Source: Lentimicrobium sp. | GTDB lineage: Bacteria; Bacteroidota; Bacteroidia; Bacteroidales; Lentimicrobiaceae | Reading direction: 5' to 3' | DNA: 32,000 nucleotides | NCBI GenBank assembly: GCA_034005265.1 | Contig: JAVEVB010000034.1 | Location: 1-32,000 of the forward strand | In this document: in pieces, positions 1 to 32,000 of the stretch | How the letters are laid out: every line of letters starts with the position of its first letter | Numbering within the stretch: position 1 is the stretch's first letter | Made by a program: the position numbers and the translations under genes | Notes under the pieces: model-generated | Database searches by the model: none | Seen by the model: the letters and a program-made list of their open reading frames with translations, nothing else | Told to the model about the DNA's origin: nothing

Positions 1-221
1 CAATCACCAATCACTAATCACCAATCACAAATCACAAATCACCAATCACCAATCACAAATCACAAATCACCAATCACCAATCACCAATTACCAATCTCCA
101 ATCACTAATCACCAATCACTAATCACCAATCACCAATCACTATTCACCAATCACCAATCACCAATCACTATTCACCAATCACCAATCACCAATCACCAAT
201 CACCAATCACCAATAAATCCT
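1..221 (+). repeat. Tandem heptanucleotide array, unit AATCAC[C/T/A], about 30 units, truncated by the window edge
   Basis: Direct reading shows uninterrupted period-7 repeats. There is no G on the + strand from 1 to 223, and variation sits mainly at the 7th position. Confidence 0.95.
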
Positions 222-242
222 TTGAATCCTAAAAACTTTCCA

Positions 243-1103
243 ATGGATAAAGCAGAAATCGTAATTTACAAGGAATCTGATAGTGCCGACTTCCAGATCG
301 AAGTTAGGGTTGAAGATGAAACCGTATGGCTTACCCAATCTCAAATGGCCGAATTATTTGATGCAACAAAACAAAACATCAGCCTTCATATAAGTAATAT
401 ATTCAGCGAAGGTGAACTTGAAACTGCGGCAACTGTCAAGGAATCCTTGACAGTTCAACTGGAAGGCTTAAGAAAAGTAAAAAGGAACATTAATTACTAC
501 AATCTTGATGTTATAATTTCAGTTGGATACCGGGTAAAATCTATACGTGGTACCCAATTCAGGATATGGGCAAACAAAGTACTTAAAGAATATCTTTTGA
601 AAGGCTATGTTGTTGATCATCGTATTGGAAAAATCGAAAAAGAAGTTTATTCATTGAATAAGAGATTTGATGAATTTGAATTTCAGATCAAAAGTAACTT
701 TCCTCCATCAGAGGGCATTTTCTTTGATGGCCAAATATTCGATGCCTGGCAATTCGTTTCACGATTGATCAAAGATGCCGAAGAAACTATTGTTTTAATC
801 GATAACTACGTGGATGAAAGTGTTTTGATGTTACTTTCCAAAAGAAACCCAAATGTGAAAGCAACAATCTTCACCGGCAACATCACCAAACAACTCGCAA
901 CTGACCTGAAAAAACATCATCAGCAATATCCGGTAATAGAATTGAAACACTTTTCAAAATCACACGACCGCTTTTTAATCATTGATATGAAAACTGTTTA
1001 TCATATTGGAGCCTCATTGAAAGACCTGGGAAAGCGTTGGTTTGCCTTCTCAAAAATTAACCTTGACCCCAAAGACTTACTTAAGCGAATCGAGGAAGAA
1101 TAA
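243..1103 (+). CDS. RhuM-family (virulence protein RhuM-like) protein
   Basis: The N-terminal signature VWLTQSQMAELFDATKQNISLHISNIFSEGEL and the segment YYNLDVIISVGYRVKSIRGTQFRIWANKVLKEYL are typical of RhuM. I prefer the ATG at 243 over the TTG at 222. Confidence 0.85.
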   Translation: MDKAEIVIYKESDSADFQIEVRVEDETVWLTQSQMAELFDATKQNISLHISNIFSEGELETAATVKESLTVQLEGLRKVKRNINYYNLDVIISVGYRVKSIRGTQFRIWANKVLKEYLLKGYVVDHRIGKIEKEVYSLNKRFDEFEFQIKSNFPPSEGIFFDGQIFDAWQFVSRLIKDAEETIVLIDNYVDESVLMLLSKRNPNVKATIFTGNITKQLATDLKKHHQQYPVIELKHFSKSHDRFLIIDMKTVYHIGASLKDLGKRWFAFSKINLDPKDLLKRIEEE

Positions 1104-1140
1104 GGTTCCGTGTTTCGTGTTCAGGGTTCAGTGAACAATG

Positions 1141-1518
1141 AACACCAATCACCAATCACAAATCACCAATCACCAATCACCAATCACTAATAACTAATCA
1201 CTAATAACTAATCACCAATCACCAATCACTAATCACTAATCACCAATCACCAATCACCAATCACTAATAACTAATCACCAATCACCAATCACCAATCACC
1301 AATCACCAATCACCAATCACCAATCACCAATCACCAATCACCAATAACTAATCACCAATCACTAATAACTAATCACCAATCACTAATAACTAATCACCAA
1401 TCACCAATCACCAATCACCAATCACCAATCACCAATCACCAATCACCAATCACCAATCACCAATCACCAATCACCAATCACCAATCACTAATCACCAATC
1501 ACTAATCACCAATCACTA
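1141..1518 (+). repeat. Tandem heptanucleotide array (AATCACC / AATCACT / AATAACT / AATCACA), about 54 units
   Basis: Direct reading shows period 7. The + strand has no G from 1141 to 1520. This is the same family as 1-221. Confidence 0.97.
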
Positions 1519-2676
1519 ATGACTAATCACAAGTCACCAATCACCAAATTAAAAGTCCTCACCGTCGTCGGCACCCGCCCCGAAATCATCCGCCTCTCCT
1601 GCGTGTTGCAAAAGCTGGATGCCTCTGAAGCCATTGATCATATCCTGGTGCATACCGGACAGAATTACGACTACGAACTGAACGAAGTTTTCTTTGAAGA
1701 CCTCGGATTGCGTCGTCCTGATTTCTTTTTGAATGCTGCCGGCACCAATGCCACCACTACCGCCGGGCAGATATTGATCAATATTGACCCCGTGCTCGAA
1801 CAGGTAAACCCCGATGCCTTTCTGGTACTGGGCGACACCAACTCATGCCTTTGTGCCATAGCCGCCAAAAAACGGCACATCCCCATCTTTCACATGGAAG
1901 CCGGAAACCGCTGTTTCGACCAGCGTGTGCCCGAGGAAAGCAACCGTAAAATTGTTGATCACATCAGCGACATCAATATGACTTACAGCGATATCGCCCG
2001 CGAATATCTGCTGCGCGAAGGCCTGCCTGCCGACCGCATCATAAAAACCGGCAGCCCCATGTTTGAGGTATTGCAGCATTATATGCCCAAAGTTGAACAA
2101 TCTGCCATACTCAACACCCTGGGCTTAACCAAGGGGAACTATTTTGTGGTATCAGCCCACCGCGAGGAAAATATAGCTTCTGAAAAGAACTTCTTTAACC
2201 TGGTTGAAATCCTGAACCAGATTGCCACAAAATTCAATCTGCCGGTGATTGTTTCCACGCACCCCCGCACCCGCAAGATGATTGAAAAGCACCAGGTAAA
2301 ATTTCATGAGCAGGTACGCCTGATGAAACCCATGGGCTTGAGCGACTACCTTGCCCTGCAGGTAAACTCAAAAACAGTGCTGTCGGATAGTGGCACCATT
2401 TCAGAGGAATCTTCCATTCTGAACTTCCGTGCCTTAAACATACGTGAGGCCCACGAGCGCCCCGAAGCCATGGAAGAAGCATCGGTGATGATGGTTGGCC
2501 TCAACCCCGAACGGGTAATGCAAGGCCTCGTGCAGTTGCAATACCAGAAAACCGGCAACGAACGCAATCTCCGCCAGATCGCCGACTACAGCATGCCGAA
2601 TGTAAGCGACAAGGTGGTGAGAATTATTCTGAGTTATACCGATTATGTGAAACGAACGGTGTGGAGTGAAAAATAG
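1519..2676 (+). CDS. Non-hydrolysing UDP-N-acetylglucosamine 2-epimerase, FnlC/Cap5G/WbjD-like
   Basis: Motifs VVGTRPEIIRLS, ILVHTGQNYDYELNEVFF and HMEAGNRCFDQRVPEESNRKIVDH are present. The only canonical start is an ATG inside a degenerate repeat unit (AATGACT). Confidence 0.9.
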   Translation: MTNHKSPITKLKVLTVVGTRPEIIRLSCVLQKLDASEAIDHILVHTGQNYDYELNEVFFEDLGLRRPDFFLNAAGTNATTTAGQILINIDPVLEQVNPDAFLVLGDTNSCLCAIAAKKRHIPIFHMEAGNRCFDQRVPEESNRKIVDHISDINMTYSDIAREYLLREGLPADRIIKTGSPMFEVLQHYMPKVEQSAILNTLGLTKGNYFVVSAHREENIASEKNFFNLVEILNQIATKFNLPVIVSTHPRTRKMIEKHQVKFHEQVRLMKPMGLSDYLALQVNSKTVLSDSGTISEESSILNFRALNIREAHERPEAMEEASVMMVGLNPERVMQGLVQLQYQKTGNERNLRQIADYSMPNVSDKVVRIILSYTDYVKRTVWSEK

Positions 2677-2726
2677 AACACGGATCTCGTCCGAGGCAGA
2701 GACAAGGTAACACTGATTTGACGGAT

Positions 2727-2757
2727 AATCAATTACTAATCACTGATTACCAATCAT
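2727..2757 (+). repeat. Degenerate remnant of the AATCACN heptamer family
   Basis: The sequence aatcaattactaatcactgattaccaatcat lies just 3' of the epimerase and just before the drop in G+C. Confidence 0.5.
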
Positions 2758-2800
2758 AGAACACAGATCACCTCGACCCATTTTACTGTAATTCAACAAA

Positions 2801-4330
2801 TTGGAATCTACATCATCTTCAAATAAACGTATTGCGAAGAATACGATGATGTTGTATATAAGGATGCTGCTTACGATGGCAGTTTCTTTATATACTTCAC
2901 GCATCGTATTGAATACACTGGGTGTTGAAGATTTTGGTATTTACAATGTGGTAGGTGGATTTGTTACCATGTTTGCATTTTTGAACAGTGCAATGGCCAC
3001 TGCAACCCAGCGATTCCTCTCTTTTGAAATTGGCCGTAAGGACAGCGTCCAGTTAGGCAATGTATTTAGCATGAGTGTTAACATTCATTTTATTATTGCT
3101 TTTGTTATTCTAATTTTTGCGGAAACAGTCGGTTTGTGGTTTGTAAACACTCAGTTAACGATACCACCAGAAAGGATGGTAGCTGCCCAATGGGTTTATC
3201 AATTTTCAATTTTAGCATTAATGGTGAATGTGGTAAGCGTACCCTATAACGCCATTATTATTGCCCATGAGCGGATGAATGTATATGCATGGGTAAGTAT
3301 AGCCGAAGTAAGTTTAAAATTACTAATTGTATTTATGCTACAATGGTTTGGTTTTGATAAACTAAAGTTATACGCCATTTTAATTTTTTCAGTTACTTTA
3401 ACTATAAGGTTGGTTTATGGTGTTTATTGCAATAAAAACTTTAAAGAAAGTAAATTTAGTTTCTTTTGGGATAAACCTTTGTTTAACACTTTATTGAGCT
3501 ATGCCGGATGGAATCTCTGGGGTAATGCAGCTATGGCCATGTATGGTCAAGGTGTAAATGTATTGCTGAACATTTTCTTCGGACCAGCGATAAATGCTGC
3601 AGCTGGAATAGCATATCAAATAAGTGGCAGCATAAATGGGTTCGTTCAAAATTTTCAAATGGCAATGAATCCACAAATCATTAAATCTTTTGCAGCTAAT
3701 AATATTAAATACATGCATCAGCTTATTTTTCAAGGAGCGAAGTATTCATTTTTTTTACTTCTTGTTTTTTCACTTCCTATTTTAATGGAGACAGGAACAA
3801 TTTTAAAATTATGGTTAAAAATCGTTCCTGAACACACGATTGTGTTTACCCAATTGGTAATTGCTACGGCATTAATAAATAGCATCTCTGGCCCGCTAAT
3901 GACATCAGCACAAGCTTCTGGAAAAATAAAGTTTTATCAAGCGGTCGTTGGCGGGATTTTATTATTAATTCTTCCTATTTCTTATTTTTTTTTCAAATTA
4001 GATTTTCCTCCTGAAACAACTTTCGTAATAAGTTTTATAATCTATATTTTCGCACTTTATGCGAGATTAATAATTGTGAGTCCGCTTGTCAATTTATCTA
4101 TCCGGGACTACATGAAAAATGTTGTTTTGCAAATTATTCCTGTTTTTCTGGTGTCAACATTACTGCCAATTATTGTTAAACATTATATGACTGAGGGAAT
4201 TCTGAGATTTTTCATAGTCAGCTTCATTTCTGTTATATCAGTTATTTTTAGCATTTATGTGTTTGGACTCAAACACGAAGAACGTCAGTTTTTAGGTCAA
4301 AAACTAGGACAAGTTGTCTTTAAAAAATGA
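2801..4330 (+). CDS. wzx: Wzx-type polysaccharide flippase (MOP superfamily)
   Basis: The 509-aa protein is polytopic. Its N-terminus KRIAKNTMMLYIRMLLTMAVSLYTSRIVLNTLGVEDFGIYNVVGG is typical of Bacteroidota flippases. The TTG start is uncertain. Confidence 0.8.
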   Translation: MESTSSSNKRIAKNTMMLYIRMLLTMAVSLYTSRIVLNTLGVEDFGIYNVVGGFVTMFAFLNSAMATATQRFLSFEIGRKDSVQLGNVFSMSVNIHFIIAFVILIFAETVGLWFVNTQLTIPPERMVAAQWVYQFSILALMVNVVSVPYNAIIIAHERMNVYAWVSIAEVSLKLLIVFMLQWFGFDKLKLYAILIFSVTLTIRLVYGVYCNKNFKESKFSFFWDKPLFNTLLSYAGWNLWGNAAMAMYGQGVNVLLNIFFGPAINAAAGIAYQISGSINGFVQNFQMAMNPQIIKSFAANNIKYMHQLIFQGAKYSFFLLLVFSLPILMETGTILKLWLKIVPEHTIVFTQLVIATALINSISGPLMTSAQASGKIKFYQAVVGGILLLILPISYFFFKLDFPPETTFVISFIIYIFALYARLIIVSPLVNLSIRDYMKNVVLQIIPVFLVSTLLPIIVKHYMTEGILRFFIVSFISVISVIFSIYVFGLKHEERQFLGQKLGQVVFKK

Positions 4331-4352
4331 TTCAGCCCAATAAAACAATAAC

Positions 4353-5480
4353 ATGAAAAATTTGCTTTTTTCTGGCTACTATGGTCATCAAAATACTGGA
4401 GACGATGCATTTATTGAAGTTGCAGCTTGGGGTGCAAAAAAATACTGGCACTGCGGAAATAGTAAGTTTATAACACAAAATTTACCGATAATTCAAAATC
4501 ATGCGGATTTAGTGGGGAAAAATTATTTTAAAGGAAACTATTTCTTAAAAAGTACAATTGCAACTATTTCTGCTGATGCTTTCATTTGTGCTGGTGGGTC
4601 AACTTTCCATTCCCCAATCAACGATTTGGATCCAATCAATATTGCAAGGCTGAAAAAGAAATATTTTCAAAAATTCAAGATCGGAGCAATAGGTGTATCT
4701 TTGGGTCCATATCGATCCATTGTTGCTGAAAAGGAAAACATTAATCTATTGCGCAAATTTGATTTTCTTGCCCTCCGGGATAAAGAATCCTATAAAATGG
4801 CTATGGAATATAATTTACCCTATGAACCTATAGAAGCATTCGATTTAGCCGCACTTTTACCCAAAATTTATGGCAATATTTCAAAAGACGAGATACCTTT
4901 CCAAAAAAATATTTTAGGGATCAGCATTTGCAATTATGAGAGCTATTTGAAAAACGGAGATTTAAAAAATGAAGCTCGAAGAAATGAACAAATAGAAAAT
5001 CTTTTATTTAAAATTGCTGGTTTAAACCAGAAGACGGTATTTCGATTTTTTATTTTTAATGGCAACAAGAATATAGGTGATAAAAAGGCTACGTTGGCAC
5101 TAGTAAGCAAGTTAAAATCAATAAAATCCTTTGTGTGTGAGATTGTAGATTATGACCCAAACACTTATAATACTTGGTTAAAAATACAAGAATGTAATTT
5201 GGTTATATCCACTAGACTTCATGCAGCTGTCTTTGCTTGTTTTGCCAATGTACCGTTTTTTTTGGTTGAGTATCACAGAAAATGCTCGGATTTTTTAAAT
5301 AACATTGGATACCAAAATAATTATAGAATTTTTGATGCCGACTTTGAAGTCAATAAATTCGCATTAAAAATAATTGAACTGTTGGCCGAAAAACAGCCAT
5401 ACATAAAACCAACGAATATTGATAAAGCAGTTGACAAAGCCGAATATAATTTCACAAAAATCAAAATTCATGGAGGCTAA
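4353..5480 (+). CDS. Polysaccharide pyruvyl transferase family protein
   Basis: It has the N-terminal GYYGHQNTGDDAF motif and the C-terminal STRLHAAVFA segment characteristic of CsaB/WcaK-type pyruvyl transferases. Confidence 0.85.
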   Translation: MKNLLFSGYYGHQNTGDDAFIEVAAWGAKKYWHCGNSKFITQNLPIIQNHADLVGKNYFKGNYFLKSTIATISADAFICAGGSTFHSPINDLDPINIARLKKKYFQKFKIGAIGVSLGPYRSIVAEKENINLLRKFDFLALRDKESYKMAMEYNLPYEPIEAFDLAALLPKIYGNISKDEIPFQKNILGISICNYESYLKNGDLKNEARRNEQIENLLFKIAGLNQKTVFRFFIFNGNKNIGDKKATLALVSKLKSIKSFVCEIVDYDPNTYNTWLKIQECNLVISTRLHAAVFACFANVPFFLVEYHRKCSDFLNNIGYQNNYRIFDADFEVNKFALKIIELLAEKQPYIKPTNIDKAVDKAEYNFTKIKIHGG

Positions 5481-6357
5481 ACATATTTATTTTAGCATTG
5501 TAATACCGCTCTTTAATAAGGGTAAAAGTATAAGTAGTACGATAAATTCAGTTTTAAATCAAACCTATAGTGATTTTGAATTAATTCTTGTAAACGATGG
5601 CTCAACGGATAATAGTGTAAATATCGTAGAAAGCTGCGATGACAAACGCATTCGATTAATACACCAAGAGAATAAAGGTGTTTCAGCGGCACGAAATAGA
5701 GGTATTCAAGAAGCTAAAAATGAGTGGATAGCTTTTTTAGATGCTGATGATCAATGGGACAATACATATTTAGAAAAAATGCAACAATTAATAATTGATT
5801 TTCCTCAAGCTTCCTTTTTAGGTTGTCAATTTGCACAAAAAGAAAGAGATAATGTCAGATTAGTCAATGGAGTTCATCAAGTTAGGGGTTATATTGAGAA
5901 TTATTTCCAGTTTGCGATTATAGCTCCTCTTGTACATTCATCTGCGGTAATTGTAAAAAAATCTTGTTTTGATGTTGTTGGCATATTTAATTCAAAATTT
6001 TCAAGGGGCGAAGATCTTGATATGTGGAATAGATTAGCAAAGAATTTCACCTTAGCATTTGAACCAACTTTACTAAGTTATTATATTCAAGATTCAGATA
6101 ATAGAGCATGTAAAAATATTCCTTCATTAGAAAAATTCTATTTAGCGCCTAATTTATTCAGACTCCCAAAATATGAGCAAAAGTATATGATTATACTTCT
6201 AAAGGGAGTCTTGTCTGAGTTGTTCTCTTCAAAACATTATTTGACTTTTATAAGGCTTAGCTTAAAAAATCACCTTTATTCGATAATTGCTTTTAAAGAT
6301 ATTATTCTTAGCAGGTTTACAAGAAAAATTATGACACCTGATAAACATCTGGTATAA
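5470..6357 (+). CDS. Family 2 glycosyltransferase
   Basis: FSIVIPLFNKGKSISSTINSVLNQTYSDFELILVNDGSTDNS and the FLDADDQW (DxD) motif are present. The ATG at 5470 overlaps the upstream stop by 11 nt. Confidence 0.85.
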   Translation: MEAKHIYFSIVIPLFNKGKSISSTINSVLNQTYSDFELILVNDGSTDNSVNIVESCDDKRIRLIHQENKGVSAARNRGIQEAKNEWIAFLDADDQWDNTYLEKMQQLIIDFPQASFLGCQFAQKERDNVRLVNGVHQVRGYIENYFQFAIIAPLVHSSAVIVKKSCFDVVGIFNSKFSRGEDLDMWNRLAKNFTLAFEPTLLSYYIQDSDNRACKNIPSLEKFYLAPNLFRLPKYEQKYMIILLKGVLSELFSSKHYLTFIRLSLKNHLYSIIAFKDIILSRFTRKIMTPDKHLV

Positions 6358-6501
6358 CAAACTAAGGATATTTACTGTTTATAGAAATTATTAATGATGT
6401 TTTTAAAGTATCTATAGTGAAGAATATTAAACAATGTCCAATTAAAATAAATGAAAAATTTCACTAAACTTGTTGGCGATAAATATTTTAAATAAAAGAA
6501 G

Positions 6502-7830
6502 ATGGATTTTTTAAAAATTGAGACTTTTTTTGACATTAATAATAATGAAGACAGGACGATTGAAGTTCTATCAGCGGTTTATCAAAATATTACTGTGTTA
6601 AAAGAAAAAGTTCGAAAAATCGGGGAAGGGATTCTAGATAACGAAAATATTATTAAAGGTAAAAAAATATTATTAAAACCCAACTGGGTCACACATGATC
6701 GTAAACCTGATGACGAATGGTCCTTACGAACACATGATGCTGTAATATTAGCCTTAGTAGAAATTCTAATTGAGCAAAACCCAGCAAGTATCATTATTGG
6801 AGATGCTCCGATTCAAGGGTGTGACTGGAATAAAATGTTAAGTAAAAATTTTATAAACGATATTGAGGTATTAAAAGATAAATATAAAATCCCAATTGCT
6901 ATTAAAGATTTCCGACGCGTTACATTTAACCCCGTCCTAAATAATCCAATAAAAGATAGAAGGCCTTTGACTGATTATGTAATTTTTGATCTTGGTACAA
7001 ATAGTTTTCTTGATCCAATTAGCACTGAAAATAACATCTTCAGAGTTACCAACTATGATCCTGATCGTTTAGCCGAATCGCATAGGAAAGGAATTCATAA
7101 ATATTGTATAACAAAAGAATTATTTGAAGCCGATGTTGTTATTTCATTGCCTAAAGTAAAAACCCACCAGAAGACAGGTATAACTTGTGCTTTAAAAAAC
7201 ATTGTTGGCGTAAATGGTGATAAAGATTATCTCCCGCATCATCGCATAGGTGGAACTGGGTTTGGAGGAGATTGTTATCCCGGTAAAAATATTTTCAGGC
7301 TTTGGTCGGAGTACATTCTAGATATTGCAAACAGGCGCCAGGGAAGTGTATTTTATAAATTTTTTACATACTCTGCAGCAATTCTATGGAAACTGACCAA
7401 TCCTCAAAAAGAACATCATTTAGCTGCAGGCTGGCATGGAAATGATACAACCTGGCGAATGGTGTTAGATTTAAATAAAATCTCCATTTATGGCAAAGCA
7501 GATGGTACAATTTCTGACACTCCTCAAAGAAATTTATATAGTCTATGTGATGGGATAATTGGTGGCCAGGGCAATGGCCCTTTGGAACCTGAACCTCTGC
7601 CATTAGGTATTTTAAGCTTTACAAATCACAGCGGACTGAACGATATATGTATGGCAATTTTAATGGGATTTGATCATAAGAAAATAGCACTTCTAAGAAA
7701 TCAAAAGATTGAGTTCTCAAAAGGAGATTTTCCAATTAGCCTTAACGGCCATAGAATAACATTTGAAATGTTATCAAAATATGCAGTTGAAACCGTTCCT
7801 CCTCCGGGTTGGATAAATCATTTAAAATAA
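6502..7830 (+). CDS. DUF362 domain-containing protein
   Basis: KKILLKPNWV and SLPKVKTHQKTGITCALKNIVG match the DUF362 pattern as I remember it. Confidence 0.75.
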   Translation: MDFLKIETFFDINNNEDRTIEVLSAVYQNITVLKEKVRKIGEGILDNENIIKGKKILLKPNWVTHDRKPDDEWSLRTHDAVILALVEILIEQNPASIIIGDAPIQGCDWNKMLSKNFINDIEVLKDKYKIPIAIKDFRRVTFNPVLNNPIKDRRPLTDYVIFDLGTNSFLDPISTENNIFRVTNYDPDRLAESHRKGIHKYCITKELFEADVVISLPKVKTHQKTGITCALKNIVGVNGDKDYLPHHRIGGTGFGGDCYPGKNIFRLWSEYILDIANRRQGSVFYKFFTYSAAILWKLTNPQKEHHLAAGWHGNDTTWRMVLDLNKISIYGKADGTISDTPQRNLYSLCDGIIGGQGNGPLEPEPLPLGILSFTNHSGLNDICMAILMGFDHKKIALLRNQKIEFSKGDFPISLNGHRITFEMLSKYAVETVPPPGWINHLK

Positions 7831-7833
7831 ATT

Positions 7834-8844
7834 ATGATTGCAATCCATAATAAAAAAAATTCTTTCAGTGAATTGTGGATAGATTATTGTTCTAAAAATA
7901 ATATTCCCTATAAAACAGTTAACTGTTATCAATCCAATATTATATCTCAATTGAGTGATTGTGATGCATTAATGTGGCATCATCATCATGGTGATTACAA
8001 AGATAATATTTTAGCAAAACAACTTTTATTTTCGCTACAGCATGCTGGAGTAGTGGTTTTCCCGGATTTTAATACAAACTGGCATTTTGATGATAAAGTC
8101 GGTCAAAAGTATTTGTTTGAATCGATTGGTGCACCCTCAGTTCCGTCATTTGTATTTTACGATAAAGAAGATGCATTCTCATGGGTTAGAACGACTAATT
8201 ATCCAAAAGTCTTTAAATTAAGAGGTGGAGCTGGTAGTGCAAATGTTAAACTTGTAAATAATCAAACCCAAGCCATATTATTGGTAAGAAAAGCATTTGG
8301 GAAAGGATTCCCTGCATTCGACCGATGGTCATATTGTAAGGATCGTTGTGCGAAATTTTTAAATGGCAGTGATACACTGGTCGGTGCCCTAAAAGGAATA
8401 GGAAGATTGTTTGTGCCAGTAAAAAACATTCATCTGTTACACCACGAAAAGGGATATATTTACTTTCAGGATTTCATCCCTAATAATGAATCAGATACCC
8501 GTGTAATTATTATTGGCGGAAAAGCATTTGCGATAAAGAGATTGGTCCGCAAGAATGATTTTAGAGCGTCTGGTAGTGGTTCGATTATTCATAAAAATGA
8601 TGAGATAGATATTCGATGTGTAAAGATTGCTTTTGAAACATCTGAAAAATTAAAATCACAATGCATTGCATATGACTTTATATTTAATCACGAAAATAGT
8701 CCTCTCATTGTAGAAATTAGTTATGGATTTTCACCTGCTGGCTATTCAAATTGTCCAGGATATTGGGATAGAAATCTTCTTTGGCATGAAGGCGCGTTTA
8801 ATCCATATGGTTGGATGGTTGAAATGATATTAAGCAATAAATAA
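7834..8844 (+). CDS. ATP-grasp fold protein (putative carboxylate-amine ligase)
   Basis: YPKVFKLRGGAGSANVKLV, YFQDFIPNNESDTRVIIIGGKAFAIKR and FRASGSGS fit the RimK-like ATP-grasp layout. The start lies 4 nt after the DUF362 stop. Confidence 0.75.
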   Translation: MIAIHNKKNSFSELWIDYCSKNNIPYKTVNCYQSNIISQLSDCDALMWHHHHGDYKDNILAKQLLFSLQHAGVVVFPDFNTNWHFDDKVGQKYLFESIGAPSVPSFVFYDKEDAFSWVRTTNYPKVFKLRGGAGSANVKLVNNQTQAILLVRKAFGKGFPAFDRWSYCKDRCAKFLNGSDTLVGALKGIGRLFVPVKNIHLLHHEKGYIYFQDFIPNNESDTRVIIIGGKAFAIKRLVRKNDFRASGSGSIIHKNDEIDIRCVKIAFETSEKLKSQCIAYDFIFNHENSPLIVEISYGFSPAGYSNCPGYWDRNLLWHEGAFNPYGWMVEMILSNK

Positions 8845-8851
8845 AGAATTA

Positions 8852-10039
8852 ATGAAGCTATCCAAAATTCAACGCATTGCGCTCTACATCTTTTTATTTT
8901 CCATCAATTTTGAAGTATGGGCTCCATCTGGTATAGCTCTTTCTACTTCAAAAATTACAGGACTAATCTATTTTGCTACTATTCTTCCGAATTATAAATA
9001 TTTTTTCAAAGCAGGGTACATCAGACATTTATTAACGCCCATGTGGTTATTGTTTGGACTACTAACCGTTGTTAGTCTTATCAATATAAATTCAGTGAGC
9101 TACTCATTCTTCGATTTTTCATTATTTCAAAACATGTTGCTATTTTGGTTATTGCTTAATCATGAAAGAAAAGACCCTGGCATATTGGCTAAAGGTATGC
9201 TGGCTTTCGCCATGGGTTCTATTGTTCTTGCTGCTTTGTATTACTTTAAAATAGGCATTGCATATGAAGGAGGCCGGGTAACCATATTTGGAGACAATGC
9301 CAATACTGTTGGCATAAGAATGAGCGTATCAATCTTTATTTTAGCATTATATATTTTAAAAAACAGTATAGGAATGGGGAAATTTCGCTACTTACTTATT
9401 GTTCCCATATTTCCTATGGTTATGCTACTGGCTGAAACAGGTTCCAGGGTAGCATTTATCGCTTTTGTTCTACAATTTATTGTGATAGTTTTATTCAATA
9501 AATCAGGACGATTCAGTTTGAAATTATTTTTAATAATTGCCGGCTCAATAATTGGATATTTCACCTGGACCTATTTTATGGAAATAGATGTTTTACGAAT
9601 CCGACTTACCCAATCATTACAAGACCGTGACCTTGCAGGACGAGACCTCATATGGTCCAAGGTAATCCAAGTAATAAAGAGTTCTCCAATTTTTGGTGTA
9701 GGAAAGACTGGTTATGCCTCATACATGAGTGATGCTTACGGTTCAGTTTCCAGTCCACACAATGTAATCCTTGAGATATTAGCTTACACCGGCTTAATTG
9801 GCTTGTATTTATATTTAAATTTCTTGTTTAAGATTATTCGCATTGCCTATGCAAGCTTTAAAATTAACAAGGATTTATTGCCATTGCTTTTATTTATCCC
9901 ATTTTTGGGTTTAATGTTTAGCGGTCAACTTTTGGTAGTTAAGATTGGATGGGTTATTCTTGCCTTTGCTGGATCAAAAATATTTTCAACACATCCTATG
10001 TATATAAAAAGAAATGAAAATCCTCTGCGTAATAGATAG
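8852..10039 (+). CDS. wzy: O-antigen polymerase / O-antigen ligase-like membrane protein (Wzy family)
   Basis: There are about 10 predicted TM segments and a periplasmic loop with SPHNVILEILAYTGLIG, typical of the Wzy_C family. Confidence 0.75.
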   Translation: MKLSKIQRIALYIFLFSINFEVWAPSGIALSTSKITGLIYFATILPNYKYFFKAGYIRHLLTPMWLLFGLLTVVSLININSVSYSFFDFSLFQNMLLFWLLLNHERKDPGILAKGMLAFAMGSIVLAALYYFKIGIAYEGGRVTIFGDNANTVGIRMSVSIFILALYILKNSIGMGKFRYLLIVPIFPMVMLLAETGSRVAFIAFVLQFIVIVLFNKSGRFSLKLFLIIAGSIIGYFTWTYFMEIDVLRIRLTQSLQDRDLAGRDLIWSKVIQVIKSSPIFGVGKTGYASYMSDAYGSVSSPHNVILEILAYTGLIGLYLYLNFLFKIIRIAYASFKINKDLLPLLLFIPFLGLMFSGQLLVVKIGWVILAFAGSKIFSTHPMYIKRNENPLRNR

Positions 10040-11099
10040 TCTAGGTTCAGGTGGTGCACAGCGGCAATTGGTGAACCTTGCAGTTGGCTTCAAAGAAAAA
10101 GGGCACGATGTTTCTTTTTTGGTTTACCATAGCATCAACTTTTTTAAAAGTTCATTGGTTGAACATGAGATACCTGTTAAAGAAATCATAGAGCCCAACT
10201 ACCTGAAACGTTTGTTTAAAATGCGACGGTTTATTCGCAGGGGTAAATATGATTCTGTATTTTCATTCCTTGAAGCATCCAATTTTATATGCGAAATCTC
10301 GGGATTACCTTGGCGCAAATGGAAATTGGTTGTAGGGGAACGGAGTGCAAATCCGGCAATCTTAAAAACTTTTAAACTTCGTGCATTTCGCTGGTTTCAT
10401 GTTTTTGCAGATTATATAGTAGCCAATTCGTACGAAAACCTCAAAATAGTGCAAAAAATTAACCCTTTGCTTTCTTCCAGGAAGTGTCATGTTATTTATA
10501 ATATTGTTGACTTTGAAAAGTGGCAAATCATTTCACAATCCAAACACTATGAAAACAGTGAATTCAGAATAGTCGTAGCAGCAAGTCACCGTTATTTGAA
10601 AAACCTGAGTGGATTGGTTGAAGCAGTGAATTTACTTCCACCACAGAAAAAAAACCGATTAAGAATTGATTGGTATGGGAACAATACACACGATACCTCA
10701 AGAATAGAAGTACAAAAGAAAATTAAAGAATATAAGTTAAAAGACGTTTTCACCTTCTTAGAACCTATTCTGTCGATACAACAAAAAATGCAAGAGGCCG
10801 ATGCAGTAGGTTTGTTCAGTTTTTATGAAGGCTTGCCAAATGTTATATGTGAGGCAATGGCTATAGGTAAACCTATCATTGCAACGGCAGTCTCTGATAT
10901 TCCGCTTTTAATATCCAATAAAAATTTGTTGTCAAATCCCCATGATCCATCTTCTATTTCTCAGAGTTTAAAATATTTATTAACTATGAAAAGCGACGAA
11001 TTAATTAATGAAGGAAGAATCAATCAAGAAATCGCTTTACATATTTTTAATAAGGAAACTATATGCGAATTATACTTAAGCCTCCTAACACATGTCTAA
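10014..11099 (+). CDS. Family 4 (GT-B) glycosyltransferase
   Basis: MKILCVIDSLGSGGAQRQLVNLA and the EGLPNVICEAMAIGKPIIAT (E-x7-E region) are present. It overlaps wzy by 26 nt. Confidence 0.85.
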   Translation: MKILCVIDSLGSGGAQRQLVNLAVGFKEKGHDVSFLVYHSINFFKSSLVEHEIPVKEIIEPNYLKRLFKMRRFIRRGKYDSVFSFLEASNFICEISGLPWRKWKLVVGERSANPAILKTFKLRAFRWFHVFADYIVANSYENLKIVQKINPLLSSRKCHVIYNIVDFEKWQIISQSKHYENSEFRIVVAASHRYLKNLSGLVEAVNLLPPQKKNRLRIDWYGNNTHDTSRIEVQKKIKEYKLKDVFTFLEPILSIQQKMQEADAVGLFSFYEGLPNVICEAMAIGKPIIATAVSDIPLLISNKNLLSNPHDPSSISQSLKYLLTMKSDELINEGRINQEIALHIFNKETICELYLSLLTHV

Positions 11100-11577
11100 C
11101 ATCAGAGTAAGATTATATAAAGGCAATTTCAAGGGATTGTTCTTCATCTGTTTTTTTAGGATTTCTAACTTCTTTACAGTGAATATGTTTAGAAGAATAA
11201 TAGGACTCCCTATACGATTATTTTATAAGCTATTTGTTAATTGGCTGTTGGGAATTGATATTTCAGACACAACCCAAATTGGTAAAAACCTTATTGTCTG
11301 GCATGGTATAGGCCTTATAGTACACCCTAAGACAATAATTGGGGATAACGTTGTACTGAGACACAACACAACAATAGGTAGTTCTAAGCATAATGGAGGT
11401 GCTCCGATACTTTGTAATGGTTGTGATATAGGCTCAAATAGTGTTATTCTTGGTGAAATAATTGTGGGAGAAAATTCTAAAATTGGAGCTGGATCTGTTG
11501 TAACTAAAAGTGTGCCACCCTATTCAGTTGTTGTCGGAAATCCTGGTAAAGTTATTAAATATTTGAGAAATGACTAA
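11092..11577 (+). CDS. Hexapeptide-repeat (LbH) O-acetyltransferase, serine-acetyltransferase-like
   Basis: Left-handed beta-helix repeats are seen (IGDNVVLRHNTTIG, IGSNSVILGEIIVGENSKIGAGSVV). It has an ATGTCTAA start/stop overlap with the upstream gene. Confidence 0.8.
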   Translation: MSNIRVRLYKGNFKGLFFICFFRISNFFTVNMFRRIIGLPIRLFYKLFVNWLLGIDISDTTQIGKNLIVWHGIGLIVHPKTIIGDNVVLRHNTTIGSSKHNGGAPILCNGCDIGSNSVILGEIIVGENSKIGAGSVVTKSVPPYSVVVGNPGKVIKYLRND

Positions 11578-12670
11578 GGTATTATTAGTAGCACCACTAA
11601 ATGACAAAGGAAATGGTGGCATTCTATCATGGACAAGGAGATTTGTCAAGACCTTCCATTCAGAAGATTTTGAAATCGTTCCAATAAAGTCATCTTCGAG
11701 AAGTAGCAATAATGCTATCAATCCGTTATTTATTAAACGGCTTATTAATGGGTTGTTAGATTTGAGAGATACTCGTAAAAATTTGATTAATGCCATAAAA
11801 CAAGATGAAATCCATATTATGCACATAACTACCAGTGGCGGTTTAGGCACCTTTAGGGATTATGTGCTTGCAAAAGTATGCAAGAGAAAGGGTATAAGAA
11901 CTATTATGCACTGCCATTACGGTAGTATGACTGAGAGCCTTAAGAGAAATGATATTTTGGGGTATTTTCTTTCTAGAACTTTAAAATTGTATGACCACAT
12001 TTGGGTTTTGGATATGAGAACATTAACAACCTTAAAATCAATTCATGAGCTAAGGGACAAAGCCTTTCTGACTCCTAATTCTATTGAAGTTCACAAGGAA
12101 TTTGACACTAATTTAAAAAGTTTTACAAAAATAGCTTTTATTGGAAATCTTGTCCCATCCAAAGGCTTATTTGAATTAGTTGAGGCTATAACAAAAGTAA
12201 AGTACAATATTGAATTAACTATAATCGGACCAGGCACAAAAAAAGTAATAGATAGAATTAAAGAAATTGCAGGAGAGTATATTAATAAGCGTATTAAAAT
12301 TATGGGGGTTATGCCCAATAATGAAGCAGTAAGTTTTTTGAATTCTGTTGATATACTAGCTCTGCCAACTTATTATCCAGCTGAAGCTTTCCCAATGTCA
12401 ATTCTTGAAGCAATGAGTTTAGGAAAGTTGGTAATTTCAACACCTCGTGCGGCAATTCAAGATATGCTTACTTTATTGAATGGTGATACATGTGGAATTC
12501 TAGTCCGAGAAAAATCAGTTGATGACATTGTTATTGCAATTGAATGGTGTATCACAAACCCAAGGGATGCCAATAATATTTGTGAAAAAGCATACAAGAA
12601 AGTATATGAAACCTATCGAACAGATATTGTATATAAACTTTATGAAGAAAATTATAGAAAGTTAATTTAA
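11570..12670 (+). CDS. Family 4 glycosyltransferase
   Basis: The PAEAFPMSILEAMSLGKLVISTP motif is present. It has an ATGACTAA start/stop overlap with the upstream gene. Confidence 0.8.
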   Translation: MTKVLLVAPLNDKGNGGILSWTRRFVKTFHSEDFEIVPIKSSSRSSNNAINPLFIKRLINGLLDLRDTRKNLINAIKQDEIHIMHITTSGGLGTFRDYVLAKVCKRKGIRTIMHCHYGSMTESLKRNDILGYFLSRTLKLYDHIWVLDMRTLTTLKSIHELRDKAFLTPNSIEVHKEFDTNLKSFTKIAFIGNLVPSKGLFELVEAITKVKYNIELTIIGPGTKKVIDRIKEIAGEYINKRIKIMGVMPNNEAVSFLNSVDILALPTYYPAEAFPMSILEAMSLGKLVISTPRAAIQDMLTLLNGDTCGILVREKSVDDIVIAIEWCITNPRDANNICEKAYKKVYETYRTDIVYKLYEENYRKLI

Positions 12671-12701
12671 AATGGCATGATGCTTTTCAGTATGCAAAAC
12701 C

Positions 12702-12709
12702 TATATTTG
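12702..12709 (+). promoter_or_regulatory. Candidate Bacteroidota -7 promoter element (TATATTTG = TAnnTTTG)
   Basis: It is an exact match to TAnnTTTG in the 107-bp gap where G+C content switches. Confidence 0.25.
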
Positions 12710-12756
12710 TTTGTCGTATCGGCCATACTATTCTATGAATATATATACTTGAATAT

Positions 12757-12764
12757 TATATTTG
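12757..12764 (+). promoter_or_regulatory. Candidate Bacteroidota -7 promoter element (TATATTTG)
   Basis: This second exact TAnnTTTG match ends 13 nt before the ATG at 12778. Confidence 0.3.
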
Positions 12765-12777
12765 TAATTGACTAAAC

Positions 12778-13986
12778 ATGAACATCCTCTTTCTCACCAT
12801 CTCCAATATCACCGACATCAATGAGCGCGGCATCTATACCGATCTGATGCGGCAGTTCAGGGATAAGGGGCATAAGGTGTATATTGTATCACCCACAGAG
12901 CGCAGGTATAAGCAACCCACAGCCCTGCGGCAGCAGGATGGAATCAGCCTGCTTAAAGTTAAGACGCTGAACCTGCAAAAGACCCATGTTGTAGAAAAGG
13001 GAATGGGTACCATTTTGTTGGAAAATAAATATTTAGCAGCAATAAAGAAGAATTTAAGTAAAGCAAAATTTGATTTGATTTTATATTCTACTCCGCCCAT
13101 TACCTTTGAGAAAGTAATCAGGTATATAAAGTCCCGGGACCATGCCTTTGCCTACCTGCTACTAAAAGATATTTTCCCTCAAAACGCGGTTGACCTGAAT
13201 ATGCTCAGTAAAGGCGGCCTTTTGCACCGTTATTTCCGGAAAAAGGAAAAAGCACTCTATGCCGCTTCGGATATTATCGGCTGTATGTCGCCTGCCAATG
13301 TGGAATATGTATGCAGGCACAATGCTGAAGTTATGCCTTCGAAAGTTGAAGTATGCCCCAACAGCATTACCCTTTCCAATGAAGCCGTTCTCACAGCAAC
13401 AGAACGCTTGTCCATAAGGTCGAAACACCAGCTGCCACCGGAAGATACCCTCTTTATTTATGGCGGCAATCTGGGCAAACCACAGGGTTTAGGCTTCCTG
13501 ATTGAGGTGCTGGAAGCGAACAAAAACCGAAAGGGAGCATATTTTGTTGTGGTGGGTTCGGGCACTGAGTTTCCCATGCTTCAAAAGTGGTTTGAAACAA
13601 ACAACCCAGCCAATGCCTTATTGTTAAAAGGCCTGCCCAAAGCCGAATACGATGATTTGGTCAAAGCCTGTGATGTAGGATTAATTTTACTCGACAGCAA
13701 ATTTACCATTCCCAATTACCCTTCCAGGCTACTTTCATATCTCGAAAACCGAATGCCGGTAATAGCAGCCACCGATATCAATACAGATATTGGGGCGATA
13801 GCAGAAGAAAATGGGTATGGGCTTAAATGCCTTTCAGGTGATATTAAAGCAATGAAAAAACATGTTCAGTTTTGTTGCGAAAATAAAGGGAGGATTGAAG
13901 AAATGGGGCAAAACGGGTATGATTTTCTTATAACAAATTATACGGTGCAGCATTCGTATGATATTATAATAAAGCATTTTATGTAG
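12778..13986 (+). CDS. Family 4 glycosyltransferase, WbuB-like (possible L-FucNAc-type transferase)
   Basis: MNILFLTISNITDINERGIYTDLMRQFRDKGHKVYIVSP resembles, from memory, GT4 enzymes that commonly follow fnlC. This is unverified. Confidence 0.8.
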   Translation: MNILFLTISNITDINERGIYTDLMRQFRDKGHKVYIVSPTERRYKQPTALRQQDGISLLKVKTLNLQKTHVVEKGMGTILLENKYLAAIKKNLSKAKFDLILYSTPPITFEKVIRYIKSRDHAFAYLLLKDIFPQNAVDLNMLSKGGLLHRYFRKKEKALYAASDIIGCMSPANVEYVCRHNAEVMPSKVEVCPNSITLSNEAVLTATERLSIRSKHQLPPEDTLFIYGGNLGKPQGLGFLIEVLEANKNRKGAYFVVVGSGTEFPMLQKWFETNNPANALLLKGLPKAEYDDLVKACDVGLILLDSKFTIPNYPSRLLSYLENRMPVIAATDINTDIGAIAEENGYGLKCLSGDIKAMKKHVQFCCENKGRIEEMGQNGYDFLITNYTVQHSYDIIIKHFM

Positions 13987-13997
13987 GTCGTAAATAA

Positions 13998-14422
13998 GGT
14001 TCACGCTGCGCCCGCCGCGAAAGAGTTCACGCTGCGCCCGCTGCGAAAAGGTTCACGCCACGCCCGCTGCGAGAAACAAAAGTTCACGCCACGCTCGCCG
14101 CGAGAAACAATACGCCGCGCCCGCCGCGAGAAACAATACGCCGCGTTCGCCGCGAGAAACAACACGCCGCGCCCGTTGCGAGAAACAATACGCTGCGCCC
14201 GCTGCGAGAAACAATACGCCACGTTCGCCGCGAGAAACAACACGCTGCGCCCGCCGCGAGAAACAACACGCTGCGCCCGTTGCGAGAAACAATACGCTGC
14301 GCCCGCTGCGAGAAACAATACGCTGCGCCCGCTGCGAGAAACAACACGCCACGTTCGCCGCGAGAAACAACACGCTGCGCCCGCCGCGAGAAACAATACG
14401 CCACGTCCACCGCGAGAAACAA
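13998..14422 (+). repeat. Tandem 26-nt array, consensus YACGCYRCGYYCGYYGCGAGAAACAA: 4 irregular GTTCACGC-type units followed by 12 perfectly phased units (14111-14422)
   Basis: Direct reading shows contiguous units with no spacers. The array ends 7 nt before the GxxExxY ATG. Confidence 0.97.
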
Positions 14423-14429
14423 ATCATCT

Positions 14430-14816
14430 ATGGAAAACAAACCCGAAAACACCATCGCCACCGCCATCCTTGATCAGGCATTTAAAATTCACACCGAATT
14501 AGGCCCCGGATTGCTTGAATCTGTTTACGAGCGTTGTCTTCAGTACGAACTCATCGAAGCAGGGTACACAGCTCAGACGCAACTCCCTGTTCCAATGAAT
14601 TACAAATCCATACGTTTTGAAGCCGGATTTCGTATTGATCTTTTGGTAAATGATATGGTACTGGTCGAGATTAAATCGGTAGAAACATTGGCACCGGTTC
14701 ATTTTGCACAAACGCTTACCTATTTGAAGATGAAAAACATCAAACTGGGATTGTTAATCAATTTCAATGTTAAATATCTGAAGAATGGCATTCATCGGGT
14801 AGCTAATAATTTATAA
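14430..14816 (+). CDS. GxxExxY protein (PD-(D/E)XK nuclease-like fold)
   Basis: ENTIATAILDQAFKIHTELGPGLLESVYERCLQYEL carries the G-L-L-E-S-V-Y signature, and LLVNDMVLVEIKSV carries the D..E.K-like motif. I chose the ATG at 14430 because the longer ORF runs into the repeat. Confidence 0.9.
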   Translation: MENKPENTIATAILDQAFKIHTELGPGLLESVYERCLQYELIEAGYTAQTQLPVPMNYKSIRFEAGFRIDLLVNDMVLVEIKSVETLAPVHFAQTLTYLKMKNIKLGLLINFNVKYLKNGIHRVANNL

Positions 14817-14821
14817 CTAAA

Positions 14822-14962
14822 CGGTTCACGCTTCGCTCGCCGCGAGAAAGGTTCACGCCGCGTTCGCTGCGAGAAAAGTTCACGCCGCGCTCGCCGCGAG
14901 AAAAAAAAGTTCACGCTGTACCCGCCGCGAGAAACAATACGCCGCGTTCGCCGCGAGAAACA
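14822..14962 (+). repeat. Second array of the same 26-nt family (5 units)
   Basis: It has the same 5'-to-3' polarity as the upstream array, with GTTCACGC-type units first and TACGC...GAGAAACAA units last. Confidence 0.9.
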
Positions 14963-14990
14963 ACAACCTACTCAATTTTTCACCCACCCA

Positions 14991-15593
14991 ATGTACACAT
15001 CCTTCTTAAAGCCAGCTATTGATCTATCATTAAGCCTGATTGCTTTACTGCTACTTTCACCCGTATTGGTCATAATTACCCTTTTACTTTTTTTCGCCAA
15101 CACCGGTCGCCCGTTCTTTTCCCAAACCCGCCCCGGAAAAAACGCCCGGCTATTTAAGGTCATCAAGTTTAAAACCATGAACGACCACCGCGATGCTGCC
15201 GGCAAGCTACTGCCCGATGCGCAACGCCTCACCCCTGTTGGAAAGTTTGTGCGTAAAACCTCATTGGATGAACTACCGCAACTGCTGAATGTGCTGAAGG
15301 GTGATATGAGCCTGATAGGGCCACGGCCTTTACTGGTGGAGTACCTGCCACTTTACAACGAAAAACAGGCGCGCCGCCATGAAGTAAAACCCGGCATCAC
15401 CGGCTGGGCACAGGTGAATGGCCGCAATGCCATCAGCTGGGAACAAAAGTTTGAATACGATGTTTGGTATGTGGATCATTGCACGTTTTCAATGGATATT
15501 AAAATCCTTTTAAAGACCATTGAAAAGGTGTTTAAAGGAGAAGGAATCAACCAACAGGGGCAGGCAACAGCGGAAGCATTTAAAGGAAATTAA
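14991..15593 (+). CDS. Undecaprenyl-phosphate sugar phosphotransferase, small monotopic PglC/EpsL type
   Basis: The 200-aa protein has one N-terminal hydrophobic helix plus FKVIKFKTM, DELPQLLNVLKGDMSLIGPRP and KPGITGWAQVNGRN (Bac_transf signature). Confidence 0.9.
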   Translation: MYTSFLKPAIDLSLSLIALLLLSPVLVIITLLLFFANTGRPFFSQTRPGKNARLFKVIKFKTMNDHRDAAGKLLPDAQRLTPVGKFVRKTSLDELPQLLNVLKGDMSLIGPRPLLVEYLPLYNEKQARRHEVKPGITGWAQVNGRNAISWEQKFEYDVWYVDHCTFSMDIKILLKTIEKVFKGEGINQQGQATAEAFKGN

Positions 15594-15596
15594 TTG

Positions 15597-16214
15597 ATGA
15601 AAACAAACGACAAAATATGGATTTACGGAGCCAGCGGACATGGTAAAGTTATTTTAGATTGTCTCATGGCAGCCGATATCAAGGTGAGTGGCTTTATTGA
15701 TGATAAGTCAAAAACAATAATTGTTGGCTATCCGGTTACAAACGATTCATCCATTGATCCAATCAAGGACCAGGTAATTATTGGTATTGGCAACAATAAA
15801 ACCAGAAAACGCCTGTCGGAAATAAACAATTTCCACTACCTGAAAGTAATACATCCATCAGCACTACTGTCCAATTATGCAGAGATCGGTGAAGGTTCTG
15901 TGGTATTTCACCATTGCGTAATTCAAACGGGAACAACAATTGGCAAACATTGTATCATCAACACCTCAGCTTCTATAGATCACGATTGTATTGTAGAAGA
16001 TTTTGCGCACGTTTCACCCAAGGTAACCCTATGCGGCAATGTTAAGGTTGGTGAAGGAACGCATGTTGGTGCGGGGGCAGTTATCATTCCAGGTATTAAG
16101 ATCGGGAAATGGGCTACCATTGGCGCCGGGGCAGTAATCATTGAAGATGTACCGGATTATGCGGTTGTTGTAGGCAATCCCGGAAGAATCATCAAACTGA
16201 ACGATCCTTTGTAA
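15597..16214 (+). CDS. PglD/NeuD/EpsM-family sugar N-acetyltransferase
   Basis: An N-terminal Rossmann-like IWIYGASGHGKVILDCL segment is followed by a C-terminal hexapeptide helix ending VVVGNPGRII. Confidence 0.85.
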   Translation: MKTNDKIWIYGASGHGKVILDCLMAADIKVSGFIDDKSKTIIVGYPVTNDSSIDPIKDQVIIGIGNNKTRKRLSEINNFHYLKVIHPSALLSNYAEIGEGSVVFHHCVIQTGTTIGKHCIINTSASIDHDCIVEDFAHVSPKVTLCGNVKVGEGTHVGAGAVIIPGIKIGKWATIGAGAVIIEDVPDYAVVVGNPGRIIKLNDPL

Positions 16215-16222
16215 GCACTCAA

Positions 16223-16864
16223 ATGGGTAGGATGAACAACAAACGCAAGTATCTGATCGCGGGCCTCTTGTCCGCATTTTTTATTTTTGGCATACTGTCG
16301 TTGCGGCAGGCGGGCAACTGGCTGGTTGTTTCCGATAAACCCATTCACGCCGATGCCCTGCTGGTGCTGATGGGTGGTGTGGAGGAACGTATTCCCCAGG
16401 CCATTGATTTGTACAAGGCGGGCTATGCGCCCCTGCTTCTTTTCCCGGACGATTATGAAGAAAACCCGCCCCTTATCCTGCCCAATGGCACAAAACTATC
16501 CAACGATGCCGCCAAAAGCAGGCACCTCAGCCGGCAGTATGGCGTACCCGACTCAGCCATCCGCATTGTTCAGGGGCCGGCATTGAATACACAGGCCGAA
16601 GCAGAGCTTATGGCAGGTTACCTTGAAGGTCATCCGGAAACGGATACCCTTATCCTGGTCAGTTCCTCCTACCATATGCGGAGGGCAAGCTTCATTTTCC
16701 GGAATGAATTTGCCTCAAAAGGGCTTGAAATTACCCTGATCAGCGTACCTTCGCGCTACAGCACGTTTAAGCCGGATAAATGGTGGAGATCAGGCACTTC
16801 ACGCAACATTGTTTTCTACGAATATTTAAAAATGGCTTATAACTTACTGTGGGACAGGTGGTGA
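16223..16864 (+). CDS. DUF218 / YdcF (ElyC-SanA-like) family membrane-anchored protein
   Basis: It has an N-terminal TM segment, LLVLMGG...AIDLYKAGYAP and LILVSSSYHMRRA. Confidence 0.75.
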   Translation: MGRMNNKRKYLIAGLLSAFFIFGILSLRQAGNWLVVSDKPIHADALLVLMGGVEERIPQAIDLYKAGYAPLLLFPDDYEENPPLILPNGTKLSNDAAKSRHLSRQYGVPDSAIRIVQGPALNTQAEAELMAGYLEGHPETDTLILVSSSYHMRRASFIFRNEFASKGLEITLISVPSRYSTFKPDKWWRSGTSRNIVFYEYLKMAYNLLWDRW

Positions 16865-16868
16865 AAAT

Positions 16869-16976
16869 GGTCTTTGGTCTTTGGTCTTTGGGGCGGAGGT
16901 GGTTGATGTTAGTTTTTCCCAGGATTTGTATAGCGATCTTAAGGCTTAAAGAGTCTTTAGTCTTTGGTCTTTGGGG
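16869..16976 (+). repeat. Two blocks of GGTCTTT heptamers (16869-16893, 16951-16976), each followed by GGGGCGG(A)GGTGGTTG
   Basis: Direct reading shows these are the reverse complement of the AAAGACC blocks downstream. Confidence 0.9.
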
Positions 16977-17071
16977 CGGTGGTTGGCAATTTGAGCCTCA
17001 GCCCAGGAAATAAACTTATTAACTTTTAGTTATGAAAGTTTTTTTAAAGCTTAATCTTCGTTCTAAAACAA

Positions 17072-17170
17072 CCAAAGACTAAAGACCAAAGACCAACACC
17101 CAAAGACCAAAGACTAGAACCACAACAAATGTTAGTTCTAACTTCTCATCATAAAACAACAACACCCAAA
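17072..17170 (+). repeat. AAAGACC/AAAGACT heptamer block (17072-17115) followed by copy 1 of a 53-bp direct repeat (17118-17170)
   Basis: The direct repeat aaccacaacaaatgttagttctaacttctcatcataaaacaacaacacccaaa recurs at 17641-17693 with one mismatch. Confidence 0.9.
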
Positions 17171-17180
17171 ACCCAACCCC

Positions 17181-17534
17181 ATGCGCGACTTCCGAAAACT
17201 AACCGTCTGGCAGAAATCAATAGAATTTGCAAAAGACATCTACCTTATTACAAAACAATTTCCGGACAAAGAGAGGTATGGACTGTGCAGTCAGTTACAA
17301 CGTGCAGCGGTCTCCATTCCATCCAATATAGCAGAAGGATCTGCCAGAAGAACATCAAATGATTTTGCACGTTTTCTGGATATTGCTTTAGGCTCAGCGT
17401 TTGAAGTGGAAACTCAACTAACCATTGCCCATCAAATAGCTTACCTGGATAGTGAAACCTTTCAAAAATTACTGGGAGAGCTTACTATCCTTCAAAAGCA
17501 AATCAATATGTTGCGAACAAAAATTCTTGACTAG
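17181..17534 (+). CDS. Four-helix-bundle protein ('23S rRNA intervening sequence protein' family)
   Basis: MRDFRKLTVWQKSIEFAKDIY...GLCSQLQRAAVSIPSNIAEGSAR...FLDIALGSAFEVETQL is the classic signature of this family. Confidence 0.9.
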   Translation: MRDFRKLTVWQKSIEFAKDIYLITKQFPDKERYGLCSQLQRAAVSIPSNIAEGSARRTSNDFARFLDIALGSAFEVETQLTIAHQIAYLDSETFQKLLGELTILQKQINMLRTKILD

Positions 17535-17565
17535 CTTATTATTTTAAAAAACGAGAAGAACAGCT

Positions 17566-17713
17566 CCAAAGACCAAAAGCCCAACAAATGTTAGTTTATA
17601 ATCTAATCTCAGTGCTTATAACACCAAAGACCAAAGACCCAACCACAACAAATGTTAGTTCTAACTTCCCATCATAAAACAACAACACCCAAAGACTAAA
17701 GACCAAAGACTAA
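17566..17713 (+). repeat. AAAGACC blocks (17566-17580, 17624-17640, 17688-17713) enclosing copy 2 of the 53-bp direct repeat (17641-17693)
   Basis: This comes from direct reading. A partial third copy of the direct-repeat core (caacaaatgttagtt) lies at about 17582-17596. Confidence 0.9.
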
Positions 17714-17776
17714 TTTGTGCAGAAATAGGCGGTCAAAGAAATTAGCGTAAATTCGCCGTTACAGCAAAAACAGAAA

Positions 17777-18808
17777 ATGCCCTTCATTACTTCACGTGAT
17801 CCTCTTTGGAAAAAATTACTGGCAAACACGCCCCACGATGTTTACCACCTTCCGGGATATGCCACCATTGAAGCAGGTTTGCTGAATGGAGAAGCCATTG
17901 CCTGGGTTCACCGCGAAGAGGGAAACACCTTCCTTATACCGCTGGTGAGCAGAACCATCAATGGCGGGCAGGAGTTCCGCGATCTGGTAAGCCCTTATGG
18001 TTATTCCGGCATGTTGACACTCAACAGCATACATGCCGATGAAGCCTCACATGCCTTATCGTTGTTCAACAAAGAAGCTGCCGCCAATGGCTATGTGAGC
18101 AGTTTCCTGCGACTGAACCCCCTGCTCAACTCATGGCAGTTGCCACAAACGGAAGCCTGGCGGCAGTGGTTTCACGGAGGCACGGTATCGGTAAATCTGA
18201 GTCAGCCGGTGGAGGAAATCCGGGACAGCTTTCACCAGAACCACCGCCGCAACCTGCAACGGCTGCATACCTCAGGATATACCGCATCCATCAACCAATG
18301 GGCTGAACTGCCCCATTTTATGAAGGCGTACCGCCAGACCATGCAGCGGCGACAAGCCCACCCCTATTATTTTTTCCCGGACAGTTATTTTCAGGCACTT
18401 CACCAGCTGCTTGGTGCGCGACTGGTATTCATCAGCGTAATGGATGCCGACGGTGAATTTGCTGCCGGCGGCTTGTTCACCCTGTTTGACAAAGTGATGC
18501 AGTACCATTTGGGAGCAACAACCAATAAACACCTGTACTTCAGCCCATCAAAGCTGATGATGGAAGCCGCCATAGAATATGGCATCGCCAACGGAGCCGA
18601 CCTGCTGCATCTGGGCGGAGGTTTGGGTGGCAGCACCACCGATGGCCTGTTCAGGTTTAAAAAAGGCTTCGCCGAAAAATACCATCCCTATACCAGCTTA
18701 CGGTTCATTCATTTGCCGGCGGTTTATGAAAAACTTAAACTCTCGCTCGGCAAAGGCTACAACCGAAACACCTATTTCCCTGAATACCGGATAATTGTGG
18801 AGGAGTGA
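17777..18808 (+). CDS. FemAB-like / GNAT (Acetyltransf_6-type) acyl- or aminoacyl-transferase
   Basis: The size, SPYGYSGML, YHLGAT and LLHLGGGLGGSTTDGLFRFKKGF resemble FemAB-related proteins found in EPS loci. This is motif-level recognition only. Confidence 0.6.
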   Translation: MPFITSRDPLWKKLLANTPHDVYHLPGYATIEAGLLNGEAIAWVHREEGNTFLIPLVSRTINGGQEFRDLVSPYGYSGMLTLNSIHADEASHALSLFNKEAAANGYVSSFLRLNPLLNSWQLPQTEAWRQWFHGGTVSVNLSQPVEEIRDSFHQNHRRNLQRLHTSGYTASINQWAELPHFMKAYRQTMQRRQAHPYYFFPDSYFQALHQLLGARLVFISVMDADGEFAAGGLFTLFDKVMQYHLGATTNKHLYFSPSKLMMEAAIEYGIANGADLLHLGGGLGGSTTDGLFRFKKGFAEKYHPYTSLRFIHLPAVYEKLKLSLGKGYNRNTYFPEYRIIVEE

Positions 18809-18884
18809 AGGTGAATGGAACACGGATTTCACGGATTGCACTATCGCTGGCGCGCACAAGCACATCCCGGGGAAAGCGGTTCCC

Positions 18885-19028
18885 TTCGCGTAAATTCGCG
18901 TAATTAGCGGTTAAAAAAGCCTTAGCACTTGAAAACAATTAGCGTAAATCAGCGTAATTAGCGGTTAAAAAAACCTTCGCGGAAATGAGTAGTTGAAAAT
19001 AATTCGCGTAATTCGCGGTTAAATAACA
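18885..19028 (+). repeat. About 2.5 copies of a 55-64-nt unit built on TT(A/C)GCGTAAAT..GCGTAATTAGCGGTTAAAAAA
   Basis: This comes from direct reading. A 12-nt exact core (attagcgtaaat) also occurs at 17741-17752, upstream of the FemAB-like gene. Confidence 0.8.
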
Positions 19029-19052
19029 TCCTCTTCAACATACACCTGCTGA

Positions 19053-19634
19053 ATGAAACAAAAAATTCAAAAATTCCTGAAACTAAGGGAAGACAAGCGT
19101 TACCGGCCAATATTCGACGTTGGCATCTTTGCCCTGTTGCTGTTTTTTGTCCACTACACCTACATTTGGTGGTCTTCGGCAGGCTTTCCGCCGGTAAAGT
19201 CATTGGTTGACCAGCTGTTTATCTCGGCTTCAGCCATCCTTTTTGATCAAAGCGTGTGGGTAGTGCAGCATCTTTTTGGCATGGACATCACCACCCAGGG
19301 GCAAAACATACTTTTCGTCACCAGCGAAGGCACAACGGGCTATGTAGGCGTAGAACCGGGCTGCACCAGCCTCAAGCAGTGGGTACACTGGATCGTACTG
19401 ATGCTGTTGTTCCCCGGGCCATGGAAACACAAACTCTGGTACATTCCTATGGGGGTAGTAGTCATCCACTTCGTCAACCTGATAAGAATAACCGGACTGG
19501 TAGTCACCACCACAGCCTGGCCTCAATCTTTTGAATTCTTCCACAATTACATCTTCAAAACCTTCTTTTATTTTATGATATTTTTAATGTGGGTGGTTTG
19601 GGTAGAGTATTTTGCAAGTAAGGAGCGGCTTTAG
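19053..19634 (+). CDS. Exosortase/archaeosortase-family protein (short, XrtF-like size)
   Basis: The 193-aa polytopic protein has VEPGC(104)TSL, NLIR(145)I, FFH(164)NYIF and a C-terminal FLMWVVWVEYF. The order and spacing match exosortase Cys/Arg/His motifs as I recall them. Confidence 0.7.
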   Translation: MKQKIQKFLKLREDKRYRPIFDVGIFALLLFFVHYTYIWWSSAGFPPVKSLVDQLFISASAILFDQSVWVVQHLFGMDITTQGQNILFVTSEGTTGYVGVEPGCTSLKQWVHWIVLMLLFPGPWKHKLWYIPMGVVVIHFVNLIRITGLVVTTTAWPQSFEFFHNYIFKTFFYFMIFLMWVVWVEYFASKERL

Positions 19635-19668
19635 CGACTTAAGCGACTTAAGCGAACGTAGCGATTCA
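19633..19668 (+). repeat. Four tandem 9-mers AGCGACTTA / AGCGACTTA / AGCGAACGT / AGCGATTCA
   Basis: Direct reading shows the array begins inside the stop codon of the exosortase-like gene. Confidence 0.7.
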
Positions 19669-19726
19669 ATACAAGACCATAAACGTCTATCTTTGTAACA
19701 GAGAGGATTGTATAAAGAACCAGGGC

Positions 19727-19776
19727 TTGAATCCTGAAAGTCCCGAGAGGAGGTACGACGATTCGGGACTGAATCC
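19727..19776 (+). repeat. Single copy of the 42-nt hairpin unit TGAATCCTGAAAGTCCCGAGAGGAGGYACGACGATTCGGGAY
   Basis: The stem is AGTCCCGA/TCGGGACT. The same unit is tandemly repeated at 21275-21400. Confidence 0.85.
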
Positions 19777-19794
19777 ATTAATTGCAGTGATTCG

Positions 19795-19834
19795 TCGCCA
19801 TTTATTGTAGTGTAAGTCCGCCATTTATTGTAGT
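19795..19834 (+). repeat. Two exact 16-bp direct repeats CGCCATTTATTGTAGT spaced 24 bp apart, 70-110 bp upstream of the ATPase start
   Basis: Direct reading places the copies at 19795-19810 and 19819-19834. Confidence 0.8.
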
Positions 19835-19903
19835 TAGTTTGCATCTTTTATCTGAAAACATTAATTTTGTACTGGCATTATCATCATTTACACAAAAACA
19901 AGA

Positions 19904-21160
19904 ATGAAAAGTGTTCATTATTATCCTAGGATTTGTGATAACGTATTGAGTAGAAAGCTGCAATTAACTGGCGCAACGCTGATAGTTGGTCCGAAATGGT
20001 GTGGAAAAACAGAAACTGCCCTGCAAGCATCCAGGAGTGTCATCTATATACAGTCTGATCCGCAATATAAAGAAACCGGAAAAATAATGCCTTCCTTGTT
20101 GTTAGAAGGTGAAACTCCCCGGTTAATAGACGAATGGCAAGAAGTTCCTGAATTGTGGAATGCTGTGCGACACAGTGTTGATCAAAGAAGAAAGCAGGGG
20201 CAGTTTATACTGACCGGTTCGGCTACGCCACATGATGAAGTGATGGCTCATTCCGGAATAGGTCGTATATCAAGAATACTGATGCGTCCAATGACACTTT
20301 TCGAGTCAAAAGAGAGCACCGGCACTGTTTCACTCAAAGCACTTTTTGATGGTAAACCAGAGATTGCAGCTGTAAGTTCGTTGGATATTCCCCAATTGGC
20401 ATACTCAATATGTCGTGGAGGATGGCCGGGAGCAGTAACATTACTGAATGGTGGAGAATCGCTTGCCCGTGAATATACCGATATGCTTGTTGAGGCAGAC
20501 ATTAGTCATCTGGATGGTATAGAACGGAACCCCTATCGCGTTCGGCAGGTTTTACGCTCTTTAGCACGCAATATATCCACCTTAACCACTGCCCGTACAA
20601 TTTTAGAGGATGTGAGAGCGAACGATTTAACAATCAATGAGCGAACACTCGAAAGCTATCTCAATGCAATGCGCCGTCTGTTTGTTGTGGAAGATGTACC
20701 TGCATGGTCACCCTCTCTCCGATCAAAAACAACGATTCGAAACTCTGATAAACGGCAGCTGGCAGATCCATCTATAGCAGCAGCTGTGATGAGGGTGGAT
20801 GTAAATGGTTTACTGCACGATTTGAATACTTTTGGTTTCTTGTTTGAATCGTTATGCACACGGGATGTGCGGGTGTATGCACAATCCAATGACGGGGAAA
20901 TATTTCATTACAGAGATAAAGATGAATTGGAAATTGACCTGATAATATCACTTAACGATGGCAGATGGGCAGGTATAGAGGTGAAACTTGGGGAGCACCA
21001 GGCCGATGAAGCAGCCGCTAATTTGATTCAATTAAAAAACAAAGTGGATACATCGCGTAACGGAGAACCAAGTTTTTTGATGGTTCTTACTGGTGGAAAA
21101 TTTGCCTACCAACGTACTGATGGAGTAATGGTAGTGCCATTGGCTTGTTTAAGAGACTAA
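19904..21160 (+). CDS. AAA+ ATPase with C-terminal DUF4143 (restriction-endonuclease-like) domain
   Basis: It has Walker A GPKWCGKT, FILTGSA, and a C-terminal half with the LLHDLNTFGFLFESLCTRDV...DKDELEIDLII pattern typical of ATP-binding/DUF4143 proteins. Confidence 0.85.
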   Translation: MKSVHYYPRICDNVLSRKLQLTGATLIVGPKWCGKTETALQASRSVIYIQSDPQYKETGKIMPSLLLEGETPRLIDEWQEVPELWNAVRHSVDQRRKQGQFILTGSATPHDEVMAHSGIGRISRILMRPMTLFESKESTGTVSLKALFDGKPEIAAVSSLDIPQLAYSICRGGWPGAVTLLNGGESLAREYTDMLVEADISHLDGIERNPYRVRQVLRSLARNISTLTTARTILEDVRANDLTINERTLESYLNAMRRLFVVEDVPAWSPSLRSKTTIRNSDKRQLADPSIAAAVMRVDVNGLLHDLNTFGFLFESLCTRDVRVYAQSNDGEIFHYRDKDELEIDLIISLNDGRWAGIEVKLGEHQADEAAANLIQLKNKVDTSRNGEPSFLMVLTGGKFAYQRTDGVMVVPLACLRD

Positions 21161-21243
21161 AGTCTATTGTCAATAATCAAGTGAAAAAGTCGATGGTCGC
21201 TTGTCTCGGGAGCGCGAAGCGATAAAGAGGTAGGCGTTTGACA

Positions 21244-21268
21244 TTAGAAATTAGAAATTAGAAATTGG
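21244..21268 (+). repeat. TTAGAAA heptamer x3
   Basis: This comes from direct reading. The same heptamer recurs at 27454-27469. Confidence 0.8.
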
Positions 21269-21274
21269 AATAGT

Positions 21275-21435
21275 TGAATCCTGAAAGTCCCGAGAGGAGG
21301 CACGACGATTCGGGATTGAATCCTGAAAGTCCCGAGAGGAGGCACGACGATTCGGGATTGAATCCTTAAATCCTTAAATCCCTATAGTCCCGAGAGCAAA
21401 GCGATTCGGGATTGAATCTTTGAATCTTTGAATCC
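21275..21435 (+). repeat. Array of the 42-nt hairpin unit: two exact-period copies (21275, 21317), a third start at 21359, a degenerate copy, and 8-mer tails
   Basis: Direct reading shows period 42. The degenerate copy is at about 21385-21418. The tails are CCTTAAAT x2 and GAATCTTT x2. The array ends 8 nt before the aminotransferase ATG. Confidence 0.9.
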
Positions 21436-21443
21436 TTAATACA

Positions 21444-22622
21444 ATGACAAATCCTAAAATCTGGCTCTCCTCCCCTCACATGGGCGGAACCGAACAAAAA
21501 TACATTACTGAAGCATTTACACACAACTGGGTAGCCCCATTGGGTCCCAATGTCAATGGCTTTGAGCAGGATTTGCAAACCTTCACCGGCTCACCACATG
21601 CAGCGGCCTTGAGTTCAGGCACGGCAGCACTTCACCTGGCATTGATACTGCTTGATGTAAAGCCGGGCGATTTCGTCATCTGTCAGAGCTTTACCTTTTC
21701 GGCATCGGCCAACCCCATTGCCTACCAGGGCGCCATTCCTGTATTTGTTGACAGCGAACCCGACACCTGGAACATGAGTCCTGCACACCTGGAAACCGCC
21801 ATCAAGGCCTGCATGAGCGGGGAAATGAGGTACAAAGGACAAAAAATGCCCGCGGCAAAGCCTAAAGCCATTGTACCGGTGCATCTTTACGGGATGCCGG
21901 CAAAAATGGAAGAAATCGTGAAAATGGCCAACACCTACGACATACCGGTGGTAGAAGATGCCGCGGAAGCCCTGGGCTCCGGCATCAATGGGCAGGAATG
22001 CGGCACTTTCGGGAAGTTTGGCGTGCTCAGTTTCAATGGCAACAAAATCATTACCACCAGTGGAGGCGGCGCTTTACTGTCGGAAGACGGAGAAGCCATT
22101 GCCAAATCGCGCTTTCTGGCCACCCAGGCCCGCGACCAGGCGCCCCATTACCAGCACAGCCACATTGGGTACAACTACCGCATGAGCAACATTGTGGCCG
22201 GTATTGGCCGAGGACAAATGGAAGTGCTGAAAGAGCGGATTGCTGCACGCCGGTCCAATTTTGAAAGATACGCCGCCTGGTTCGGCAAACTGAAAACCAA
22301 AGGATACAACATAAAACTGCAGCCGGAGCCGCAGGGTTACCTTGCCAACCGCTGGCTCACCGCCATCACCATCAATCCTGATGAAAACAAAGGCATCACC
22401 CGCGAAACCCTCAGGCTGGCCTTTGAAGCCGAAAACATAGAAACACGCCCCTTATGGAAACCCATGCACCTGCAACCTGTCTTTGAGGGTTGCCCCTACT
22501 TTGGTGATGGCACCTCCGAAAAACTGTTTGAAGATGGATTGTGCCTGCCATCGGGTTCCACCTTAACGGAAGCGGATTTTAAGCGGATTTTTGAGGTTTT
22601 GGCGCGGGTTTTCATGCAGTAA
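21444..22622 (+). CDS. DegT/DnrJ/EryC1-family PLP-dependent sugar aminotransferase, PglE/EpsN-like
   Basis: IWLSSPHMGGTEQKYITEAFTHNWVAPLGPNVNGFEQDL closely recalls the EpsN N-terminus. The FNGNKIITTSGGG segment would hold the PLP lysine. Confidence 0.9.
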   Translation: MTNPKIWLSSPHMGGTEQKYITEAFTHNWVAPLGPNVNGFEQDLQTFTGSPHAAALSSGTAALHLALILLDVKPGDFVICQSFTFSASANPIAYQGAIPVFVDSEPDTWNMSPAHLETAIKACMSGEMRYKGQKMPAAKPKAIVPVHLYGMPAKMEEIVKMANTYDIPVVEDAAEALGSGINGQECGTFGKFGVLSFNGNKIITTSGGGALLSEDGEAIAKSRFLATQARDQAPHYQHSHIGYNYRMSNIVAGIGRGQMEVLKERIAARRSNFERYAAWFGKLKTKGYNIKLQPEPQGYLANRWLTAITINPDENKGITRETLRLAFEAENIETRPLWKPMHLQPVFEGCPYFGDGTSEKLFEDGLCLPSGSTLTEADFKRIFEVLARVFMQ

Positions 22623-22766
22623 CGTCGTCAGGAAGAGTGATATAGGCAGCGAAATCAGCACCAACTGCACTTCCCTGTCAATGTACAGCACAGAAATTTT
22701 AATGTGACGGAATTATGCTTGATGGCATTGTAAAGGATTCCTTTTCTTTGCCCCGACAGCAATGCA

Positions 22767-24743
22767 TCAGCCTTTCGGGCTAACCACAAAATACATATCC
22801 ACCAACCCCTTGTTTTTAGCCTCAATTTTTCCACGATGGGTGCATTCAAACTGATGTTTTATCCGTTCACAGGTGGTTTGTGAAATGTTGATCCTGCCCG
22901 CCTCTCCGCTTGATTCCATGCGTGCGGCAATATTCACGGTGTCGCCCCAGATGTCGTACTGAAATTTCTTTGTACCCACAATTCCGGCAATCACCGGGCC
23001 TGAATGTATGCCGATACGCAGATCGAAAACCGGTCGTCCCTCAGCTTTGCGTTCTTTGCCCAGCTGATGCATAAATGCCTGAATCTCCAGGGCAGCCTTC
23101 ACCATATCCACCGCGTGGGTATCGGAGGCCACAGGCAGGCCGGCTGCACACATGTAAGCATCGCCAATGGTTTTGATTTTTTCAATGTTGTGATTGGTGA
23201 TGATGTTGTCGAACCTGCGGAAACAGAAGTCAATTTCGTCCACCAGCTGCTGTGGGGTTAATTTCTCGGCAAGTTGGGTAAACCCTTTGAAATCGGTAAA
23301 CATAACGGTGACCATGTCAAAATGCCGGGCTTCGGAACGGCCATGTGTTTTGAGCTCCTCCGCGGTTTCTGCAGGCAGTATATTCAGCAGCAATTCGTCC
23401 GACCGGTCTTTTTCCCGATTGATCAGCACATTCCTGGCCGAGAGCTCATTTCTTGTTTTTCTCACATAACGATAGCGGTGCAACAAGCCCAGCGCCAGCA
23501 ATAAAATGAGTATCCCAACGGATAAAATGGAATTTCGTATGATTTTCTGCCTTCTGACGGTGAGTTTCTGAATTTCTGAATCCTTGGTGAGCAGATCAAT
23601 CTCCTGCTGTGTTTTCATGTCCTGAAATTCACGCACTTTTCCCATGGCCTTGTTTCGCTCATCGGTGAGAATGGAATCCTTGAGTGCGGTGTATTTTTCA
23701 TTGAAAACGAAAGCGTTCTCATACTCGTTGAGGTCGGCATACACCCTGGCTATGCTTGAATAAATGTCGATAAGATAATATCTGGCACCTGATTTCTCGG
23801 CCAGTTCGGCGGATTGATGGAAATAGGAAAGGGCCTTCCGCTTCATCCCCATATCTTCGTAAATGGCGGCCATCCCCTTCAGGCTTGAAATCTGGCCCAG
23901 TACATCCTTGTTTTTCCGGGCAAGCTCATAGGAGCGGTTTTCATAATTCAGGGCTTTGGGATATTCATCCAGCTTCTGATAAATAAGGGCCATATTGTGC
24001 AGGGCAATCACATAATTATACGCATCCTTCACCGAATCCTGCAGTTTCATGGATTTGGTCACGTATTCCAGCGCCTTATCGTTTTCGTTCTGATCAGCAT
24101 ACAGCAGGCCTATGTTGCCATAATTAAAGGCAAGTTTTCTCAGATCACCGGTTTTTTCATTGATAACAGCCGCTTTTTGATAATACCGCAACGCCTCCTC
24201 CTGATAATCCATTTCAGCATATCGCGAGCCCAGGTTATTGTAAATACGGGCCATACGAGTGCTGTCGTTACGCTTCTCATAAATTGCCAGCGCCTTCAAT
24301 GCCATACTCACCGAAGCTGACATATTTCCCAAAACTGCATGAGTAATGCTATAGTTGTTGTAAATATCCCCTTTTAGCTCTTCATAATTATTATCGCTGG
24401 CAAGTTTCAGGGCGATGGCATATTTGGCCAGCGCTTCCTCATAATTCCCCGAAATATCATTGGCAATGCCCAAATCGAGCATGGCCTGGGCATGAATTGC
24501 CGGGTTGGCTGAGGTGGGCGCAATTTTAGCTACCTCCCCTGCAAGCAACAGGGCCTTTCCGGGATGCAGATACAACTCATCAGAGATCAATTTGCTCAGG
24601 CGGGCGTATGCCGGTTTGCTTTTCGGGTCGTTTTTGAGGACACCCAGCAGGCTGTCGGCCTCATGCTGAAATGCAGCAAATGACGATAACTGTAAAAGCA
24701 CTGTTATTAGCAGCAGAAAACCTGATACCCTGAATCTTTTCAT
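22767..24743 (-). CDS. Membrane-anchored TPR-repeat sensor fused to a class III adenylate/guanylate cyclase domain
   Basis: It has a signal peptide, multiple TPR-like repeats, one TM segment (ILSVGILILLLALGLL) and the cyclase motifs FTDFKGFT, KTIGDAYMCAAGLP and GDTVNIAARMES. I prefer the ATG at 24743 over the TTG at 24758. Confidence 0.9.
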   Translation of the reverse strand: MKRFRVSGFLLLITVLLQLSSFAAFQHEADSLLGVLKNDPKSKPAYARLSKLISDELYLHPGKALLLAGEVAKIAPTSANPAIHAQAMLDLGIANDISGNYEEALAKYAIALKLASDNNYEELKGDIYNNYSITHAVLGNMSASVSMALKALAIYEKRNDSTRMARIYNNLGSRYAEMDYQEEALRYYQKAAVINEKTGDLRKLAFNYGNIGLLYADQNENDKALEYVTKSMKLQDSVKDAYNYVIALHNMALIYQKLDEYPKALNYENRSYELARKNKDVLGQISSLKGMAAIYEDMGMKRKALSYFHQSAELAEKSGARYYLIDIYSSIARVYADLNEYENAFVFNEKYTALKDSILTDERNKAMGKVREFQDMKTQQEIDLLTKDSEIQKLTVRRQKIIRNSILSVGILILLLALGLLHRYRYVRKTRNELSARNVLINREKDRSDELLLNILPAETAEELKTHGRSEARHFDMVTVMFTDFKGFTQLAEKLTPQQLVDEIDFCFRRFDNIITNHNIEKIKTIGDAYMCAAGLPVASDTHAVDMVKAALEIQAFMHQLGKERKAEGRPVFDLRIGIHSGPVIAGIVGTKKFQYDIWGDTVNIAARMESSGEAGRINISQTTCERIKHQFECTHRGKIEAKNKGLVDMYFVVSPKG

Positions 24744-24777
24744 CGGATGATTAAACAAATTAGAGGGAATTGTTATA

Positions 24778-24785
24778 CAAATATA
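24778..24785 (-). promoter_or_regulatory. Candidate -7 element (TATATTTG on the minus strand) for the cyclase gene
   Basis: CAAATATA on the + strand, 35 nt upstream of the ATG at 24743. Confidence 0.3.
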
Positions 24786-24818
24786 AATTATTATTTATAA
24801 TTATTCTAAATAATTAAT

Positions 24819-24826
24819 TACATTTG
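24819..24826 (+). promoter_or_regulatory. Candidate -7 element (TACATTTG) for the DUF1684 gene
   Basis: It matches TAnnTTTG in an AT-rich divergent intergenic region, about 75 nt upstream of the ATG at 24901. Confidence 0.3.
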
Positions 24827-24900
24827 TTACATTGAGCAACTGATTCAGCCTTAAAGCTGACCGGTTCTCTCACTTAACCAATCACATAAAACCCGTAAAA

Positions 24901-25536
24901 ATGAAGAACCTTACCTTATTCGTAACCCTGCTTTTACTTACAGGCACCATACCGTTTGCTTCTGGCCAAACGCGCGACGAAGCCATTCGGATGCATAACC
25001 AGGAGATAACCGCCTCCCGAAGCCTCAAAAATGCACAATTCAGTCAGCAGGAGGCATCGCCCCTTTCAGAAGCACAATTAGAGCACTTTGAAGGCCTGGA
25101 TTATTTCCCTGTGAGCATTGACTTCCGCACAGAAGGTATTTTTGCAGCCCTGGAAACTCCCAAAACGGAGCAATTGGCAACAACCTCAGACAGCAAAATC
25201 AGCCTTAATAAAGTAGGAAAAGTTACCTTTAATCTTCAGGGGAAATCCTATTCGCTTGATGTTTATGAAAACAACAATCTTCCGGAATTCGGCGATAGCC
25301 AGCAATTGTTTATCCCTTTCAGCGATGCAACCAACGGCAGCGAAACCACAGCCCGTGGACGTTACCTTCCGGTTACACTACCTGCAGGAGGAGAAAAGAT
25401 GGTGCTTGATTTCAACCAGGCCATCAATCCGTTCTTTGCTTACGGAGATCAGTTTTCATCCATCATCCCTCCGCAAACCAATGCTATGGGCGGCGGTGTA
25501 CCGTCGGGCGAGCGGAAGTTTGAGGACAGGAAGTAA
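24901..25536 (+). CDS. DUF1684 domain-containing secreted protein
   Basis: It has a signal peptide. LFIPFSDATNGSETTARGRYLPV and LDFNQAINPFFAY match the DUF1684 pattern from memory. Confidence 0.75.
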   Translation: MKNLTLFVTLLLLTGTIPFASGQTRDEAIRMHNQEITASRSLKNAQFSQQEASPLSEAQLEHFEGLDYFPVSIDFRTEGIFAALETPKTEQLATTSDSKISLNKVGKVTFNLQGKSYSLDVYENNNLPEFGDSQQLFIPFSDATNGSETTARGRYLPVTLPAGGEKMVLDFNQAINPFFAYGDQFSSIIPPQTNAMGGGVPSGERKFEDRK

Positions 25537-25541
25537 ACGCT

Positions 25542-25569
25542 GGATTTCAGATTTCAGATTGCAGTTGCA
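25542..25569 (+). repeat. GATTTCA-type heptamers immediately 3' of the stop codon
   Basis: The sequence ggatttcagatttcagattgcagttgca has a near-identical motif at 27324-27345. Confidence 0.7.
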
Positions 25570-25724
25570 AAATAAAGAATTACACAAGAACTCATAGGCG
25601 CGGAGAAACGCTGAATAGTTGGATTGCAGCATTCAGTTTTCTGACCAGTCCAACAGACCAAATCATTATTTTCAGGAGTACGTGCGTTGGTTTGGCGGGT
25701 TGTGGTCCCGATGGCTCCGGGATA

Positions 25725-25756
25725 AGAAACCTGATAGCCGGCAGGCTGGTTATAAA
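25725..25756. repeat. Dispersed 32-nt element AGAAACCTG..AGCCGGCAGGCTGGTTATAAA with a GC hairpin (copy 1)
   Basis: The second copy at 27463-27494 has 2 mismatches. The stem (C)CAGCC/GGCTGG has loop GGCA. Confidence 0.75.
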
Positions 25757-25762
25757 TGAGTT

Positions 25763-25909
25763 TTGTGCAACTTCAATTCTGTTCCCTTCAATATTTGTGA
25801 AGTAAAAGAAAAGTCCGCCAAATGGTGGTTCTGTTGGCTATTTCAAGATTTTCACTTTGTCTTTCAGCTGGTCATAAAGTGCTGACACTTCTTCTTTGCT
25901 GTCAACATT
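25763..25909 (-). pseudogene. 3' remnant of a VOC (glyoxalase/bleomycin-resistance) family gene with an in-frame TAG
   Basis: The minus-strand translation reads VDSKEEVSALYDQLKDKVKILK*PTEPPFGGLFFYFTNIEGNRIEVAQ. This resembles a VOC C-terminal beta-alpha-beta module (DPxGNxIE). The N-terminal half is absent and there is no start codon. Confidence 0.4.
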
Positions 25910-25931
25910 TTAGCCAATTTCTGTTTCCATT

Positions 25932-26465
25932 CTATCTTTTTCGCTTGTAATGCAATTGTGTTAAACCTGTGTCAAATGACTTTGCACTCACAAATTCAAG
26001 TTGTTGTTCGGGTCTGTTATCTTTGAATAATCTTGTCCCCTTACCAACCAAAATCGGTATAACTGAAATTATAAATTCGTCTATCAAGTCATGTTGCAAG
26101 AGTTCATTTATAATTTCGGCACCACCATCACAATAAATGTTTTTCCCATCTGCAGATTTTAGTTGTTGAACCAAGGCTGTTAAGTTTCCTGCATAAAAAG
26201 TAGTTCTGCCAACTTTTGGTCTTTTAGTTCGTGTTATTACATAAACATCACATTGTCCGTTGTCGTAATGAGAGGAACCAACTTCTTTAAGCACATAATC
26301 ATAGGTCTTTCTCCCAAGAATTATGGTATCAATGTTTGCCGTAAATGCTGTATAACCATAGTCTTCCCCTTCTTTTTCAACTGTTTTCAGAAAACTCAGG
26401 TCGTCATTAGGTTTTGCAATATATCCGTCTAAGCTTGTCGCTATGAAAAGTGATAATTTTCGCAT
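25932..26465 (-). CDS. Dihydrofolate reductase family protein (RibD C-terminal domain type)
   Basis: MRKLSLFIATSLDGYIAKPNDDLSFL, ILGRKTYD and IDEFIISVIPILVGKGTRLF are present. I chose the ATG at 26465 because the upstream 39 codons look non-coding. Confidence 0.8.
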   Translation of the reverse strand: MRKLSLFIATSLDGYIAKPNDDLSFLKTVEKEGEDYGYTAFTANIDTIILGRKTYDYVLKEVGSSHYDNGQCDVYVITRTKRPKVGRTTFYAGNLTALVQQLKSADGKNIYCDGGAEIINELLQHDLIDEFIISVIPILVGKGTRLFKDNRPEQQLEFVSAKSFDTGLTQLHYKRKR

Positions 26466-26867
26466 TGTTACTGTTTTTTTATTTATCTGTTTTGTGCTGT
26501 TGTGTCGTCTTTTAAGCTGCCGTATAACGGTTGGGGCTAAGCGCTTAGGGGCACTTTTATAAACTAAAAGAATCCCTGACAATCCCTTAATGTGCTGGCG
26601 GAACCAGGCGTTATGAGTGCAGTAGAAGTGGCTTTGTGAGCCGAAGTGCTTTCAGGTTTCGCCTGAAAGTTCAGCTAAAAAACATTGAAAAGGATGTTTT
26701 TGTTGCAGGGAGGGAATATGGGCAAAGTTTACTCGGTTTTCATTGGCTTGTTTTGGTTTTCCTGTGTATTGATGATTAGAGTTTATCTATTATCGGAATT
26801 GGTAGTGGGGTTTTCGTAGAAACATTATACATTCGCATTAATATTAACCGGAAACAATAAACCAATA

Positions 26868-27320
26868 ATGACCCCTTCCGATATTTCAAAAGGATCTCCC
26901 GATCAGGCCCTTAATGCCTTCAAATCAGGTTATAACTGCGCCCAGTCTGTGGTTAAGGCGTATGCCGAAGTATTTGGGTTTGATGAAGATCAGGCCTTAG
27001 CCTTGTCCAGTGGATTTGGGGGAGGTATGGGCGGCATGCAGGGAGCCTGCGGCGCGGTTACCGGTGCCTACATGGTGTTGGGCATGTTCTGTGCTGCAAA
27101 ATACAAGGACAATCATGAGCGTAAGGCATGCTCCGGGGCTTTTGTTCGTGAGTTTCACCGACAGTTCACAGCTATGCATCAAACCGATGAGTGCCGTGTT
27201 CTACTATGCCAGGACAGTTCGGTAAAGGCCGGGGAACGGGCGAAACTGCATCTGTCGGTGTGCGATGGCTATATTGTTGATGCAGTAGAAATTATTAATG
27301 GCTTGTTGGAGGCGTATTGA
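26868..27320 (+). CDS. C_GCAxxG_C_C family protein
   Basis: The spaced-Cys pattern of the family is present: GYNCAQSVVKAY, GGGMGGMQGACGAVTGAYMVLG, ECRVLLC and VCDGYI. Confidence 0.8.
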   Translation: MTPSDISKGSPDQALNAFKSGYNCAQSVVKAYAEVFGFDEDQALALSSGFGGGMGGMQGACGAVTGAYMVLGMFCAAKYKDNHERKACSGAFVREFHRQFTAMHQTDECRVLLCQDSSVKAGERAKLHLSVCDGYIVDAVEIINGLLEAY

Positions 27321-27386
27321 TTTCGGATTTCAGATTTCGGATTAGAGAATTCGGAAGTCAGATGTTTGAAGTCAGAAATCAGAAAT
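27321..27386 (+). repeat. Low-complexity heptamer-like tract (GATTTCR, then AGTCAGA/AATCAGA) starting at the first base after the stop
   Basis: Direct reading gives tttcggatttcagatttcggattagag...gaagtcagaaatcagaaat. Confidence 0.7.
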
Positions 27387-27453
27387 ATTCCTTGCGTTCC
27401 TGTATGCGCGCCCGCTGAAGGTTGGATTTTATCAGTTTTGCAGCCATGAGAGT

Positions 27454-27494
27454 TTAGAAATTAGAAACCTGCCAGCCGGCAGGCTGGTTATAAA
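27454..27494. repeat. TTAGAAA heptamers followed by copy 2 of the 32-nt hairpin element
   Basis: Direct reading shows it lies between convergent genes. Confidence 0.75.
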
Positions 27495-27503
27495 GTTCCC
27501 TCC

Positions 27504-28241
27504 CTACTTCTTCAACGATGCCTTCGTAAAAATATACTCCGGAATTTTGGCATCAAACTTCATTTCAGTTACCACAAAATCGGTACCCTTACCCTCTTTC
27601 AGCATGTCTTTATAGTTCATTCTGGTAGGATACCAGCGGCTTCCGAATTGTTTAACCTCGCTCATTACCACTTTTTTGAGCAATTGTCCGCTTTTGGCGA
27701 AAAGTTCTTCTTTAAGGGGAATAAACCGCTCCTGGTCCACCCAGGTTTTGCGTTTTTCGTAGGTGGCATCGTCCACTTTTGCAATCATCTCCAATATCCA
27801 GGTTTTGCGGCCATCAATGGTCTCTTCGCCGATAATTCTGGCATTGTATATTTCCGTCATTTTACGGTCTTCCATCATATCTTCATACGAAAGGTCAGAA
27901 CCCATAACCGATTGCCTGAGCATGTGGCCCGACAGTTGAATGGTGCGGTCGGTGGAAGGGGAATAAATCCACAAGCGGTCTTCGAGTTTGAGCATTTTGG
28001 TGCCTTTTTCACGCTCAGGCGACAGGTATTCGGTAAAGGATTTATCATTACCCTCACCGTATCCTTTTGCCGTAATGGTACGACTGTTGCGCCGTCCGTG
28101 AATAACCATCGCTGAAGTAGAAATCAAGGTTTTGGATGTCATATTGGCATCCACTTTATTCAGTATGGTAGAGGCATCCGGGGTACCCTGGGGCATATAC
28201 AACATGCCGGAAATCAATGCAAATGAAATTAGAGCCTTCAT
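27504..28241 (-). CDS. Outer-membrane lipoprotein-sorting (LolA-like) protein
   Basis: It has a signal peptide. TEYLSPEREKGTKMLKLEDRLWIYSPSTDRTIQLSGHMLRQSVMGSDLSYEDM is typical of the LolA-like family that accompanies FtsX-type permeases. Confidence 0.8.
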   Translation of the reverse strand: MKALISFALISGMLYMPQGTPDASTILNKVDANMTSKTLISTSAMVIHGRRNSRTITAKGYGEGNDKSFTEYLSPEREKGTKMLKLEDRLWIYSPSTDRTIQLSGHMLRQSVMGSDLSYEDMMEDRKMTEIYNARIIGEETIDGRKTWILEMIAKVDDATYEKRKTWVDQERFIPLKEELFAKSGQLLKKVVMSEVKQFGSRWYPTRMNYKDMLKEGKGTDFVVTEMKFDAKIPEYIFTKASLKK

Positions 28242-28244
28242 GGT

Positions 28245-29159
28245 TTAAATTGTTTGGTATTTGAATTTAGTTAAATCTTCTGCGACCTGCCACAAGCGAT
28301 TTGCTTCGCCAAAATTTTCCGAGCGTTCGGTCCCTCTCACTTTTACCGGATCGCCCTTCCATTCCTGCCAGCCTCCGGGCCCTATGTAATCACCACCATT
28401 AATGTCAGCACCAAGGGCTGCATACAGCGTAGGCCTGGCTCCGTCCTCAGGCGACTGCACCATCATTAATCGGATCAGGCCACCAAAAATGGCGGTTACA
28501 AACCGGGGCACATGCTTGAACAAGTTGGTATCCGACATGCCGGGATGTGCGGCTACAGAAAGCACCTTGCTGTCCGCCTTATTCAGCCGTCGCTGTAACT
28601 CTTTGGAAAACATCAGGCAGGCAAGCTTACTCTGGCTGTAGGCGGCGAAAGCAGAATACTTCTTACTGAACTGCAAGTCATTAAAATGGATTTTCCCGTT
28701 TTTATGTGCATTGCTGCTCAATGAAACCACCCGCGAACCGGGTTTATTTTCAAGCAGGGGAAGCAGCAGTCCGGTCAACAGAAAATGCCCCAGAAAATTC
28801 ACCCCCAACTGGCTTTCAAAACCATCTTCCGTTACTTCAAAAGGTGGAATCATAATTCCGGCGTTGTTGATAAGCAAATCCAGTCCATCATATTTTTTAT
28901 GGTATTCTTCCGAAAAAGCATGCACCGAACTGAGTTTGCTCAGATCGAGATGCATCAGTTCCAGACTGGCTGCGGGCACGTGCCGGAAAATTTCCTCGCA
29001 GGCTTTTTTACCTTTCTCCAGGTTGCGGCAGGCCATCACTACCTTTATACCTGCTTTGCTTAAGGCCAGTGTTGTTTGAAAACCCAGCCCATCATTGGCA
29101 CCGGTTACTATGGCTATTCTATCGTTCTGGGTTGGTATTTCGTTGATGTTAAAGCTCAT
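28245..29159 (-). CDS. Short-chain dehydrogenase/reductase (SDR), retinol-dehydrogenase-like
   Basis: It has IAIVTGANDGLGFQT (TGxxxGxG), NNAG and YSQSK (YxxxK). Confidence 0.9.
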   Translation of the reverse strand: MSFNINEIPTQNDRIAIVTGANDGLGFQTTLALSKAGIKVVMACRNLEKGKKACEEIFRHVPAASLELMHLDLSKLSSVHAFSEEYHKKYDGLDLLINNAGIMIPPFEVTEDGFESQLGVNFLGHFLLTGLLLPLLENKPGSRVVSLSSNAHKNGKIHFNDLQFSKKYSAFAAYSQSKLACLMFSKELQRRLNKADSKVLSVAAHPGMSDTNLFKHVPRFVTAIFGGLIRLMMVQSPEDGARPTLYAALGADINGGDYIGPGGWQEWKGDPVKVRGTERSENFGEANRLWQVAEDLTKFKYQTI

Positions 29160-29441
29160 TTGGATTGGGGTTTATTTTTTTATTAATGTGATTAAAGACA
29201 AAATTTCTAAGGTGCACGCGTCAGGAAACGCGCGCAAGCTCATCCTGCTAAATAAGCCAATATAAGTCGAAAAATTTATCTCGAAACAAAGGGAACCGAA
29301 AAATTTCATTATTAAATCATTATTAAAACTTTTTTAAAAAAAACTTTGCACGCCATTGAGTCATTGCACCTGCCTGCGTGCGCAAGCAGGCGGGTCCTTG
29401 CGTGAGATTTTTTTCAACAAGCCTGAGCGCCTTCGTGGCAA

Positions 29442-30716
29442 TCACACCTCCAGTTCCTTGAACAACGTAGCCGTTTCGCGCTTGTAAATCCCAATGCCCG
29501 AAAGCATATTCCCCAGCACCATGGCGAACAGTCCGGGGATAAACCCGATATAAAACAGGCTGGGAGTAACCCGTGACCTCATCACCGTTGGCATCATCAT
29601 ACTTGAATCGGCCATCATATCACCAATATTCAGGCCATGAACCTGTAAATAGAACGTAAGGACCAGTCCAAGAATGGTACCCGTAACCGAACCAATCACA
29701 CCAATCAACACCGCCTCAAGCACCATGGACCGGTAAATGTGTCCTTTGTCTTCGCCCAGTGCCAGCCTGATGCCATACTCCTGGTAGCGTCGCAAACCGC
29801 CCAGCAAACCGGTGTTCCAGAGAACCAACGACATGGCAATAACAAATATCAACACAAAGAGTGCGGAAAAGGTATCCACATAATCCAGGTAGCTGGCCAG
29901 GTTGTTTTGTTCACGCAGCGGCTGCATTACCGGGGCAAATTCATCATCGGAGGCTGCATAGCGTTGATTGAATCTTTCGCTGATTTGCTGCGCCTTTTCA
30001 TCCACATATACGCCCTCGTTCAGAAAACCAAGCAGTTCACCGGCACCATCCTGCATGTCCAGCATTTGCTGCGCATCCGAAATGTCAATAATAATGGCAC
30101 CTTTATCCATAGACGATGCCCCGAATTTCACCATCCCACTGATGGTAAAGGTCATAAAGGTCATGCTGCCATTCATGGTTGAGCCCACATAGGTTACCTG
30201 ATCGCCAATACCTATTTTTAGTTTTTCGGCAAAATCGTTGCCGATAATGGCTTCACCGGGTTGGCTGGGAATCTGCCCCCCTTTCAGGGAGGCTTCTATG
30301 TTGAGCCGTTCGATTTCTCCGCTGTTTTTGTTGAAGAGTTCCAGCGCCATACCTGAAGCAGGGCCTTGTCCACGGGTTTCTCCAACGGAATCGGGCACAT
30401 CAAGCAGTCCGCCGAAGCGGATGCGTTTTACCCAATGCACATCTGGAAAATCCTCACGCAGTGTATCTATGATTTCATCCACCCCAAGCAATGCCAGATC
30501 GTTGGGCAACTGATCTTTGTCTTTGGCATAGGCGCGGCTCATCACTTTTACATGACCAGTATCAAAACGGGCATTCTGATCAATGAGGTCGCCCATAATG
30601 CCTTTAAGAAACCCGCTCAGCATGAGGGTTAGGGTTACCCCAATGGTAATGATGATGATGGGCAATAAACTGCGGTTTTTATCCCTCAGGATTCCGCGAA
30701 ACAAAAATTTTATCAT
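29442..30716 (-). CDS. ABC transporter permease, FtsX/MacB/LolE-like
   Basis: An N-terminal TM segment and a large periplasmic domain are followed by a C-terminal 3-TM FtsX module. Confidence 0.85.
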   Translation of the reverse strand: MIKFLFRGILRDKNRSLLPIIIITIGVTLTLMLSGFLKGIMGDLIDQNARFDTGHVKVMSRAYAKDKDQLPNDLALLGVDEIIDTLREDFPDVHWVKRIRFGGLLDVPDSVGETRGQGPASGMALELFNKNSGEIERLNIEASLKGGQIPSQPGEAIIGNDFAEKLKIGIGDQVTYVGSTMNGSMTFMTFTISGMVKFGASSMDKGAIIIDISDAQQMLDMQDGAGELLGFLNEGVYVDEKAQQISERFNQRYAASDDEFAPVMQPLREQNNLASYLDYVDTFSALFVLIFVIAMSLVLWNTGLLGGLRRYQEYGIRLALGEDKGHIYRSMVLEAVLIGVIGSVTGTILGLVLTFYLQVHGLNIGDMMADSSMMMPTVMRSRVTPSLFYIGFIPGLFAMVLGNMLSGIGIYKRETATLFKELEV

Positions 30717-31870
30717 AACATTTTTCCTTTTAAAGCATTAACGGGATTCATATTTGCAATTTTGCGGGCAGGTAAAAAGCTTACCAGCGTTGCAGAAACC
30801 AACAACAGGATTACAGTACCACTTACCAACCAGAAACCAAAGATGGGATAAATGGTGTTGGCCATGGTAATCCCCAATTCATCTGCTCCTTTAAAGAGAC
30901 TGATTCCCCGCGTGGCGGTCAGGATAAAGATGGGCGATCCGATCAGGCCTCCGACCACCATAGCAAAGAGACTGTACATGGCTCCTTCAACGGTGAAGAG
31001 TCCAAGTACTTGTTTTCGGGTCATGCCCAGGGCGATGTAGGTGCCAATTTCGCGCTGCCGGCGGAAGATGGAAAGTACCTGGGTGTCGAAAATGGCCAGC
31101 AAAGCAAAGCCAAGCAGCACCAGGTAAATGATGGCTGAAGTAGCTCTCTCCATATTAACGGCAGCCCTGAGGTCGGACAAAAGAAATTCTGTATCGCTGA
31201 AGGTCCAGTTTTCCAGTGCCTTGTTTTCATATCCGGAATTTGCCACAAAATAGGAAGCCTCATTGGTCAATCCGGTCATCTGCCACAGCTTGCCGATGGG
31301 CAACCACAACTGACCGTTATCCACCGTGGCCGGGTTGGTATTGAATATGCCTGCTATGGTAACATTTGCCGCATCAAAGGTGCCGTTTTTATCACGCCAG
31401 CGAAGCAGCACCTGGTCGCCCTCTTCAAGATTGGCCGCCAAAGCAAAGCGCTTCCCGATAAGGGCTGGGATAGCTGCCTTACTTTCGGCAAGCAGATGGG
31501 TGGGCAGTTTTAAATTTTGCTGACTGGCTTTGATTCCTTTAATGATCACCGGCATCAACCGGCCATCAGGATATAAAGTGGCCTGCCTGATAAGCACCGG
31601 GGTGAGGTTCTGCGCCTCGGTTTCGGCCAGAATACCATGGCCATCCATATAAGTGAACGGGTCCTGAGGATCAAAATCATTGTTTAGCAGCTGCCCTTGT
31701 CCGAACTCCCAGTTCATGCTATCCTCTTCAGCCTGGTTTTGCCAACCATTGATAAATCCATTGTAAAAAATAATGAAAATAAAAGTGAAGGCCAGCACCG
31801 TAACATTTAACCAGGTACGAAGTCCGGCTTTTATTAGATTTTTGAATGCCAGTCTGAAGGCCAATTTCAT
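30713..31870 (-). CDS. ABC transporter permease, FtsX/MacB/LolE-like
   Basis: It has the same architecture and overlaps the downstream permease by 4 nt (ATGA). Confidence 0.85.
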   Translation of the reverse strand: MKLAFRLAFKNLIKAGLRTWLNVTVLAFTFIFIIFYNGFINGWQNQAEEDSMNWEFGQGQLLNNDFDPQDPFTYMDGHGILAETEAQNLTPVLIRQATLYPDGRLMPVIIKGIKASQQNLKLPTHLLAESKAAIPALIGKRFALAANLEEGDQVLLRWRDKNGTFDAANVTIAGIFNTNPATVDNGQLWLPIGKLWQMTGLTNEASYFVANSGYENKALENWTFSDTEFLLSDLRAAVNMERATSAIIYLVLLGFALLAIFDTQVLSIFRRQREIGTYIALGMTRKQVLGLFTVEGAMYSLFAMVVGGLIGSPIFILTATRGISLFKGADELGITMANTIYPIFGFWLVSGTVILLLVSATLVSFLPARKIANMNPVNALKGKML

Positions 31871-31959
31871 TGATTAATTCTTTTGATTTTAAAGGTCAGG
31901 TGCAGCAACTTGCACTGCACTAACTGGTTGTTTCACGCAAAATCGCCAATAGCTCCGGT

Positions 31960-32000
31960 TTATTGCAGTTTCCCTTTCAGCGCTGCAACCGGGTTCATTC
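31960..32000 (-). CDS. 3' end of a further FtsX-like permease (partial, runs off the window)
   Basis: The minus-strand reading ...MNPVAALKGKLQ* parallels the C-terminus ...MNPVNALKGKML* of the 30713-31870 product. Confidence 0.4.
   Translation of the reverse strand, partial: MNPVAALKGKLQ

Follow-up and report, generated by a model that had tools for sequence, protein, structure and literature searches.

How did four accessory genes come to lie within a polysaccharide operon, and why is each of them enclosed by repeats? The window, the whole stretch of 32,000 nucleotides analysed here, is best read as an exopolysaccharide operon from an uncultured Bacteroidales bacterium resembling Lentimicrobium, into which four accessory genes have been inserted, in a genus whose polysaccharide loci are known mosaics. 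Pfam and NCBIfam searches recovered the four guests where the original prediction had placed them, in position and orientation, interspersed as RhuM, GxxExxY, IVP and AAA/DUF4143 genes in a glycan-gene run that keeps to the + strand throughout (243-22622). The window was also said to lack an integrase or transposase, and the block 2801-12670 to lack arrays; Pfam found no such domain among the 29 ORFs taken as genes, a set distinct from the remaining ORFs of 80 aa or longer, most of which overlap, and no array in that block scores above 47. The repeats and guests lie as follows.

1-214, + strand: left CAATCAC heptamer array, 30.6 copies (TRF, 89% matches), cut by the window start
243-1103, + strand: guest 1, RhuM-family protein (Pfam PF13310, 1.4e-25)
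1143-1547, + strand: right CAATCAC array, 57.9 copies (TRF)
13995-14422, + strand: left 26-nt array (TRF, 16 copies at 14002-14422)
14430-14816, + strand: guest 2, GxxExxY/PDDEXK_3 (Pfam, 6e-39; NCBIfam TIGR04256, 1.5e-40)
14820-14963, + strand: right 26-nt array (TRF, 5 copies at 14824-14963)
16865-16983, + strand: two GGTCTTT blocks, 16868-16891 and 16953-16974 (TRF, repeat search)
17067-17170, + strand: AAAGACC array (17071-17114), then copy 1 of a 53-bp direct repeat (17118-17170), upstream of IVP
17181-17534, + strand: guest 3, four-helix-bundle '23S rRNA IVS protein', IVP (PF05635/TIGR02436; Pfam/NCBIfam)
17560-17732, + strand: downstream AAAGACC units (17623-17639), copy 2 of the 53-bp repeat (17641-17693) and an AAAGAC array (17691-17713)
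17733-17776, + strand: FemAB leader with a TTAGCGTAAAT core, conserved in the relative L024 (blastn)
18885-19034, + strand: three copies of a 54-nt unit (TTCGCGTAAAT...), from FemAB to the exosortase gene (repeat search)
19723-19782, + strand: single 42-nt hairpin unit (19729-19770), upstream of DUF4143 (repeat search)
19904-21160, + strand: guest 4, AAA_14 + DUF4143 ATPase (Pfam; PADLOC candidate PDC-S01, 4.2e-66)
21270-21411, + strand: 2.3 copies of the 42-nt hairpin unit (21274-21370), then a variant hairpin (TAGTCCCGAGAGCAAAGCGATTCGGGA) (TRF, repeat search)
21412-21443, + strand: 2.9 copies of TTGAATCT, a native leader directly 5' of DegT, kept in L024 (TRF, blastn)
25537-25931, no strand: GATTTCA heptamers and a palindromic hairpin (25722-25756), counterpart of 27321-27503 (repeat search)
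27321-27503, no strand: GATTTCG/GAAATCA heptamers and the same hairpin (27460-27494)

A flank pattern specific to guest genes is present in the window and in its relatives. Counting direct 10-mers common to both flanks across all intergenic regions of the window, we obtained 29 for RhuM, 48 for GxxExxY, 55 for IVP and 23 for DUF4143, against 0-1 for every remaining gene except FemAB, which has 7 and for which a weaker version of the pattern had been proposed; each guest is bracketed by one repeat family. The four families are mutually unrelated, with no cross-match between them. Flanks are also alike in 14 of the 18 guests of the relatives L018, L021 and L024, and for window and relatives together in 18 of 22 guests versus 4 of the 16 host genes with a pair of intergenic regions each 60 nt or longer (Fisher p = 8e-4), a comparison subject to ascertainment bias in that the related loci were retrieved via guest proteins. 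The exceptions, host genes between one family on both sides, include MBL in L021 and DegT in L024. As a general rule the predicted privacy of each family fails in the relatives, since a single octamer family in L018 brackets at least five different guests. Repeat unit sizes also include 14-, 26-, 42-, 54- and 80-nt forms, and G makes up 12% of the sequence upstream of start codons versus 20% downstream of stop codons. The FemAB leader is native and lies outside the IVP insert, because it is conserved in L024, and the array at 18885-19034 contains neither a guest gene nor a convincing small ORF. Outside the operon, the arrays at 25537-25931 and 27321-27503 form an extra same-family pair (17 common 10-mers) that brackets a RibD_C gene (-) and a GCAxxG gene (+).

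For GxxExxY, the repeat block appears to be inherited with the ORF across loci and taxa. The left array begins 9 nt past the stop codon of a GT4 gene, ends 7 nt short of the GxxExxY start and passes from 4 TTCACGC-type to 12 CAAYACGC-type units, an internal order retained on the right, where 4 TTCACGC-type units precede CAATACGC-type units; the 26-nt unit is an imperfect hairpin, TTCACGC...GCG(A/T)GAA. A TTCACGC..GCGAGAAA unit stands on both flanks of homologues with 83-91% amino acid identity in three other gene contexts: between Na_Ca_ex and GlyRS (87%, L029-L031), after an AAA_14 gene (86%, L032, repeats diverged) and, in the isolate Gillisia sp. Hel_I_86 (L034), between GFO and DUF433/WecB genes (83%, repeats degenerate). 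A 91% homologue (L033) carries the 26-nt family in the same slot as the window. We found no member of the family away from GxxExxY among the roughly 450 kb of DNA retrieved, and its company with close homologues at other loci marks it as part of the GxxExxY insertion. Consensus identities of 22/24, 19/24 and 15/24, versus third-codon-position identities of 0.64, 0.50 and 0.46, show the unit to be better conserved than synonymous positions in the gene. Homologues at about 50% identity lack arrays altogether, and in distant ones (Bacteroides, Bernardetia) the ORF lies within a flank-to-flank stem of about 30 bp, like 23S rRNA intervening sequences; the flank duplexes of B. finegoldii and Bernardetia have dG of -57.8 (z = -12.7) and -34.9 (z = -9.7), and the B. 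finegoldii ORF is wholly enclosed in both the MFE and the centroid fold.

Inheritance of block and ORF together likewise seems to hold for this IVP lineage. The GGTCTTT blocks, which begin right after the DUF218 stop codon, are reverse-complementary to the AAAGACC array and make up the 5' arm of a long intergenic hairpin with it (fold, z = -4.3); the 53-bp direct repeats are 98% identical, and the module ends at the point where L024 homology resumes (17733, blastn). The window's IVP is 100% identical to a protein labelled as coming from a Lentimicrobium sp. MAG. Homologues at 79-80% occupy a different operon slot, from a GT4 gene to a 384-aa gene (L035-L044, L049-L058), with [GGTCTTT]n-spacer-[AAAGACC...]n on both flanks, and by following these homologues to another slot the blocks identify themselves as part of the IVP insertion. 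IVPs at 30-40% identity have other repeat families alongside, two L024 paralogues (68% identical) differ in arrays, and in L039 the two IVP flanks form a long stem that surrounds the ORF. AAGACCA copies number 44.7 in L045 versus 6.3 in the window, and 8.8, 40.9 and 47.9 across samples, figures that come largely from metagenomes assembled from short reads, a process in which arrays can collapse. Every IVP context examined was a Lentimicrobium polysaccharide locus; IVP genes have been reported earlier as guests within cas operons (PMC3936711). Because the same blocks accompany related genes elsewhere, gene and repeats of GxxExxY and IVP appear to spread together.

Co-travel is seen for only these two of the four guests, because the 42-nt hairpin is non-specific, CAATCAC also occurs without RhuM and a RhuM-like fragment in L024 has other flanks. 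The 42-nt unit does stand on both sides of DUF4143, but the array expected on the left is one copy only. Nor is the hairpin private to this gene, as had been supposed: its exact 28-nt core recurs at 7 metagenome loci, always within lineage-wide TTGAATCY arrays and beside unrelated genes, and the dispersed hairpin also adjoins a non-orthologous DUF4143. Upstream of DUF4143, at 19862, is a candidate promoter of the Bacteroidetes type (TTTG ... TAATTTTG). The left CAATCAC array, devoid of G on the sense strand, ends 29 nt upstream of the RhuM start, and a variant unit within the right array provides the start codon of WecB (1519). CAATCAC/CCAATCA arrays are also present in unrelated viral (IMG/VR) contigs that lack RhuM, and a RhuM fragment of L024, 55% identical, is bracketed by AATCTTTG rather than CAATCAC. 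RhuM matches the PADLOC defence candidate PDC-S05 over its full length (1.9e-121), and Pfam identified no enzymatic domain in it.

Guest slots are polymorphic among relatives and array length varies by strain; the same slot with differing content bears out the view of the guests as insertions. L028 has a 49-aa ORF and DUF6169 in place of the IVP module, its homology stopping at 16868 and resuming at 17804, so that the DUF218-FemAB slot holds another insert in this close relative and is nearly empty (203 nt) in L024, a 77% relative. Conversely, L024 has array-IVP-array between Bac_transf and PglD. The original prediction expected an empty site to be a single unbroken array. We saw none: no solo array of matching family was present at empty sites among the relatives compared, the Bac_transf/PglD junction in the window being 0 nt and the L024 gap holding just AATTTCT (3.3 copies), an unrelated family. 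Nor did we see a circle, a deletion junction or a recombinase.

Taken together, these results incline us towards single-gene cassettes that resemble IVS and are bounded by repeat blocks specific to a gene lineage. Insertion, and co-travel for GxxExxY and IVP, speak for this reading, while the private 42-nt hairpin and the solo-array empty sites of the original prediction did not hold. Each cassette would consist of repeat block, ORF and repeat block, inserted at a junction of co-oriented host genes and occupying all the sequence between the preceding stop codon and the start codon that follows. Its two blocks would be parallel direct copies of short tandem units, several of them hairpin-forming, and for the 26-nt and AAAGACC families left and right blocks do run in parallel internal order. 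By analogy with the stems of 23S rRNA intervening sequences, we infer that the blocks might act at the RNA level, where hairpins or flank-to-flank stems could be processed or could stabilise the transcript, and the G-poor tract by each start codon may permit translation of both the guest and the host gene that follows; under these conditions the insert would be tolerated within the operon. Arrays would grow and shrink by slippage, RecA-type loss or exchange could proceed via the paired direct blocks, and insertion would rely on a function encoded outside the cassette.

An unlikely, though by no means negligible, explanation is generic microsatellite growth with safe-harbour insertion, in which guests land in local arrays, because nothing else in the operon is disruptable, and split halves remain on each side. 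Relatives' contigs are full of 7-8-nt arrays, also beside housekeeping genes, TTGAATCY arrays are lineage-wide and precede DegT in L024 as well as in the window, unrelated viral contigs contain CCAATCA arrays, and heptamer arrays are documented in Bacteroidetes and cyanobacteria (PMC4679880). Yet a split array predicts unlike halves, whereas both flanks show the full internal order, and the junction matching the L024 IVP insertion is 0 nt in the window. Splitting also leaves unexplained the unusual 26-nt unit around GxxExxY in four gene contexts and two classes, its conservation above synonymous sites, and the AAAGACC blocks that follow the IVP lineage to another slot. Some of the same facts would suit a nuclease paired with its cognate repeat (RAYT-REP or homing-endonuclease-like), the protein binding or cutting its own repeat and so propagating or maintaining the unit: GxxExxY (IDLLV...VEIK in the translation, read by eye) and DUF4143 (EIDLI...IEVK) show a D...E-x-K pattern of the PD-(D/E)XK type, the 26-nt units are imperfect hairpins more constrained than silent sites, a change of protein lineage goes with a change of repeat family, and the 42-nt hairpin, like a REP, recurs at numerous sites. 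We nonetheless consider it quite improbable, as IVP has no nuclease fold and RhuM no identified enzymatic domain despite the same architecture, the 26-nt family is never away from its gene in the fetched DNA, the dispersed hairpin lies beside unrelated genes and a non-orthologous DUF4143, and the flanks are direct where RAYT flanks are inverted.

Strain-variable copy number, arrays abutting start codons and a surface-polysaccharide locus would also fit contingency (phase-variation) arrays that tune polarity or expression of downstream glycan genes, with the guests incidental. That is very unlikely: the gene-plus-array unit also occurs outside polysaccharide loci (Na_Ca_ex/GlyRS), the serotype-specific block 2801-12670 lacks arrays, and known contingency tracts are far shorter than the 300-670 bp arrays here. 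Least credible is that an assembler mis-joined or duplicated the repeats. Relatives' short-read contigs do often end within arrays (L033, L045, L001), but L001, an independent Logan assembly, is 100% identical to window 15155-21303 (6149 bp, three array regions), which rules out an artefact for the IVP arrays, the 18885-19034 array and the DUF4143 flanks up to 21303; the span takes in the left 42-nt copy and the first part of the right array, with the CAATCAC and 26-nt arrays outside it. These architectures also turn up again in assemblies of many samples held by JGI, ENA, NCBI and Logan.

Nothing in the literature searched describes this cassette type or its paired-repeat arrangement, in keeping with the earlier statement that no described mechanism covers it. 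Integron cassettes resemble it in being co-oriented single accessory genes slotted in with strain-variable content, but the window has no IntI or attC-type site, its repeats are two-sided, tandem and specific to gene lineage, and the host genes that separate the guests belong to the operon as essential members and are not cassettes. REP/BIME elements with RAYTs (REPINs) similarly place a gene between its own short hairpin-forming repeats, clustered intergenically in operons, and one window family, the 42-nt hairpin, is dispersed as REPs are; the flanked genes here, however, are not HUH transposases, the flanks are direct, and neither the 26-nt nor the AAAGACC family was observed apart from its own gene. 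The STRR repeats of heterocystous cyanobacteria are tandem heptamers in intergenic DNA as well. The TAACTGA direct repeats that lie between genes in Beggiatoaceae, Cyanobacteria and Bacteroidetes (MacGregor 2015, PMC4679880) are likewise tandem heptamers, often ending by a start codon and long in some Bacteroidetes, but identical array pairs around a guest gene, and families following a gene lineage between loci, are not reported in the part of that work used here. The minisatellite-bearing MITE of Porphyromonas gingivalis (PMC4596501), non-autonomous and with no ORF mentioned in the part of that source used, is also a tandem-repeat element in the intergenic DNA of a Bacteroidota genome, whereas in our repeat and k-mer analyses each window unit encloses a protein-coding gene. 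The 23S rRNA intervening sequences with an ORF (Leptospira, Coxiella type) differ in that the cassettes lie in an mRNA operon, with no rRNA or Rfam match, and the window flanks are long direct tandem arrays, not one inverted pair; they share with the cassettes the protein family of IVP (PF05635/TIGR02436), an ORF embedded in the transcript of other genes between complementary repeats and, in the B. finegoldii and Bernardetia GxxExxY and the L039 IVP, a long flank stem around that ORF.

ORF calls and Pfam matches place all sizeable ORFs across 243-22622 on the + strand, the majority with polysaccharide functions: WecB epimerase, Wzx, pyruvyl transferase, GT2 and GT4 glycosyltransferases, Wzy, the Bac_transf priming transferase, a PglD-like acetyltransferase and DUF218, alongside a FemAB-like protein, an exosortase (best match XrtX) and a DegT aminotransferase. 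Four genes without a glycan role, which we call guests, share the operon with these host genes.

Guest genes of the window (Pfam assignments) and direct 10-mers shared by their two flanks
243-1103, + strand: RhuM; 29 shared
14430-14816, + strand: GxxExxY/PDDEXK_3; 48 shared
17181-17534, + strand: IVP, the four-helix-bundle '23S rRNA IVS protein'; 55 shared, plus 14 inverted
19904-21160, + strand: AAA_14+DUF4143 ATPase; 23 shared

For every window gene we counted the 10-mers common to the two intergenic regions that flank it. The pattern of repeats at guest flanks is real, specific and far beyond chance, because the guest flanks share 23-55 10-mers, as against 7 for the FemAB-like gene and 0-1 for every other window gene, and the four repeat families cross-match at only 0-2 10-mers, mutually unrelated as the original prediction had proposed. 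The arrays that it listed were all reproduced in place by Tandem Repeats Finder and a repeat finder. The repeats on the two flanks of a guest run in direct, not inverted, orientation, and three of the four guests have zero inverted shared 10-mers. Pfam matched no integrase/recombinase or transposase domain on the 29 gene-assigned ORFs of the 32-kb window, in agreement with the earlier reading.

The tightly packed glycan block at 2801-12670 has 29-35% G+C, versus 41-53% on both sides, and its counterpart is missing from L024, an orthologous operon, as expected of a horizontally exchanged serotype-specific region. The WecB N-terminus (the first ~9 residues, MTNHKSPIT) is array-encoded, since the sole in-frame start codon is an ATG inside the CAATCAC array at 1519-1547, arising from a C-to-G variant of one unit (TAATGAC). 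Outside the operon, 25537-25931 and 27321-27503 both hold GATTTCA/GATTTCG heptamers, share a 35-nt palindromic hairpin (ATAAGAAACCTG..CCGGCAGGCTGGTTATAAA, 91% identical) and lie on either side of two divergent genes, RibD_C(-) and GCAxxG(+). G content is 12% just 5' of start codons versus 20% 3' of stop codons, and a search for hidden small ORFs in arrays without a guest gave none that was convincing. The source is an uncultured Bacteroidales bacterium: a protein recorded under a Lentimicrobium sp. MAG matches the window IVP at 100% identity, and the FemAB-like protein has homologues bearing the names Bacteroidales or Bacteroidetes; exact-protein matches sought for Bac_transf and DegT were not found.

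The central result is that, judging from sequence comparison, the repeats travel with the gene for GxxExxY and IVP. In four different gene contexts, GxxExxY homologues of 83-91% amino acid identity are flanked on each side by the same unit, TTCACGC-YRCGYYCGYY-GCGAGAAA, or by diverged versions.

Contexts of GxxExxY genes bearing the 26-nt repeat family
Window and related locus L033 (91% aa): upstream of Bac_transf
Related loci L029-L031 (87% aa): between a Na/Ca exchanger gene and GlyRS
Related locus L032 (86% aa): follows an AAA_14 gene of a different EPS locus; diverged repeats
L034, the Flavobacteriia isolate Gillisia sp. Hel_I_86 (83% aa): GFO-type dehydrogenase on one side, DUF433 gene/WecB on the other; degenerate repeats

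Across ~450 kb of retrieved DNA, the 26-nt family adjoins only these GxxExxY genes. Its unit is a weak hairpin whose consensus identity between loci is 22/24, 19/24 and 15/24 (unit extraction being crude for the most distant loci), exceeding the ORF third-codon-position identity at the same loci (only 0.64, 0.50 and 0.46), which argues that the unit is probably under constraint. Both window arrays run in one internal order, four TTCACGC-type units and then CAAYACGC-type units, and because this order matches, a duplicated block fits them better than a single array split by insertion. The window-specific pattern yielded only chance single matches in GTDB genome representatives, among which the source genome is not included, and a scan of viral contigs for the family gave 0 matches; the only double match among the representatives, in a Prochloraceae MAG, proved to be a different element. 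In L034, the DUF433 gene adjoins GxxExxY and is followed by ~330 unannotated nucleotides (4749-5300), in which we would guess at a partner ORF; as a third TTCACGC..GCGAGAA block follows, a single family encloses two adjacent guests at this locus.

A protein search with GxxExxY returned 7857 matches at E <= 1e-25, with identity between bacterial classes of up to 83%. The protein of this Bacteroidales MAG is 80-83% identical to those of Flavobacteriia isolates (Gillisia, Salinimicrobium), an unusually high value for an accessory protein of 128 aa. The contigs that carry the homologues are mostly 1-5 kb long, consistent with flanking repeats breaking assemblies.

The window IVP (PF05635, 2.2e-41; TIGR02436, 1.5e-38) lies between DUF218 and the FemAB-like gene. 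GGTCTTT blocks, the reverse complement of AAAGACC, stand 5' of its AAAGACC array and are predicted to pair with it (hairpin z = -4.3); in the window the prediction gives only this upstream hairpin and no stem around the ORF. In other Lentimicrobium assemblies, IVP homologues of 79-80% identity occupy a different slot, with a GT4 gene (404 aa) and a 384-aa gene as neighbours. Each of their flanks carries [GGTCTTT]n-spacer-[CCAAAGACCAACAG]n, and the array runs up to the ATG; IVPs at 30-40% identity have other repeat families. Array copies in the GT4 slot number 8.8, 40.9 and 47.9 units across samples, and AAGACCA reaches x44.7 in a 96%-identical strain versus x6.3 in the window, figures in all of which short reads may have collapsed the array. 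IVP genes have already been noted as guests within cas operons (PMC3936711).

The remaining two guests behave differently. RhuM corresponds to candidate defence family PDC-S05 in PADLOC (1.9e-121) and the AAA_14+DUF4143 ATPase to candidate family PDC-S01 (4.2e-66). The 42-nt hairpin had been predicted to flank DUF4143 on both sides and to be private to it: the two flanks do share the family, but the left one holds a single 42-nt unit only, and privacy was not borne out. The family is a dispersed, lineage-wide element, since its exact 28-nt core occurs at seven metagenome loci, each time within TTGAATCY octamer arrays and beside different genes. A candidate Bacteroidetes-type promoter lies at 19862, 42 nt upstream of the DUF4143 start (TTTG at ~-33, TAATTTTG at -7), the only site in operon intergenic DNA with both elements in a TAnnTTTG search; as the -33 TTTG candidate occurs at DUF4143 only among the guests, we dropped the idea that each block is a promoter as a general explanation. 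For RhuM, a search of viral contigs with (CCAATCA)x4 gave 8 matches, all short arrays with no RhuM, GxxExxY, IVP or DUF4143 nearby, and is uninformative on whether the CAATCAC family travels with its gene.

Related operons suggest where such genes settle. In the window and three related loci, flanks share at least five 10-mers at 18 of 22 guests and 4 of 16 host genes (Fisher p = 8e-4), a comparison in which guest and host classes are author-assigned, host genes count only with two intergenic regions of at least 60 nt, and the loci are not independent samples. L024 (FemAB 77% identical) has an IVP between Bac_transf and PglD, which directly adjoin each other in the window (15593/15594); this IVP, too, lies between repeats of a family of its own, AGAGATG/TCTCACC hairpin units starting at the Bac_transf stop codon. 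The DUF218-FemAB gap of L024 is 203 nt with AATTTCT x3.3 as the only repeat, and a RhuM-like fragment of 73 aa, with AATCTTTG arrays on either side, lies in its exosortase-DegT slot. In L028, the other orthologous operon (FemAB 94% identical), homology to the window ends at 16868 and restarts at 17804, and the DUF218-FemAB slot contains a 49-aa ORF and a DUF6169 gene without long arrays. Because these slots hold other content than the window's, the junctions are insertion hot spots with strain-specific content. An empty site had been expected to be a single array of the matching family; guest-less sites instead lack a solo matching array. Two contigs with the 28-nt core also carry array-separated small accessory genes (ParE, IVP, HTH_36, DUF4258, ORF6N, DUF4143).

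These loci hold further peculiarities. L024 has two exosortase genes (11159-11752 and 16383-16964), the second of which stands, downstream of DegT, in a series of DUF4143 and IVP genes; this locus also has a 21-nt array (x15.9) at 13609-13942. Arrays distort public gene calls (L024 7921-8409 and 13250-13924; 2373-2999 in the related locus L039), with one IVP annotated with a 38-residue repeat-encoded N-terminal extension and ORFs of 200-224 aa without a Pfam match called on the opposite strand within arrays. On the related contig L021, a 1036-aa leucyl-tRNA synthetase (9013-12123, -) has an internal match to DUF559, a Vsr-like endonuclease, at residues 641-731, which may be an inserted domain.

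More distant GxxExxY genes present another flank architecture. A tblastn search of plasmids found homologues only below 60% identity and without arrays, and brought inverted-repeat stems to light. In Bacteroides finegoldii and Bernardetia (~50% identity), GxxExxY is tightly packed, without arrays, between co-oriented housekeeping genes, and its flanks consist of short tandem repeats in inverted orientation (CACAGAGGA x3 and the complement) that are predicted to pair into stems; MFE and centroid folds for B. finegoldii both give a ~29-bp stem around the entire ORF. By locus, a stem enclosing GxxExxY is predicted in L048, and flank-to-flank duplexes in L047 and, for IVP, in L039. Pairing between the window's direct arrays is weak (GxxExxY z = -2.5, IVP z = -1.9), and we do not claim an IVS-type stem there.

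Our conclusion is that each guest forms a single-gene cassette, an ORF with a repeat block on either side. The comparisons demonstrate this architecture and its guest specificity, show that two of the repeat families are inherited together with their ORF, and reveal slots that are polymorphic and arrays that vary in length; for every step beyond co-inheritance, we infer the mechanism. The blocks would act at the RNA level, where their hairpins would bring about processing or stabilisation and where they would provide an unstructured leader both for the guest and for the host gene that follows. Array length would change by slippage, direct blocks would permit loss or exchange via homologous recombination, and insertion would rely on a function supplied in trans. 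A bolder proposal, which we advance tentatively and consider rather doubtful, is that GxxExxY, IVP and similar high-copy small Bacteroidota genes form a previously unrecognised mobile class: a recombinase-less, IVS-like cassette whose guest protein recognises its own flanking block (a nuclease or nucleic-acid binder with its cognate repeat, RAYT-REP- or homing-like), the same blocks rendering the insert harmless at the RNA level within essential operons.

There are four rival explanations. Generic microsatellites combined with safe-harbour insertion account for the 42-nt family and for the overall abundance of arrays, but leave the co-travel of repeat and gene unexplained. A nuclease paired with its cognate repeat, in a RAYT-like or homing-like fashion, is attractive for GxxExxY and DUF4143, yet fails to cover IVP and RhuM. 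Phase-variation tracts are a further rival to the cassette reading, as is assembly artefact, which is ruled out for the arrays within 15155-21303 by an independent Logan assembly that is 100% identical across that interval.

GxxExxY and the '23S IVS protein' are small proteins widespread among bacteria, and our literature searches gave no account of what they do. Close lineages that carry their own conserved repeat blocks offer a concrete, testable unit of mobility and tie operon guests to rRNA intervening sequences. The blocks also break short-read assemblies and produce spurious ORF calls and false N-terminal extensions. As they are located in capsule and EPS loci, beside candidate phage-defence genes (PDC-S01, PDC-S05), they may influence the expression and diversification of surface-polysaccharide operons.

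Among known systems, IVS elements, integron cassettes and REP/RAYT are each partly alike, and each fails at least one defining feature. An integron array has an IntI tyrosine recombinase with attI adjoining and one attC, an imperfect inverted repeat, at each cassette's 3' end; the window lacks a recombinase domain on its Pfam-searched ORFs, although an IntI may lie at a distance outside these 32 kb, and its guests have direct tandem arrays of four unrelated families on both sides. RAYT is an HUH (Y1) transposase, whereas Pfam gives RhuM, PDDEXK_3, 23S_rRNA_IVP and AAA_14+DUF4143; as for the dispersed imperfect palindromes typical of REP, the 42-nt hairpin occurs at seven loci, while the weak 26-nt hairpin is found only beside GxxExxY in the loci examined. 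CRISPR differs in that the window units are head-to-tail without spacers, and insertion sequences or composite transposons in that no transposase domain was found on the Pfam-searched ORFs; as to terminal inverted repeats, the guest flanks are direct. We thus reject membership of CRISPR, integrons, IS and RAYT on defining features. The ~7-nt tandem intergenic arrays at many sites resemble STRR and long simple-sequence repeats, which the CAATCAC, AAAGACC and 42-nt families fit, but units of 26, 54 and 80 nt are longer. The IVP family was named from ORF-bearing 23S rRNA intervening sequences, which lie in helix 25 or 45 of the 23S rRNA gene and whose complementary flanks form an ORF-enclosing stem cut by RNase III. 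The window IVP belongs to the same PF05635 family but stands outside rRNA, between DUF218 and the FemAB-like gene: Rfam searches of the full window and of three related loci, run at gathering thresholds, gave no rRNA and no credible family, nor did a search at E <= 1 over 13900-21500 give a credible family. The IVS architecture is, however, that of the B. finegoldii and Bernardetia GxxExxY genes with their predicted flank stems. Heptamer arrays in Bacteroidetes and cyanobacteria are already known (PMC4679880), and a literature search of incomplete coverage brought up no account of repeat blocks specific to a gene lineage at the flanks of GxxExxY or IVP. We rate the arrangement as an IVS-like or REP-like guest element.

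Follow-up and report, generated by a model that had tools for sequence, protein, structure and literature searches.

We propose that the two long tracts without G at the beginning of the window, the whole 32,000-nucleotide stretch of Lentimicrobium sp. DNA analyzed here, derive from a single slippage-prone heptamer array, originally the 3' arm, rich in C and free of G, of a guest-gene cassette of the IVS type located at the fnlB|fnlC junction, expanded and then split by a later RhuM cassette. Judging from the comparison of related sequences, we put the probability of this reading at roughly 0.6. The features considered here, all on the + strand, are the following.

1–214, +: array 1, (CAATCAC)n, at least 30.6 units with 89% matches (TRF), G-free, cut by the window start
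215–242, +: RhuM's own short leader with one TTGAATC unit (alignment A6 with locus L126)
243–1103, +: RhuM-family guest gene, 286 aa (PF13310, E 1.4e-25)
1104–1157, +: hairpin after the RhuM stop, (GTTCNGN)x4 then GAACA units, no U-tail (TRF at 1105–1133; RNA fold)
1143–1547, +: array 2, (CAATCAC)n, 57.9 units with 90% matches (TRF), G-free to 1520, last four degenerate units translated
1519–2676, +: FnlC/WecB-type UDP-GlcNAc 2-epimerase (TIGR00236, 238.6 bits; PF02350; 100% identical to P0121 of a Lentimicrobium sp. MAG)
2730–2743, +: two-unit remnant CAATTAC TAATCAC after fnlC, among CACTGATT-like units (pattern search)
16868–16974, +: G/T-rich heptamer arrays (TGGTCTT, GTCTTTG) just after a stop, 5' arm of the 4HB region (TRF)
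17071–17114, +: ACCAAAG array of 6.3 units, complementary to 16868–16974, leading to the 4HB start (TRF; fold)
17181–17534, +: guest gene for a four-helix-bundle (4HB) protein, or "23S rRNA IVS protein" (TIGR02436, E 1.5e-38; PF05635, E 2.2e-41)
17560–17713, +: ACCAAAG/AAAGACT arrays 3' of the 4HB gene, C-over-G arm (TRF; direct flank similarity, z 31.7)

An earlier note on this DNA had described CAATCAC heptamer arrays and G-free tracts at 1–223 and 1141–1520, and both descriptions were confirmed by TRF and by a scan for runs lacking G. These two are the only G-free runs of at least 60 nt in the 32-kb window, with chance probabilities of ~6e-23 and ~1e-38, respectively, at the window's G content of 20.5%. 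The array sequence consists of A 0.44, C 0.37, T 0.18 and G 0, and its longest perfect runs comprise 5, 9 and 13 units. With head-to-tail 7-nt units in many copies and at high identity, the arrays fit the class of long heptanucleotide simple-sequence repeats (SSRs), and further period-7 arrays occupy spacers of the window at 16868, 17071, 21243, 25543 and 27319 (TRF). Parsing of the units gave only six distinct types of substitution, none of them to G; G avoidance beyond the inheritance of a G-free unit is thus weakly supported, its chance value being roughly (2/3)^6 = 0.09. Array 1 meets the window edge and its length of 220 nt is a lower bound, and the DNA is a MAG assembly, for which the copy number of arrays longer than a read is uncertain. 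One might then ask whether the arrays, or their lengths, came from short-read mis-assembly, considering that the arrays of this MAG exceed the typical read length, that the window begins inside array 1, and that many RhuM homologues are found on contigs of ~1–1.5 kb, a pattern that breakage of assemblies at the repeats on either side would produce. This seems very improbable to us. The CAATCAC unit is present at the fnlB|fnlC junction in independent assemblies, and the variants within the window's arrays are patterned as higher-order repeats instead of forming a collapsed monotone, with coherent unique sequence on both sides.

The central comparison concerns the fnlB|fnlC junction in related loci, where the two genes, which belong to one pathway, are adjacent. 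In locus L127 the order is fnlB, (GTGATTG)5, a 4HB gene, (CAATCAC)5 and fnlC, and the two arms pair; L128 has the same order with a decayed 4HB gene, and L149 has (NNGGTGA)5, 4HB, (CAATCAC)n and fnlC. The array of these orthologs, about five units long, is translated. In alignment A2, the window and its relatives share the units adjoining the fnlC core, including a G-bearing (A/C)AGTCAC unit. From this alignment we conclude that array 2 is orthologous to the array that forms the 3' arm of the cassette between fnlB and fnlC in L127, L128 and L149. In the window itself, no GTGATTG array was found on the + strand by pattern search, the window starting inside array 1, and no 4HB gene flanks the CAATCAC arrays, between which RhuM (PF13310) is located. 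An upstream partner arm may lie beyond position 1. Among the features of an IVS-type element, arm orthology was found at the window's fnlB|fnlC site; a 4HB ORF, terminal inverted repeats and a 23S rRNA helix site were not.

The epimerase is an fnlC-type third gene of the fnlA-fnlB-fnlC triad within a glycan/exopolysaccharide operon, and the array runs in register into its reading frame (ATGACTA ATCACAA GTCACCA ATCACCA). Residues 1–9 (MTNHKSPIT) are encoded by the array, and the TIGR00236 match starts at residue 11. The earlier note had held ATG 1519 to be the only canonical start, and indeed no other ATG, GTG or TTG follows the in-frame stop at 1489 before the conserved core is reached. It had also derived this start from a repeat unit by one C-to-G change, with which alignment A2 agrees: the window's ATG stands opposite the ATC of a consensus unit in L127, and the ancestral ATG, retained in orthologs beginning MKKLKVL (L130), stands opposite the ATC of the window's last unit. 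An ortholog sub-clade of 85–93% identity carries N-terminal extensions of the QSPITNH type. Probably the array overran the ancestral fnlC start, and a C-to-G change in one of its units gave rise to the present one.

The position of RhuM between the two tracts can be considered separately. With array 1 breaking off at CAAT and array 2 picking up at CAC, the two are in phase across RhuM (chance 1/7), and the flanks of RhuM are direct repeats (z 58.7) and not inverted (z 0.5). In L126, which harbors the nearest relative of this RhuM, the upstream array is a different one, (TTGAATCY)n; homology with the window begins ~25 nt before the RhuM ATG (alignment A6), and block identities reveal a mosaic, with 99–100% DNA identity over the 5' 450 nt of RhuM and 62–80% in the 3' half. 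By this alignment, we take the TTGAATC unit in the window's RhuM leader to be left over from the (TTGAATCY)n array found ahead of RhuM in L126. The hairpin following the RhuM stop can be compared with the GTTCAGATT/CTGAAC modules after RhuM in L122. Taken as sequence features, these make RhuM look like a secondary guest, inserted later and splitting one array. The same RhuM protein is encoded in L122, L123 and L124, which differ by 123 nt in array length and by a duplicated 4HB-plus-array unit. A RhuM-specific tie to the arrays was considered and set aside: the RhuM flanks of L121 and L122 share no common repeat, and L126 has another unit.

A second region, at ~17 kb in the window, retains both arms around a 4HB gene. 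In the fold of 16862–17182, the G/T-rich arrays at 16868–16974 pair with the ACCAAAG arrays with an MFE of -92.5 kcal/mol (z -4.5). How general such an arrangement is was assessed with 80 4HB genes from metagenomes, a non-random sample of the best tblastn matches to one 4HB subfamily with crude ORF calls; the search for 4HB loci used a three-sequence profile, a profile of eight 4HB proteins being too divergent. Tandem arrays were found upstream of the 4HB gene in 59/77 cases vs 16/66 controls (Fisher p 3e-10) and downstream in 51/76 vs 15/66 (p 1e-7), and inverted-complementary flanks in 50/73 vs 4/66 control genes (p 4e-15). The period was 7 in 115 of the 125 arrays around 4HB genes. The unit itself is variable, with 36 distinct units in 37 loci, and the two arms co-vary: a unit matches the complement of its own partner at 5.84 of 7 positions vs 3.78 of 7 across loci, a value reached in 0 of 5000 permutations. 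The arms have a polarity, the upstream arm having G in excess of C in 41 cases and the opposite in 4, and the downstream arm C in excess of G in 40 and the opposite in 2, with G-free units in 24/51; this polarity holds in loci of 33–63% GC. The 4HB gene is co-oriented with both neighbors in 37/43, separated from them by gaps of ~73 and ~59 nt. GTGATTG/CAATCAC arms around 4HB genes recur in Brevundimonas (L034) and in a cyanobacterium (L081). Together, these sequence data suggest that an inverted period-7 arm layout is a rule for the 4HB gene family across GC contents and phyla; in the literature searched, such a 4HB/inverted-heptamer rule was not found beyond the Coxiella IVS. Mismatches compatible with G.U pairing showed no sense-strand bias (72 vs 93, p 0.12), leaving pairing as RNA and as DNA undistinguished. 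As a separate matter, the 5' arms were considered as Shine-Dalgarno mimics, which would account for the polarity, and this found no support, with an extended-SD match of at least 5 nt in 15% of units compared to 8.6% of shuffled ones.

We next have to consider how far CAATCAC arrays in other genomes agree with a cassette origin. A scan of genome contigs for exact (CAATCAC)x4 gave at least 120 sites in Nostocales and at least 10 other phylum-level groups. The cyanobacterial STRR sequences are period-7 tandem repeats, mostly intergenic, and the kinship that the earlier note had drawn with these cyanobacterial heptamer repeats is borne out by the presence of exact (CAATCAC)x4 in Nostocales, placing the window's arrays in the same class. 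Relative to flanking genes, the orientation of the arrays is mixed (++ 25, -- 20, convergent 22, divergent 8). Where a GTGATTG-like partner was present within 1 kb (18 arrays among the matches listed), the G arm came first in 17/18. No partner was detectable for 85% of the 120 arrays listed and only three adjoin a 4HB gene, so that these data do not establish a cassette origin for heptamer arrays at large. A tie of CAATCAC arrays to particular neighbor genes was dismissed; the neighbors are mostly housekeeping genes, and among 83 small ones only 4HB (3), AhpC (3) and Uma2 (2) recur. Such numbers could be taken to mean that the window carries an ordinary heptanucleotide repeat generated in place by polymerase slippage, with no cassette ancestry, particularly as the listed arrays are largely solitary beside housekeeping genes and as heptanucleotide repeats are the most abundant class of long SSR in many prokaryotes, according to Mrazek 2007 as cited in PMC4679880. 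We disfavor this explanation and regard it as unlikely: in three loci, the 3' arm of a 4HB cassette is the ortholog of the units bordering fnlC, the window holds a second arm/4HB/arm region, and the association of 4HB genes with arrays is strong and family-wide.

The expanded-arm reading also bears on what the arrays might do in the transcript. In an RNA fold of 1098–1560, the array is unpaired, in line with the structure-free RNA foreseen by the earlier note; the sole hairpin is that at ~1104–1157 after the RhuM stop, and the total MFE is -21 kcal/mol. Stops in every frame, another of its claims, are present in array 2, which also lacks a start codon, and not in array 1, where one frame is stop-free. 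Known RNA families (Rfam, including rRNA) were not found in the window, and neither sigma-70-type promoters nor intrinsic terminators were found at the arrays. The Bacteroidota -33/-7 promoter pattern (TTTG...TANNTTTG) matched the window twice, no more often than by chance, neither match being near the arrays; the tracts being G-free, a promoter of this type is impossible inside them. C-rich, G-poor, unstructured and untranslated RNA of >80 nt is what is expected of a rut site, and the earlier note had accordingly proposed a polarity or antitermination checkpoint. Rho would load onto the array and, if no antiterminator intervened, subject fnlC and the glycan genes behind it to polarity. Composition (~23 YC dimers per 100 nt over >380 nt, in addition to the base content given above), length and lack of structure bear out that part of the proposal. 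Comparative support did not follow, and we find the proposal as a whole doubtful. A rut site is defined by function, whereas the basis here is composition, for which the polarity of cassette arms in loci of 33–63% GC provides another explanation. The array lies between adjacent genes of a single pathway, is short and translated in orthologs, and, elsewhere, CAATCAC arrays take no fixed orientation to transcription.

Ribosomes of Bacteroidia ignore Shine-Dalgarno sequences, and the array could alternatively have been kept as an adaptive, structure-free and AUG-free pad, onto which the 30S subunit loads and from which it slides to the fnlC start after insertion of the guest. For Flavobacterium johnsoniae, Baez 2019 (PMC6847099) reports that low structure and A residues upstream tune initiation and that there is a depletion of AUG around starts, and suggests that the 30S subunit binds where the RNA is unstructured and then diffuses laterally. 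Among 47 same-strand spacers of these loci, the last 40 nt before starts have 11% G, 21% C and 40% A, as against 21% G directly after stops (p 1.4e-6). The SD-independent leader raised in the earlier note thus accords with Bacteroidia biology as far as G-poor pre-start spacers go, and leaves the complete lack of G unexplained. The fnlC start, moreover, is preceded by C at -3, T at -6, C at -12 and T at -13, positions where A is favored (Baez 2019, PMC6847099). A length of ~400 nt is far above a leader's need, orthologs manage with five translated units, and the polarity is equal in cassettes of Alphaproteobacteria and Cyanobacteria. We therefore consider selection for a leader rather unlikely.

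Runs of as many as 13 perfect units would be expected to slip with ease, which raises the question of whether the array serves as a contingency locus, or rheostat, in which changes in unit number tune expression of fnlC and the genes downstream. The nearest parallel is (ATCTTTC)n in the 5'-UTR of Haemophilus influenzae hmw1A (PMC12721329), likewise a G-free, pyrimidine-rich transcribed heptamer array upstream of a gene for a surface structure; its repeat number varies, the repeats pair with a G-rich arm, as do the heptamers of the cassette form, RNase III cuts the resulting hairpin, and expression is inversely proportional to heptamer number. The near-identical relatives L122–L124 differ in array length and cassette copy number, and the target here would be a surface-glycan operon. 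However, hmw1A is an experimentally supported phase-variable rheostat, whereas the window's array is known from sequence and has no visible partner arm. Furthermore, the fnlC ATG lies downstream of the perfect units, and changes in length would leave the reading frame unshifted. Capsule variation in Bacteroidales proceeds mainly via invertible promoters, and this too counts against a contingency function, which we hold to be improbable.

Returning to the expanded cassette arm, its history can be sketched as follows. On our reading, the ancestral cassette in this Bacteroidales clade consisted of (GTGATTG)n, a 4HB gene and (CAATCAC)n. The 3' arm would have grown to ~90 units or more in the window, and a RhuM cassette arriving later would have split it, contributing the remnant leader with TTGAATC as well as a 3' hairpin of its own. 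That the array has no G would then be an inheritance from the cassette family, in which an upstream arm rich in G and poor in C is matched by a complementary downstream arm. In an intact cassette, the arms would pair in the operon transcript in the manner of the terminal inverted repeats of a 23S rRNA IVS, and RNase III would cut the paired arms, removing the promoterless guest from the host transcript. With no complementary arm visible in the window, its arrays are probably an orphaned, expanding arm, that is, an untranslated, unstructured and start-codon-free spacer or leader crossed by transcription of the operon, whose influence on expression further downstream, if any, would depend on its length.

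The analogy with the 23S rRNA IVS deserves a closer look. The Coxiella IVS contains an S23p ORF, S23p being equivalent to 4HB, a 28-bp terminal inverted-repeat stem that RNase III cleaves, and, ahead of the ORF, tandem GACAGAT heptamers whose number varies among strains (PMC4990558); excision by RNase III is known for other 23S IVS elements as well (PMC4990558). The IVSs of Coxiella burnetii and Leptospira (PMC4990558) resemble the cassette in the PF05635 guest, which the latter has at the orthologous junctions and elsewhere in the window, in being a promoterless sense insert within a host transcription unit, in their inverted-repeat termini and strain-variable heptamers before the ORF, and in being regarded as selfish. 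In contrast to them, the host here is an mRNA operon for glycan biosynthesis and the arms are long tandem heptamer arrays; the window site, in addition, encloses RhuM between direct and not inverted arrays, with an arm of ~400 nt, and a role for RNase III is proposed by analogy. Integron cassettes are alike in forming runs of small promoterless same-strand guests (toxin-antitoxin, 4HB, PDDEXK_3, RhuM) with structured repeats between them. An attC identity was rejected, the GTTRRRY/RYYYAAC cores being absent, the order being GTTC...GAAC and the spacers being tandem 7–10-nt arrays; no integrase was seen among the genes of the loci read.

Two further groups of period-7 repeats can be compared. 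In Xanthomonas (GGGAATC) and Nostoc (GGGGAYT), most of the heptamer arrays lie between genes; they are transcribed and differ in length between relatives, and 70–75 of those in Xanthomonas occur as convergent inverted pairs (PMC4692102). That study focused on G-quadruplex potential and drew no link to 4HB genes, whereas the unit in the window has no G-tract and belongs to a Bacteroidales MAG. TAACTGA repeats of Beggiatoaceae, Cyanobacteria and some Bacteroidetes, with long arrays in some of the latter, are intergenic, often just upstream of starts and operon-internal, and their scattered distribution suggests transfer (PMC4679880). Here the unit differs, and the paper, which describes neither a cassette nor inverted arms, suggests that a translational regulator binds the repeats (PMC4679880).

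On a broader scale, we offer a tentative generalization, which is possible but which we would not bet on. The period-7 arrays of many bacteria might in substantial part be arms, or orphaned or empty derivatives of arms, of widespread promoterless operon cassettes encoding Avd-like 4HB (S23p/IVS) proteins. Their G-rich 5' and C-rich 3' arms would pair in any rRNA or mRNA transcript and be cut by RNase III, constituting an insert excisable at the transcript level. Such arrays would slip, expand and take further guests (RhuM, GxxExxY, toxin-antitoxin), with glycan operons favored as hosts, and the arm in the window would be one that outgrew its cassette and gave a host gene its start codon.

Among long simple repeats, tandem heptanucleotides are the most frequent class in many prokaryotes. 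The window and its relatives tie one heptamer array to a concrete element, the inverted arms of 4HB cassettes, and a cassette-arm origin may help explain the 7-base repeats of many bacteria. The locus also indicates that a repeat can overwrite a gene start, supply a new one and add repeat-encoded residues to an enzyme, and the arrays explain the tendency of assemblies of such glycan loci to break. If the link to the cassettes holds, it would join the STRR/LSSR repeats, the rRNA intervening sequences and RNase III-dependent heptamers such as those of hmw1A, and would predict rnc-dependent cleavage in mRNA operons together with length-dependent expression.

The two CAATCAC tracts that surround RhuM, which the earlier note had described as G-free heptamer repeats, were recovered by Tandem Repeats Finder with a period of 7 and 89-90% matches to the consensus, and no stretch of the 32-kb window other than 1-223 and 1141-1520 lacks G over 60 nt or more, these two having chance probabilities near 6e-23 and 1e-38 at a window G content of 20.5%. 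The features concerned are listed below in forward-strand coordinates; array copy numbers are uncertain because the window sequence is from a MAG.

1-214: array 1, consensus CAATCAC, 30.6 copies (a lower bound, the array being truncated by the window edge)
243-1103: guest gene, RhuM
1143-1547: array 2, consensus CAATCAC, 57.9 copies
1519-2676: epimerase gene, fnlC-type
14430-14816: guest gene, GxxExxY/PDDEXK_3 protein
17181-17534: guest gene, 4HB (four-helix-bundle "23S rRNA intervening sequence protein" family)

The arrays are composed of A (0.44), C (0.37) and T (0.18), with G at 0, and contain perfect runs of up to 13 units with a higher-order pattern of the ctx type. In the predicted RNA fold of 1098-1560 the array stays unpaired, as had been expected of its transcript, and the sole hairpin lies directly after the RhuM stop. 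The accompanying claim that stop codons rotate through all frames fails for array 1, one reading frame of which is stop-free. We note that the pure CAATCAC unit leaves all three sense frames open, encoding QSPITNH, and that 12 of the 120 CAATCAC arrays listed from other genomes sit inside long open reading frames (L011, L020, L074, L108 and others).

The window consists of a single long exopolysaccharide operon with all genes on one strand, an exosortase among them, and its epimerase is 100% identical to the database protein P0121, annotated on a 43.5-kb contig of a Lentimicrobium sp. MAG. The epimerase gene is the third member of a conserved triad of Polysacc_synt_2 (fnlA-like), Epimerase plus Polysacc_synt_C (fnlB-like) and Epimerase_2 (fnlC-like) genes, and its close homologues are named UDP-N-acetyl-L-fucosamine synthase in some sources. 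The register of array 2 extends into this reading frame (...ATCACTA ATGACTA ATCACAA GTCACCA ATCACCA), in which no canonical start other than ATG 1519 occurs from the in-frame stop at 1489 to the conserved core, and TIGR00236 matches from residue 11 onward. Frame-shifting phase variation of fnlC is excluded because this ATG sits 3' of the perfect units. Most orthologues begin with MKKLKVL and are 377-379 aa long; in a sub-clade of 85-93% identity the N-terminus is instead extended by translated heptamer units, such as MSDPIQPITNHQSPITRLKVL and MTEDIRPVTGHQQPVTNHQSPVTKLKVL. At the related locus L127 the order is fnlB, TAG, (GTGATTG)5, a 4HB gene, ATG, (CAATCAC)5 and the fnlC core, and the two arms, that is, the arrays bracketing the 4HB gene, are predicted to pair across its ORF. 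L128 has the same arrangement but a decayed 4HB gene, and L149 has it with (NNGGTGA)5 upstream. When the window is aligned with L127 and with L130, an MKK-type locus (alignment A2), the last window units are common to L127, the G-bearing (A/C)AGTCAC unit included; L127 has the ATC of a consensus unit opposite the window ATG, and the ancestral ATG in L130 stands opposite the ATC of the final window unit. Thus the array overran the old fnlC start, a new one arose when a C became G within a unit, and homology confirms the earlier idea of a start born in a repeat unit. By this alignment we show array 2 to be orthologous to a 4HB cassette arm.

The fnlB-fnlC spacer of L130 is empty of a guest, and its two such arms are predicted to fold into a stable hairpin (MFE -42.2 kcal/mol, z -4.7). 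This spacer (5835-6003) folds CACTGATT/AATCAGTG units into a perfect 15-bp stem and resembles an empty site or a MITE-like remnant. The same locus carries a PDDEXK_3 guest between fnlA and fnlB (4185-4665) with inverted arms (CACTGATT)n/(AATCAGTG)n, and its epimerase has the ordinary MKK start.

The family was surveyed in 80 metagenome loci encoding 4HB relatives (locus GC 33-63%), which are the best matches to one 4HB subfamily and not a random sample, with crude ORF calling; controls were ORFs from the same loci more than 450 nt away, and tandem arrays were sought within 150 nt.

Flanks of 4HB genes and of control ORFs in the surveyed loci
Short tandem array within 150 nt upstream: 4HB 59/77; controls 16/66; Fisher p 3e-10
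Short tandem array within 150 nt downstream: 4HB 51/76; controls 15/66; Fisher p 1e-7
Inverted-complementary flanks (z>5): 4HB 50/73; controls 4/66; Fisher p 4e-15
Directly similar flanks (z>5): 4HB 6/73; controls 3/66

The period is 7 in 115 of the 125 arrays flanking 4HB genes. Among 37 loci there are 36 distinct units, each complementary to its own partner (5.84/7, compared with 3.78/7 across loci; the observed value was reached in 0/5000 permutations). G exceeds C in 41 upstream arms, with 4 showing the reverse, and C exceeds G in 40 downstream arms, with 2 the reverse; of 51 downstream arrays, 24 have a wholly G-free unit. Both neighbours share the orientation of the 4HB gene in 37/43 cases, the gaps being ~73 and ~59 nt, and the commonest neighbours, in an association that is not exclusive, are nucleotide-sugar and exopolysaccharide genes. 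The surveyed 4HB family therefore shows a rule of period 7, co-varying arms, strict polarity and sense orientation in operons. A mismatch-type test on the arms did not distinguish pairing at the RNA level from pairing at the DNA level. In the 4HB flanks of L134-L213, AGT is frequent in upstream-arm units and ACT in downstream ones (AGTGATG/ACTCATC, AGTTTCG/ACTCGAA), AGT occurring by our own count in ~28/60 upstream-arm units against ~18% expected; this bias hints at sequence-specific recognition besides pairing.

The polarity bears on both regulatory roles that had been suggested for the arrays. The composition of the arrays is indeed that of a rut site, but no other feature supports a Rho checkpoint, and the comparative data supply another cause for this composition: on the simplest reading, downstream arms lack G as a trait of the whole family and not as a special adaptation of this locus. 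A leader for SD-independent initiation would fit Bacteroidia: 47 spacers show G depletion ahead of start codons, and the general picture is supported by Baez 2019 (PMC6847099). However, none of the positions -3, -6, -12 and -13 of the fnlC start has the favoured A, and the G-poor polarity of the arms extends beyond Bacteroidia.

Exact (CAATCAC)x4 occurs at at least 120 sites in genome_contigs, with hosts including Nostocales, Pleurocapsa, Saprospiraceae, Chitinophagales, Paludibacter, Lysobacterales, Verrucomicrobia, Chloroflexi, Bdellovibrionales, Planctomycetes and CPR lineages. The 120 sites listed show mixed orientations with respect to adjacent genes (++ 25, -- 20, convergent 22, divergent 8), the neighbours are mainly housekeeping genes, and 3 sites adjoin 4HB genes; two of these three, Brevundimonas L034 and the cyanobacterium L081, have (GTGATTG)n, 4HB and (CAATCAC/CAGTCAC)n in this order. 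A GTGATTG-like partner lies within 1 kb of 18 of these 120 arrays, with the G arm first in 17/18. As the other 85% are solo arrays, we do not extend a cassette origin to heptamer arrays in general.

Homologues of RhuM with 66-88% identity come from Bacteroidales metagenomes, many on contigs hardly longer than the gene. On longer contigs RhuM lies within a same-strand series of small guests on the 5' side of polysaccharide genes, accompanied by several 4HB, PDDEXK_3, HicA, PIN, HepT/MNT, RelB, AbiEii, AAA_14/DUF4143 and ORF6N genes, and the spacers of these runs are all packed with tandem arrays of 7-10 nt. Units common to these spacers and the window are TTGAATCC, AATTAGA, ATCCGTGATA (the reverse complement of window CACGGATT), CAAAGAC and the GTTCAGATT/GTGTTCG family. 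RhuM does not carry the arrays along with it, since its closest relative, in L126, is preceded by (TTGAATCY)n instead of CAATCAC; homology between the two begins ~25 nt before the RhuM ATG, where the window retains one TTGAATC unit. L122-L124 encode an identical RhuM protein, yet show a 123-nt difference in one array and the duplication of a 4HB-plus-array unit; near-identical strains thus differ through turnover of both arrays and cassettes. RhuM itself is a mosaic (243-1103 compared with L126 245-1102), its first 450 nt being 99-100% identical between unrelated metagenome sources and its 3' half only 62-80%, which suggests, from sequence comparison, a recent recombinational exchange of the N-terminal (PF13310) module. 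Its C-terminal half has a weak, below-cut-off similarity to the VPA1262 N-terminal domain (NF040700, E 9.5e-8).

All three guest genes of the window lie between spacers full of short tandem repeats. The 4HB gene adjoins (ACCAAAG)n, with further ACCAAAG arrays downstream, and a post-stop (TGGTCTT)n is predicted to pair with (ACCAAAG)n (MFE -92.5 kcal/mol, z -4.5), giving a second example of the cassette architecture. A repeat type different from the heptamers, the GC-rich 26-27 nt CACGCCGCGCCCGCCGCGAGAAACAA, stands in direct orientation (z 40.6) on both sides of the PDDEXK_3 gene, with 16 copies upstream (14002-14422) and 5 downstream (14824-14963), each unit having a possible CGCG/CGCG mini-hairpin. 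Octamer arrays of TTGAATCC/TTGAATCT with ATTAGAA heptamers occur at 19720-19790 and 21243-21434, in L121 (2273-2777) and in L126 (1-240); embedded in them is a module of 42-70 nt that forms a hairpin, with tcccgag...ttcggga in the window and cccgcctcttttgcggg in both L121 and L126, which is kept across different Bacteroidales metagenomes and in the window brackets the gene 19904-21160 (direct z 19.7). The spacer before the exosortase gene (18821-19017) consists of repeated units of ~50-60 nt made of the 9-10-mers CACGGATT, TTCGCGTAAA and TAATTCGCG, the first matching in reverse complement the ATCCGTGATA repeats that fill the L122-L124 spacers. Outside the glycan operon, short GATTTCA/GATTTCG heptamer arrays (25540-25566, 27319-27386) begin at the stop codons of DUF1684 and C_GCAxxG_C_C genes, which fits the pattern of a G/T-rich array directly after a stop; at 27319-27386, GAAATCA units follow, making an inverted pair between convergent genes.

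Parts of this picture have precedents. IVS elements with S23p ORFs (the 4HB family) and heptamers are already known: in 23S rRNA the ORF lies between terminal inverted repeats whose stem is cut by RNase III, and in Coxiella 2-3 tandem heptamers GACAGAT, strain-variable in number, precede it (PMC4990558). In H. influenzae, the hairpin that transcribed (ATCTTTC)n forms with a G-rich arm is cut by RNase III, and more repeats lower expression (PMC12721329). Intergenic heptamer arrays have been described (MacGregor 2015, PMC4679880; Mrazek 2007, as relayed by a citing paper), and Xanthomonas has 70-75 inverted heptamer pairs with no gene family linked (Rehm 2015, PMC4692102). Our literature search, of incomplete coverage, found neither a general rule of operon 4HB genes bracketed by co-varying, polar period-7 arms nor an arm that overwrites and then re-creates a host start codon.

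Read most simply, array 2 represents the 3' arm of a 4HB cassette long resident at the fnlB|fnlC junction in this clade. It would have grown by slippage from ~5 to ~58 units, and array 1 would originally have been part of it, until a later RhuM cassette, bringing the TTGAATC leader remnant and a GTTC.../GAAC hairpin, split the two; the final CAAT of array 1 is continued in phase by the CAC with which array 2 opens (chance 1/7). By analogy with the IVS and H. influenzae elements, intact cassettes in mRNA operons would form a loop in the transcript of the host and be excised from it. No arm complementary to the CAATCAC arrays is visible within the window, and these arrays are therefore probably an orphaned, expanding arm. 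Such an arm would be tolerated because a start codon, structure and the Bacteroidota -7 motif are all impossible in it. Its role would be that of a long inert leader, influencing fnlC and the downstream genes at most in a length-dependent way.

Follow-up and report, generated by a model that had tools for sequence, protein, structure and literature searches.

Same-orientation heptamer arrays around a GxxExxY nuclease gene of Lentimicrobium sp. are probably the overgrown ends of a cassette

A gene for a GxxExxY protein stands in a surface-polysaccharide operon of Lentimicrobium sp., where it is bordered on both sides by arrays of short direct repeats (Table 1). All 21 units of the repeat in the window, by which we mean the whole 32-kb stretch of DNA analysed here, flank this one gene, and the repeat observation of the original prediction was confirmed overall at this locus. 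The upstream array begins 13 nt past the stop codon of the glycosyltransferase gene with GTTCACGC-type units, which make up its 5′ part and consist of GTTCA, CGCYRCG, YY, CGCYGCG and an A-rich linker. The 12 units that follow keep the predicted strict 26-nt phase with zero indels, each of them holding two heptamers 9 nt apart, and the ATG does come 7 nt beyond the array. The unit design, a CGCYGCG heptamer pair at 9-nt spacing plus an A-rich linker, can be read directly from the units. The tail GCGAGAAACAA, described as invariant, is unchanged in 14 consecutive upstream units, and the 78-nt block said to recur does so with a difference at one position (14189-14266 versus 14319-14396).

The downstream array starts 7 nt past the stop codon of the GxxExxY gene and repeats the internal polarity, as had been noticed, with the GTTCACGC-type units preceding a single TACGC...GAGAAACAA unit; the latter has the same sequence as the upstream unit at 14137-14162 and ends 27 nt short of the sugar-transferase gene. 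Tandem Repeats Finder independently delimited the two arrays at 14002-14422 (period 26, 16 copies) and 14824-14960 (period 27, 5 copies). Within the window, 17 of the 18 matches to GCGAGAAACAA with at most one mismatch fall inside the two arrays (0.83 expected), and a degenerate unit pattern gave 13 matches where 0.02 would be expected by chance. Other short-repeat runs in the window adjoin accessory genes, namely those for RhuM, a 23S_rRNA_IVP protein and a DUF4143 ATPase; the 23S_rRNA_IVP gene, which has heptamer flanks, lies 2.4 kb downstream.

Table 1. Coordinates of the repeat units, the GxxExxY gene and its neighbours in the window.
Feature	Position	Strand	Remarks
Group-1 glycosyltransferase gene, upstream neighbour	12778..13986	+	Context only
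GTTCACGC-type upstream units, 4	13999..14110	+	Starts 13999, 14025, 14051, 14082; lengths 26, 26, 31, 29 nt
Phased 26-nt units, 12	14111..14422	+	YA-CGCYRCG-YY-CRYYGCG-AGAAACAA
Linker ATCATCT, 7 nt	14423..14429	+	Between upstream array and ATG at 14430
GxxExxY protein gene, 128 aa	14430..14816	+	PF13366 PDDEXK_3, E=6e-39; TIGR04256, E=1.5e-40
GTTCACGC-type downstream units, 4	14824..14937	+	Starts 14824, 14851, 14878, 14909; lengths 27, 27, 31, 29 nt
TACGC...GAGAAACAA unit, 26 nt	14938..14963	+	Last of 5 downstream units
Bac_transf sugar transferase gene, downstream neighbour	14991..15593	+	Context only; same arrangement in L053

Genes annotated as GxxExxY are found in most Bacteroidota, cyanobacterial and planctomycete genomes, and 18,003 clusters at 50% identity match the window protein. 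In the searchable literature, three papers mention GxxExxY, each in passing, and none characterises a family member. The window protein matches TIGR04256 (138 bits, cut-off 35) and PF13366 (133 bits, cut-off 22) over its full length, and 38 homologues show no variation at G27-L-L-E30-S-V-Y33, D70, E80 and K82. A confident model (pLDDT 89) gives the fold alpha-alpha-beta-beta-beta-beta-alpha-beta, with Cas4, lambda exonuclease and 3ijm as the best structural neighbours, and the protein is predicted to be a minimal PD-(D/E)XK nuclease with an intact catalytic site. Because the Foldseek neighbours are generic PD-(D/E)XK proteins (TM about 0.5), they point to no specific functional analogue. The sequence search against solved structures returned nothing beyond chance matches to ribosomal protein uL30, and the exact-sequence look-up returned no record. 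PHROG and PADLOC searches gave weak or marginal Cas4 matches as their sole results, on which ground a recognised phage or defence family was rejected; a phage-borne family was rejected as well, only one GxxExxY relative being present in viral contigs. Codon differences from the orthologous gene at locus L053 (38 synonymous versus 11 non-synonymous, compared with 71 versus 49 in the neighbouring gene) indicate that the gene is functional and under purifying selection.

The comparison with L053, whose protein is 91% identical in amino acids, also bears on the arrangement of the locus. The repeat units of L053 are 27-28 nt long and carry a different linker on both flanks, the downstream units number two compared with five in the window, and the junction between array and gene, ATCCTTT, is orthologous to ATCATCT in the window. 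The suggestion of a gene within a single array, or of a duplicated module comprising array and gene, was thus not borne out, since each flank is a composite array of its own with an orthologous junction. Similarity between the two flanks of the window is direct rather than inverted (scores of 128 versus 15), as it is at L035, L053-L055 and L057, and the heptamer of the window clade, CGCNGCG, is nearly palindromic. Full hairpin units occur at both flanks of L134 and the RXS2-type loci, an intermediate form. Judging from these sequences, the cassette ends have become same-orientation tandem arrays in a Prolixibacteraceae-like clade that includes the window.

The arrays turn over quickly. Eight samples share one locus and an identical protein, and their upstream arrays number 3-10 units; among these co-occurring strains the array changes in length, whereas neither the coding sequence nor the downstream flank does. 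The strain comparison proposed with the original prediction therefore did reveal differences. Arrays gain and lose units fast and are homogenised within a genome, also across the gene. Recent mobility was not seen, the identical protein being located on 23 contigs always at one locus with the same neighbours, and long vertical retention is seen both in the window/L053 pair and at seven marine loci. Contig ends fall in the arrays at L035, L051, L053 and L054; L051, considered as an array without a gene, was rejected because L055 and L058 show it to be the L035 locus cut off by the end of a contig.

How specifically the repeat belongs to the gene was addressed at related loci and by a genome scan with a pattern that permitted only transitions. 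The same repeat family flanks every close relative inspected (L021, L035, L053-L058, L133, L134 and L135-L142), and gene and repeats are both absent from four related loci whose M49 peptidase is 79-87% identical. The predicted gene-repeat relationship stood for these close relatives and for 40 of 57 distant loci described below, but its exclusivity did not: in the scan, 13 of 16 genuine Bacteroidota repeat loci lacked any GxxExxY gene at a distance of up to ~4 kb, so the repeats are not always beside such a gene and do not need it in cis. About 30 single scan matches in high-GC genomes, among which transversions outnumber transitions, were treated as chance because the pattern holds ~37 bits and ~2^40 positions were searched (our estimate). 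Gene-less arrays and hairpins were found at both orthologous and unrelated loci (L019/L004, L036, L039, L048, L003, L024, L041, L043 and L046), with hairpin derivatives of 50-130 nt at many loci, and copies occupy unlinked loci on four contigs of UBA6192, three of RXS2 bin.32 and two of Taibaiella. The search through homologues of the neighbouring M49 peptidase yielded no clean empty site; the gene-less loci there are rearranged, so that neither the element boundaries nor any target duplication can be defined at them. Because the cassette terminus, TTAA / GGTTAACC, is palindromic, a target-site duplication would be indistinguishable from the repeat itself.

Around distant GxxExxY genes, for which the matches listed include 80 metagenome loci, the ends have a canonical form. 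The upstream end consists of (TT)AACC followed by 2-4 CRCRRAG heptamers with a 9-nt period, and the downstream end of complementary CTYYGYG heptamers terminating in GGTTA(A). The combination of ACCRC upstream and GYGGT downstream occurs at 40 of 57 loci against a background of 3.7%, and start-to-start spacing of 9 nt dominates in both arms (52 of 76 upstream, 52 of 80 downstream). Because the heptamer ends are complementary, the gene would lie in the loop between the arms of an imperfect, long inverted repeat, like the S23p ORF of 23S rRNA intervening sequences. The mean inverted-repeat score is 35 for a gene's own flanks, 16 for shuffled flanks and 20 for cross-locus pairs, and a score of at least 30 is reached by 41% of focal genes compared with 1.8% of 226 control genes from the same loci; the one small control gene with comparable flanking inverted repeats is itself a 23S_rRNA_IVP gene.

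The arms also covary. In alignment A2, for which they were chosen by a regular expression fixing the C, R, C and G positions, heptamer position 5 forms AU in 12-13, GC in 11 and GU in 1-2 sequences and is unpaired in 0, a covariation score reached by 0 of 500 shuffles. Over the arms as a whole, 91 mismatches are of the transition type and 161 of the transversion type; because transition bias is lacking there, the purine/pyrimidine rule holds inside the heptamers only. Sense-strand mismatches are G-U-compatible in 35 cases versus 56 A-C, and without a G-U excess the RNA and DNA readings cannot be separated by that measure. The cassettes are mostly co-oriented with their neighbours (46 of 50 upstream, 41 of 51 downstream) across gaps of only about 60-85 nt, which means that a role at the RNA level fits at least as well as one at the DNA level. 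The 23S_rRNA_IVP genes have the same type of tandem-heptamer arm with unrelated heptamers, whereas the GxxExxY arms nearly always show ACC plus CRCRRAG.

The closest precedent is the 23S rRNA intervening sequence (IVS) with its S23p / 23S_rRNA_IVP ORF, as found in Coxiella, Leptospira and others. In Coxiella, the IVS carries its small ORF in the loop of a terminal inverted-repeat stem of 28 bp, contains tandem heptamers, GACAGAT, that differ in number between strains, and is excised by RNase III (PMC4990558). Like the GxxExxY cassette, the IVS is a discrete, apparently selfish insertion that places a small ORF between terminal inverted repeats, with tandem heptamers of strain-variable number in the arms. 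Unlike it, the window element lies in a polysaccharide operon and not in helix 25 or 45 of 23S rRNA (no rRNA or any Rfam family was found in the window), and its cargo is a predicted PD-(D/E)XK nuclease rather than a four-helix-bundle protein. The stem that encloses the ORF in the IVS is present in the canonical relatives but absent from the window, whose arms, being arrays in direct tandem, should be unable to form an RNase III stem.

Other known systems are more distant. REP/BIME elements with their RAYT genes (REPtrons) likewise comprise short, GC-rich extragenic repeats that are dispersed, clustered and mostly gene-less and that characteristically flank a small nuclease-type gene; however, the window units are not palindromes and their array folds no better than shuffles, the flanks are direct rather than inverted, and the protein is of the PD-(D/E)XK type while RAYT is a Y1 (IS200/IS605-type) transposase, a domain (Y1_Tnp) not found in window ORFs of at least 110 aa. 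MITEs and their autonomous partners share with the canonical cassettes the terminal inverted repeats, the gene-less hairpins of 50-130 nt and the presence of copies at many unlinked loci of one genome, but neither a target-site duplication nor a transposase could be shown, GxxExxY arms are made of tandem heptamers, and each copy in the window is a half-site within a direct tandem array. Integron cassettes with attC sites are also small, promoterless, co-oriented ORFs with imperfect inverted repeats whose structure outlasts their sequence, yet the GxxExxY ORF has repeats on both sides and its cassettes form no cassette array, standing singly between housekeeping genes; no integrase gene was found in the window. 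Bacterial minisatellites (VNTRs) resemble the arrays in their head-to-tail units of 26-30 nt, block duplications, concerted evolution and strain copy-number differences, to which the 3-10 units of the eight samples correspond, but the window units belong to a dispersed family bound to one gene family, with a two-heptamer core conserved across several orders of Bacteroidota. CRISPR arrays are likewise regular, short, GC-rich repeats adjoining a Cas4-like (PD-(D/E)XK) gene, whereas the window units vary internally and abut at a 26-nt period without spacers or cas genes.

Four explanations compete with a cassette origin of the arrays. All substitutions among the phased units are transitions, as predicted (C/T at unit positions 1, 6, 10, 11, 14 and 15; G/A at 7 and 13), and this CG-rich variation had been tentatively attributed to cytosine deamination, perhaps at methylated sites. 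Transitions in eight of eight columns have a probability of 1.5e-4 if substitutions are equally likely, inclusion of the flanking units gives 10 transition versus 1 transversion variant states, and the bias recurs in the arrays of UBA6192 (20:1) and L053 (4:1). The probability nevertheless rises to ~0.02-0.04 at a bacterial transition share of 0.6-0.67 (our estimate); only four of the eight variable positions are in CpG context, and variation is absent from 8 of 12 CpG positions. In addition, sister arrays (RXS2-type, L056, L057 and L135-type) have transversions at ordinary frequency, and the proposed check for a CG-targeting methyltransferase found no methyltransferase gene in the 32-kb window. 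Five 19-nt cores of the window have exact matches in the arrays of other genomes; because the transition variants are common to other genomes and hence older than the window array, deamination in situ is very improbable. The transition-only pattern would mostly reflect a few old unit variants of the C/T and G/A type, shuffled by duplication. The other proposal of the original prediction, that selection maintains a purine/pyrimidine pattern recognised by a protein, is conceivable and agrees with the family consensus CRCRRAG. Equally hard to credit is a contingency-type locus in which the number of units in the 5′ leader tunes or switches expression of the nuclease gene or the downstream sugar transferase. 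The variable upstream array beside a constant coding sequence, its end only 7 nt from the start codon and the surface-polysaccharide setting would suit such a locus, but arrays also occur downstream of the gene and, gene-less, between convergent genes, no on/off logic of reading frame or spacing was seen, and a scan limited to sigma-70-type promoters, a class not used by Bacteroidota, detected no promoter-like element beyond chance in or near the array. A generic REP- or MITE-like intergenic repeat, with small accessory genes landing in the same permissive spots and no functional link, would account for the gene-less copies and for the runs beside other accessory genes of the window. This also seems quite unlikely in view of the specific flank pattern of GxxExxY loci, the rarity of comparable inverted repeats around control genes, the joint absence of gene and repeats at four related loci, the confinement of all window units to the flanks of one gene, and the way in which cargo family and heptamer type go together.

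The remaining alternative, which we regard as unlikely, is that the heptamer arms and arrays act in the transcript, either as double-stranded RNA cut by RNase III as in the 23S rRNA IVS, with the small ORF released or silenced and the flanking operon messages separated, or as terminators or stabilisers of the 3′ end; on this view the repeats would not be read by the encoded nuclease, which would be the cargo. The stem, variable heptamers and RNase III excision of the Coxiella IVS provide the precedent (PMC4990558), and predicted duplexes of canonical arms are strong (z = -6 to -11), with compensatory changes and some G-U pairs. The co-directional cassettes within operons leave hardly any space for a promoter of their own, 23S_rRNA_IVP cassettes conserve complementarity while the heptamer sequence is free, and the units, read on the minus strand, look like weak terminators, with seven sites of a 5-bp GC stem and T-rich tail against 3.0 +/- 2.2 expected. 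Against this, the window arrays are direct repeats that do not enclose the gene, the duplex between upstream and downstream array reaching only z = -2.1, and they fold no better than dinucleotide-shuffled sequence on either strand (z = +0.8 and +3.1). An RNA hairpin within a unit or between adjacent units was rejected, as R7/Y14 and Y14/R7' vary without compensation and the folding z is not negative. Rfam searches of the whole window at the gathering threshold and of the region at E <= 10 gave nothing relevant, the canonical arms lack a sense-strand G-U excess and pair in their inter-heptamer spacers in only about half of the elements, and GxxExxY cassettes conserve the heptamer sequence itself, beyond complementarity.

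We therefore consider it probable that the gene and both arrays belong together in a single module, namely a GxxExxY cassette with ends overgrown into direct arrays. GxxExxY genes, which encode a family of ~125-residue PD-(D/E)XK nucleases, would normally be bracketed by short terminal repeats. In the window clade, the end modules, each a heptamer pair at 9 nt with an A-rich linker, may have multiplied into same-orientation arrays on both flanks, likely through replication slippage and unequal recombination, and an RNA stem enclosing the gene could presumably no longer form. Gene-less arrays and hairpins might derive from such modules, for example by deletion of the gene between two direct arrays. 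The heptamer pairs would be putative cis sites, most likely bound or cut on the DNA by the encoded nuclease, and nuclease recognition sites and RNase III-type stems are the candidate roles of the heptamers.

In practical terms, such arrays break metagenome assemblies and can be mistaken for CRISPR-like repeats near a Cas4-like gene. A bolder proposal, to which we give limited credence, is that GxxExxY proteins are site-specific nucleases of a very large, unrecognised class of bacterial selfish cassettes, each reading the 9-nt-periodic CRCRRAG heptamers that end its own cassette. If true, gene-less heptamer hairpins would be the targets into which cassettes spread, by homing or transposition, the fast growth and shrinkage of the arrays would stem from nuclease breaks inside the repeats, and the 23S rRNA IVS would be a special case of the same design with another cargo. 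The window lineage offers a natural experiment in which the ends are now hypervariable arrays while the nuclease gene remains under purifying selection. The stereotyped cassette with covarying, 9-nt-periodic heptamer ends provides the first concrete, testable cis partner for the GxxExxY family and also links that family architecturally to the unexplained 23S rRNA intervening sequences.

Reading the sequence bore out the predicted layout around the GxxExxY gene (unit positions, 12 in-phase units, a start codon 7 nt on and a restart of the repeat downstream), and both arrays were detected independently by Tandem Repeats Finder. Within the 32-kb window the motif is confined to the flanks of this gene, where 17 of its 18 matches lie (0.83 expected). 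The ORF encodes a full-length GxxExxY/PDDEXK_3 protein and is set in a one-strand polysaccharide operon, with a glycosyltransferase gene on one side and a sugar-transferase gene on the other. Each unit consists of two heptamers CGCYGCG (now and then CGCCACG) that start 9 nt apart, are joined by YY and are followed by AGAAACAAYA; longer units have GTTCA added at the front. Variation falls on the heptamer centres (unit positions 6 and 15) and the spacer (10 and 11), with rare variants at 7, 13 and 14, and the outer CGC and GCG triplets do not vary. As predicted, the tail GCGAGAAACAA is invariant (unchanged through 14 units in a row), and a 78-nt block was duplicated within the array (14189-14266 and 14319-14396, with one mismatch).

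Repeat arrays and associated genes in the window
Feature	Position (nt)	Strand	Remarks
GTTCACGC-type units, upstream (n = 4)	starts 13999, 14025, 14051, 14082		
Phased units (n = 12)	14111-14422		exactly 26 nt each
ORF, 128 codons	ATG at 14430	+	7 bases past upstream array
Downstream array	four GTTCACGC-type units from 14824, then one 26-nt unit 14938-14963		begins 7 nt past stop codon
RhuM-family gene	222-1103, within 1-1547	+	between two very long 7-nt arrays
23S_rRNA_IVP gene (four-helix-bundle, S23p-type)	17181-17534, within 16868-17713	+	between runs of CCAAAGA and complement TCTTTGG
Gene-less "down-type" (downstream-arm) cassette ends, three tandem copies	18885-19022		just upstream of exosortase-like ORF 19053-19634
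DUF4143/AAA_14 ATPase gene	19904-21160	+	repeats at 19727-19770 and 21243-21434

The 12 phased units vary, as originally predicted, by transitions only (8 of 8 variable columns), which under a normal transition share has a probability of only ~0.02-0.04; over all 21 window units the variant states are 10 transitions and 1 transversion. The excess is shared by L053, the locus of the window's ortholog (4:1), and by UBA6192 arrays (20:1), but not by RXS2-type arrays (8-9 transitions versus 5-8 transversions), L056, L057 or the L135 type, which carry transversions. Cytosine deamination, perhaps at methylated sites, had been proposed as the cause. Other genomes contain exact copies of five 19-nt cores from the window, albeit under a scan pattern biased towards such variants, so the variants predate the window's array; this greater age, the placement of only 4 of the 8 variable positions in CpG and the lack of a methyltransferase gene in the window argue against deamination. 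The majority of CpG positions are invariant. Of the other proposal, a purine/pyrimidine pattern read by a protein, the pattern itself holds inside the heptamers of the canonical cassette found around distant relatives, where this class is conserved, but not over the canonical arms as a whole, where mismatches are not transition-biased (91 transition-type versus 161 transversion-type). In our reading, the pattern reflects a few founder variants reshuffled by duplication, some heptamer constraint and an ordinary C/T bias.

The window and L053 share both junctions (array, 7 nt, ATG; stop, 7 nt, GGTTCACGC) and the downstream sugar-transferase gene. L053 has units of 27-28 nt, two of them downstream versus five in the window. 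Because the junctions are shared and L053 has its own linker, AGAAAAYAAT, on both flanks, the arrays are long established at this locus and undergo concerted evolution across the gene. In the window, upstream unit 14137-14162 is identical to downstream unit 14938-14963. A comparison between strains, proposed as a check with the original prediction, gave 3-10 upstream units with an identical protein: in eight samples (L135-L142, gene at 2501) the ~30-nt units number 3, 4, 4, 5, 7, 8, 8 and 10, while the unique flanks and downstream repeats are near-constant. This upstream array is a strain-level variable-number repeat. This relative's exact protein is found on 23 contigs, drawn from several samples, and at that one locus every time. 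Loci in which the neighbouring M49 peptidase is 79-87% identical lack both the gene and any such repeat, and no clean empty site was found among them because they are rearranged. Because metagenome contigs end inside arrays (L035, L051, L053, L054), array lengths in metagenome-assembled genomes are minimum values, and an array that seems "gene-less" at the end of a contig may be an artefact.

The CGC-type repeat flanks close relatives of the gene (77-91% identity; L035, L053-L058, L021, L133, L134, L135-L142), which the names of the best homologues and neighbour-gene homologues place in or near the Prolixibacteraceae (Mariniphaga, Maribellus, Draconibacterium). Their two flanks are alike in direct, not inverted, orientation (128 direct versus 15 inverted in the window). 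On both sides, L134 and RXS2-type loci carry tandem complete small hairpins, each with an up-type plus a down-type half; the window and L053 repeat the half-unit alone. A genome scan for the repeat gave 52 loci, of which ~30 were single matches in high-GC genomes with more transversions than transitions and were treated as chance. Among the 16 genuine Bacteroidota loci, a profile search found a GxxExxY gene in only one; L021 is cut at the gene, and L051 continues L035 across a contig break. Two genomes have an orthologous gene-less array, L019 in one and L004 in the other, that differs in length between them. Short gene-less hairpins in Chitinophagaceae, Taibaiella and Litoribacter carry the same 19-22-nt core as their 3′ arm, in which the GAGAAA tail pairs with TTTCTC. 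Because the repeat is widely present without the gene, an exclusive link is out, and the gene-repeat relationship itself is compatible with these copies.

We read the flanks in 80 metagenome loci listed as encoding relatives of the gene. Nearly all distant relatives (40-60% identity, GC 31-65%) have one common design, in which (TT)AACC and 2-4 heptamers of the form CRCRRAG (e.g. CACGAAG, CACAGAG, CACAAAG, CGCAGAG) precede the gene and complementary heptamers (CTTCGTG, CTCTGTG, CTTTGTG, CTCTGCG) follow it, terminating in GGTTA(A). The mean inverted-repeat score was 35 for own flanks, 20 for cross-locus pairs and 16 for shuffled flanks, and 41% of focal genes scored at least 30 versus 1.8% of 226 control genes from the same loci, the sole small one being a 23S_rRNA_IVP gene. 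ACCRC upstream and GYGGT downstream occur jointly in 40 of 57 loci (background 3.7%). Successive heptamers start 9 nt apart in 52 of 76 upstream and 52 of 80 downstream cases, which is the spacing inside the window's unit. Across 25 arm pairs, heptamer position 5, which the selection pattern left unconstrained, is A-U in 12-13, G-C in 11, G-U in 1-2 and unpaired in none, and spacer positions are left unpaired in roughly half the sequences; the covariation score of these pairs, in which the pattern fixed some other alignment columns, was reached by 0 of 500 shuffles. Cassettes are co-oriented with their neighbours in 46 of 50 and 41 of 51 cases, and because the median gaps to these are 62 and 84 nt, the arms occupy the whole intergenic space.

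Heptamer-arm hairpins without a gene lie beside cassettes or alone after stop codons (L085 upstream of the gene, L071, L004 3650-3800, L003, L041, L046) and may have arisen by deletion or may be empty target sites. GxxExxY copies stand in tandem in L065 and L071, and proteins of ~265-295 residues with two tandem domains exist (e.g. P0121-P0129), either as fusions or as read-through of adjacent cassettes. The canonical, strictly short-spaced heptamers CACAGAG and CACTGAG (e.g. L088, L074) resemble CACAGTG, the heptamer found in V(D)J recombination signals and at Transib ends, a likeness that may be coincidental.

The confident AlphaFold model of the protein (pLDDT 89) has a PD-(D/E)XK core, and the solved structures nearest to it, none far from TM 0.5, are those of Cas4 SSO0001, lambda-type exonucleases, 3ijm and tRNA-splicing endonucleases. 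E30, D70, E80 and K82 are invariant. Because the gene differs from L053 by 38 synonymous and 11 non-synonymous codons (71 and 49 in the neighbouring transferase), it is long-resident and selected, no decaying remnant. The family comprises 18,003 clusters at 50% identity and is almost absent from viral contigs, with one relative (L165, canonical arms) in the IMG/VR collection; essentially no studies of it were found in the literature.

Other accessory genes in the window also lie between repeats. The RhuM-family gene lies between CAATCAC x30 (1-214, truncated at the window edge) and CACCAAT x58 (1143-1547). Each copy at 18885-19022 has two ...GCGTAA heptamer-like repeats and terminates in AGCGGTTAA / TCGCGGTTAA. 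Copies of a 42-nt unit (TTGAATCCTGAAAGTCCCGAGAGGAGGCACGACGATTCGGGA), together with short runs of ATTAGAA and of TTGAATCT, flank the ATPase gene, and in L134 a GxxExxY cassette directly follows the homologous gene. The 23S_rRNA_IVP element, with a ~60-nt block (ACAACAAATGTTAGTTCTAACTTC.CATCATAAAACAACAACACCCAAA) that recurs on both sides of its gene, is of the same style as the GxxExxY cassette with other cargo and another heptamer.

The closest described likeness to this cassette is the 23S rRNA intervening sequence, which in Coxiella has a 28-bp terminal inverted-repeat stem, a strain-variable number of tandem heptamers and a loop that contains an S23p ORF, and is excised by RNase III (PMC4990558). 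This precedent and the operon embedding lean towards an RNA stem. The two flanks of five canonical cassettes are predicted to pair with z = -6 to -11, the window's two arrays with z = -2.1. In canonical arms G-U-compatible mismatches did not outnumber A-C ones, Rfam gave no match, and the upstream array gave no stronger fold than its dinucleotide shuffles (z = +0.8 plus strand, +3.1 minus strand). Minus-strand units look like weak terminators, but at a frequency not significantly above chance. Recognition of DNA by the encoded nuclease is favoured by the cargo-specific sequence, the 9-nt period of about one DNA turn and the free spacers: IVP genes on other contigs have arms of the same kind with unrelated heptamers, whereas GxxExxY arms keep ACC and CRCRRAG. 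Because the window's arrays cannot form a stem, only the nuclease-on-DNA reading is left there. In viral-classified IMG/VR contigs (L150-L163), the inverted arms of IVP genes are built from tandem heptamers of many unrelated sequences (GTAGTCT, AAGGAAC, AACGTTG, GGCTGTT, others).

The features tested do not place the module among REP/RAYT, MITE, integron or CRISPR elements. Overall, we consider it probable that this real and clearly delimited module is a GxxExxY cassette with end repeats expanded into hypervariable direct arrays, whose function and mobility we infer; an element acting at the RNA level is unlikely. The remaining weight falls to a coincidental generic repeat, deamination and a regulatory repeat. 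The window's particular array is a peculiarity of its lineage, and the family-wide cassette architecture, of which we found no description, is the more interesting result.

Follow-up and report, generated by a model that had tools for sequence, protein, structure and literature searches.

A four-helix-bundle gene bracketed by complementary heptamer arrays within a Lentimicrobium operon: a candidate IVS-type cassette outside rRNA

Why should a small four-helix-bundle (4HB) gene lie co-directionally within a polysaccharide-biosynthesis operon, flanked on its two sides by short tandem repeats that are mirror-complementary to each other? The locus is found in a 32,000-nt stretch of Lentimicrobium sp. 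DNA (contig JAVEVB010000034.1), the whole of which was analysed and is called the window here. An earlier note, made from the sequence, had compared the layout with the intervening sequences (IVSs) of 23S rRNA and had placed the same geometry inside an mRNA operon. That placement holds, as the cassette lies between a gene for a DUF218/YdcF-like protein (16223-16864; Pfam PF02698, E 2.5e-15) and a gene for a FemAB-like/GNAT acyltransferase (17777-18808; Pfam PF13480 and PF02388), and all features described below are on the forward strand.

The stop codon of the DUF218/YdcF-like gene is 4 nt 5' of the first heptamers, which belong to the outer 5' arm, G1 (16864-16893); G1 consists of three perfect GGTCTTT units (16869-16889) followed by GGGG. 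The inner 5' arm, G2 (16951-16976), is a direct copy of the G1 unit at 89% and reads AGTCTTT/AGTCTTT/GGTCTTT (16952-16972), then GGGG. Between the 5' arms and the ORF there is an internal array of about six AAAGACC units (17071-17116), a variable-number repeat that is an alternative local partner of both G1 and G2. The 4HB gene (17181-17534; 117 aa) has an A/C-rich leader, formed by copy 1 of a 53-nt unit (17118-17170). Downstream of the gene, a degenerate AAAGACC block, a0 (17563-17584), which is missing from the list in the earlier note, opens the first downstream higher-order unit. It is followed by the inner 3' arm a1, CCAAAGACCAAAGACCC (17623-17640), by copy 2 of the 53-nt unit (17641-17693; 98% identity with copy 1), and by the outer 3' arm a2, CCCAAAGACTAAAGACCAAAGACTAA (17686-17716), with its AAAGACC-type block at 17688-17716. 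The conserved leader of the next operon gene, recognised by alignment with a related species (L084), occupies 17741-17776.

All of the GGTCTTT and AAAGACC blocks listed previously are present where they had been placed, and the pairings worked out by hand were recovered with small adjustments. The block at 16951-16976, said to pair with either 17688-17713 or 17072-17094, aligns with the former as 16952-16975 with 17688-17711 (24 nt at 92%) and with the latter as 16953-16974 with 17072-17093 (22 nt at 91%). Block 16869-16884 is the perfect complement of 17624-17639, and this match extends to 20 nt at 95%. Searching both strands of the window for GGTCTTTGGTCTTT with at most one mismatch gave 9 matches, compared to 0.02 expected, and all 9 fall within 16869-17711, so that the unit is restricted to the cassette locus. 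An assembly artefact is excluded by independent assemblies: L001 matches the sequence at 100% identity, and L002 and L003 carry near-identical cassettes. No terminator-like site was detected on the + strand of the cassette. A scan for sigma-70 promoters, whose consensus does not apply to Bacteroidota, gave no matches, and Rfam detected no known RNA family in the window and no rRNA anywhere in it.

Assignment of the ORF to the four-helix-bundle (23S_rRNA_IVP) family was confirmed by two profiles, both above their curated cut-offs: PF05635 (E 2.2e-41, 140.8 bits against a cut-off of 33.8, covering residues 5-109 of 117) and TIGR02436 (E 1.5e-38, 131.4 bits against a cut-off of 24). The protein also matches PDB 2GSC (E 5e-28). 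The 4HB protein matched no PADLOC defence-system model; matches to the PADLOC candidates PDC-S05 and PDC-S01 came from two other cassettes of the operon.

The earlier note had proposed that pairing of the distal arms would put the whole ORF in the loop of a long stem. Folding of the cassette region predicts such a stem (MFE -206 kcal/mol, z = -3.7). Its outer helix, G1 with a2 (16864-16893 with 17686-17716), is a 29-bp stem that closes around the ORF, has a probability of 0.99 in the full-length fold and is present in both the MFE and the centroid. For the inner arms, the MFE contains a 14-bp helix between a1 and 16960-16973, and the predicted partners of G2 are 17625-17638 (p 0.38) or the internal array (p 0.23). 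The bracketing stem is thermodynamically feasible, since the fold that contains it beats the local-only fold, obtained with the bracket forbidden, by 12.5 kcal/mol. A local nested hairpin is also predicted at 16860-17125 (-92.4 kcal/mol, z = -5.5), and folds of transcripts ending before about 17600 all retain the helices G1:17099-17122 and G2:17071-17087. This suggests that, at this locus, a growing transcript would form the local hairpin between the G arms and the internal array before the bracket.

The gene is also flanked by a direct duplication, and this had been read as an insertion footprint or a module boundary. The duplication itself is as described (17118-17170 and 17641-17693; 53 nt, 1 mismatch), and by BLAST it extends to approximately 76 nt at 93% (17095-17170 and 17620-17693). 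Of the two readings, the footprint is rejected, as the 53-nt repeat is one unit of a higher-order repeat with a 64-nt period in which a heptamer block and a 45-53-nt spacer recur on both sides of the ORF. Moreover, a direct repeat of 53-76 nt is far too long for a target-site duplication and is located inside the arms. The module boundary stands in the sense of a unit of this higher-order repeat, whose copy number varies between strains. TRF reports tandem arrays with a 7-nt period at the locus, which are heptamer simple-sequence repeats of the STRR-like kind. The internal heptamer array has about 6 units in the window compared to at least 44 in the strain variant L002. In L003, the two copies of the 53-nt unit read identical, and the counterpart of copy 1 is 100% identical to the downstream copy of the window (17641-17693). 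The duplicated unit (AAAGACC block plus 53 nt) may be a substrate for gene deletion by recombination and, in the lineage of the window, the source of the competing local hairpin.

The 4HB gene shows 0 differences over 354 nt from both L002 and L003, and the cassette is near-identical between strains though the neighbouring gene differs by 9%. We considered whether the cassette is a recently transferred unit and rejected this, since the change in identity between strains occurs 50-100 nt into the next CDS, away from the cassette edge. A breakpoint in this position indicates ordinary recombination mosaicism rather than cassette-precise mobility.

We then asked how other members of the family are arranged, as the earlier note had suggested inverted flanks should recur. 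Complementary short tandem arrays flank the gene in 45 of 72 related loci (62%; inverted-flank score of at least 13), compared to 10 of 202 neighbouring ORFs (5%) and 5 of 216 permuted upstream/downstream pairs (2%; Mann-Whitney p = 9e-18 and 4e-23, respectively). The median cassette is 499 nt long with arms of 26 nt, and the two arms pair together in the MFE of 39 of the 45 cassettes. The tandem unit of the arms is private to each locus: even paralogues on one contig have unrelated arms, with scores of 12-16 for their own arms and 7-9 across loci. The arms of a locus nevertheless co-evolve. Within orthologous groups, complementarity averages 15.3 between a locus's own arms and 10.1 between arms of different loci (p = 5e-6). 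RNAalifold recovered the terminal stem from six orthologous Flavobacterium cassettes, in which 95.8% of cells pair compared to 86.7% in shuffles (reached by 0/500) and 23-54% when the arms are slid, with a covariation score of 0.267 compared to 0.127 in shuffles (0/500). A terminal stem was also found in a second orthologous group. The cassettes are oriented with their operons: 70 of 72 loci have a co-directional upstream neighbour, and 58 of 66 a co-directional downstream one. They also fit closely between these neighbours, with median distances of 7.5 nt from the upstream stop codon to the beginning of the upstream arm and of 17 nt from the end of the downstream arm to the next ATG. G exceeds C in the 5' arm at 36 of 45 loci (p = 7e-5).

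Arms are undetectable at approximately 38% of loci, including whole orthologous groups (L026, L047, L065), and the stem is therefore not essential for the gene. Mismatches between arms show no G:U excess in a wobble test for RNA-level selection (24 G:U, 29 A:C), and sense and antisense folds do not differ in stability (24 of 45 cassettes), so selection on RNA of the sense strand is unproven by computation. RNAduplex on 350-nt flanks paired whole flanks with many interior loops, giving energies (approximately -130 kcal/mol) that were uninterpretable and were dropped in favour of arm-level tests. No target-site duplications were obvious by eye at 14 loci. Since Rfam found no rRNA-embedded locus to serve as a positive control among 10 loci, CPR and archaeal ones included, the comparison with rRNA IVSs rests on published work (PMC4990558).

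A metagenome scan with the FemAB-like protein returned one locus, in the related species L084, and the cassette with its arms is absent from the orthologous spacer there. Homology stops at the stop codon of the DUF218 gene and resumes at 17741, which sets the right-hand limit of the cassette-specific segment; at 77% amino-acid identity, L084 is too diverged to fix the insertion junctions to the base. The same operon holds further repeat-bracketed cargo genes, and in one spacer L084 carries different cargo between the same TTGAATC-type arrays. Scans of viral contigs gave no loci with a single PDDEXK_3 protein and 5 loci with a two-sequence PDDEXK_3 alignment. Other tandem arrays in the window are built from CAATCAC, CACCAAT, a 26-mer, a 42-mer and GATTTCA, and a hairpin of inverted heptamer arrays with no gene inside is present at 27319-27386.

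Taken together, the predicted long-range stem, the inverted flanks elsewhere in the family and the covariation between orthologues support the IVS analogy, and we favour, at a probability of about 60%, the interpretation that 16865-17716 is an IVS-type gene cassette that acts at the RNA level, being looped out of the operon transcript and cleaved by RNase III. A promoter-less PF05635 gene would be bracketed by G-rich tandem heptamers on its 5' side and their reverse complement on its 3' side. In a read-through transcript these would pair as an outer stem of 29 bp (G1 and a2) nested around an inner one of approximately 14 bp (G2 and a1), putting the ORF in the loop and bringing the upstream stop codon and the downstream leader together at the stem base. 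By analogy with those 23S rRNA IVSs that contain an ORF of this family and have been studied experimentally, the long duplex is most likely a target of RNase III; on cleavage, the 4HB message would be set free and the flanking operon message separated. The sequence of the arms could drift, and slippage could lengthen or shorten them, provided that they remain complementary to each other, which would explain why each locus has its own repeat unit. We infer that the pairing occurs in RNA and not DNA, that RNase III does the cutting, and that a benefit results. Cleavage of the operon mRNA could harm expression of the downstream gene, and this counts against the explanation, as do the loci with no arms, the lack of a G:U excess or of a more stable sense fold, the local hairpin expected to form first and the great expansion of its array in L002.

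An unlikely alternative is that the cassette is a DNA-level element, a mobile or recombining unit whose arms are its foldback-type terminal inverted repeats and pair in RNA only incidentally. DNA processes, for example gene conversion from arm to arm or template switching, and slippage within arrays, would then keep the arms alike, and the arms would serve as recombination or structure-specific recognition sites. Such an element would account for the lack of asymmetry between G:U and A:C mismatches and between sense and antisense folds, for the spacer of L084 that lacks cassette and arms, for the other repeat-bracketed cargo and its exchange in L084, for the variable-number arrays, and for a cassette that stays near-identical beside a gene with 9% divergence; an origin from transposon remnants has also long been suggested in the IVS literature (PMC4990558). 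However, the arms are specific to each copy, even in paralogues a few kb apart, and so offer no common recognition sequence. Several insertions are found at the same orthologous site in different genera, and one in different classes of Bacteroidota, pointing to ancient, vertically inherited insertions and not to frequent movement. The orientation follows the host operon at 70 of 72 loci, neighbouring stop and start codons adjoin the arms, no associated transposase or recombinase is found in the window, and the strain breakpoint is off the cassette edge.

Quite unlikely, in our view, is a purely local role, in which the GGTCTTT arms and 17071-17116 form, behind the DUF218 gene, an intergenic hairpin that stabilises or attenuates the RNA. 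The AAAGACC blocks downstream would then result from duplication of the unit, and no loop would ever contain the ORF. The stability of the 16860-17125 fold and its retention in all transcripts ending before about 17600 agree with this, as do the internal A/C array at L009 and a few other loci and the gene-less hairpin at 27319-27386. Yet the equilibrium fold favours the bracket, most family loci have the bracketing pair alone with no internal array, and the succession G1, G2 ... a1, a2 is nested, as expected of a bracketing stem that has been duplicated. That the blocks are generic simple-sequence DNA, complementary by chance and with no specific meaning, is strongly disfavoured: although tandem arrays are common in the window, the GGTCTTT/AAAGACC unit is confined to the cassette locus, and family-wide enrichment and covariation cannot arise in this way.

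We extend the looped-out cassette interpretation only tentatively, and with somewhat less than even confidence, to the family as a whole: 4HB genes, and probably GxxExxY/PDDEXK_3 genes, may be widespread hitchhiker cassettes that are looped out of operon transcripts, with rRNA IVSs the subset that landed in rRNA and RNase III the sequence-independent host factor that makes such insertions tolerable. With private, co-evolving tandem-repeat stems, they would in effect be protein-coding intervening sequences of mRNAs. We found no prior description in the literature of a 4HB gene bracketed by inverted repeats outside rRNA. If the extended interpretation is true, rRNA, whose IVSs have been unexplained since about 1990, is just one of the places where members of a much larger family of self-bracketed cassettes have landed, and this origin can be tested directly in Flavobacterium species that are cultivable. 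The private repeat sequence of each element would also be explained, selfish or accessory genes would have a general route by which to occupy essential operons without breaking them, and synthetic operons could gain an insulator that is compact and independent of sequence. For annotation, tandem arrays beside 4HB genes can be mistaken for CRISPR arrays, and 23S_rRNA_IVP is listed among CRISPR-array-associated families (PMC10910872). The arrays can also be translated as spurious ORFs; in the window, spurious ORFs read through arrays at 14001-14502.

Several known systems resemble the cassette in part. The accessory protein Avd of DGRs has a four-helix-bundle fold homologous to the 4HB protein, and we rejected DGR membership, as the Avd scores are sub-threshold (bAvd, PF22296, 23.8 bits against a cut-off of 40; NF033474, 23.8 against 80), and the window shows no template/variable repeat pair and, among its annotated ORFs of at least 100 aa, no reverse transcriptase. 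Eukaryotic foldback elements have ends built of short tandem repeats. Like foldback or MITE-like elements, the cassette is small with complementary ends of short tandem repeats, but its copies have no end sequence in common, are strongly biased in orientation and occupy orthologous positions. It is thus not a transposon or MITE with shared terminal repeats, the arms being unrelated between paralogues on one contig. RNase III processing stems are known in polycistronic mRNAs, including phage T7 early mRNAs, rpsO-pnp and lambda sib, and a long intramolecular duplex in an operon transcript would be an RNase III substrate irrespective of sequence. Those stems are local hairpins between cistrons, whereas the stem predicted here encloses an entire extra gene.

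Heptamer repeats occur elsewhere as the STRRs of cyanobacteria, as the TAACTGA repeats of Beggiatoaceae, Cyanobacteria and Bacteroidetes (PMC4679880), and as the GGGAATC repeats of Xanthomonas, which include 70-75 convergent pairs that could form stem-loops (PMC4692102). Like these intergenic repeats, the arms are made of 7-nt units, are oriented relative to genes and vary in copy number. However, in the heptamer-repeat papers each organism has a single, genome-wide unit, and no link is made to the 4HB family or to bracketing of an ORF (PMC4679880, PMC4692102). Unlike STRR-type repeats, each cassette has a private unit, and what is conserved is complementarity across the gene.

The closest likeness is to the ORF-bearing 23S rRNA IVSs of Coxiella burnetii, Leptospira, Brucella and the Xanthomonas-type S23p. 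Like them, the cassette has a PF05635 ORF and terminal inverted repeats, predicted here to form a stem of approximately 26-29 bp around the ORF, would fall within a longer host transcript with no promoter of its own, and belongs to a family whose elements, as in rRNA, are about 430-760 nt in size. The IVS of Coxiella has a 28-bp terminal stem around an ORF of the same family and is cut by RNase III (PMC4990558), and its 5' arm, like that of the cassette, carries tandem heptamers, with a copy number that varies between strains (PMC4990558). A predicted terminal stem and an S23p/PF05635 ORF in its loop are thus common to both, and location in an rRNA gene is not: 23S rRNA IVSs replace the tip of helix 25 or 45 and are cut out of the precursor by RNase III with no rejoining of the ends, whereas protein-coding genes of an mRNA operon flank the cassette. 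The element in the window also differs in its length of approximately 850 nt, its duplicated arms and its extra internal array. Finally, while the Coxiella ORF is reported to be decaying, the ORF of the cassette is intact and identical across strains.

Reading of the sequence between the DUF218 and FemAB-like genes bears out the GGTCTTT and AAAGACC blocks described in the earlier note around the four-helix-bundle (4HB) gene. On the + strand, three perfect GGTCTTT units (16869-16889) and a second, slightly degenerate block of this type (16952-16972), each followed by GGGG, are accompanied by reverse-complementary AAAGACC blocks at 17071-17116, 17623-17640 and 17688-17716 and by a fourth, degenerate one at 17563-17584. 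The pairings worked out by hand in that note also hold: 16952-16975 can pair with 17688-17711 at 92% over 24 nt and 16953-16974 with 17072-17093 at 91% over 22 nt, and 16869-16884 is perfectly complementary to 17624-17639. A probe of two heptamer units matched nine times (0.02 expected), and all nine matches fall inside the 4HB locus. The ORF (17181-17534, + strand) matches the PF05635/TIGR02436 four-helix-bundle profile; the nearest solved structure to its product is XCC0516 (PDB 2GSC), which is a homopentamer according to a paper on Coxiella (PMC4990558). An independent assembly (L001) is 100% identical across 6.1 kb, and the same cassette is present in two strain variants (L002 and L003).

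With the 4HB protein as query, one scan of the GTDB representative genomes yielded 80 loci (42–60% identity), mostly from Bacteroidota but including Acidimicrobiaceae, Pyrinomonadaceae, Acutalibacteraceae, Balneolaceae, Rickettsiales, CPR bacteria and one archaeon. For each locus whose two flanks both reached 350 nt (72 in all), the upstream flank was compared with the reverse-complemented downstream flank, and the best match without gaps was taken as the score. Scores of at least 13 were obtained for 45 of the 72 4HB loci (62%), compared to 10/202 neighbouring ORFs of the same loci (5%) and 5/216 permuted upstream/downstream pairs (2%; Mann-Whitney p = 9e-18 and 4e-23, respectively), so inverted flanks, which the IVS (23S rRNA intervening sequence) analogy of the earlier note anticipated for other family members, do recur. 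The score was above all 20 shuffles in 50/72 loci. Each arm is built of 5–9-nt units in a short tandem array, and every locus has a different unit (TTAGACG, CCAGATG, GAGTACT, GTTCACA and GACACAA, among others). Motif maps give a canonical layout with one arm directly 5' and one directly 3' of the 4HB gene; a minority, among them the window and a Saprospiraceae MAG (L009) whose heptamer is the same as the window's, have an additional A/C array separating the 5' arm from the ATG. Median cassette length is 499 nt (range 429–700) and median arm length 26 nt, and the cassette's own arms pair in the minimum free energy (MFE) structure in 39/45 cases.

Ten groups of loci have both flanking genes in common. 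Old insertions passed on vertically are implied by one of these groups, which has members in Flavobacteriia, Sphingobacteriia, Cytophagia and Saprospiria. When complementarity was scored within the shared-neighbour groups, some orthologous groups had no arms; overall, the arms of a single locus matched each other better (mean 15.3) than they matched those of other loci (mean 10.1; p = 5e-6). For six orthologous Flavobacterium cassettes, RNAalifold predicted a 21-pair terminal stem in which UA/AU and GC/AU swaps recur at the array period. With this stem fixed, 95.8% of cells pair, compared to 86.7% in shuffled controls (0/500 reach the observed value) and 23–54% when the partner is slid, and the covariation score is 0.267 compared to 0.127 (0/500). 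A second orthologous group has a 14-pair terminal stem, and paralogues a few kb apart each have private arms. We estimate a probability of about 0.8 that the bracket formed by the arms is a selected base-pairing feature.

Computed folding of the window RNA (16860-17720, 861 nt; MFE -206 kcal/mol, z = -3.7) returned the stable long-range stem on which the analogy depends. The outer helix (16864-16893 with 17686-17716) has 29 bp, is present in both MFE and centroid structures and has a pairing probability of 0.99, while the inner 5' arm (16951-16976) is divided between 17625-17638 (p 0.38) and the internal AAAGACC array (p 0.23). In a fold of the upstream 266 nt alone, the internal array is part of a nested hairpin (-92.4 kcal/mol, z = -5.5), and this local hairpin is retained in predicted folds of transcripts ending before ~17600. 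Since forbidding the bracket costs 12.5 kcal/mol, thermodynamics is predicted to favour the bracket, and kinetics may prefer the local hairpin.

It is rather probable that the bracket acts in the transcript. Co-orientation with the host operons is near-universal (upstream neighbour co-stranded in 70/72 loci, downstream neighbour in 58/66), and the arms sit exactly between neighbouring stop and start codons, with the 5' arm beginning a median of 7.5 nt past the upstream stop and the 3' arm finishing a median of 17 nt ahead of the next ATG. Also in favour are the lack of any terminator-like site within the cassette, a chirality bias (G>C in the 5' arm of 36/45 loci, p = 7e-5) and the experimental precedent of the same ORF family in rRNA. 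Two observations are neutral towards action in the transcript or count against it: arm mismatches have no excess of G:U (24 G:U vs 29 A:C), and sense and antisense folds do not differ in stability. Because of these, an explanation at the level of DNA, with template switching keeping the foldback ends alike, still stands, although we consider it unlikely.

The direct repeat at 17118-17170 and 17641-17693 (53 nt, 1 mismatch) is real and lengthens to ~76 nt at 93%. It had been proposed to resemble an insertion footprint, but it is not of the target-site type: it belongs to a higher-order unit (period ~64 nt) of an AAAGACC block plus a 45–53-nt spacer, present once upstream of the 4HB ORF and two to three times downstream, with a copy number that varies between strains. 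The L009 cassette has the same construction, and the two 53-nt copies in L003 read as identical. The heptamer block upstream of the ORF has ~6 units in the window (17071-17116) and at least 44 in L002 (1-312), a lower bound as the contig of this ~96% identical strain terminates within the array; this array is hypervariable and probably breaks short-read assemblies. Direct flank repeats are not a family hallmark (12/72 4HB loci vs 14/202 neighbouring ORFs), their enrichment being far weaker than that of inverted repeats. For these reasons, we conclude that the duplication is an unstable repeat structure specific to this lineage. The 4HB gene could be lost if the direct copies recombine.

Between the window and L002/L003 (17071-18305), the 4HB ORF has no differences in 354 nt, 3–4 differences lie in the repeats and leader around it, and the FemAB-like CDS is ~9% divergent from 17878 onward (Fisher p = 4e-11). 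Near-identity extends from the cassette through the leader to ~100 nt into the FemAB-like gene, a pattern that shows recombination mosaicism around the cassette. Cassette-precise transfer was rejected, since the identity breakpoint falls 50–100 nt inside the FemAB-like CDS.

The + strand from 1519 to 22622 is a single polysaccharide-biosynthesis operon (epimerase, flippase, pyruvyl transferase, glycosyltransferases, Wzy, sugar transferase, PglD-like, DUF218, FemAB-like, exosortase and DegT genes). A segment at 3000-13000 holding the flippase, pyruvyl transferase, GT2, Wzy and GT1 genes has 29–35% G+C, compared to 43–52% elsewhere, and looks like the horizontally exchanged, serotype-specific part of a polysaccharide locus. 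Four accessory genes are embedded in the operon, each between repeats of its own kind: the 4HB gene with its heptamers, a RhuM-like gene (243-1103), a GxxExxY/PDDEXK_3 gene (14430-14816) and a DUF4143/AAA_14 ATPase gene (19904-21160; PADLOC candidate PDC-S01). The ATPase gene is surrounded by copies of a hairpin-containing 42-nt unit (19727-19768, 21274-21434) and TTGAATC-type octamer arrays. The same operon in a related species (L084; FemAB-like protein 77% identical) lacks both the 4HB and the ATPase genes. There, 164 unrelated bases replace 16865-17740, homology restarts in the ~36-nt leader ahead of the FemAB-like ATG, and the exosortase-DegT spacer (4721-5170) holds a RhuM-like fragment (truncated ORF) between TTGAATC-type arrays like those around the window ATPase. 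Because similar arrays enclose different cargo, this spacer behaves as a cassette exchange site.

Long CAATCAC/CACCAAT arrays that share one orientation flank the window RhuM-like gene (PADLOC candidate PDC-S05, E 2e-121) on its two sides (1-214 and 1143-1547; at least 30 and 58 copies, respectively). The array at 1143-1547 covers the annotated ATG (1519) of the UDP-GlcNAc 2-epimerase, whose first ~10 codons are repeat units, so the true start may be further downstream. The GxxExxY gene is flanked by direct 26-nt arrays (14002-14963; 16 and ~5 copies) with long spurious ORFs on both strands, and no inverted array pair was found around it. In a small side sample of six GxxExxY cassettes from other genomes, three have strong inverted arms (L041, 1149-1550, perfect over 20 nt; L088; L089) and two have strong direct repeats (L085, L087). 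This suggests that GxxExxY cassettes may obey the same rule as 4HB cassettes, which, if true, would give the finding wider significance. Elsewhere in the window, GATTTCA/GATTTCG heptamer arrays lie immediately 3' of the DUF1684 and C_GCAxxG_C_C gene stops (25543-25564, 27319-27386); at 27319-27386, between convergent genes, a short GAAATCA block downstream of the array is complementary to it, and the two make a gene-free hairpin of inverted heptamers. The motif TTAGCGTAAATTCGC recurs in leaders and spacers ahead of the FemAB-like and exosortase genes (17742-17756, 18885-18899, 18939-18953), is conserved in L084 (2963-2977) and may be an internal promoter or regulatory site; its statistics are weak (4 matches vs 1.1 expected, ≤3 mismatches).

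Intergenic heptamer repeats have been surveyed, with convergent GGGAATC pairs in Xanthomonas (PMC4679880, PMC4692102), and 23S_rRNA_IVP ORFs have been reported inside CPR rRNA insertions. A tRNA gene ~100 nt upstream of the 4HB gene in a Verrucomicrobiia MAG (L021, 2823-2894) provides the family with a further stable-RNA context. 23S_rRNA_IVP is also listed as CRISPR-array-associated (PMC10910872), which, we suggest, flanking tandem arrays could explain. A full-text literature search, with most subscription journals outside it, found no prior description of complementary tandem-repeat arms bracketing 23S_rRNA_IVP-type genes in protein-coding operons. We consider the finding real, and the independent comparative evidence from other genomes supports an IVS-like reading. 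In Coxiella, RNase III excises an IVS whose terminal stem measures 28 bp; this IVS carries tandem GACAGAT heptamers in strain-variable number, with the 5' cut at the first repeat (PMC4990558). The window element has the same ORF family and a predicted stem of 29 bp; by analogy, RNase III might cleave the bracket, a suggestion to which we give slightly less than an even chance. Unlike an IVS, which by definition lies inside rRNA, the window element lies between protein genes, and we therefore class it as an IVS-like cassette in an mRNA operon, not as an IVS.

Follow-up and report, generated by a model that had tools for sequence, protein, structure and literature searches.

Characterised members of the exosortase family (XrtA, XrtB and ArtA) process protein C-termini. 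To our knowledge, it has never been established which nucleophile resolves the exosortase acyl-enzyme, and the link between FemAB-like proteins and exosortases has been noted only as a co-occurrence in large proteobacterial loci. Veith et al. (2020; PMC7468200) speculated that the Fem-like protein of exosortase systems makes an amino-acid-modified sugar acceptor; VimA, which is TIGR03019-like, sets the amino acid (Ser or Gly) on the linking sugar that holds T9SS cargo (PMC7468200). The linking sugar of the Prevotella intermedia T9SS is an N-alanyl-deoxyhexose, the biosynthesis of which was stated to be unknown (PMC11969387). Among the short exosortases, XrtF of Flavobacterium johnsoniae (Fjoh_1448) has no known PEP-CTERM-like substrate; xrtF mutants no longer form biofilms or colonise surfaces, and they resemble porU, porZ and DegT mutants in phenotype (PMC10936215). 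Here, we analyse a 32,000-nucleotide stretch of Lentimicrobium sp. DNA (the window) in which a short exosortase-like gene follows a Fem-like gene directly within a glycan locus, a pair for which a preliminary description had proposed a functional link.

The exosortase-family protein

The gene at 19053..19634 (+ strand, ATG start) encodes a 193-residue membrane protein. It matches the exosortase/archaeosortase signature TIGR04178 with 65.7 bits (cut-off 23, E = 3.6e-18) over residues 99–184, which span all three key residues, and Pfam PF09721 with 32.5 bits (cut-off 25.7), and it covers just the C-terminal positions 113–251 of the 254-position Pfam Exosortase_EpsH model. The motifs are V100-E-P-G-C104-T-S-L, N142-L-I-R145-I and F162-F-H164-N-Y-I-F, and C104, R145 and H164 show no variation in an alignment of 32 homologues with 46–82% identity. 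The N-termini of the Fem-like and exosortase reading frames agree with those of their homologues (MPFI...; MKQKIQKFLKLREDKR...). The preliminary description had recognised Cys104, Arg145 and His164 in a polytopic frame and had suggested profile placement and residue conservation as checks. The motifs lie at these positions, and both checks support the assignment: on profile scores and invariant residues, the protein is to be counted a true member of the exosortase/archaeosortase family with its Cys/Arg/His signature intact.

Hydrophobic windows are located at residues 20–38, 133–151 and 166–184. The AF2 model (pLDDT 86.6) contains five long helices (18–43, 48–74, 106–119, 124–155 and 157–192), in keeping with the polytopic frame, and a three-stranded sheet at 79–99. 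The N-terminus is rich in K/R, and the invariant loop FPGPWKHK (120–127) and the C-terminal tail are also basic; segment 75–105 and the loop 156–160 are acidic or neutral. By the positive-inside rule, this charge pattern predicts that C104, R145 and H164 face outward, on the outer side of the inner membrane. A sequence search of the PDB gave no matching chain, and a Foldseek search with the model gave chance-level matches only (rhodopsins and NarI; best E 0.09, TM ≤ 0.27), a result that is uninformative because, as far as we know, no exosortase structure has been solved.

Among the named subfamily models, XrtX (NF046081) scores best (102.1 bits, below its cut-off of 170) and XrtF (TIGR04128) is next (59.2 bits, below its cut-off of 90). 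This ranking, and the similar size of the enzymes (the two models are 168 and 174 positions long), could be read to mean that the protein is a plain orthologue of the named XrtX or XrtF system and behaves alike. We consider this highly improbable: the protein lies under both curated cut-offs, the 18 other members and representatives that were scored also fall below them (73–101 bits on XrtX), and the gene has no conserved neighbour resembling the small membrane partner of XrtF. Membership of XrtX, XrtF, XrtH, XrtY, XrtM, XrtG and ArtB/C/E was rejected, as all of the scores are under the cut-offs. Since the protein misses the curated cut-off of every named subfamily, its scores assign it to an unnamed clade of short exosortases that is nearest to XrtX. 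The likeness to XrtF drawn in the preliminary description thus holds for the short size (XrtF model, 174 positions) and not for the nearest named subfamily, which is XrtX; the protein appears to belong to neither. The clade is sizeable, with 45 representatives at E ≤ 1e-30, rising to 508 at E ≤ 1e-10; it occurs in uncultured Bacteroidales and Lentimicrobiaceae and is without a name in the curated models. Two of the related loci (L001 and L002) contain a second, unpaired exosortase paralogue. In the relative P0379 the exosortase is fused to a β-lactamase/PBP-type serine hydrolase domain; the fusion proteins seen in this survey were each observed only once and could result from errors in gene calling.

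The Fem-like transferase and the amino-sugar cassette

The gene directly upstream of the exosortase gene (17777..18808, + strand, ATG start) encodes a 343-residue protein that the preliminary description had called FemAB-like, an identification borne out by matches to PF13480 (41.7 bits, cut-off 22) and PF02388 FemAB (33.5 bits, cut-off 24) and by FemX as the best PDB sequence match (E = 9e-8). FemX is also the top Foldseek match of the AF2 model (pLDDT 92.8) with a TM-score of 0.70 and an E value of 1e-16, followed by Sba18/Sbb17, FemA and the MprF/aminoacyl-PG synthases. In the HMMER alignment, FemX Phe305-Lys306 (4ii9_A chain numbering) aligns with Phe294-Lys295 of the Fem-like protein, and among 34 homologues Lys295 is invariant and Phe294 is at least 90% conserved; we take the catalytic residue of FemX to be Lys305, with a Phe before it. 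The model thus indicates a Fem fold (tandem GNAT) of the aminoacyl-tRNA-dependent transferases, and the protein is predicted to be an N-aminoacyl transferase that uses this donor. It scores 28 bits on TIGR03019 (E = 1e-6, cut-off 260) and is not a member of that family. Homologues of 390–430 residues were considered as fusions and dismissed, their extra length consisting only of low-complexity insertions.

The two genes are separated by a spacer of 244 bp, which is widened by repeats of family D6: a repeat search finds three copies of a ∼42-nucleotide unit, 54 nucleotides apart, at 18885..19034, so that the intergenic repeats of the preliminary description are real. The terminator scan detected no terminator-like site on the + strand of the spacer. 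A σ70 promoter scan gave fewer promoter-like sites than shuffled sequence. These scans carry little weight, since Bacteroidota promoters differ.

The pair is flanked by the split Pgl set that had been described around it, with all genes on the + strand. Upstream lie a PglC-like small polyprenyl-phosphate sugar-phosphate transferase, the predicted initiating enzyme (14991..15593; PF02397, 213 bits; TIGR03025, 251.8 bits), a PglD/NeuD-type amino-sugar N-acetyltransferase (15594..16214; TIGR03570, 221.7 bits, cut-off 160.8; PF17836 PglD_N, 64.9 bits) and a DUF218 (ElyC/YdcF-like) protein (16223..16864; PF02698, 57 bits). Downstream lies a PglE/LegC-like DegT aminotransferase (21444..22622; PF01041, 309.8 bits; TIGR04181, 388.9 bits, below the cut-off of 420), which is predicted to supply the amino group at C4 of a 4-amino-4,6-dideoxy-HexNAc, the presumed acceptor of the Fem-like enzyme. 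No PglF-like gene was found in the window. A PglF-like gene adjoins the pair in L004, L008, L058, L072, L074 and other related loci, a PglC-like gene is near the pair in several relatives and a DUF218 gene lies beside the cassette in a subset of them (L001–L003, L014 and L072). Most loci with sufficient flanking sequence contain a DegT homologue of 57–78% identity close to the pair, and PglD genes, too, occur around it. From these family matches, the pair appears to be embedded in a PglC/PglD/PglE(/PglF) cassette for a 4-amino-4,6-dideoxy-HexNAc (bacillosamine/AAT-type) sugar.

The rest of the glycan locus (1519..13986, + strand) is of the Wzx/Wzy type, as judged from family matches. Its genes encode a WecB epimerase, a Wzx flippase, a pyruvyl transferase, a GT2 glycosyltransferase, DUF362 and ATP-grasp proteins, Wzy, a GT4 glycosyltransferase, a hexapeptide acetyltransferase and two further GT4 enzymes. 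The G+C content of this region is 29–36%, compared with 43–52% in the Pgl/Fem/exosortase block.

Conservation of the gene pair

Of 71 related loci (counted as GTDB-species loci), 20 have a same-strand Fem-like gene as the immediate upstream neighbour of the exosortase gene, and these 20 make up the basal part of the exosortase tree. Among the carriers of the pair are the complete or near-complete genomes OZ223471.1, OY781105.1, BAAFUF010000001.1 and ERZ21878461 contig_20. Starting from homologues of the Fem-like protein, the exosortase gene adjoins in three further contigs, L072 (58% identity), L073 (45%) and L074 (38%), and it is directly downstream in 11 of 11 metagenome loci in which the Fem-like protein is at least 43% identical and at least 600 bp of downstream sequence is present. 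Across 32 paired loci, most intergenic distances are 4–120 bp, and in relatives the two genes overlap or are tens of bases apart. The distance matrices of the two proteins are correlated (r = 0.85; Mantel test, 0/2000). In many lineages of Bacteroidales and Lentimicrobiaceae, the Fem-like and exosortase genes are therefore neighbours that are inherited together, and the proposed link between them gains support from both gene order and covariation.

The association is not uniform. A derived gut/rumen clade (class B; 49 of the 71 loci) has the exosortase gene alone, with Fem-like and sugar genes absent from the surrounding 10 kb and with housekeeping neighbours (a ClC channel, a nitrilase-family hydrolase, TrkA, MnmA, ROK and PGK); the exosortase can thus function, or at any rate be retained, without a Fem gene beside it. 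Fem-like homologues with 39% identity or less retain the DegT/PglC genes and have no exosortase, and a DegT gene lies directly downstream of such distant, exosortase-free Fem-like genes in 27 loci. In L075, where the Fem-like homologue has 34% identity, a missed exosortase in the downstream gap was excluded, as the open reading frame in the gap encodes an ATP-grasp protein. The association of the Fem-like family with the DegT/PglC amino-sugar cassette is broader than that with the exosortase.

The lone exosortases of class B, the exosortase-free Fem-like homologues and the unpaired paralogue of L001/L002 are all in line with adjacency being no more than inherited synteny, with exosortase substrates unrelated to the glycan and a Fem-like enzyme that only decorates the sugar. 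Such a history would have to account for a same-strand Fem → exosortase order that is kept in at least 34 loci while the surroundings are rearranged, often with the genes overlapping or a few bases apart and down to ∼38–45% protein identity. Even the divergent locus L058 has an Acetyltransf_6-domain gene, a fusion of VanZ and Acetyltransf_6, where the Fem-like gene would be. We judge inherited synteny to be distinctly improbable as the whole explanation. Our tentative preference, held with somewhat less than even confidence, is that the Fem-like protein and the exosortase work as a conserved functional pair, first decorating and then using the amino sugar of the Wzx/Wzy glycan.

Candidate substrates, proposed mechanism and relation to known systems

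The exosortase itself is the only open reading frame of the window with a hydrophobic helix and a basic tail at its end, and no substrate with a sorting signal (motif, TM helix and basic tail) recurs in 76 related loci covering 1.25 Mb. The tail scan of these loci matched the exosortases themselves, one 388-residue reading frame in L008, which its position in a polysaccharide locus suggests to be a chain-length-type protein, and two other isolated reading frames. Likewise, no small reading frame is conserved beside the exosortase in the 20 paired loci, in which the Fem-like gene is the sole universally conserved neighbour, and none is present at 18700–20000 of the window. A small reading frame downstream of the exosortase in L001 was discarded as a partner or substrate since it is a fragment of RhuM. 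The 'orphan' status given to the exosortase in the preliminary description accordingly stands for the window and the related loci, in the sense that there is neither a conserved small partner nor a local sorting-signal substrate.

The lack of a protein substrate near the 76 loci would suit an exosortase that acts on the glycan itself, either by cross-linking chains to one another or to another envelope polymer via the amino acid or short peptide installed by the Fem-like enzyme, or by hydrolysing the aminoacyl group. Curated glycosyltransferase partner models exist for short subfamilies such as XrtG and XrtY (TIGR03111 and NF046085), and the serine hydrolase fusion of P0379 points in the same direction, although as a single observation it carries the caveat given above. 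Glycan-directed action is nevertheless quite unlikely in our estimation. It departs from the processing of protein C-termini by XrtA/B and ArtA, and a single amino acid supplies an amine and no scissile peptide bond, so that cross-linking would need a longer peptide.

For the functional pair that we tentatively favour, the following course of events can be proposed. In the cytoplasm, the Fem-like enzyme would move an amino acid from aminoacyl-tRNA onto the amino group of the sugar, which might be a nucleotide sugar or an undecaprenyl-PP-linked sugar, giving a product with a free α-amine. Wzx would then flip the lipid-linked unit to the periplasmic face, where the exosortase would form a thioacyl intermediate with a peptide carbonyl that is resolved by the amine of the aminoacyl sugar, and a protein or peptide would thereby be ligated to the glycan. 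By analogy, we infer that this mechanism would parallel the action of FemXAB and sortase A on lipid II and of VimA and PorU in Porphyromonas. It counts against the mechanism that the amine in question could be capped by the PglD-type acetyltransferase of this cassette. A stronger version, in which the pair is a minimal, self-contained 'glyco-sortase' module with the Fem-like enzyme placing an aminoacyl handle on a bacillosamine-type sugar and the exosortase joining proteins or peptides there, is more doubtful. If true, it would for the first time define an exosortase acceptor in genetic terms, and might represent an inner-membrane pathway of Bacteroidota that supplies, or operates alongside, the PorU-dependent anchoring of surface proteins. 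The chemical hypothesis that an N-aminoacyl-4-amino-4,6-dideoxyhexose is the acceptor is testable, and the Fem-like family is a candidate for making N-aminoacyl deoxy-amino sugars.

Alternatively, the Fem-like enzyme and the Pgl cassette might make the T9SS linking sugar, with PorU as the ligase and the exosortase as an accessory at the inner membrane, where it would mature or quality-control the glycolipid, for example by trimming or editing the aminoacyl group. N-seryl, N-glycyl and N-alanyl linking sugars are PorU acceptors in three Bacteroidota (PMC7468200; PMC11969387), the N-alanyl-deoxyhexose still wants a pathway (PMC11969387) and the phenotype pattern shared by F. johnsoniae xrtF, porU, porZ and DegT mutants (PMC10936215) would fit. 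Proteins with a T9SS C-terminal domain are encoded in these lineages, and the Fem-like gene of L073 is immediately preceded by three Por_Secre_tail genes. L073 is, however, the only locus in which cargo genes adjoin the pair: an HMM built from its three C-terminal domains gave matches that are scattered in the loci, mostly 2–10 kb from class B copies, and a cargo link by proximity was rejected for want of enrichment beside the pair. Moreover, T9SS component genes were not observed in the window, neither a VimE-type deacetylase nor Wbp genes were detected among its scanned reading frames, and a role in linking-sugar synthesis offers no specific chemistry for a Cys/Arg/His enzyme. We regard this alternative as unlikely.

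The two-protein arrangement can be compared with several described systems. With XrtX and XrtF the exosortase shares its short length (models of 168–174 residues) and a common core with the Cys/Arg/His signature, and with XrtF also the phylum Bacteroidota; it differs in scoring below both cut-offs (102 of 170 and 59 of 90 bits) and, from XrtF, in having no XrtF-type partner, its conserved neighbour being a Fem-type transferase in a Pgl-type cassette. Sba18 and Sbb17 (PDB 9wqy, 9wqx and 9wqw), which the PDB describes as aminoacyl-tRNA-dependent peptide synthases and which were crystallised with streptothrisamine, have the Fem fold in common with the Fem-like protein (Foldseek E ∼1e-14, TM 0.65–0.77) and are smaller (∼285 versus 343 residues). 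They are presumably soluble antibiotic-pathway enzymes with, as far as we know, no link to envelope glycans or sortases.

FemX/FemA/FemB and sortase A offer a closer functional likeness, in that an amine built on a lipid-linked precursor by an aminoacyl-tRNA-dependent Fem enzyme serves as the nucleophile for a Cys/His/Arg transpeptidase. The Fem-like protein shares the fold and the aligned FK motif of FemX with a sequence identity of just ∼14%, whereas the fold of sortase A is unrelated to that of the exosortases and its acceptor is the peptidoglycan stem peptide rather than a polysaccharide sugar. In the VimA/PorU system of Porphyromonas gingivalis and Tannerella forsythia, a Fem/GNAT enzyme similarly governs which amino acid is carried by the amino sugar in a surface glycolipid, and a sortase-type cysteine enzyme joins protein C-termini to that amine (PMC7468200). 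The sugar there differs, being a 2,3-diamino uronic acid made by Wbp enzymes and the deacetylase VimE, and the ligase is the outer-membrane PorU as opposed to an inner-membrane exosortase; CE4 deacetylase and Wbp matches were absent among the scanned window reading frames, and VimA was compared by description only.

The XrtA/PEP-CTERM loci of proteobacteria likewise combine an exosortase with a FemAB-superfamily protein in a polysaccharide locus. XrtA enzymes are much longer, as reflected in the 254 positions of the Exosortase_EpsH model, and are accompanied by many PEP-CTERM substrates, and the Fem-like protein described here is far below the TIGR03019 cut-off (28 versus 260 bits) and comes from another phylum. 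In the present locus the genes are directly adjacent, which reduces the association to two neighbouring, co-inherited genes in a small, well-understood amino-sugar cassette.

The short exosortase and its clade

The ORF at 19053–19634 (+ strand) encodes a protein of 193 residues that belongs, almost certainly, to the exosortase/archaeosortase family, as automated annotation already recognises. It scores 65.7 bits against the family signature TIGR04178 (cut-off 23, E = 3.6e-18, residues 99–184) and lies above the gathering score of Pfam Exosortase_EpsH. The Cys, Arg and His on which the preliminary description relied were all found at the positions proposed (Cys104 in VEPGCTSL, Arg145 in NLIRI and His164 in FFHNYIF) and show no variation among 32 aligned homologues with identities down to 46%; the same is true of P-x-CTSLKQW-x-H, FPGPWKHK-x-WYIP-x-G and FK-x-x-FY. 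The exosortase-like assignment is confirmed, and a chance explanation is far exceeded.

The top subfamily model is exosortase X (XrtX; NF046081) with 102 bits, followed by XrtF with 59 bits and, at lower scores, by the remaining named exosortase and archaeosortase models. This ranking might suggest a simple XrtX or XrtF orthologue, a reading that is contradicted by the curated cut-offs of 170 and 90 bits, respectively. Eight relatives from the related loci and ten cluster representatives show the same sub-cut-off behaviour (XrtX scores of 73–101 bits). Among 1.84 billion cluster representatives, exosortase matches numbered 45 at E ≤ 1e-30, 508 at E ≤ 1e-10 and 2187 at E ≤ 0.001; a word-index search returned 787 proteins, nearly all of about 195 residues and named, where named at all, ‘exosortase/archaeosortase family protein’ or ‘hypothetical protein’. 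Since the protein and its relatives miss the cut-offs of the named subfamilies and carry generic names, it is a member of a sizeable, unnamed clade of short exosortases. The 67 loci in GTDB species genomes come nearly all from uncultured Bacteroidales, Lentimicrobiaceae and Candidatus Limimorpha, with one MAG carrying a Chlorobiota label. Two representative homologues are apparent fusions of the short exosortase core, to DUF4922 (P0356, 483 residues in total) and to a beta-lactamase/PBP-type serine hydrolase (P0379, 587 residues in total), which could be real or gene-calling artefacts. A second, deeply divergent paralogue (193 residues, XrtX 73.8 bits) occurs in the related loci L001 (13225–13806) and L002 (8695–9276), about 5 kb downstream from the paired copy; no Fem-like gene accompanies it, and an IVS-protein gene and AAA_14 genes flank it.

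The confident AF2 model built from the alignment (pLDDT 86.6, pTM 0.78) contains helices 18–43, 48–74, 106–119, 124–155 and 157–192 and a three-stranded sheet (79–99) immediately ahead of Cys104. No PDB chain matched by sequence or by fold, so the protein is without a solved relative. Its basic regions are the N-terminus, the invariant PWKHK loop (123–127) and the C-terminal tail; segment 75–105 and the loop near 156–160 are not basic. By the positive-inside rule we infer a cytoplasmic location for the basic parts, which would cluster Cys104, Arg145 and His164 towards the outer side of the inner membrane, the placement to be expected of an enzyme with exported substrates.

The Fem-like neighbour and conservation of the pair

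The neighbouring ORF on the same strand (17777–18808, +) encodes a 343-residue protein, previously described as FemAB-like, which passes both Pfam Acetyltransf_6 and FemAB and scores weakly against the curated FemX and TIGR03019 (PEP-CTERM-FemAB) models (29 and 28 bits). Its best-scoring PDB sequence is that of Weissella viridescens FemX (E = 9e-8). With a very confident AF2 model (pLDDT 92.8), Foldseek again ranked FemX first (E = 1e-16, TM 0.70), then Sba18/Sbb17, described in the PDB as aminoacyl-tRNA-dependent peptide synthases crystallised with streptothrisamine, and then FemA and MprF-type aminoacyl-phosphatidylglycerol synthases; we take all of these to be aminoacyl-tRNA-dependent transferases. 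Phe294-Lys295 (motif FRFKKGF) aligns with the Phe-Lys pair of FemX, whose lysine is presumably the catalytic Lys305, and Lys295 is invariant in 34 homologues. The Fem fold can be assigned with high confidence, and we conclude that the protein is a Fem-fold aminoacyl transferase, with aminoacyl-tRNA as its probable donor.

The association of this exosortase subfamily with a FemAB-like gene was found with either gene as the starting point. Starting from the exosortase, we compared 71 related loci (67 GTDB species loci and four contigs); a Fem-like gene lies directly upstream on the same strand in 20 and is the sole neighbour conserved across all 20. In a neighbour-joining tree the paired loci form the basal branches and the unpaired loci what is essentially a single derived clade, mainly of MAGs from rumen, horse and other gut sources, in which the exosortase gene has conserved housekeeping neighbours (ClC channel, nitrilase-family hydrolase, TrkA, MnmA, ROK kinase and PGK). 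From the Fem side, a profile scan of metagenomes gave 80 loci: the exosortase is directly downstream in all 11 homologues of at least 43% identity with at least 600 bp downstream, and the paired-clade loci lacking it have just 0–91 bp of downstream room. It follows none of the 63 homologues of 30–38% identity, about 40 of which have at least 600 bp downstream. An exosortase adjoins the Fem-like homologues of related loci L072, L073 and L074 (58, 45 and 38% identity), and that of L075 (34%) is without one. Spacing is commonly 4–120 bp; the 244 bp in the window are due to three copies of a repeat. Such adjacency might be synteny without a biochemical link; pairwise distances of the two proteins are correlated (r = 0.85, 27 non-identical pairs, Mantel 0/2000), and functional coupling of the two enzymes is likely.

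Some loci vary the arrangement. In L058 a fusion of a VanZ membrane domain to Acetyltransf_6 (157–1494) replaces the soluble Fem-like protein and is followed by exosortase, DegT and PglF-like genes. In L008 the exosortase gene sits between PglC and PglF, and no Fem gene is recognisable; an ORF about 5.5 kb downstream of its exosortase (16029–17057) matches the MprF-type LPG_synthase_TM (flippase) domain, another aminoacyl-lipid-related domain in this kind of locus. In L073 the two genes are on opposite strands, with the exosortase gene about 360 bp downstream of the Fem-like gene; directly upstream of the latter, and on its strand, are three large Por_Secre_tail (T9SS C-terminal sorting domain) genes (1–6913).

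The amino-sugar cassette and probable insertions

A PglC/PglD/PglE-type set (14991–15593, 15594–16214 and 21444–22622) surrounds the pair. A PglF-type 4,6-dehydratase also accompanies it in relatives; no PglF-like gene was found in the window. Distant Fem-like homologues without an exosortase still have a DegT aminotransferase gene beside them (in 27 loci immediately downstream) and lie near PglC-, PglD- and PglF-like genes. The oldest and broadest tie of the Fem-like family is therefore to the pathway making 4-amino-4,6-dideoxy-HexNAc, which points to the amino group of this sugar as the acceptor of the Fem enzyme; the exosortase was added in one Bacteroidota subclade. The rest of the locus forms a Wzx/Wzy-type glycan cluster encoding WecB, Wzx, a pyruvyl transferase, GT2, DUF362 and ATP-grasp proteins, Wzy, three GT4 enzymes and an acetyltransferase. 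G+C is 29–36% in the Wzx/Wzy/glycosyltransferase part (3000–13000) versus 43–52% in the Pgl/Fem/exosortase block and remainder (14000–32000), which suggests a horizontally exchanged, serotype-specific segment beside a conserved core. At 6502–8844, within this cluster, the genes for a DUF362 protein and for a RimK-like ATP-grasp ligase adjoin each other, a hint that the polysaccharide may undergo a second modification of the amino-acid or carboxylate type.

The pair does lie between the halves of the Pgl set with repeats at its borders, as first described: copies of a 53-nt direct repeat (17641–17693) and of a 42–60-nt repeat (19723–19782). The split looks like the result of insertions, because in L001 DegT follows the exosortase gene with just a RhuM fragment between. 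Such N-terminal RhuM fragments immediately follow the exosortase gene in L001–L003, and a RhuM-family ORF (222–1103) marks the upstream edge of the locus. A ‘23S rRNA intervening-sequence protein’ (IVS, four-helix-bundle) gene (17181–17534, within 16864–17716) lies between 7-nt CCAAAGA/TCTTTGG arrays of inverted orientation and between the copies of the 53-nt repeat (17118–17170 and 17641–17693, 98% identical); it looks like a cassette inserted between the DUF218 and Fem-like genes, and IVS-protein genes occupy other positions in L001, L002, L062 and L070. An AAA_14/DUF4143 ATPase gene (19904–21160) is flanked by the 42–60-nt repeat copies (19723–19782, 21270–21371). A PD-(D/E)XK (PDDEXK_3) ORF (14421–14816) lies between 26-nt x16 (14002–14422) and 27-nt x5 (14824–14960) tandem arrays with a common unit, which create long spurious ORFs on both strands.

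Proposed mechanism and comparison with known systems

A sortase-type logic is the best-supported reading; the specific ligation mechanism is tentative, somewhat short of probable. The Fem-like enzyme would aminoacylate the amino sugar in the cytoplasm, Wzx would flip the lipid-linked unit, and at the periplasmic face the new alpha-amine would resolve a thioacyl intermediate at the exosortase Cys/Arg/His site, joining a peptide carbonyl to the glycan. FemXAB acting with sortase A on lipid II is a precedent. To our knowledge, a short Bacteroidota exosortase has been studied experimentally only once, in F. johnsoniae. There, xrtF and partner mutants phenocopy porU, porZ and a DegT mutant (PMC10936215). 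The second precedent comes from Porphyromonas and Tannerella, in which VimA, a TIGR03019-like protein, is paired with PorU: VimA determines whether the linking sugar bears Ser or Gly, and the authors of that work explicitly speculate that exosortase systems use such an aminoacylated sugar (PMC7468200). The Prevotella intermedia counterpart of this linking sugar is an N-alanyl-deoxyhexose, its biosynthesis being stated as unknown (PMC11969387). These papers may serve as leads for the mechanism and not as tests of it.

Several points hold our estimate of ligation down. The orphan status first proposed stands: no conserved partner protein was found beside the exosortase across the paired loci, and neither the window nor 1.25 Mb of related loci has a recurrent substrate-type ORF that ends in a helix and basic tail; the exosortase might instead act on the glycan itself, by cross-linking or hydrolysis. 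In the derived gut clade the exosortase persists without a nearby Fem gene, and the PglD-type acetyltransferase could cap the amine. The cassette might make a T9SS linking sugar, with an accessory role for the exosortase; T9SS cargo genes adjoin the pair in L073 alone, which also counts against ligation.

The pair would offer a compact, testable system for the question of the exosortase acceptor, though in uncultured hosts and with key chemistry that is inferred. Literature searches returned no paper on the combination of short exosortase, Fem-like gene and Pgl cassette. Proteobacterial PEP-CTERM loci are already known for an association of FemAB with exosortases (TIGR03019). The present locus shares that association, but the TIGR03019 model gives just 28 bits on its Fem-like protein; what we have not found described is an unnamed short-exosortase clade of Bacteroidales and Lentimicrobiaceae that is strictly paired with a Fem-like subfamily of its own kind and set in a Pgl-type amino-sugar cassette, without a partner protein or recognisable sorting signal.
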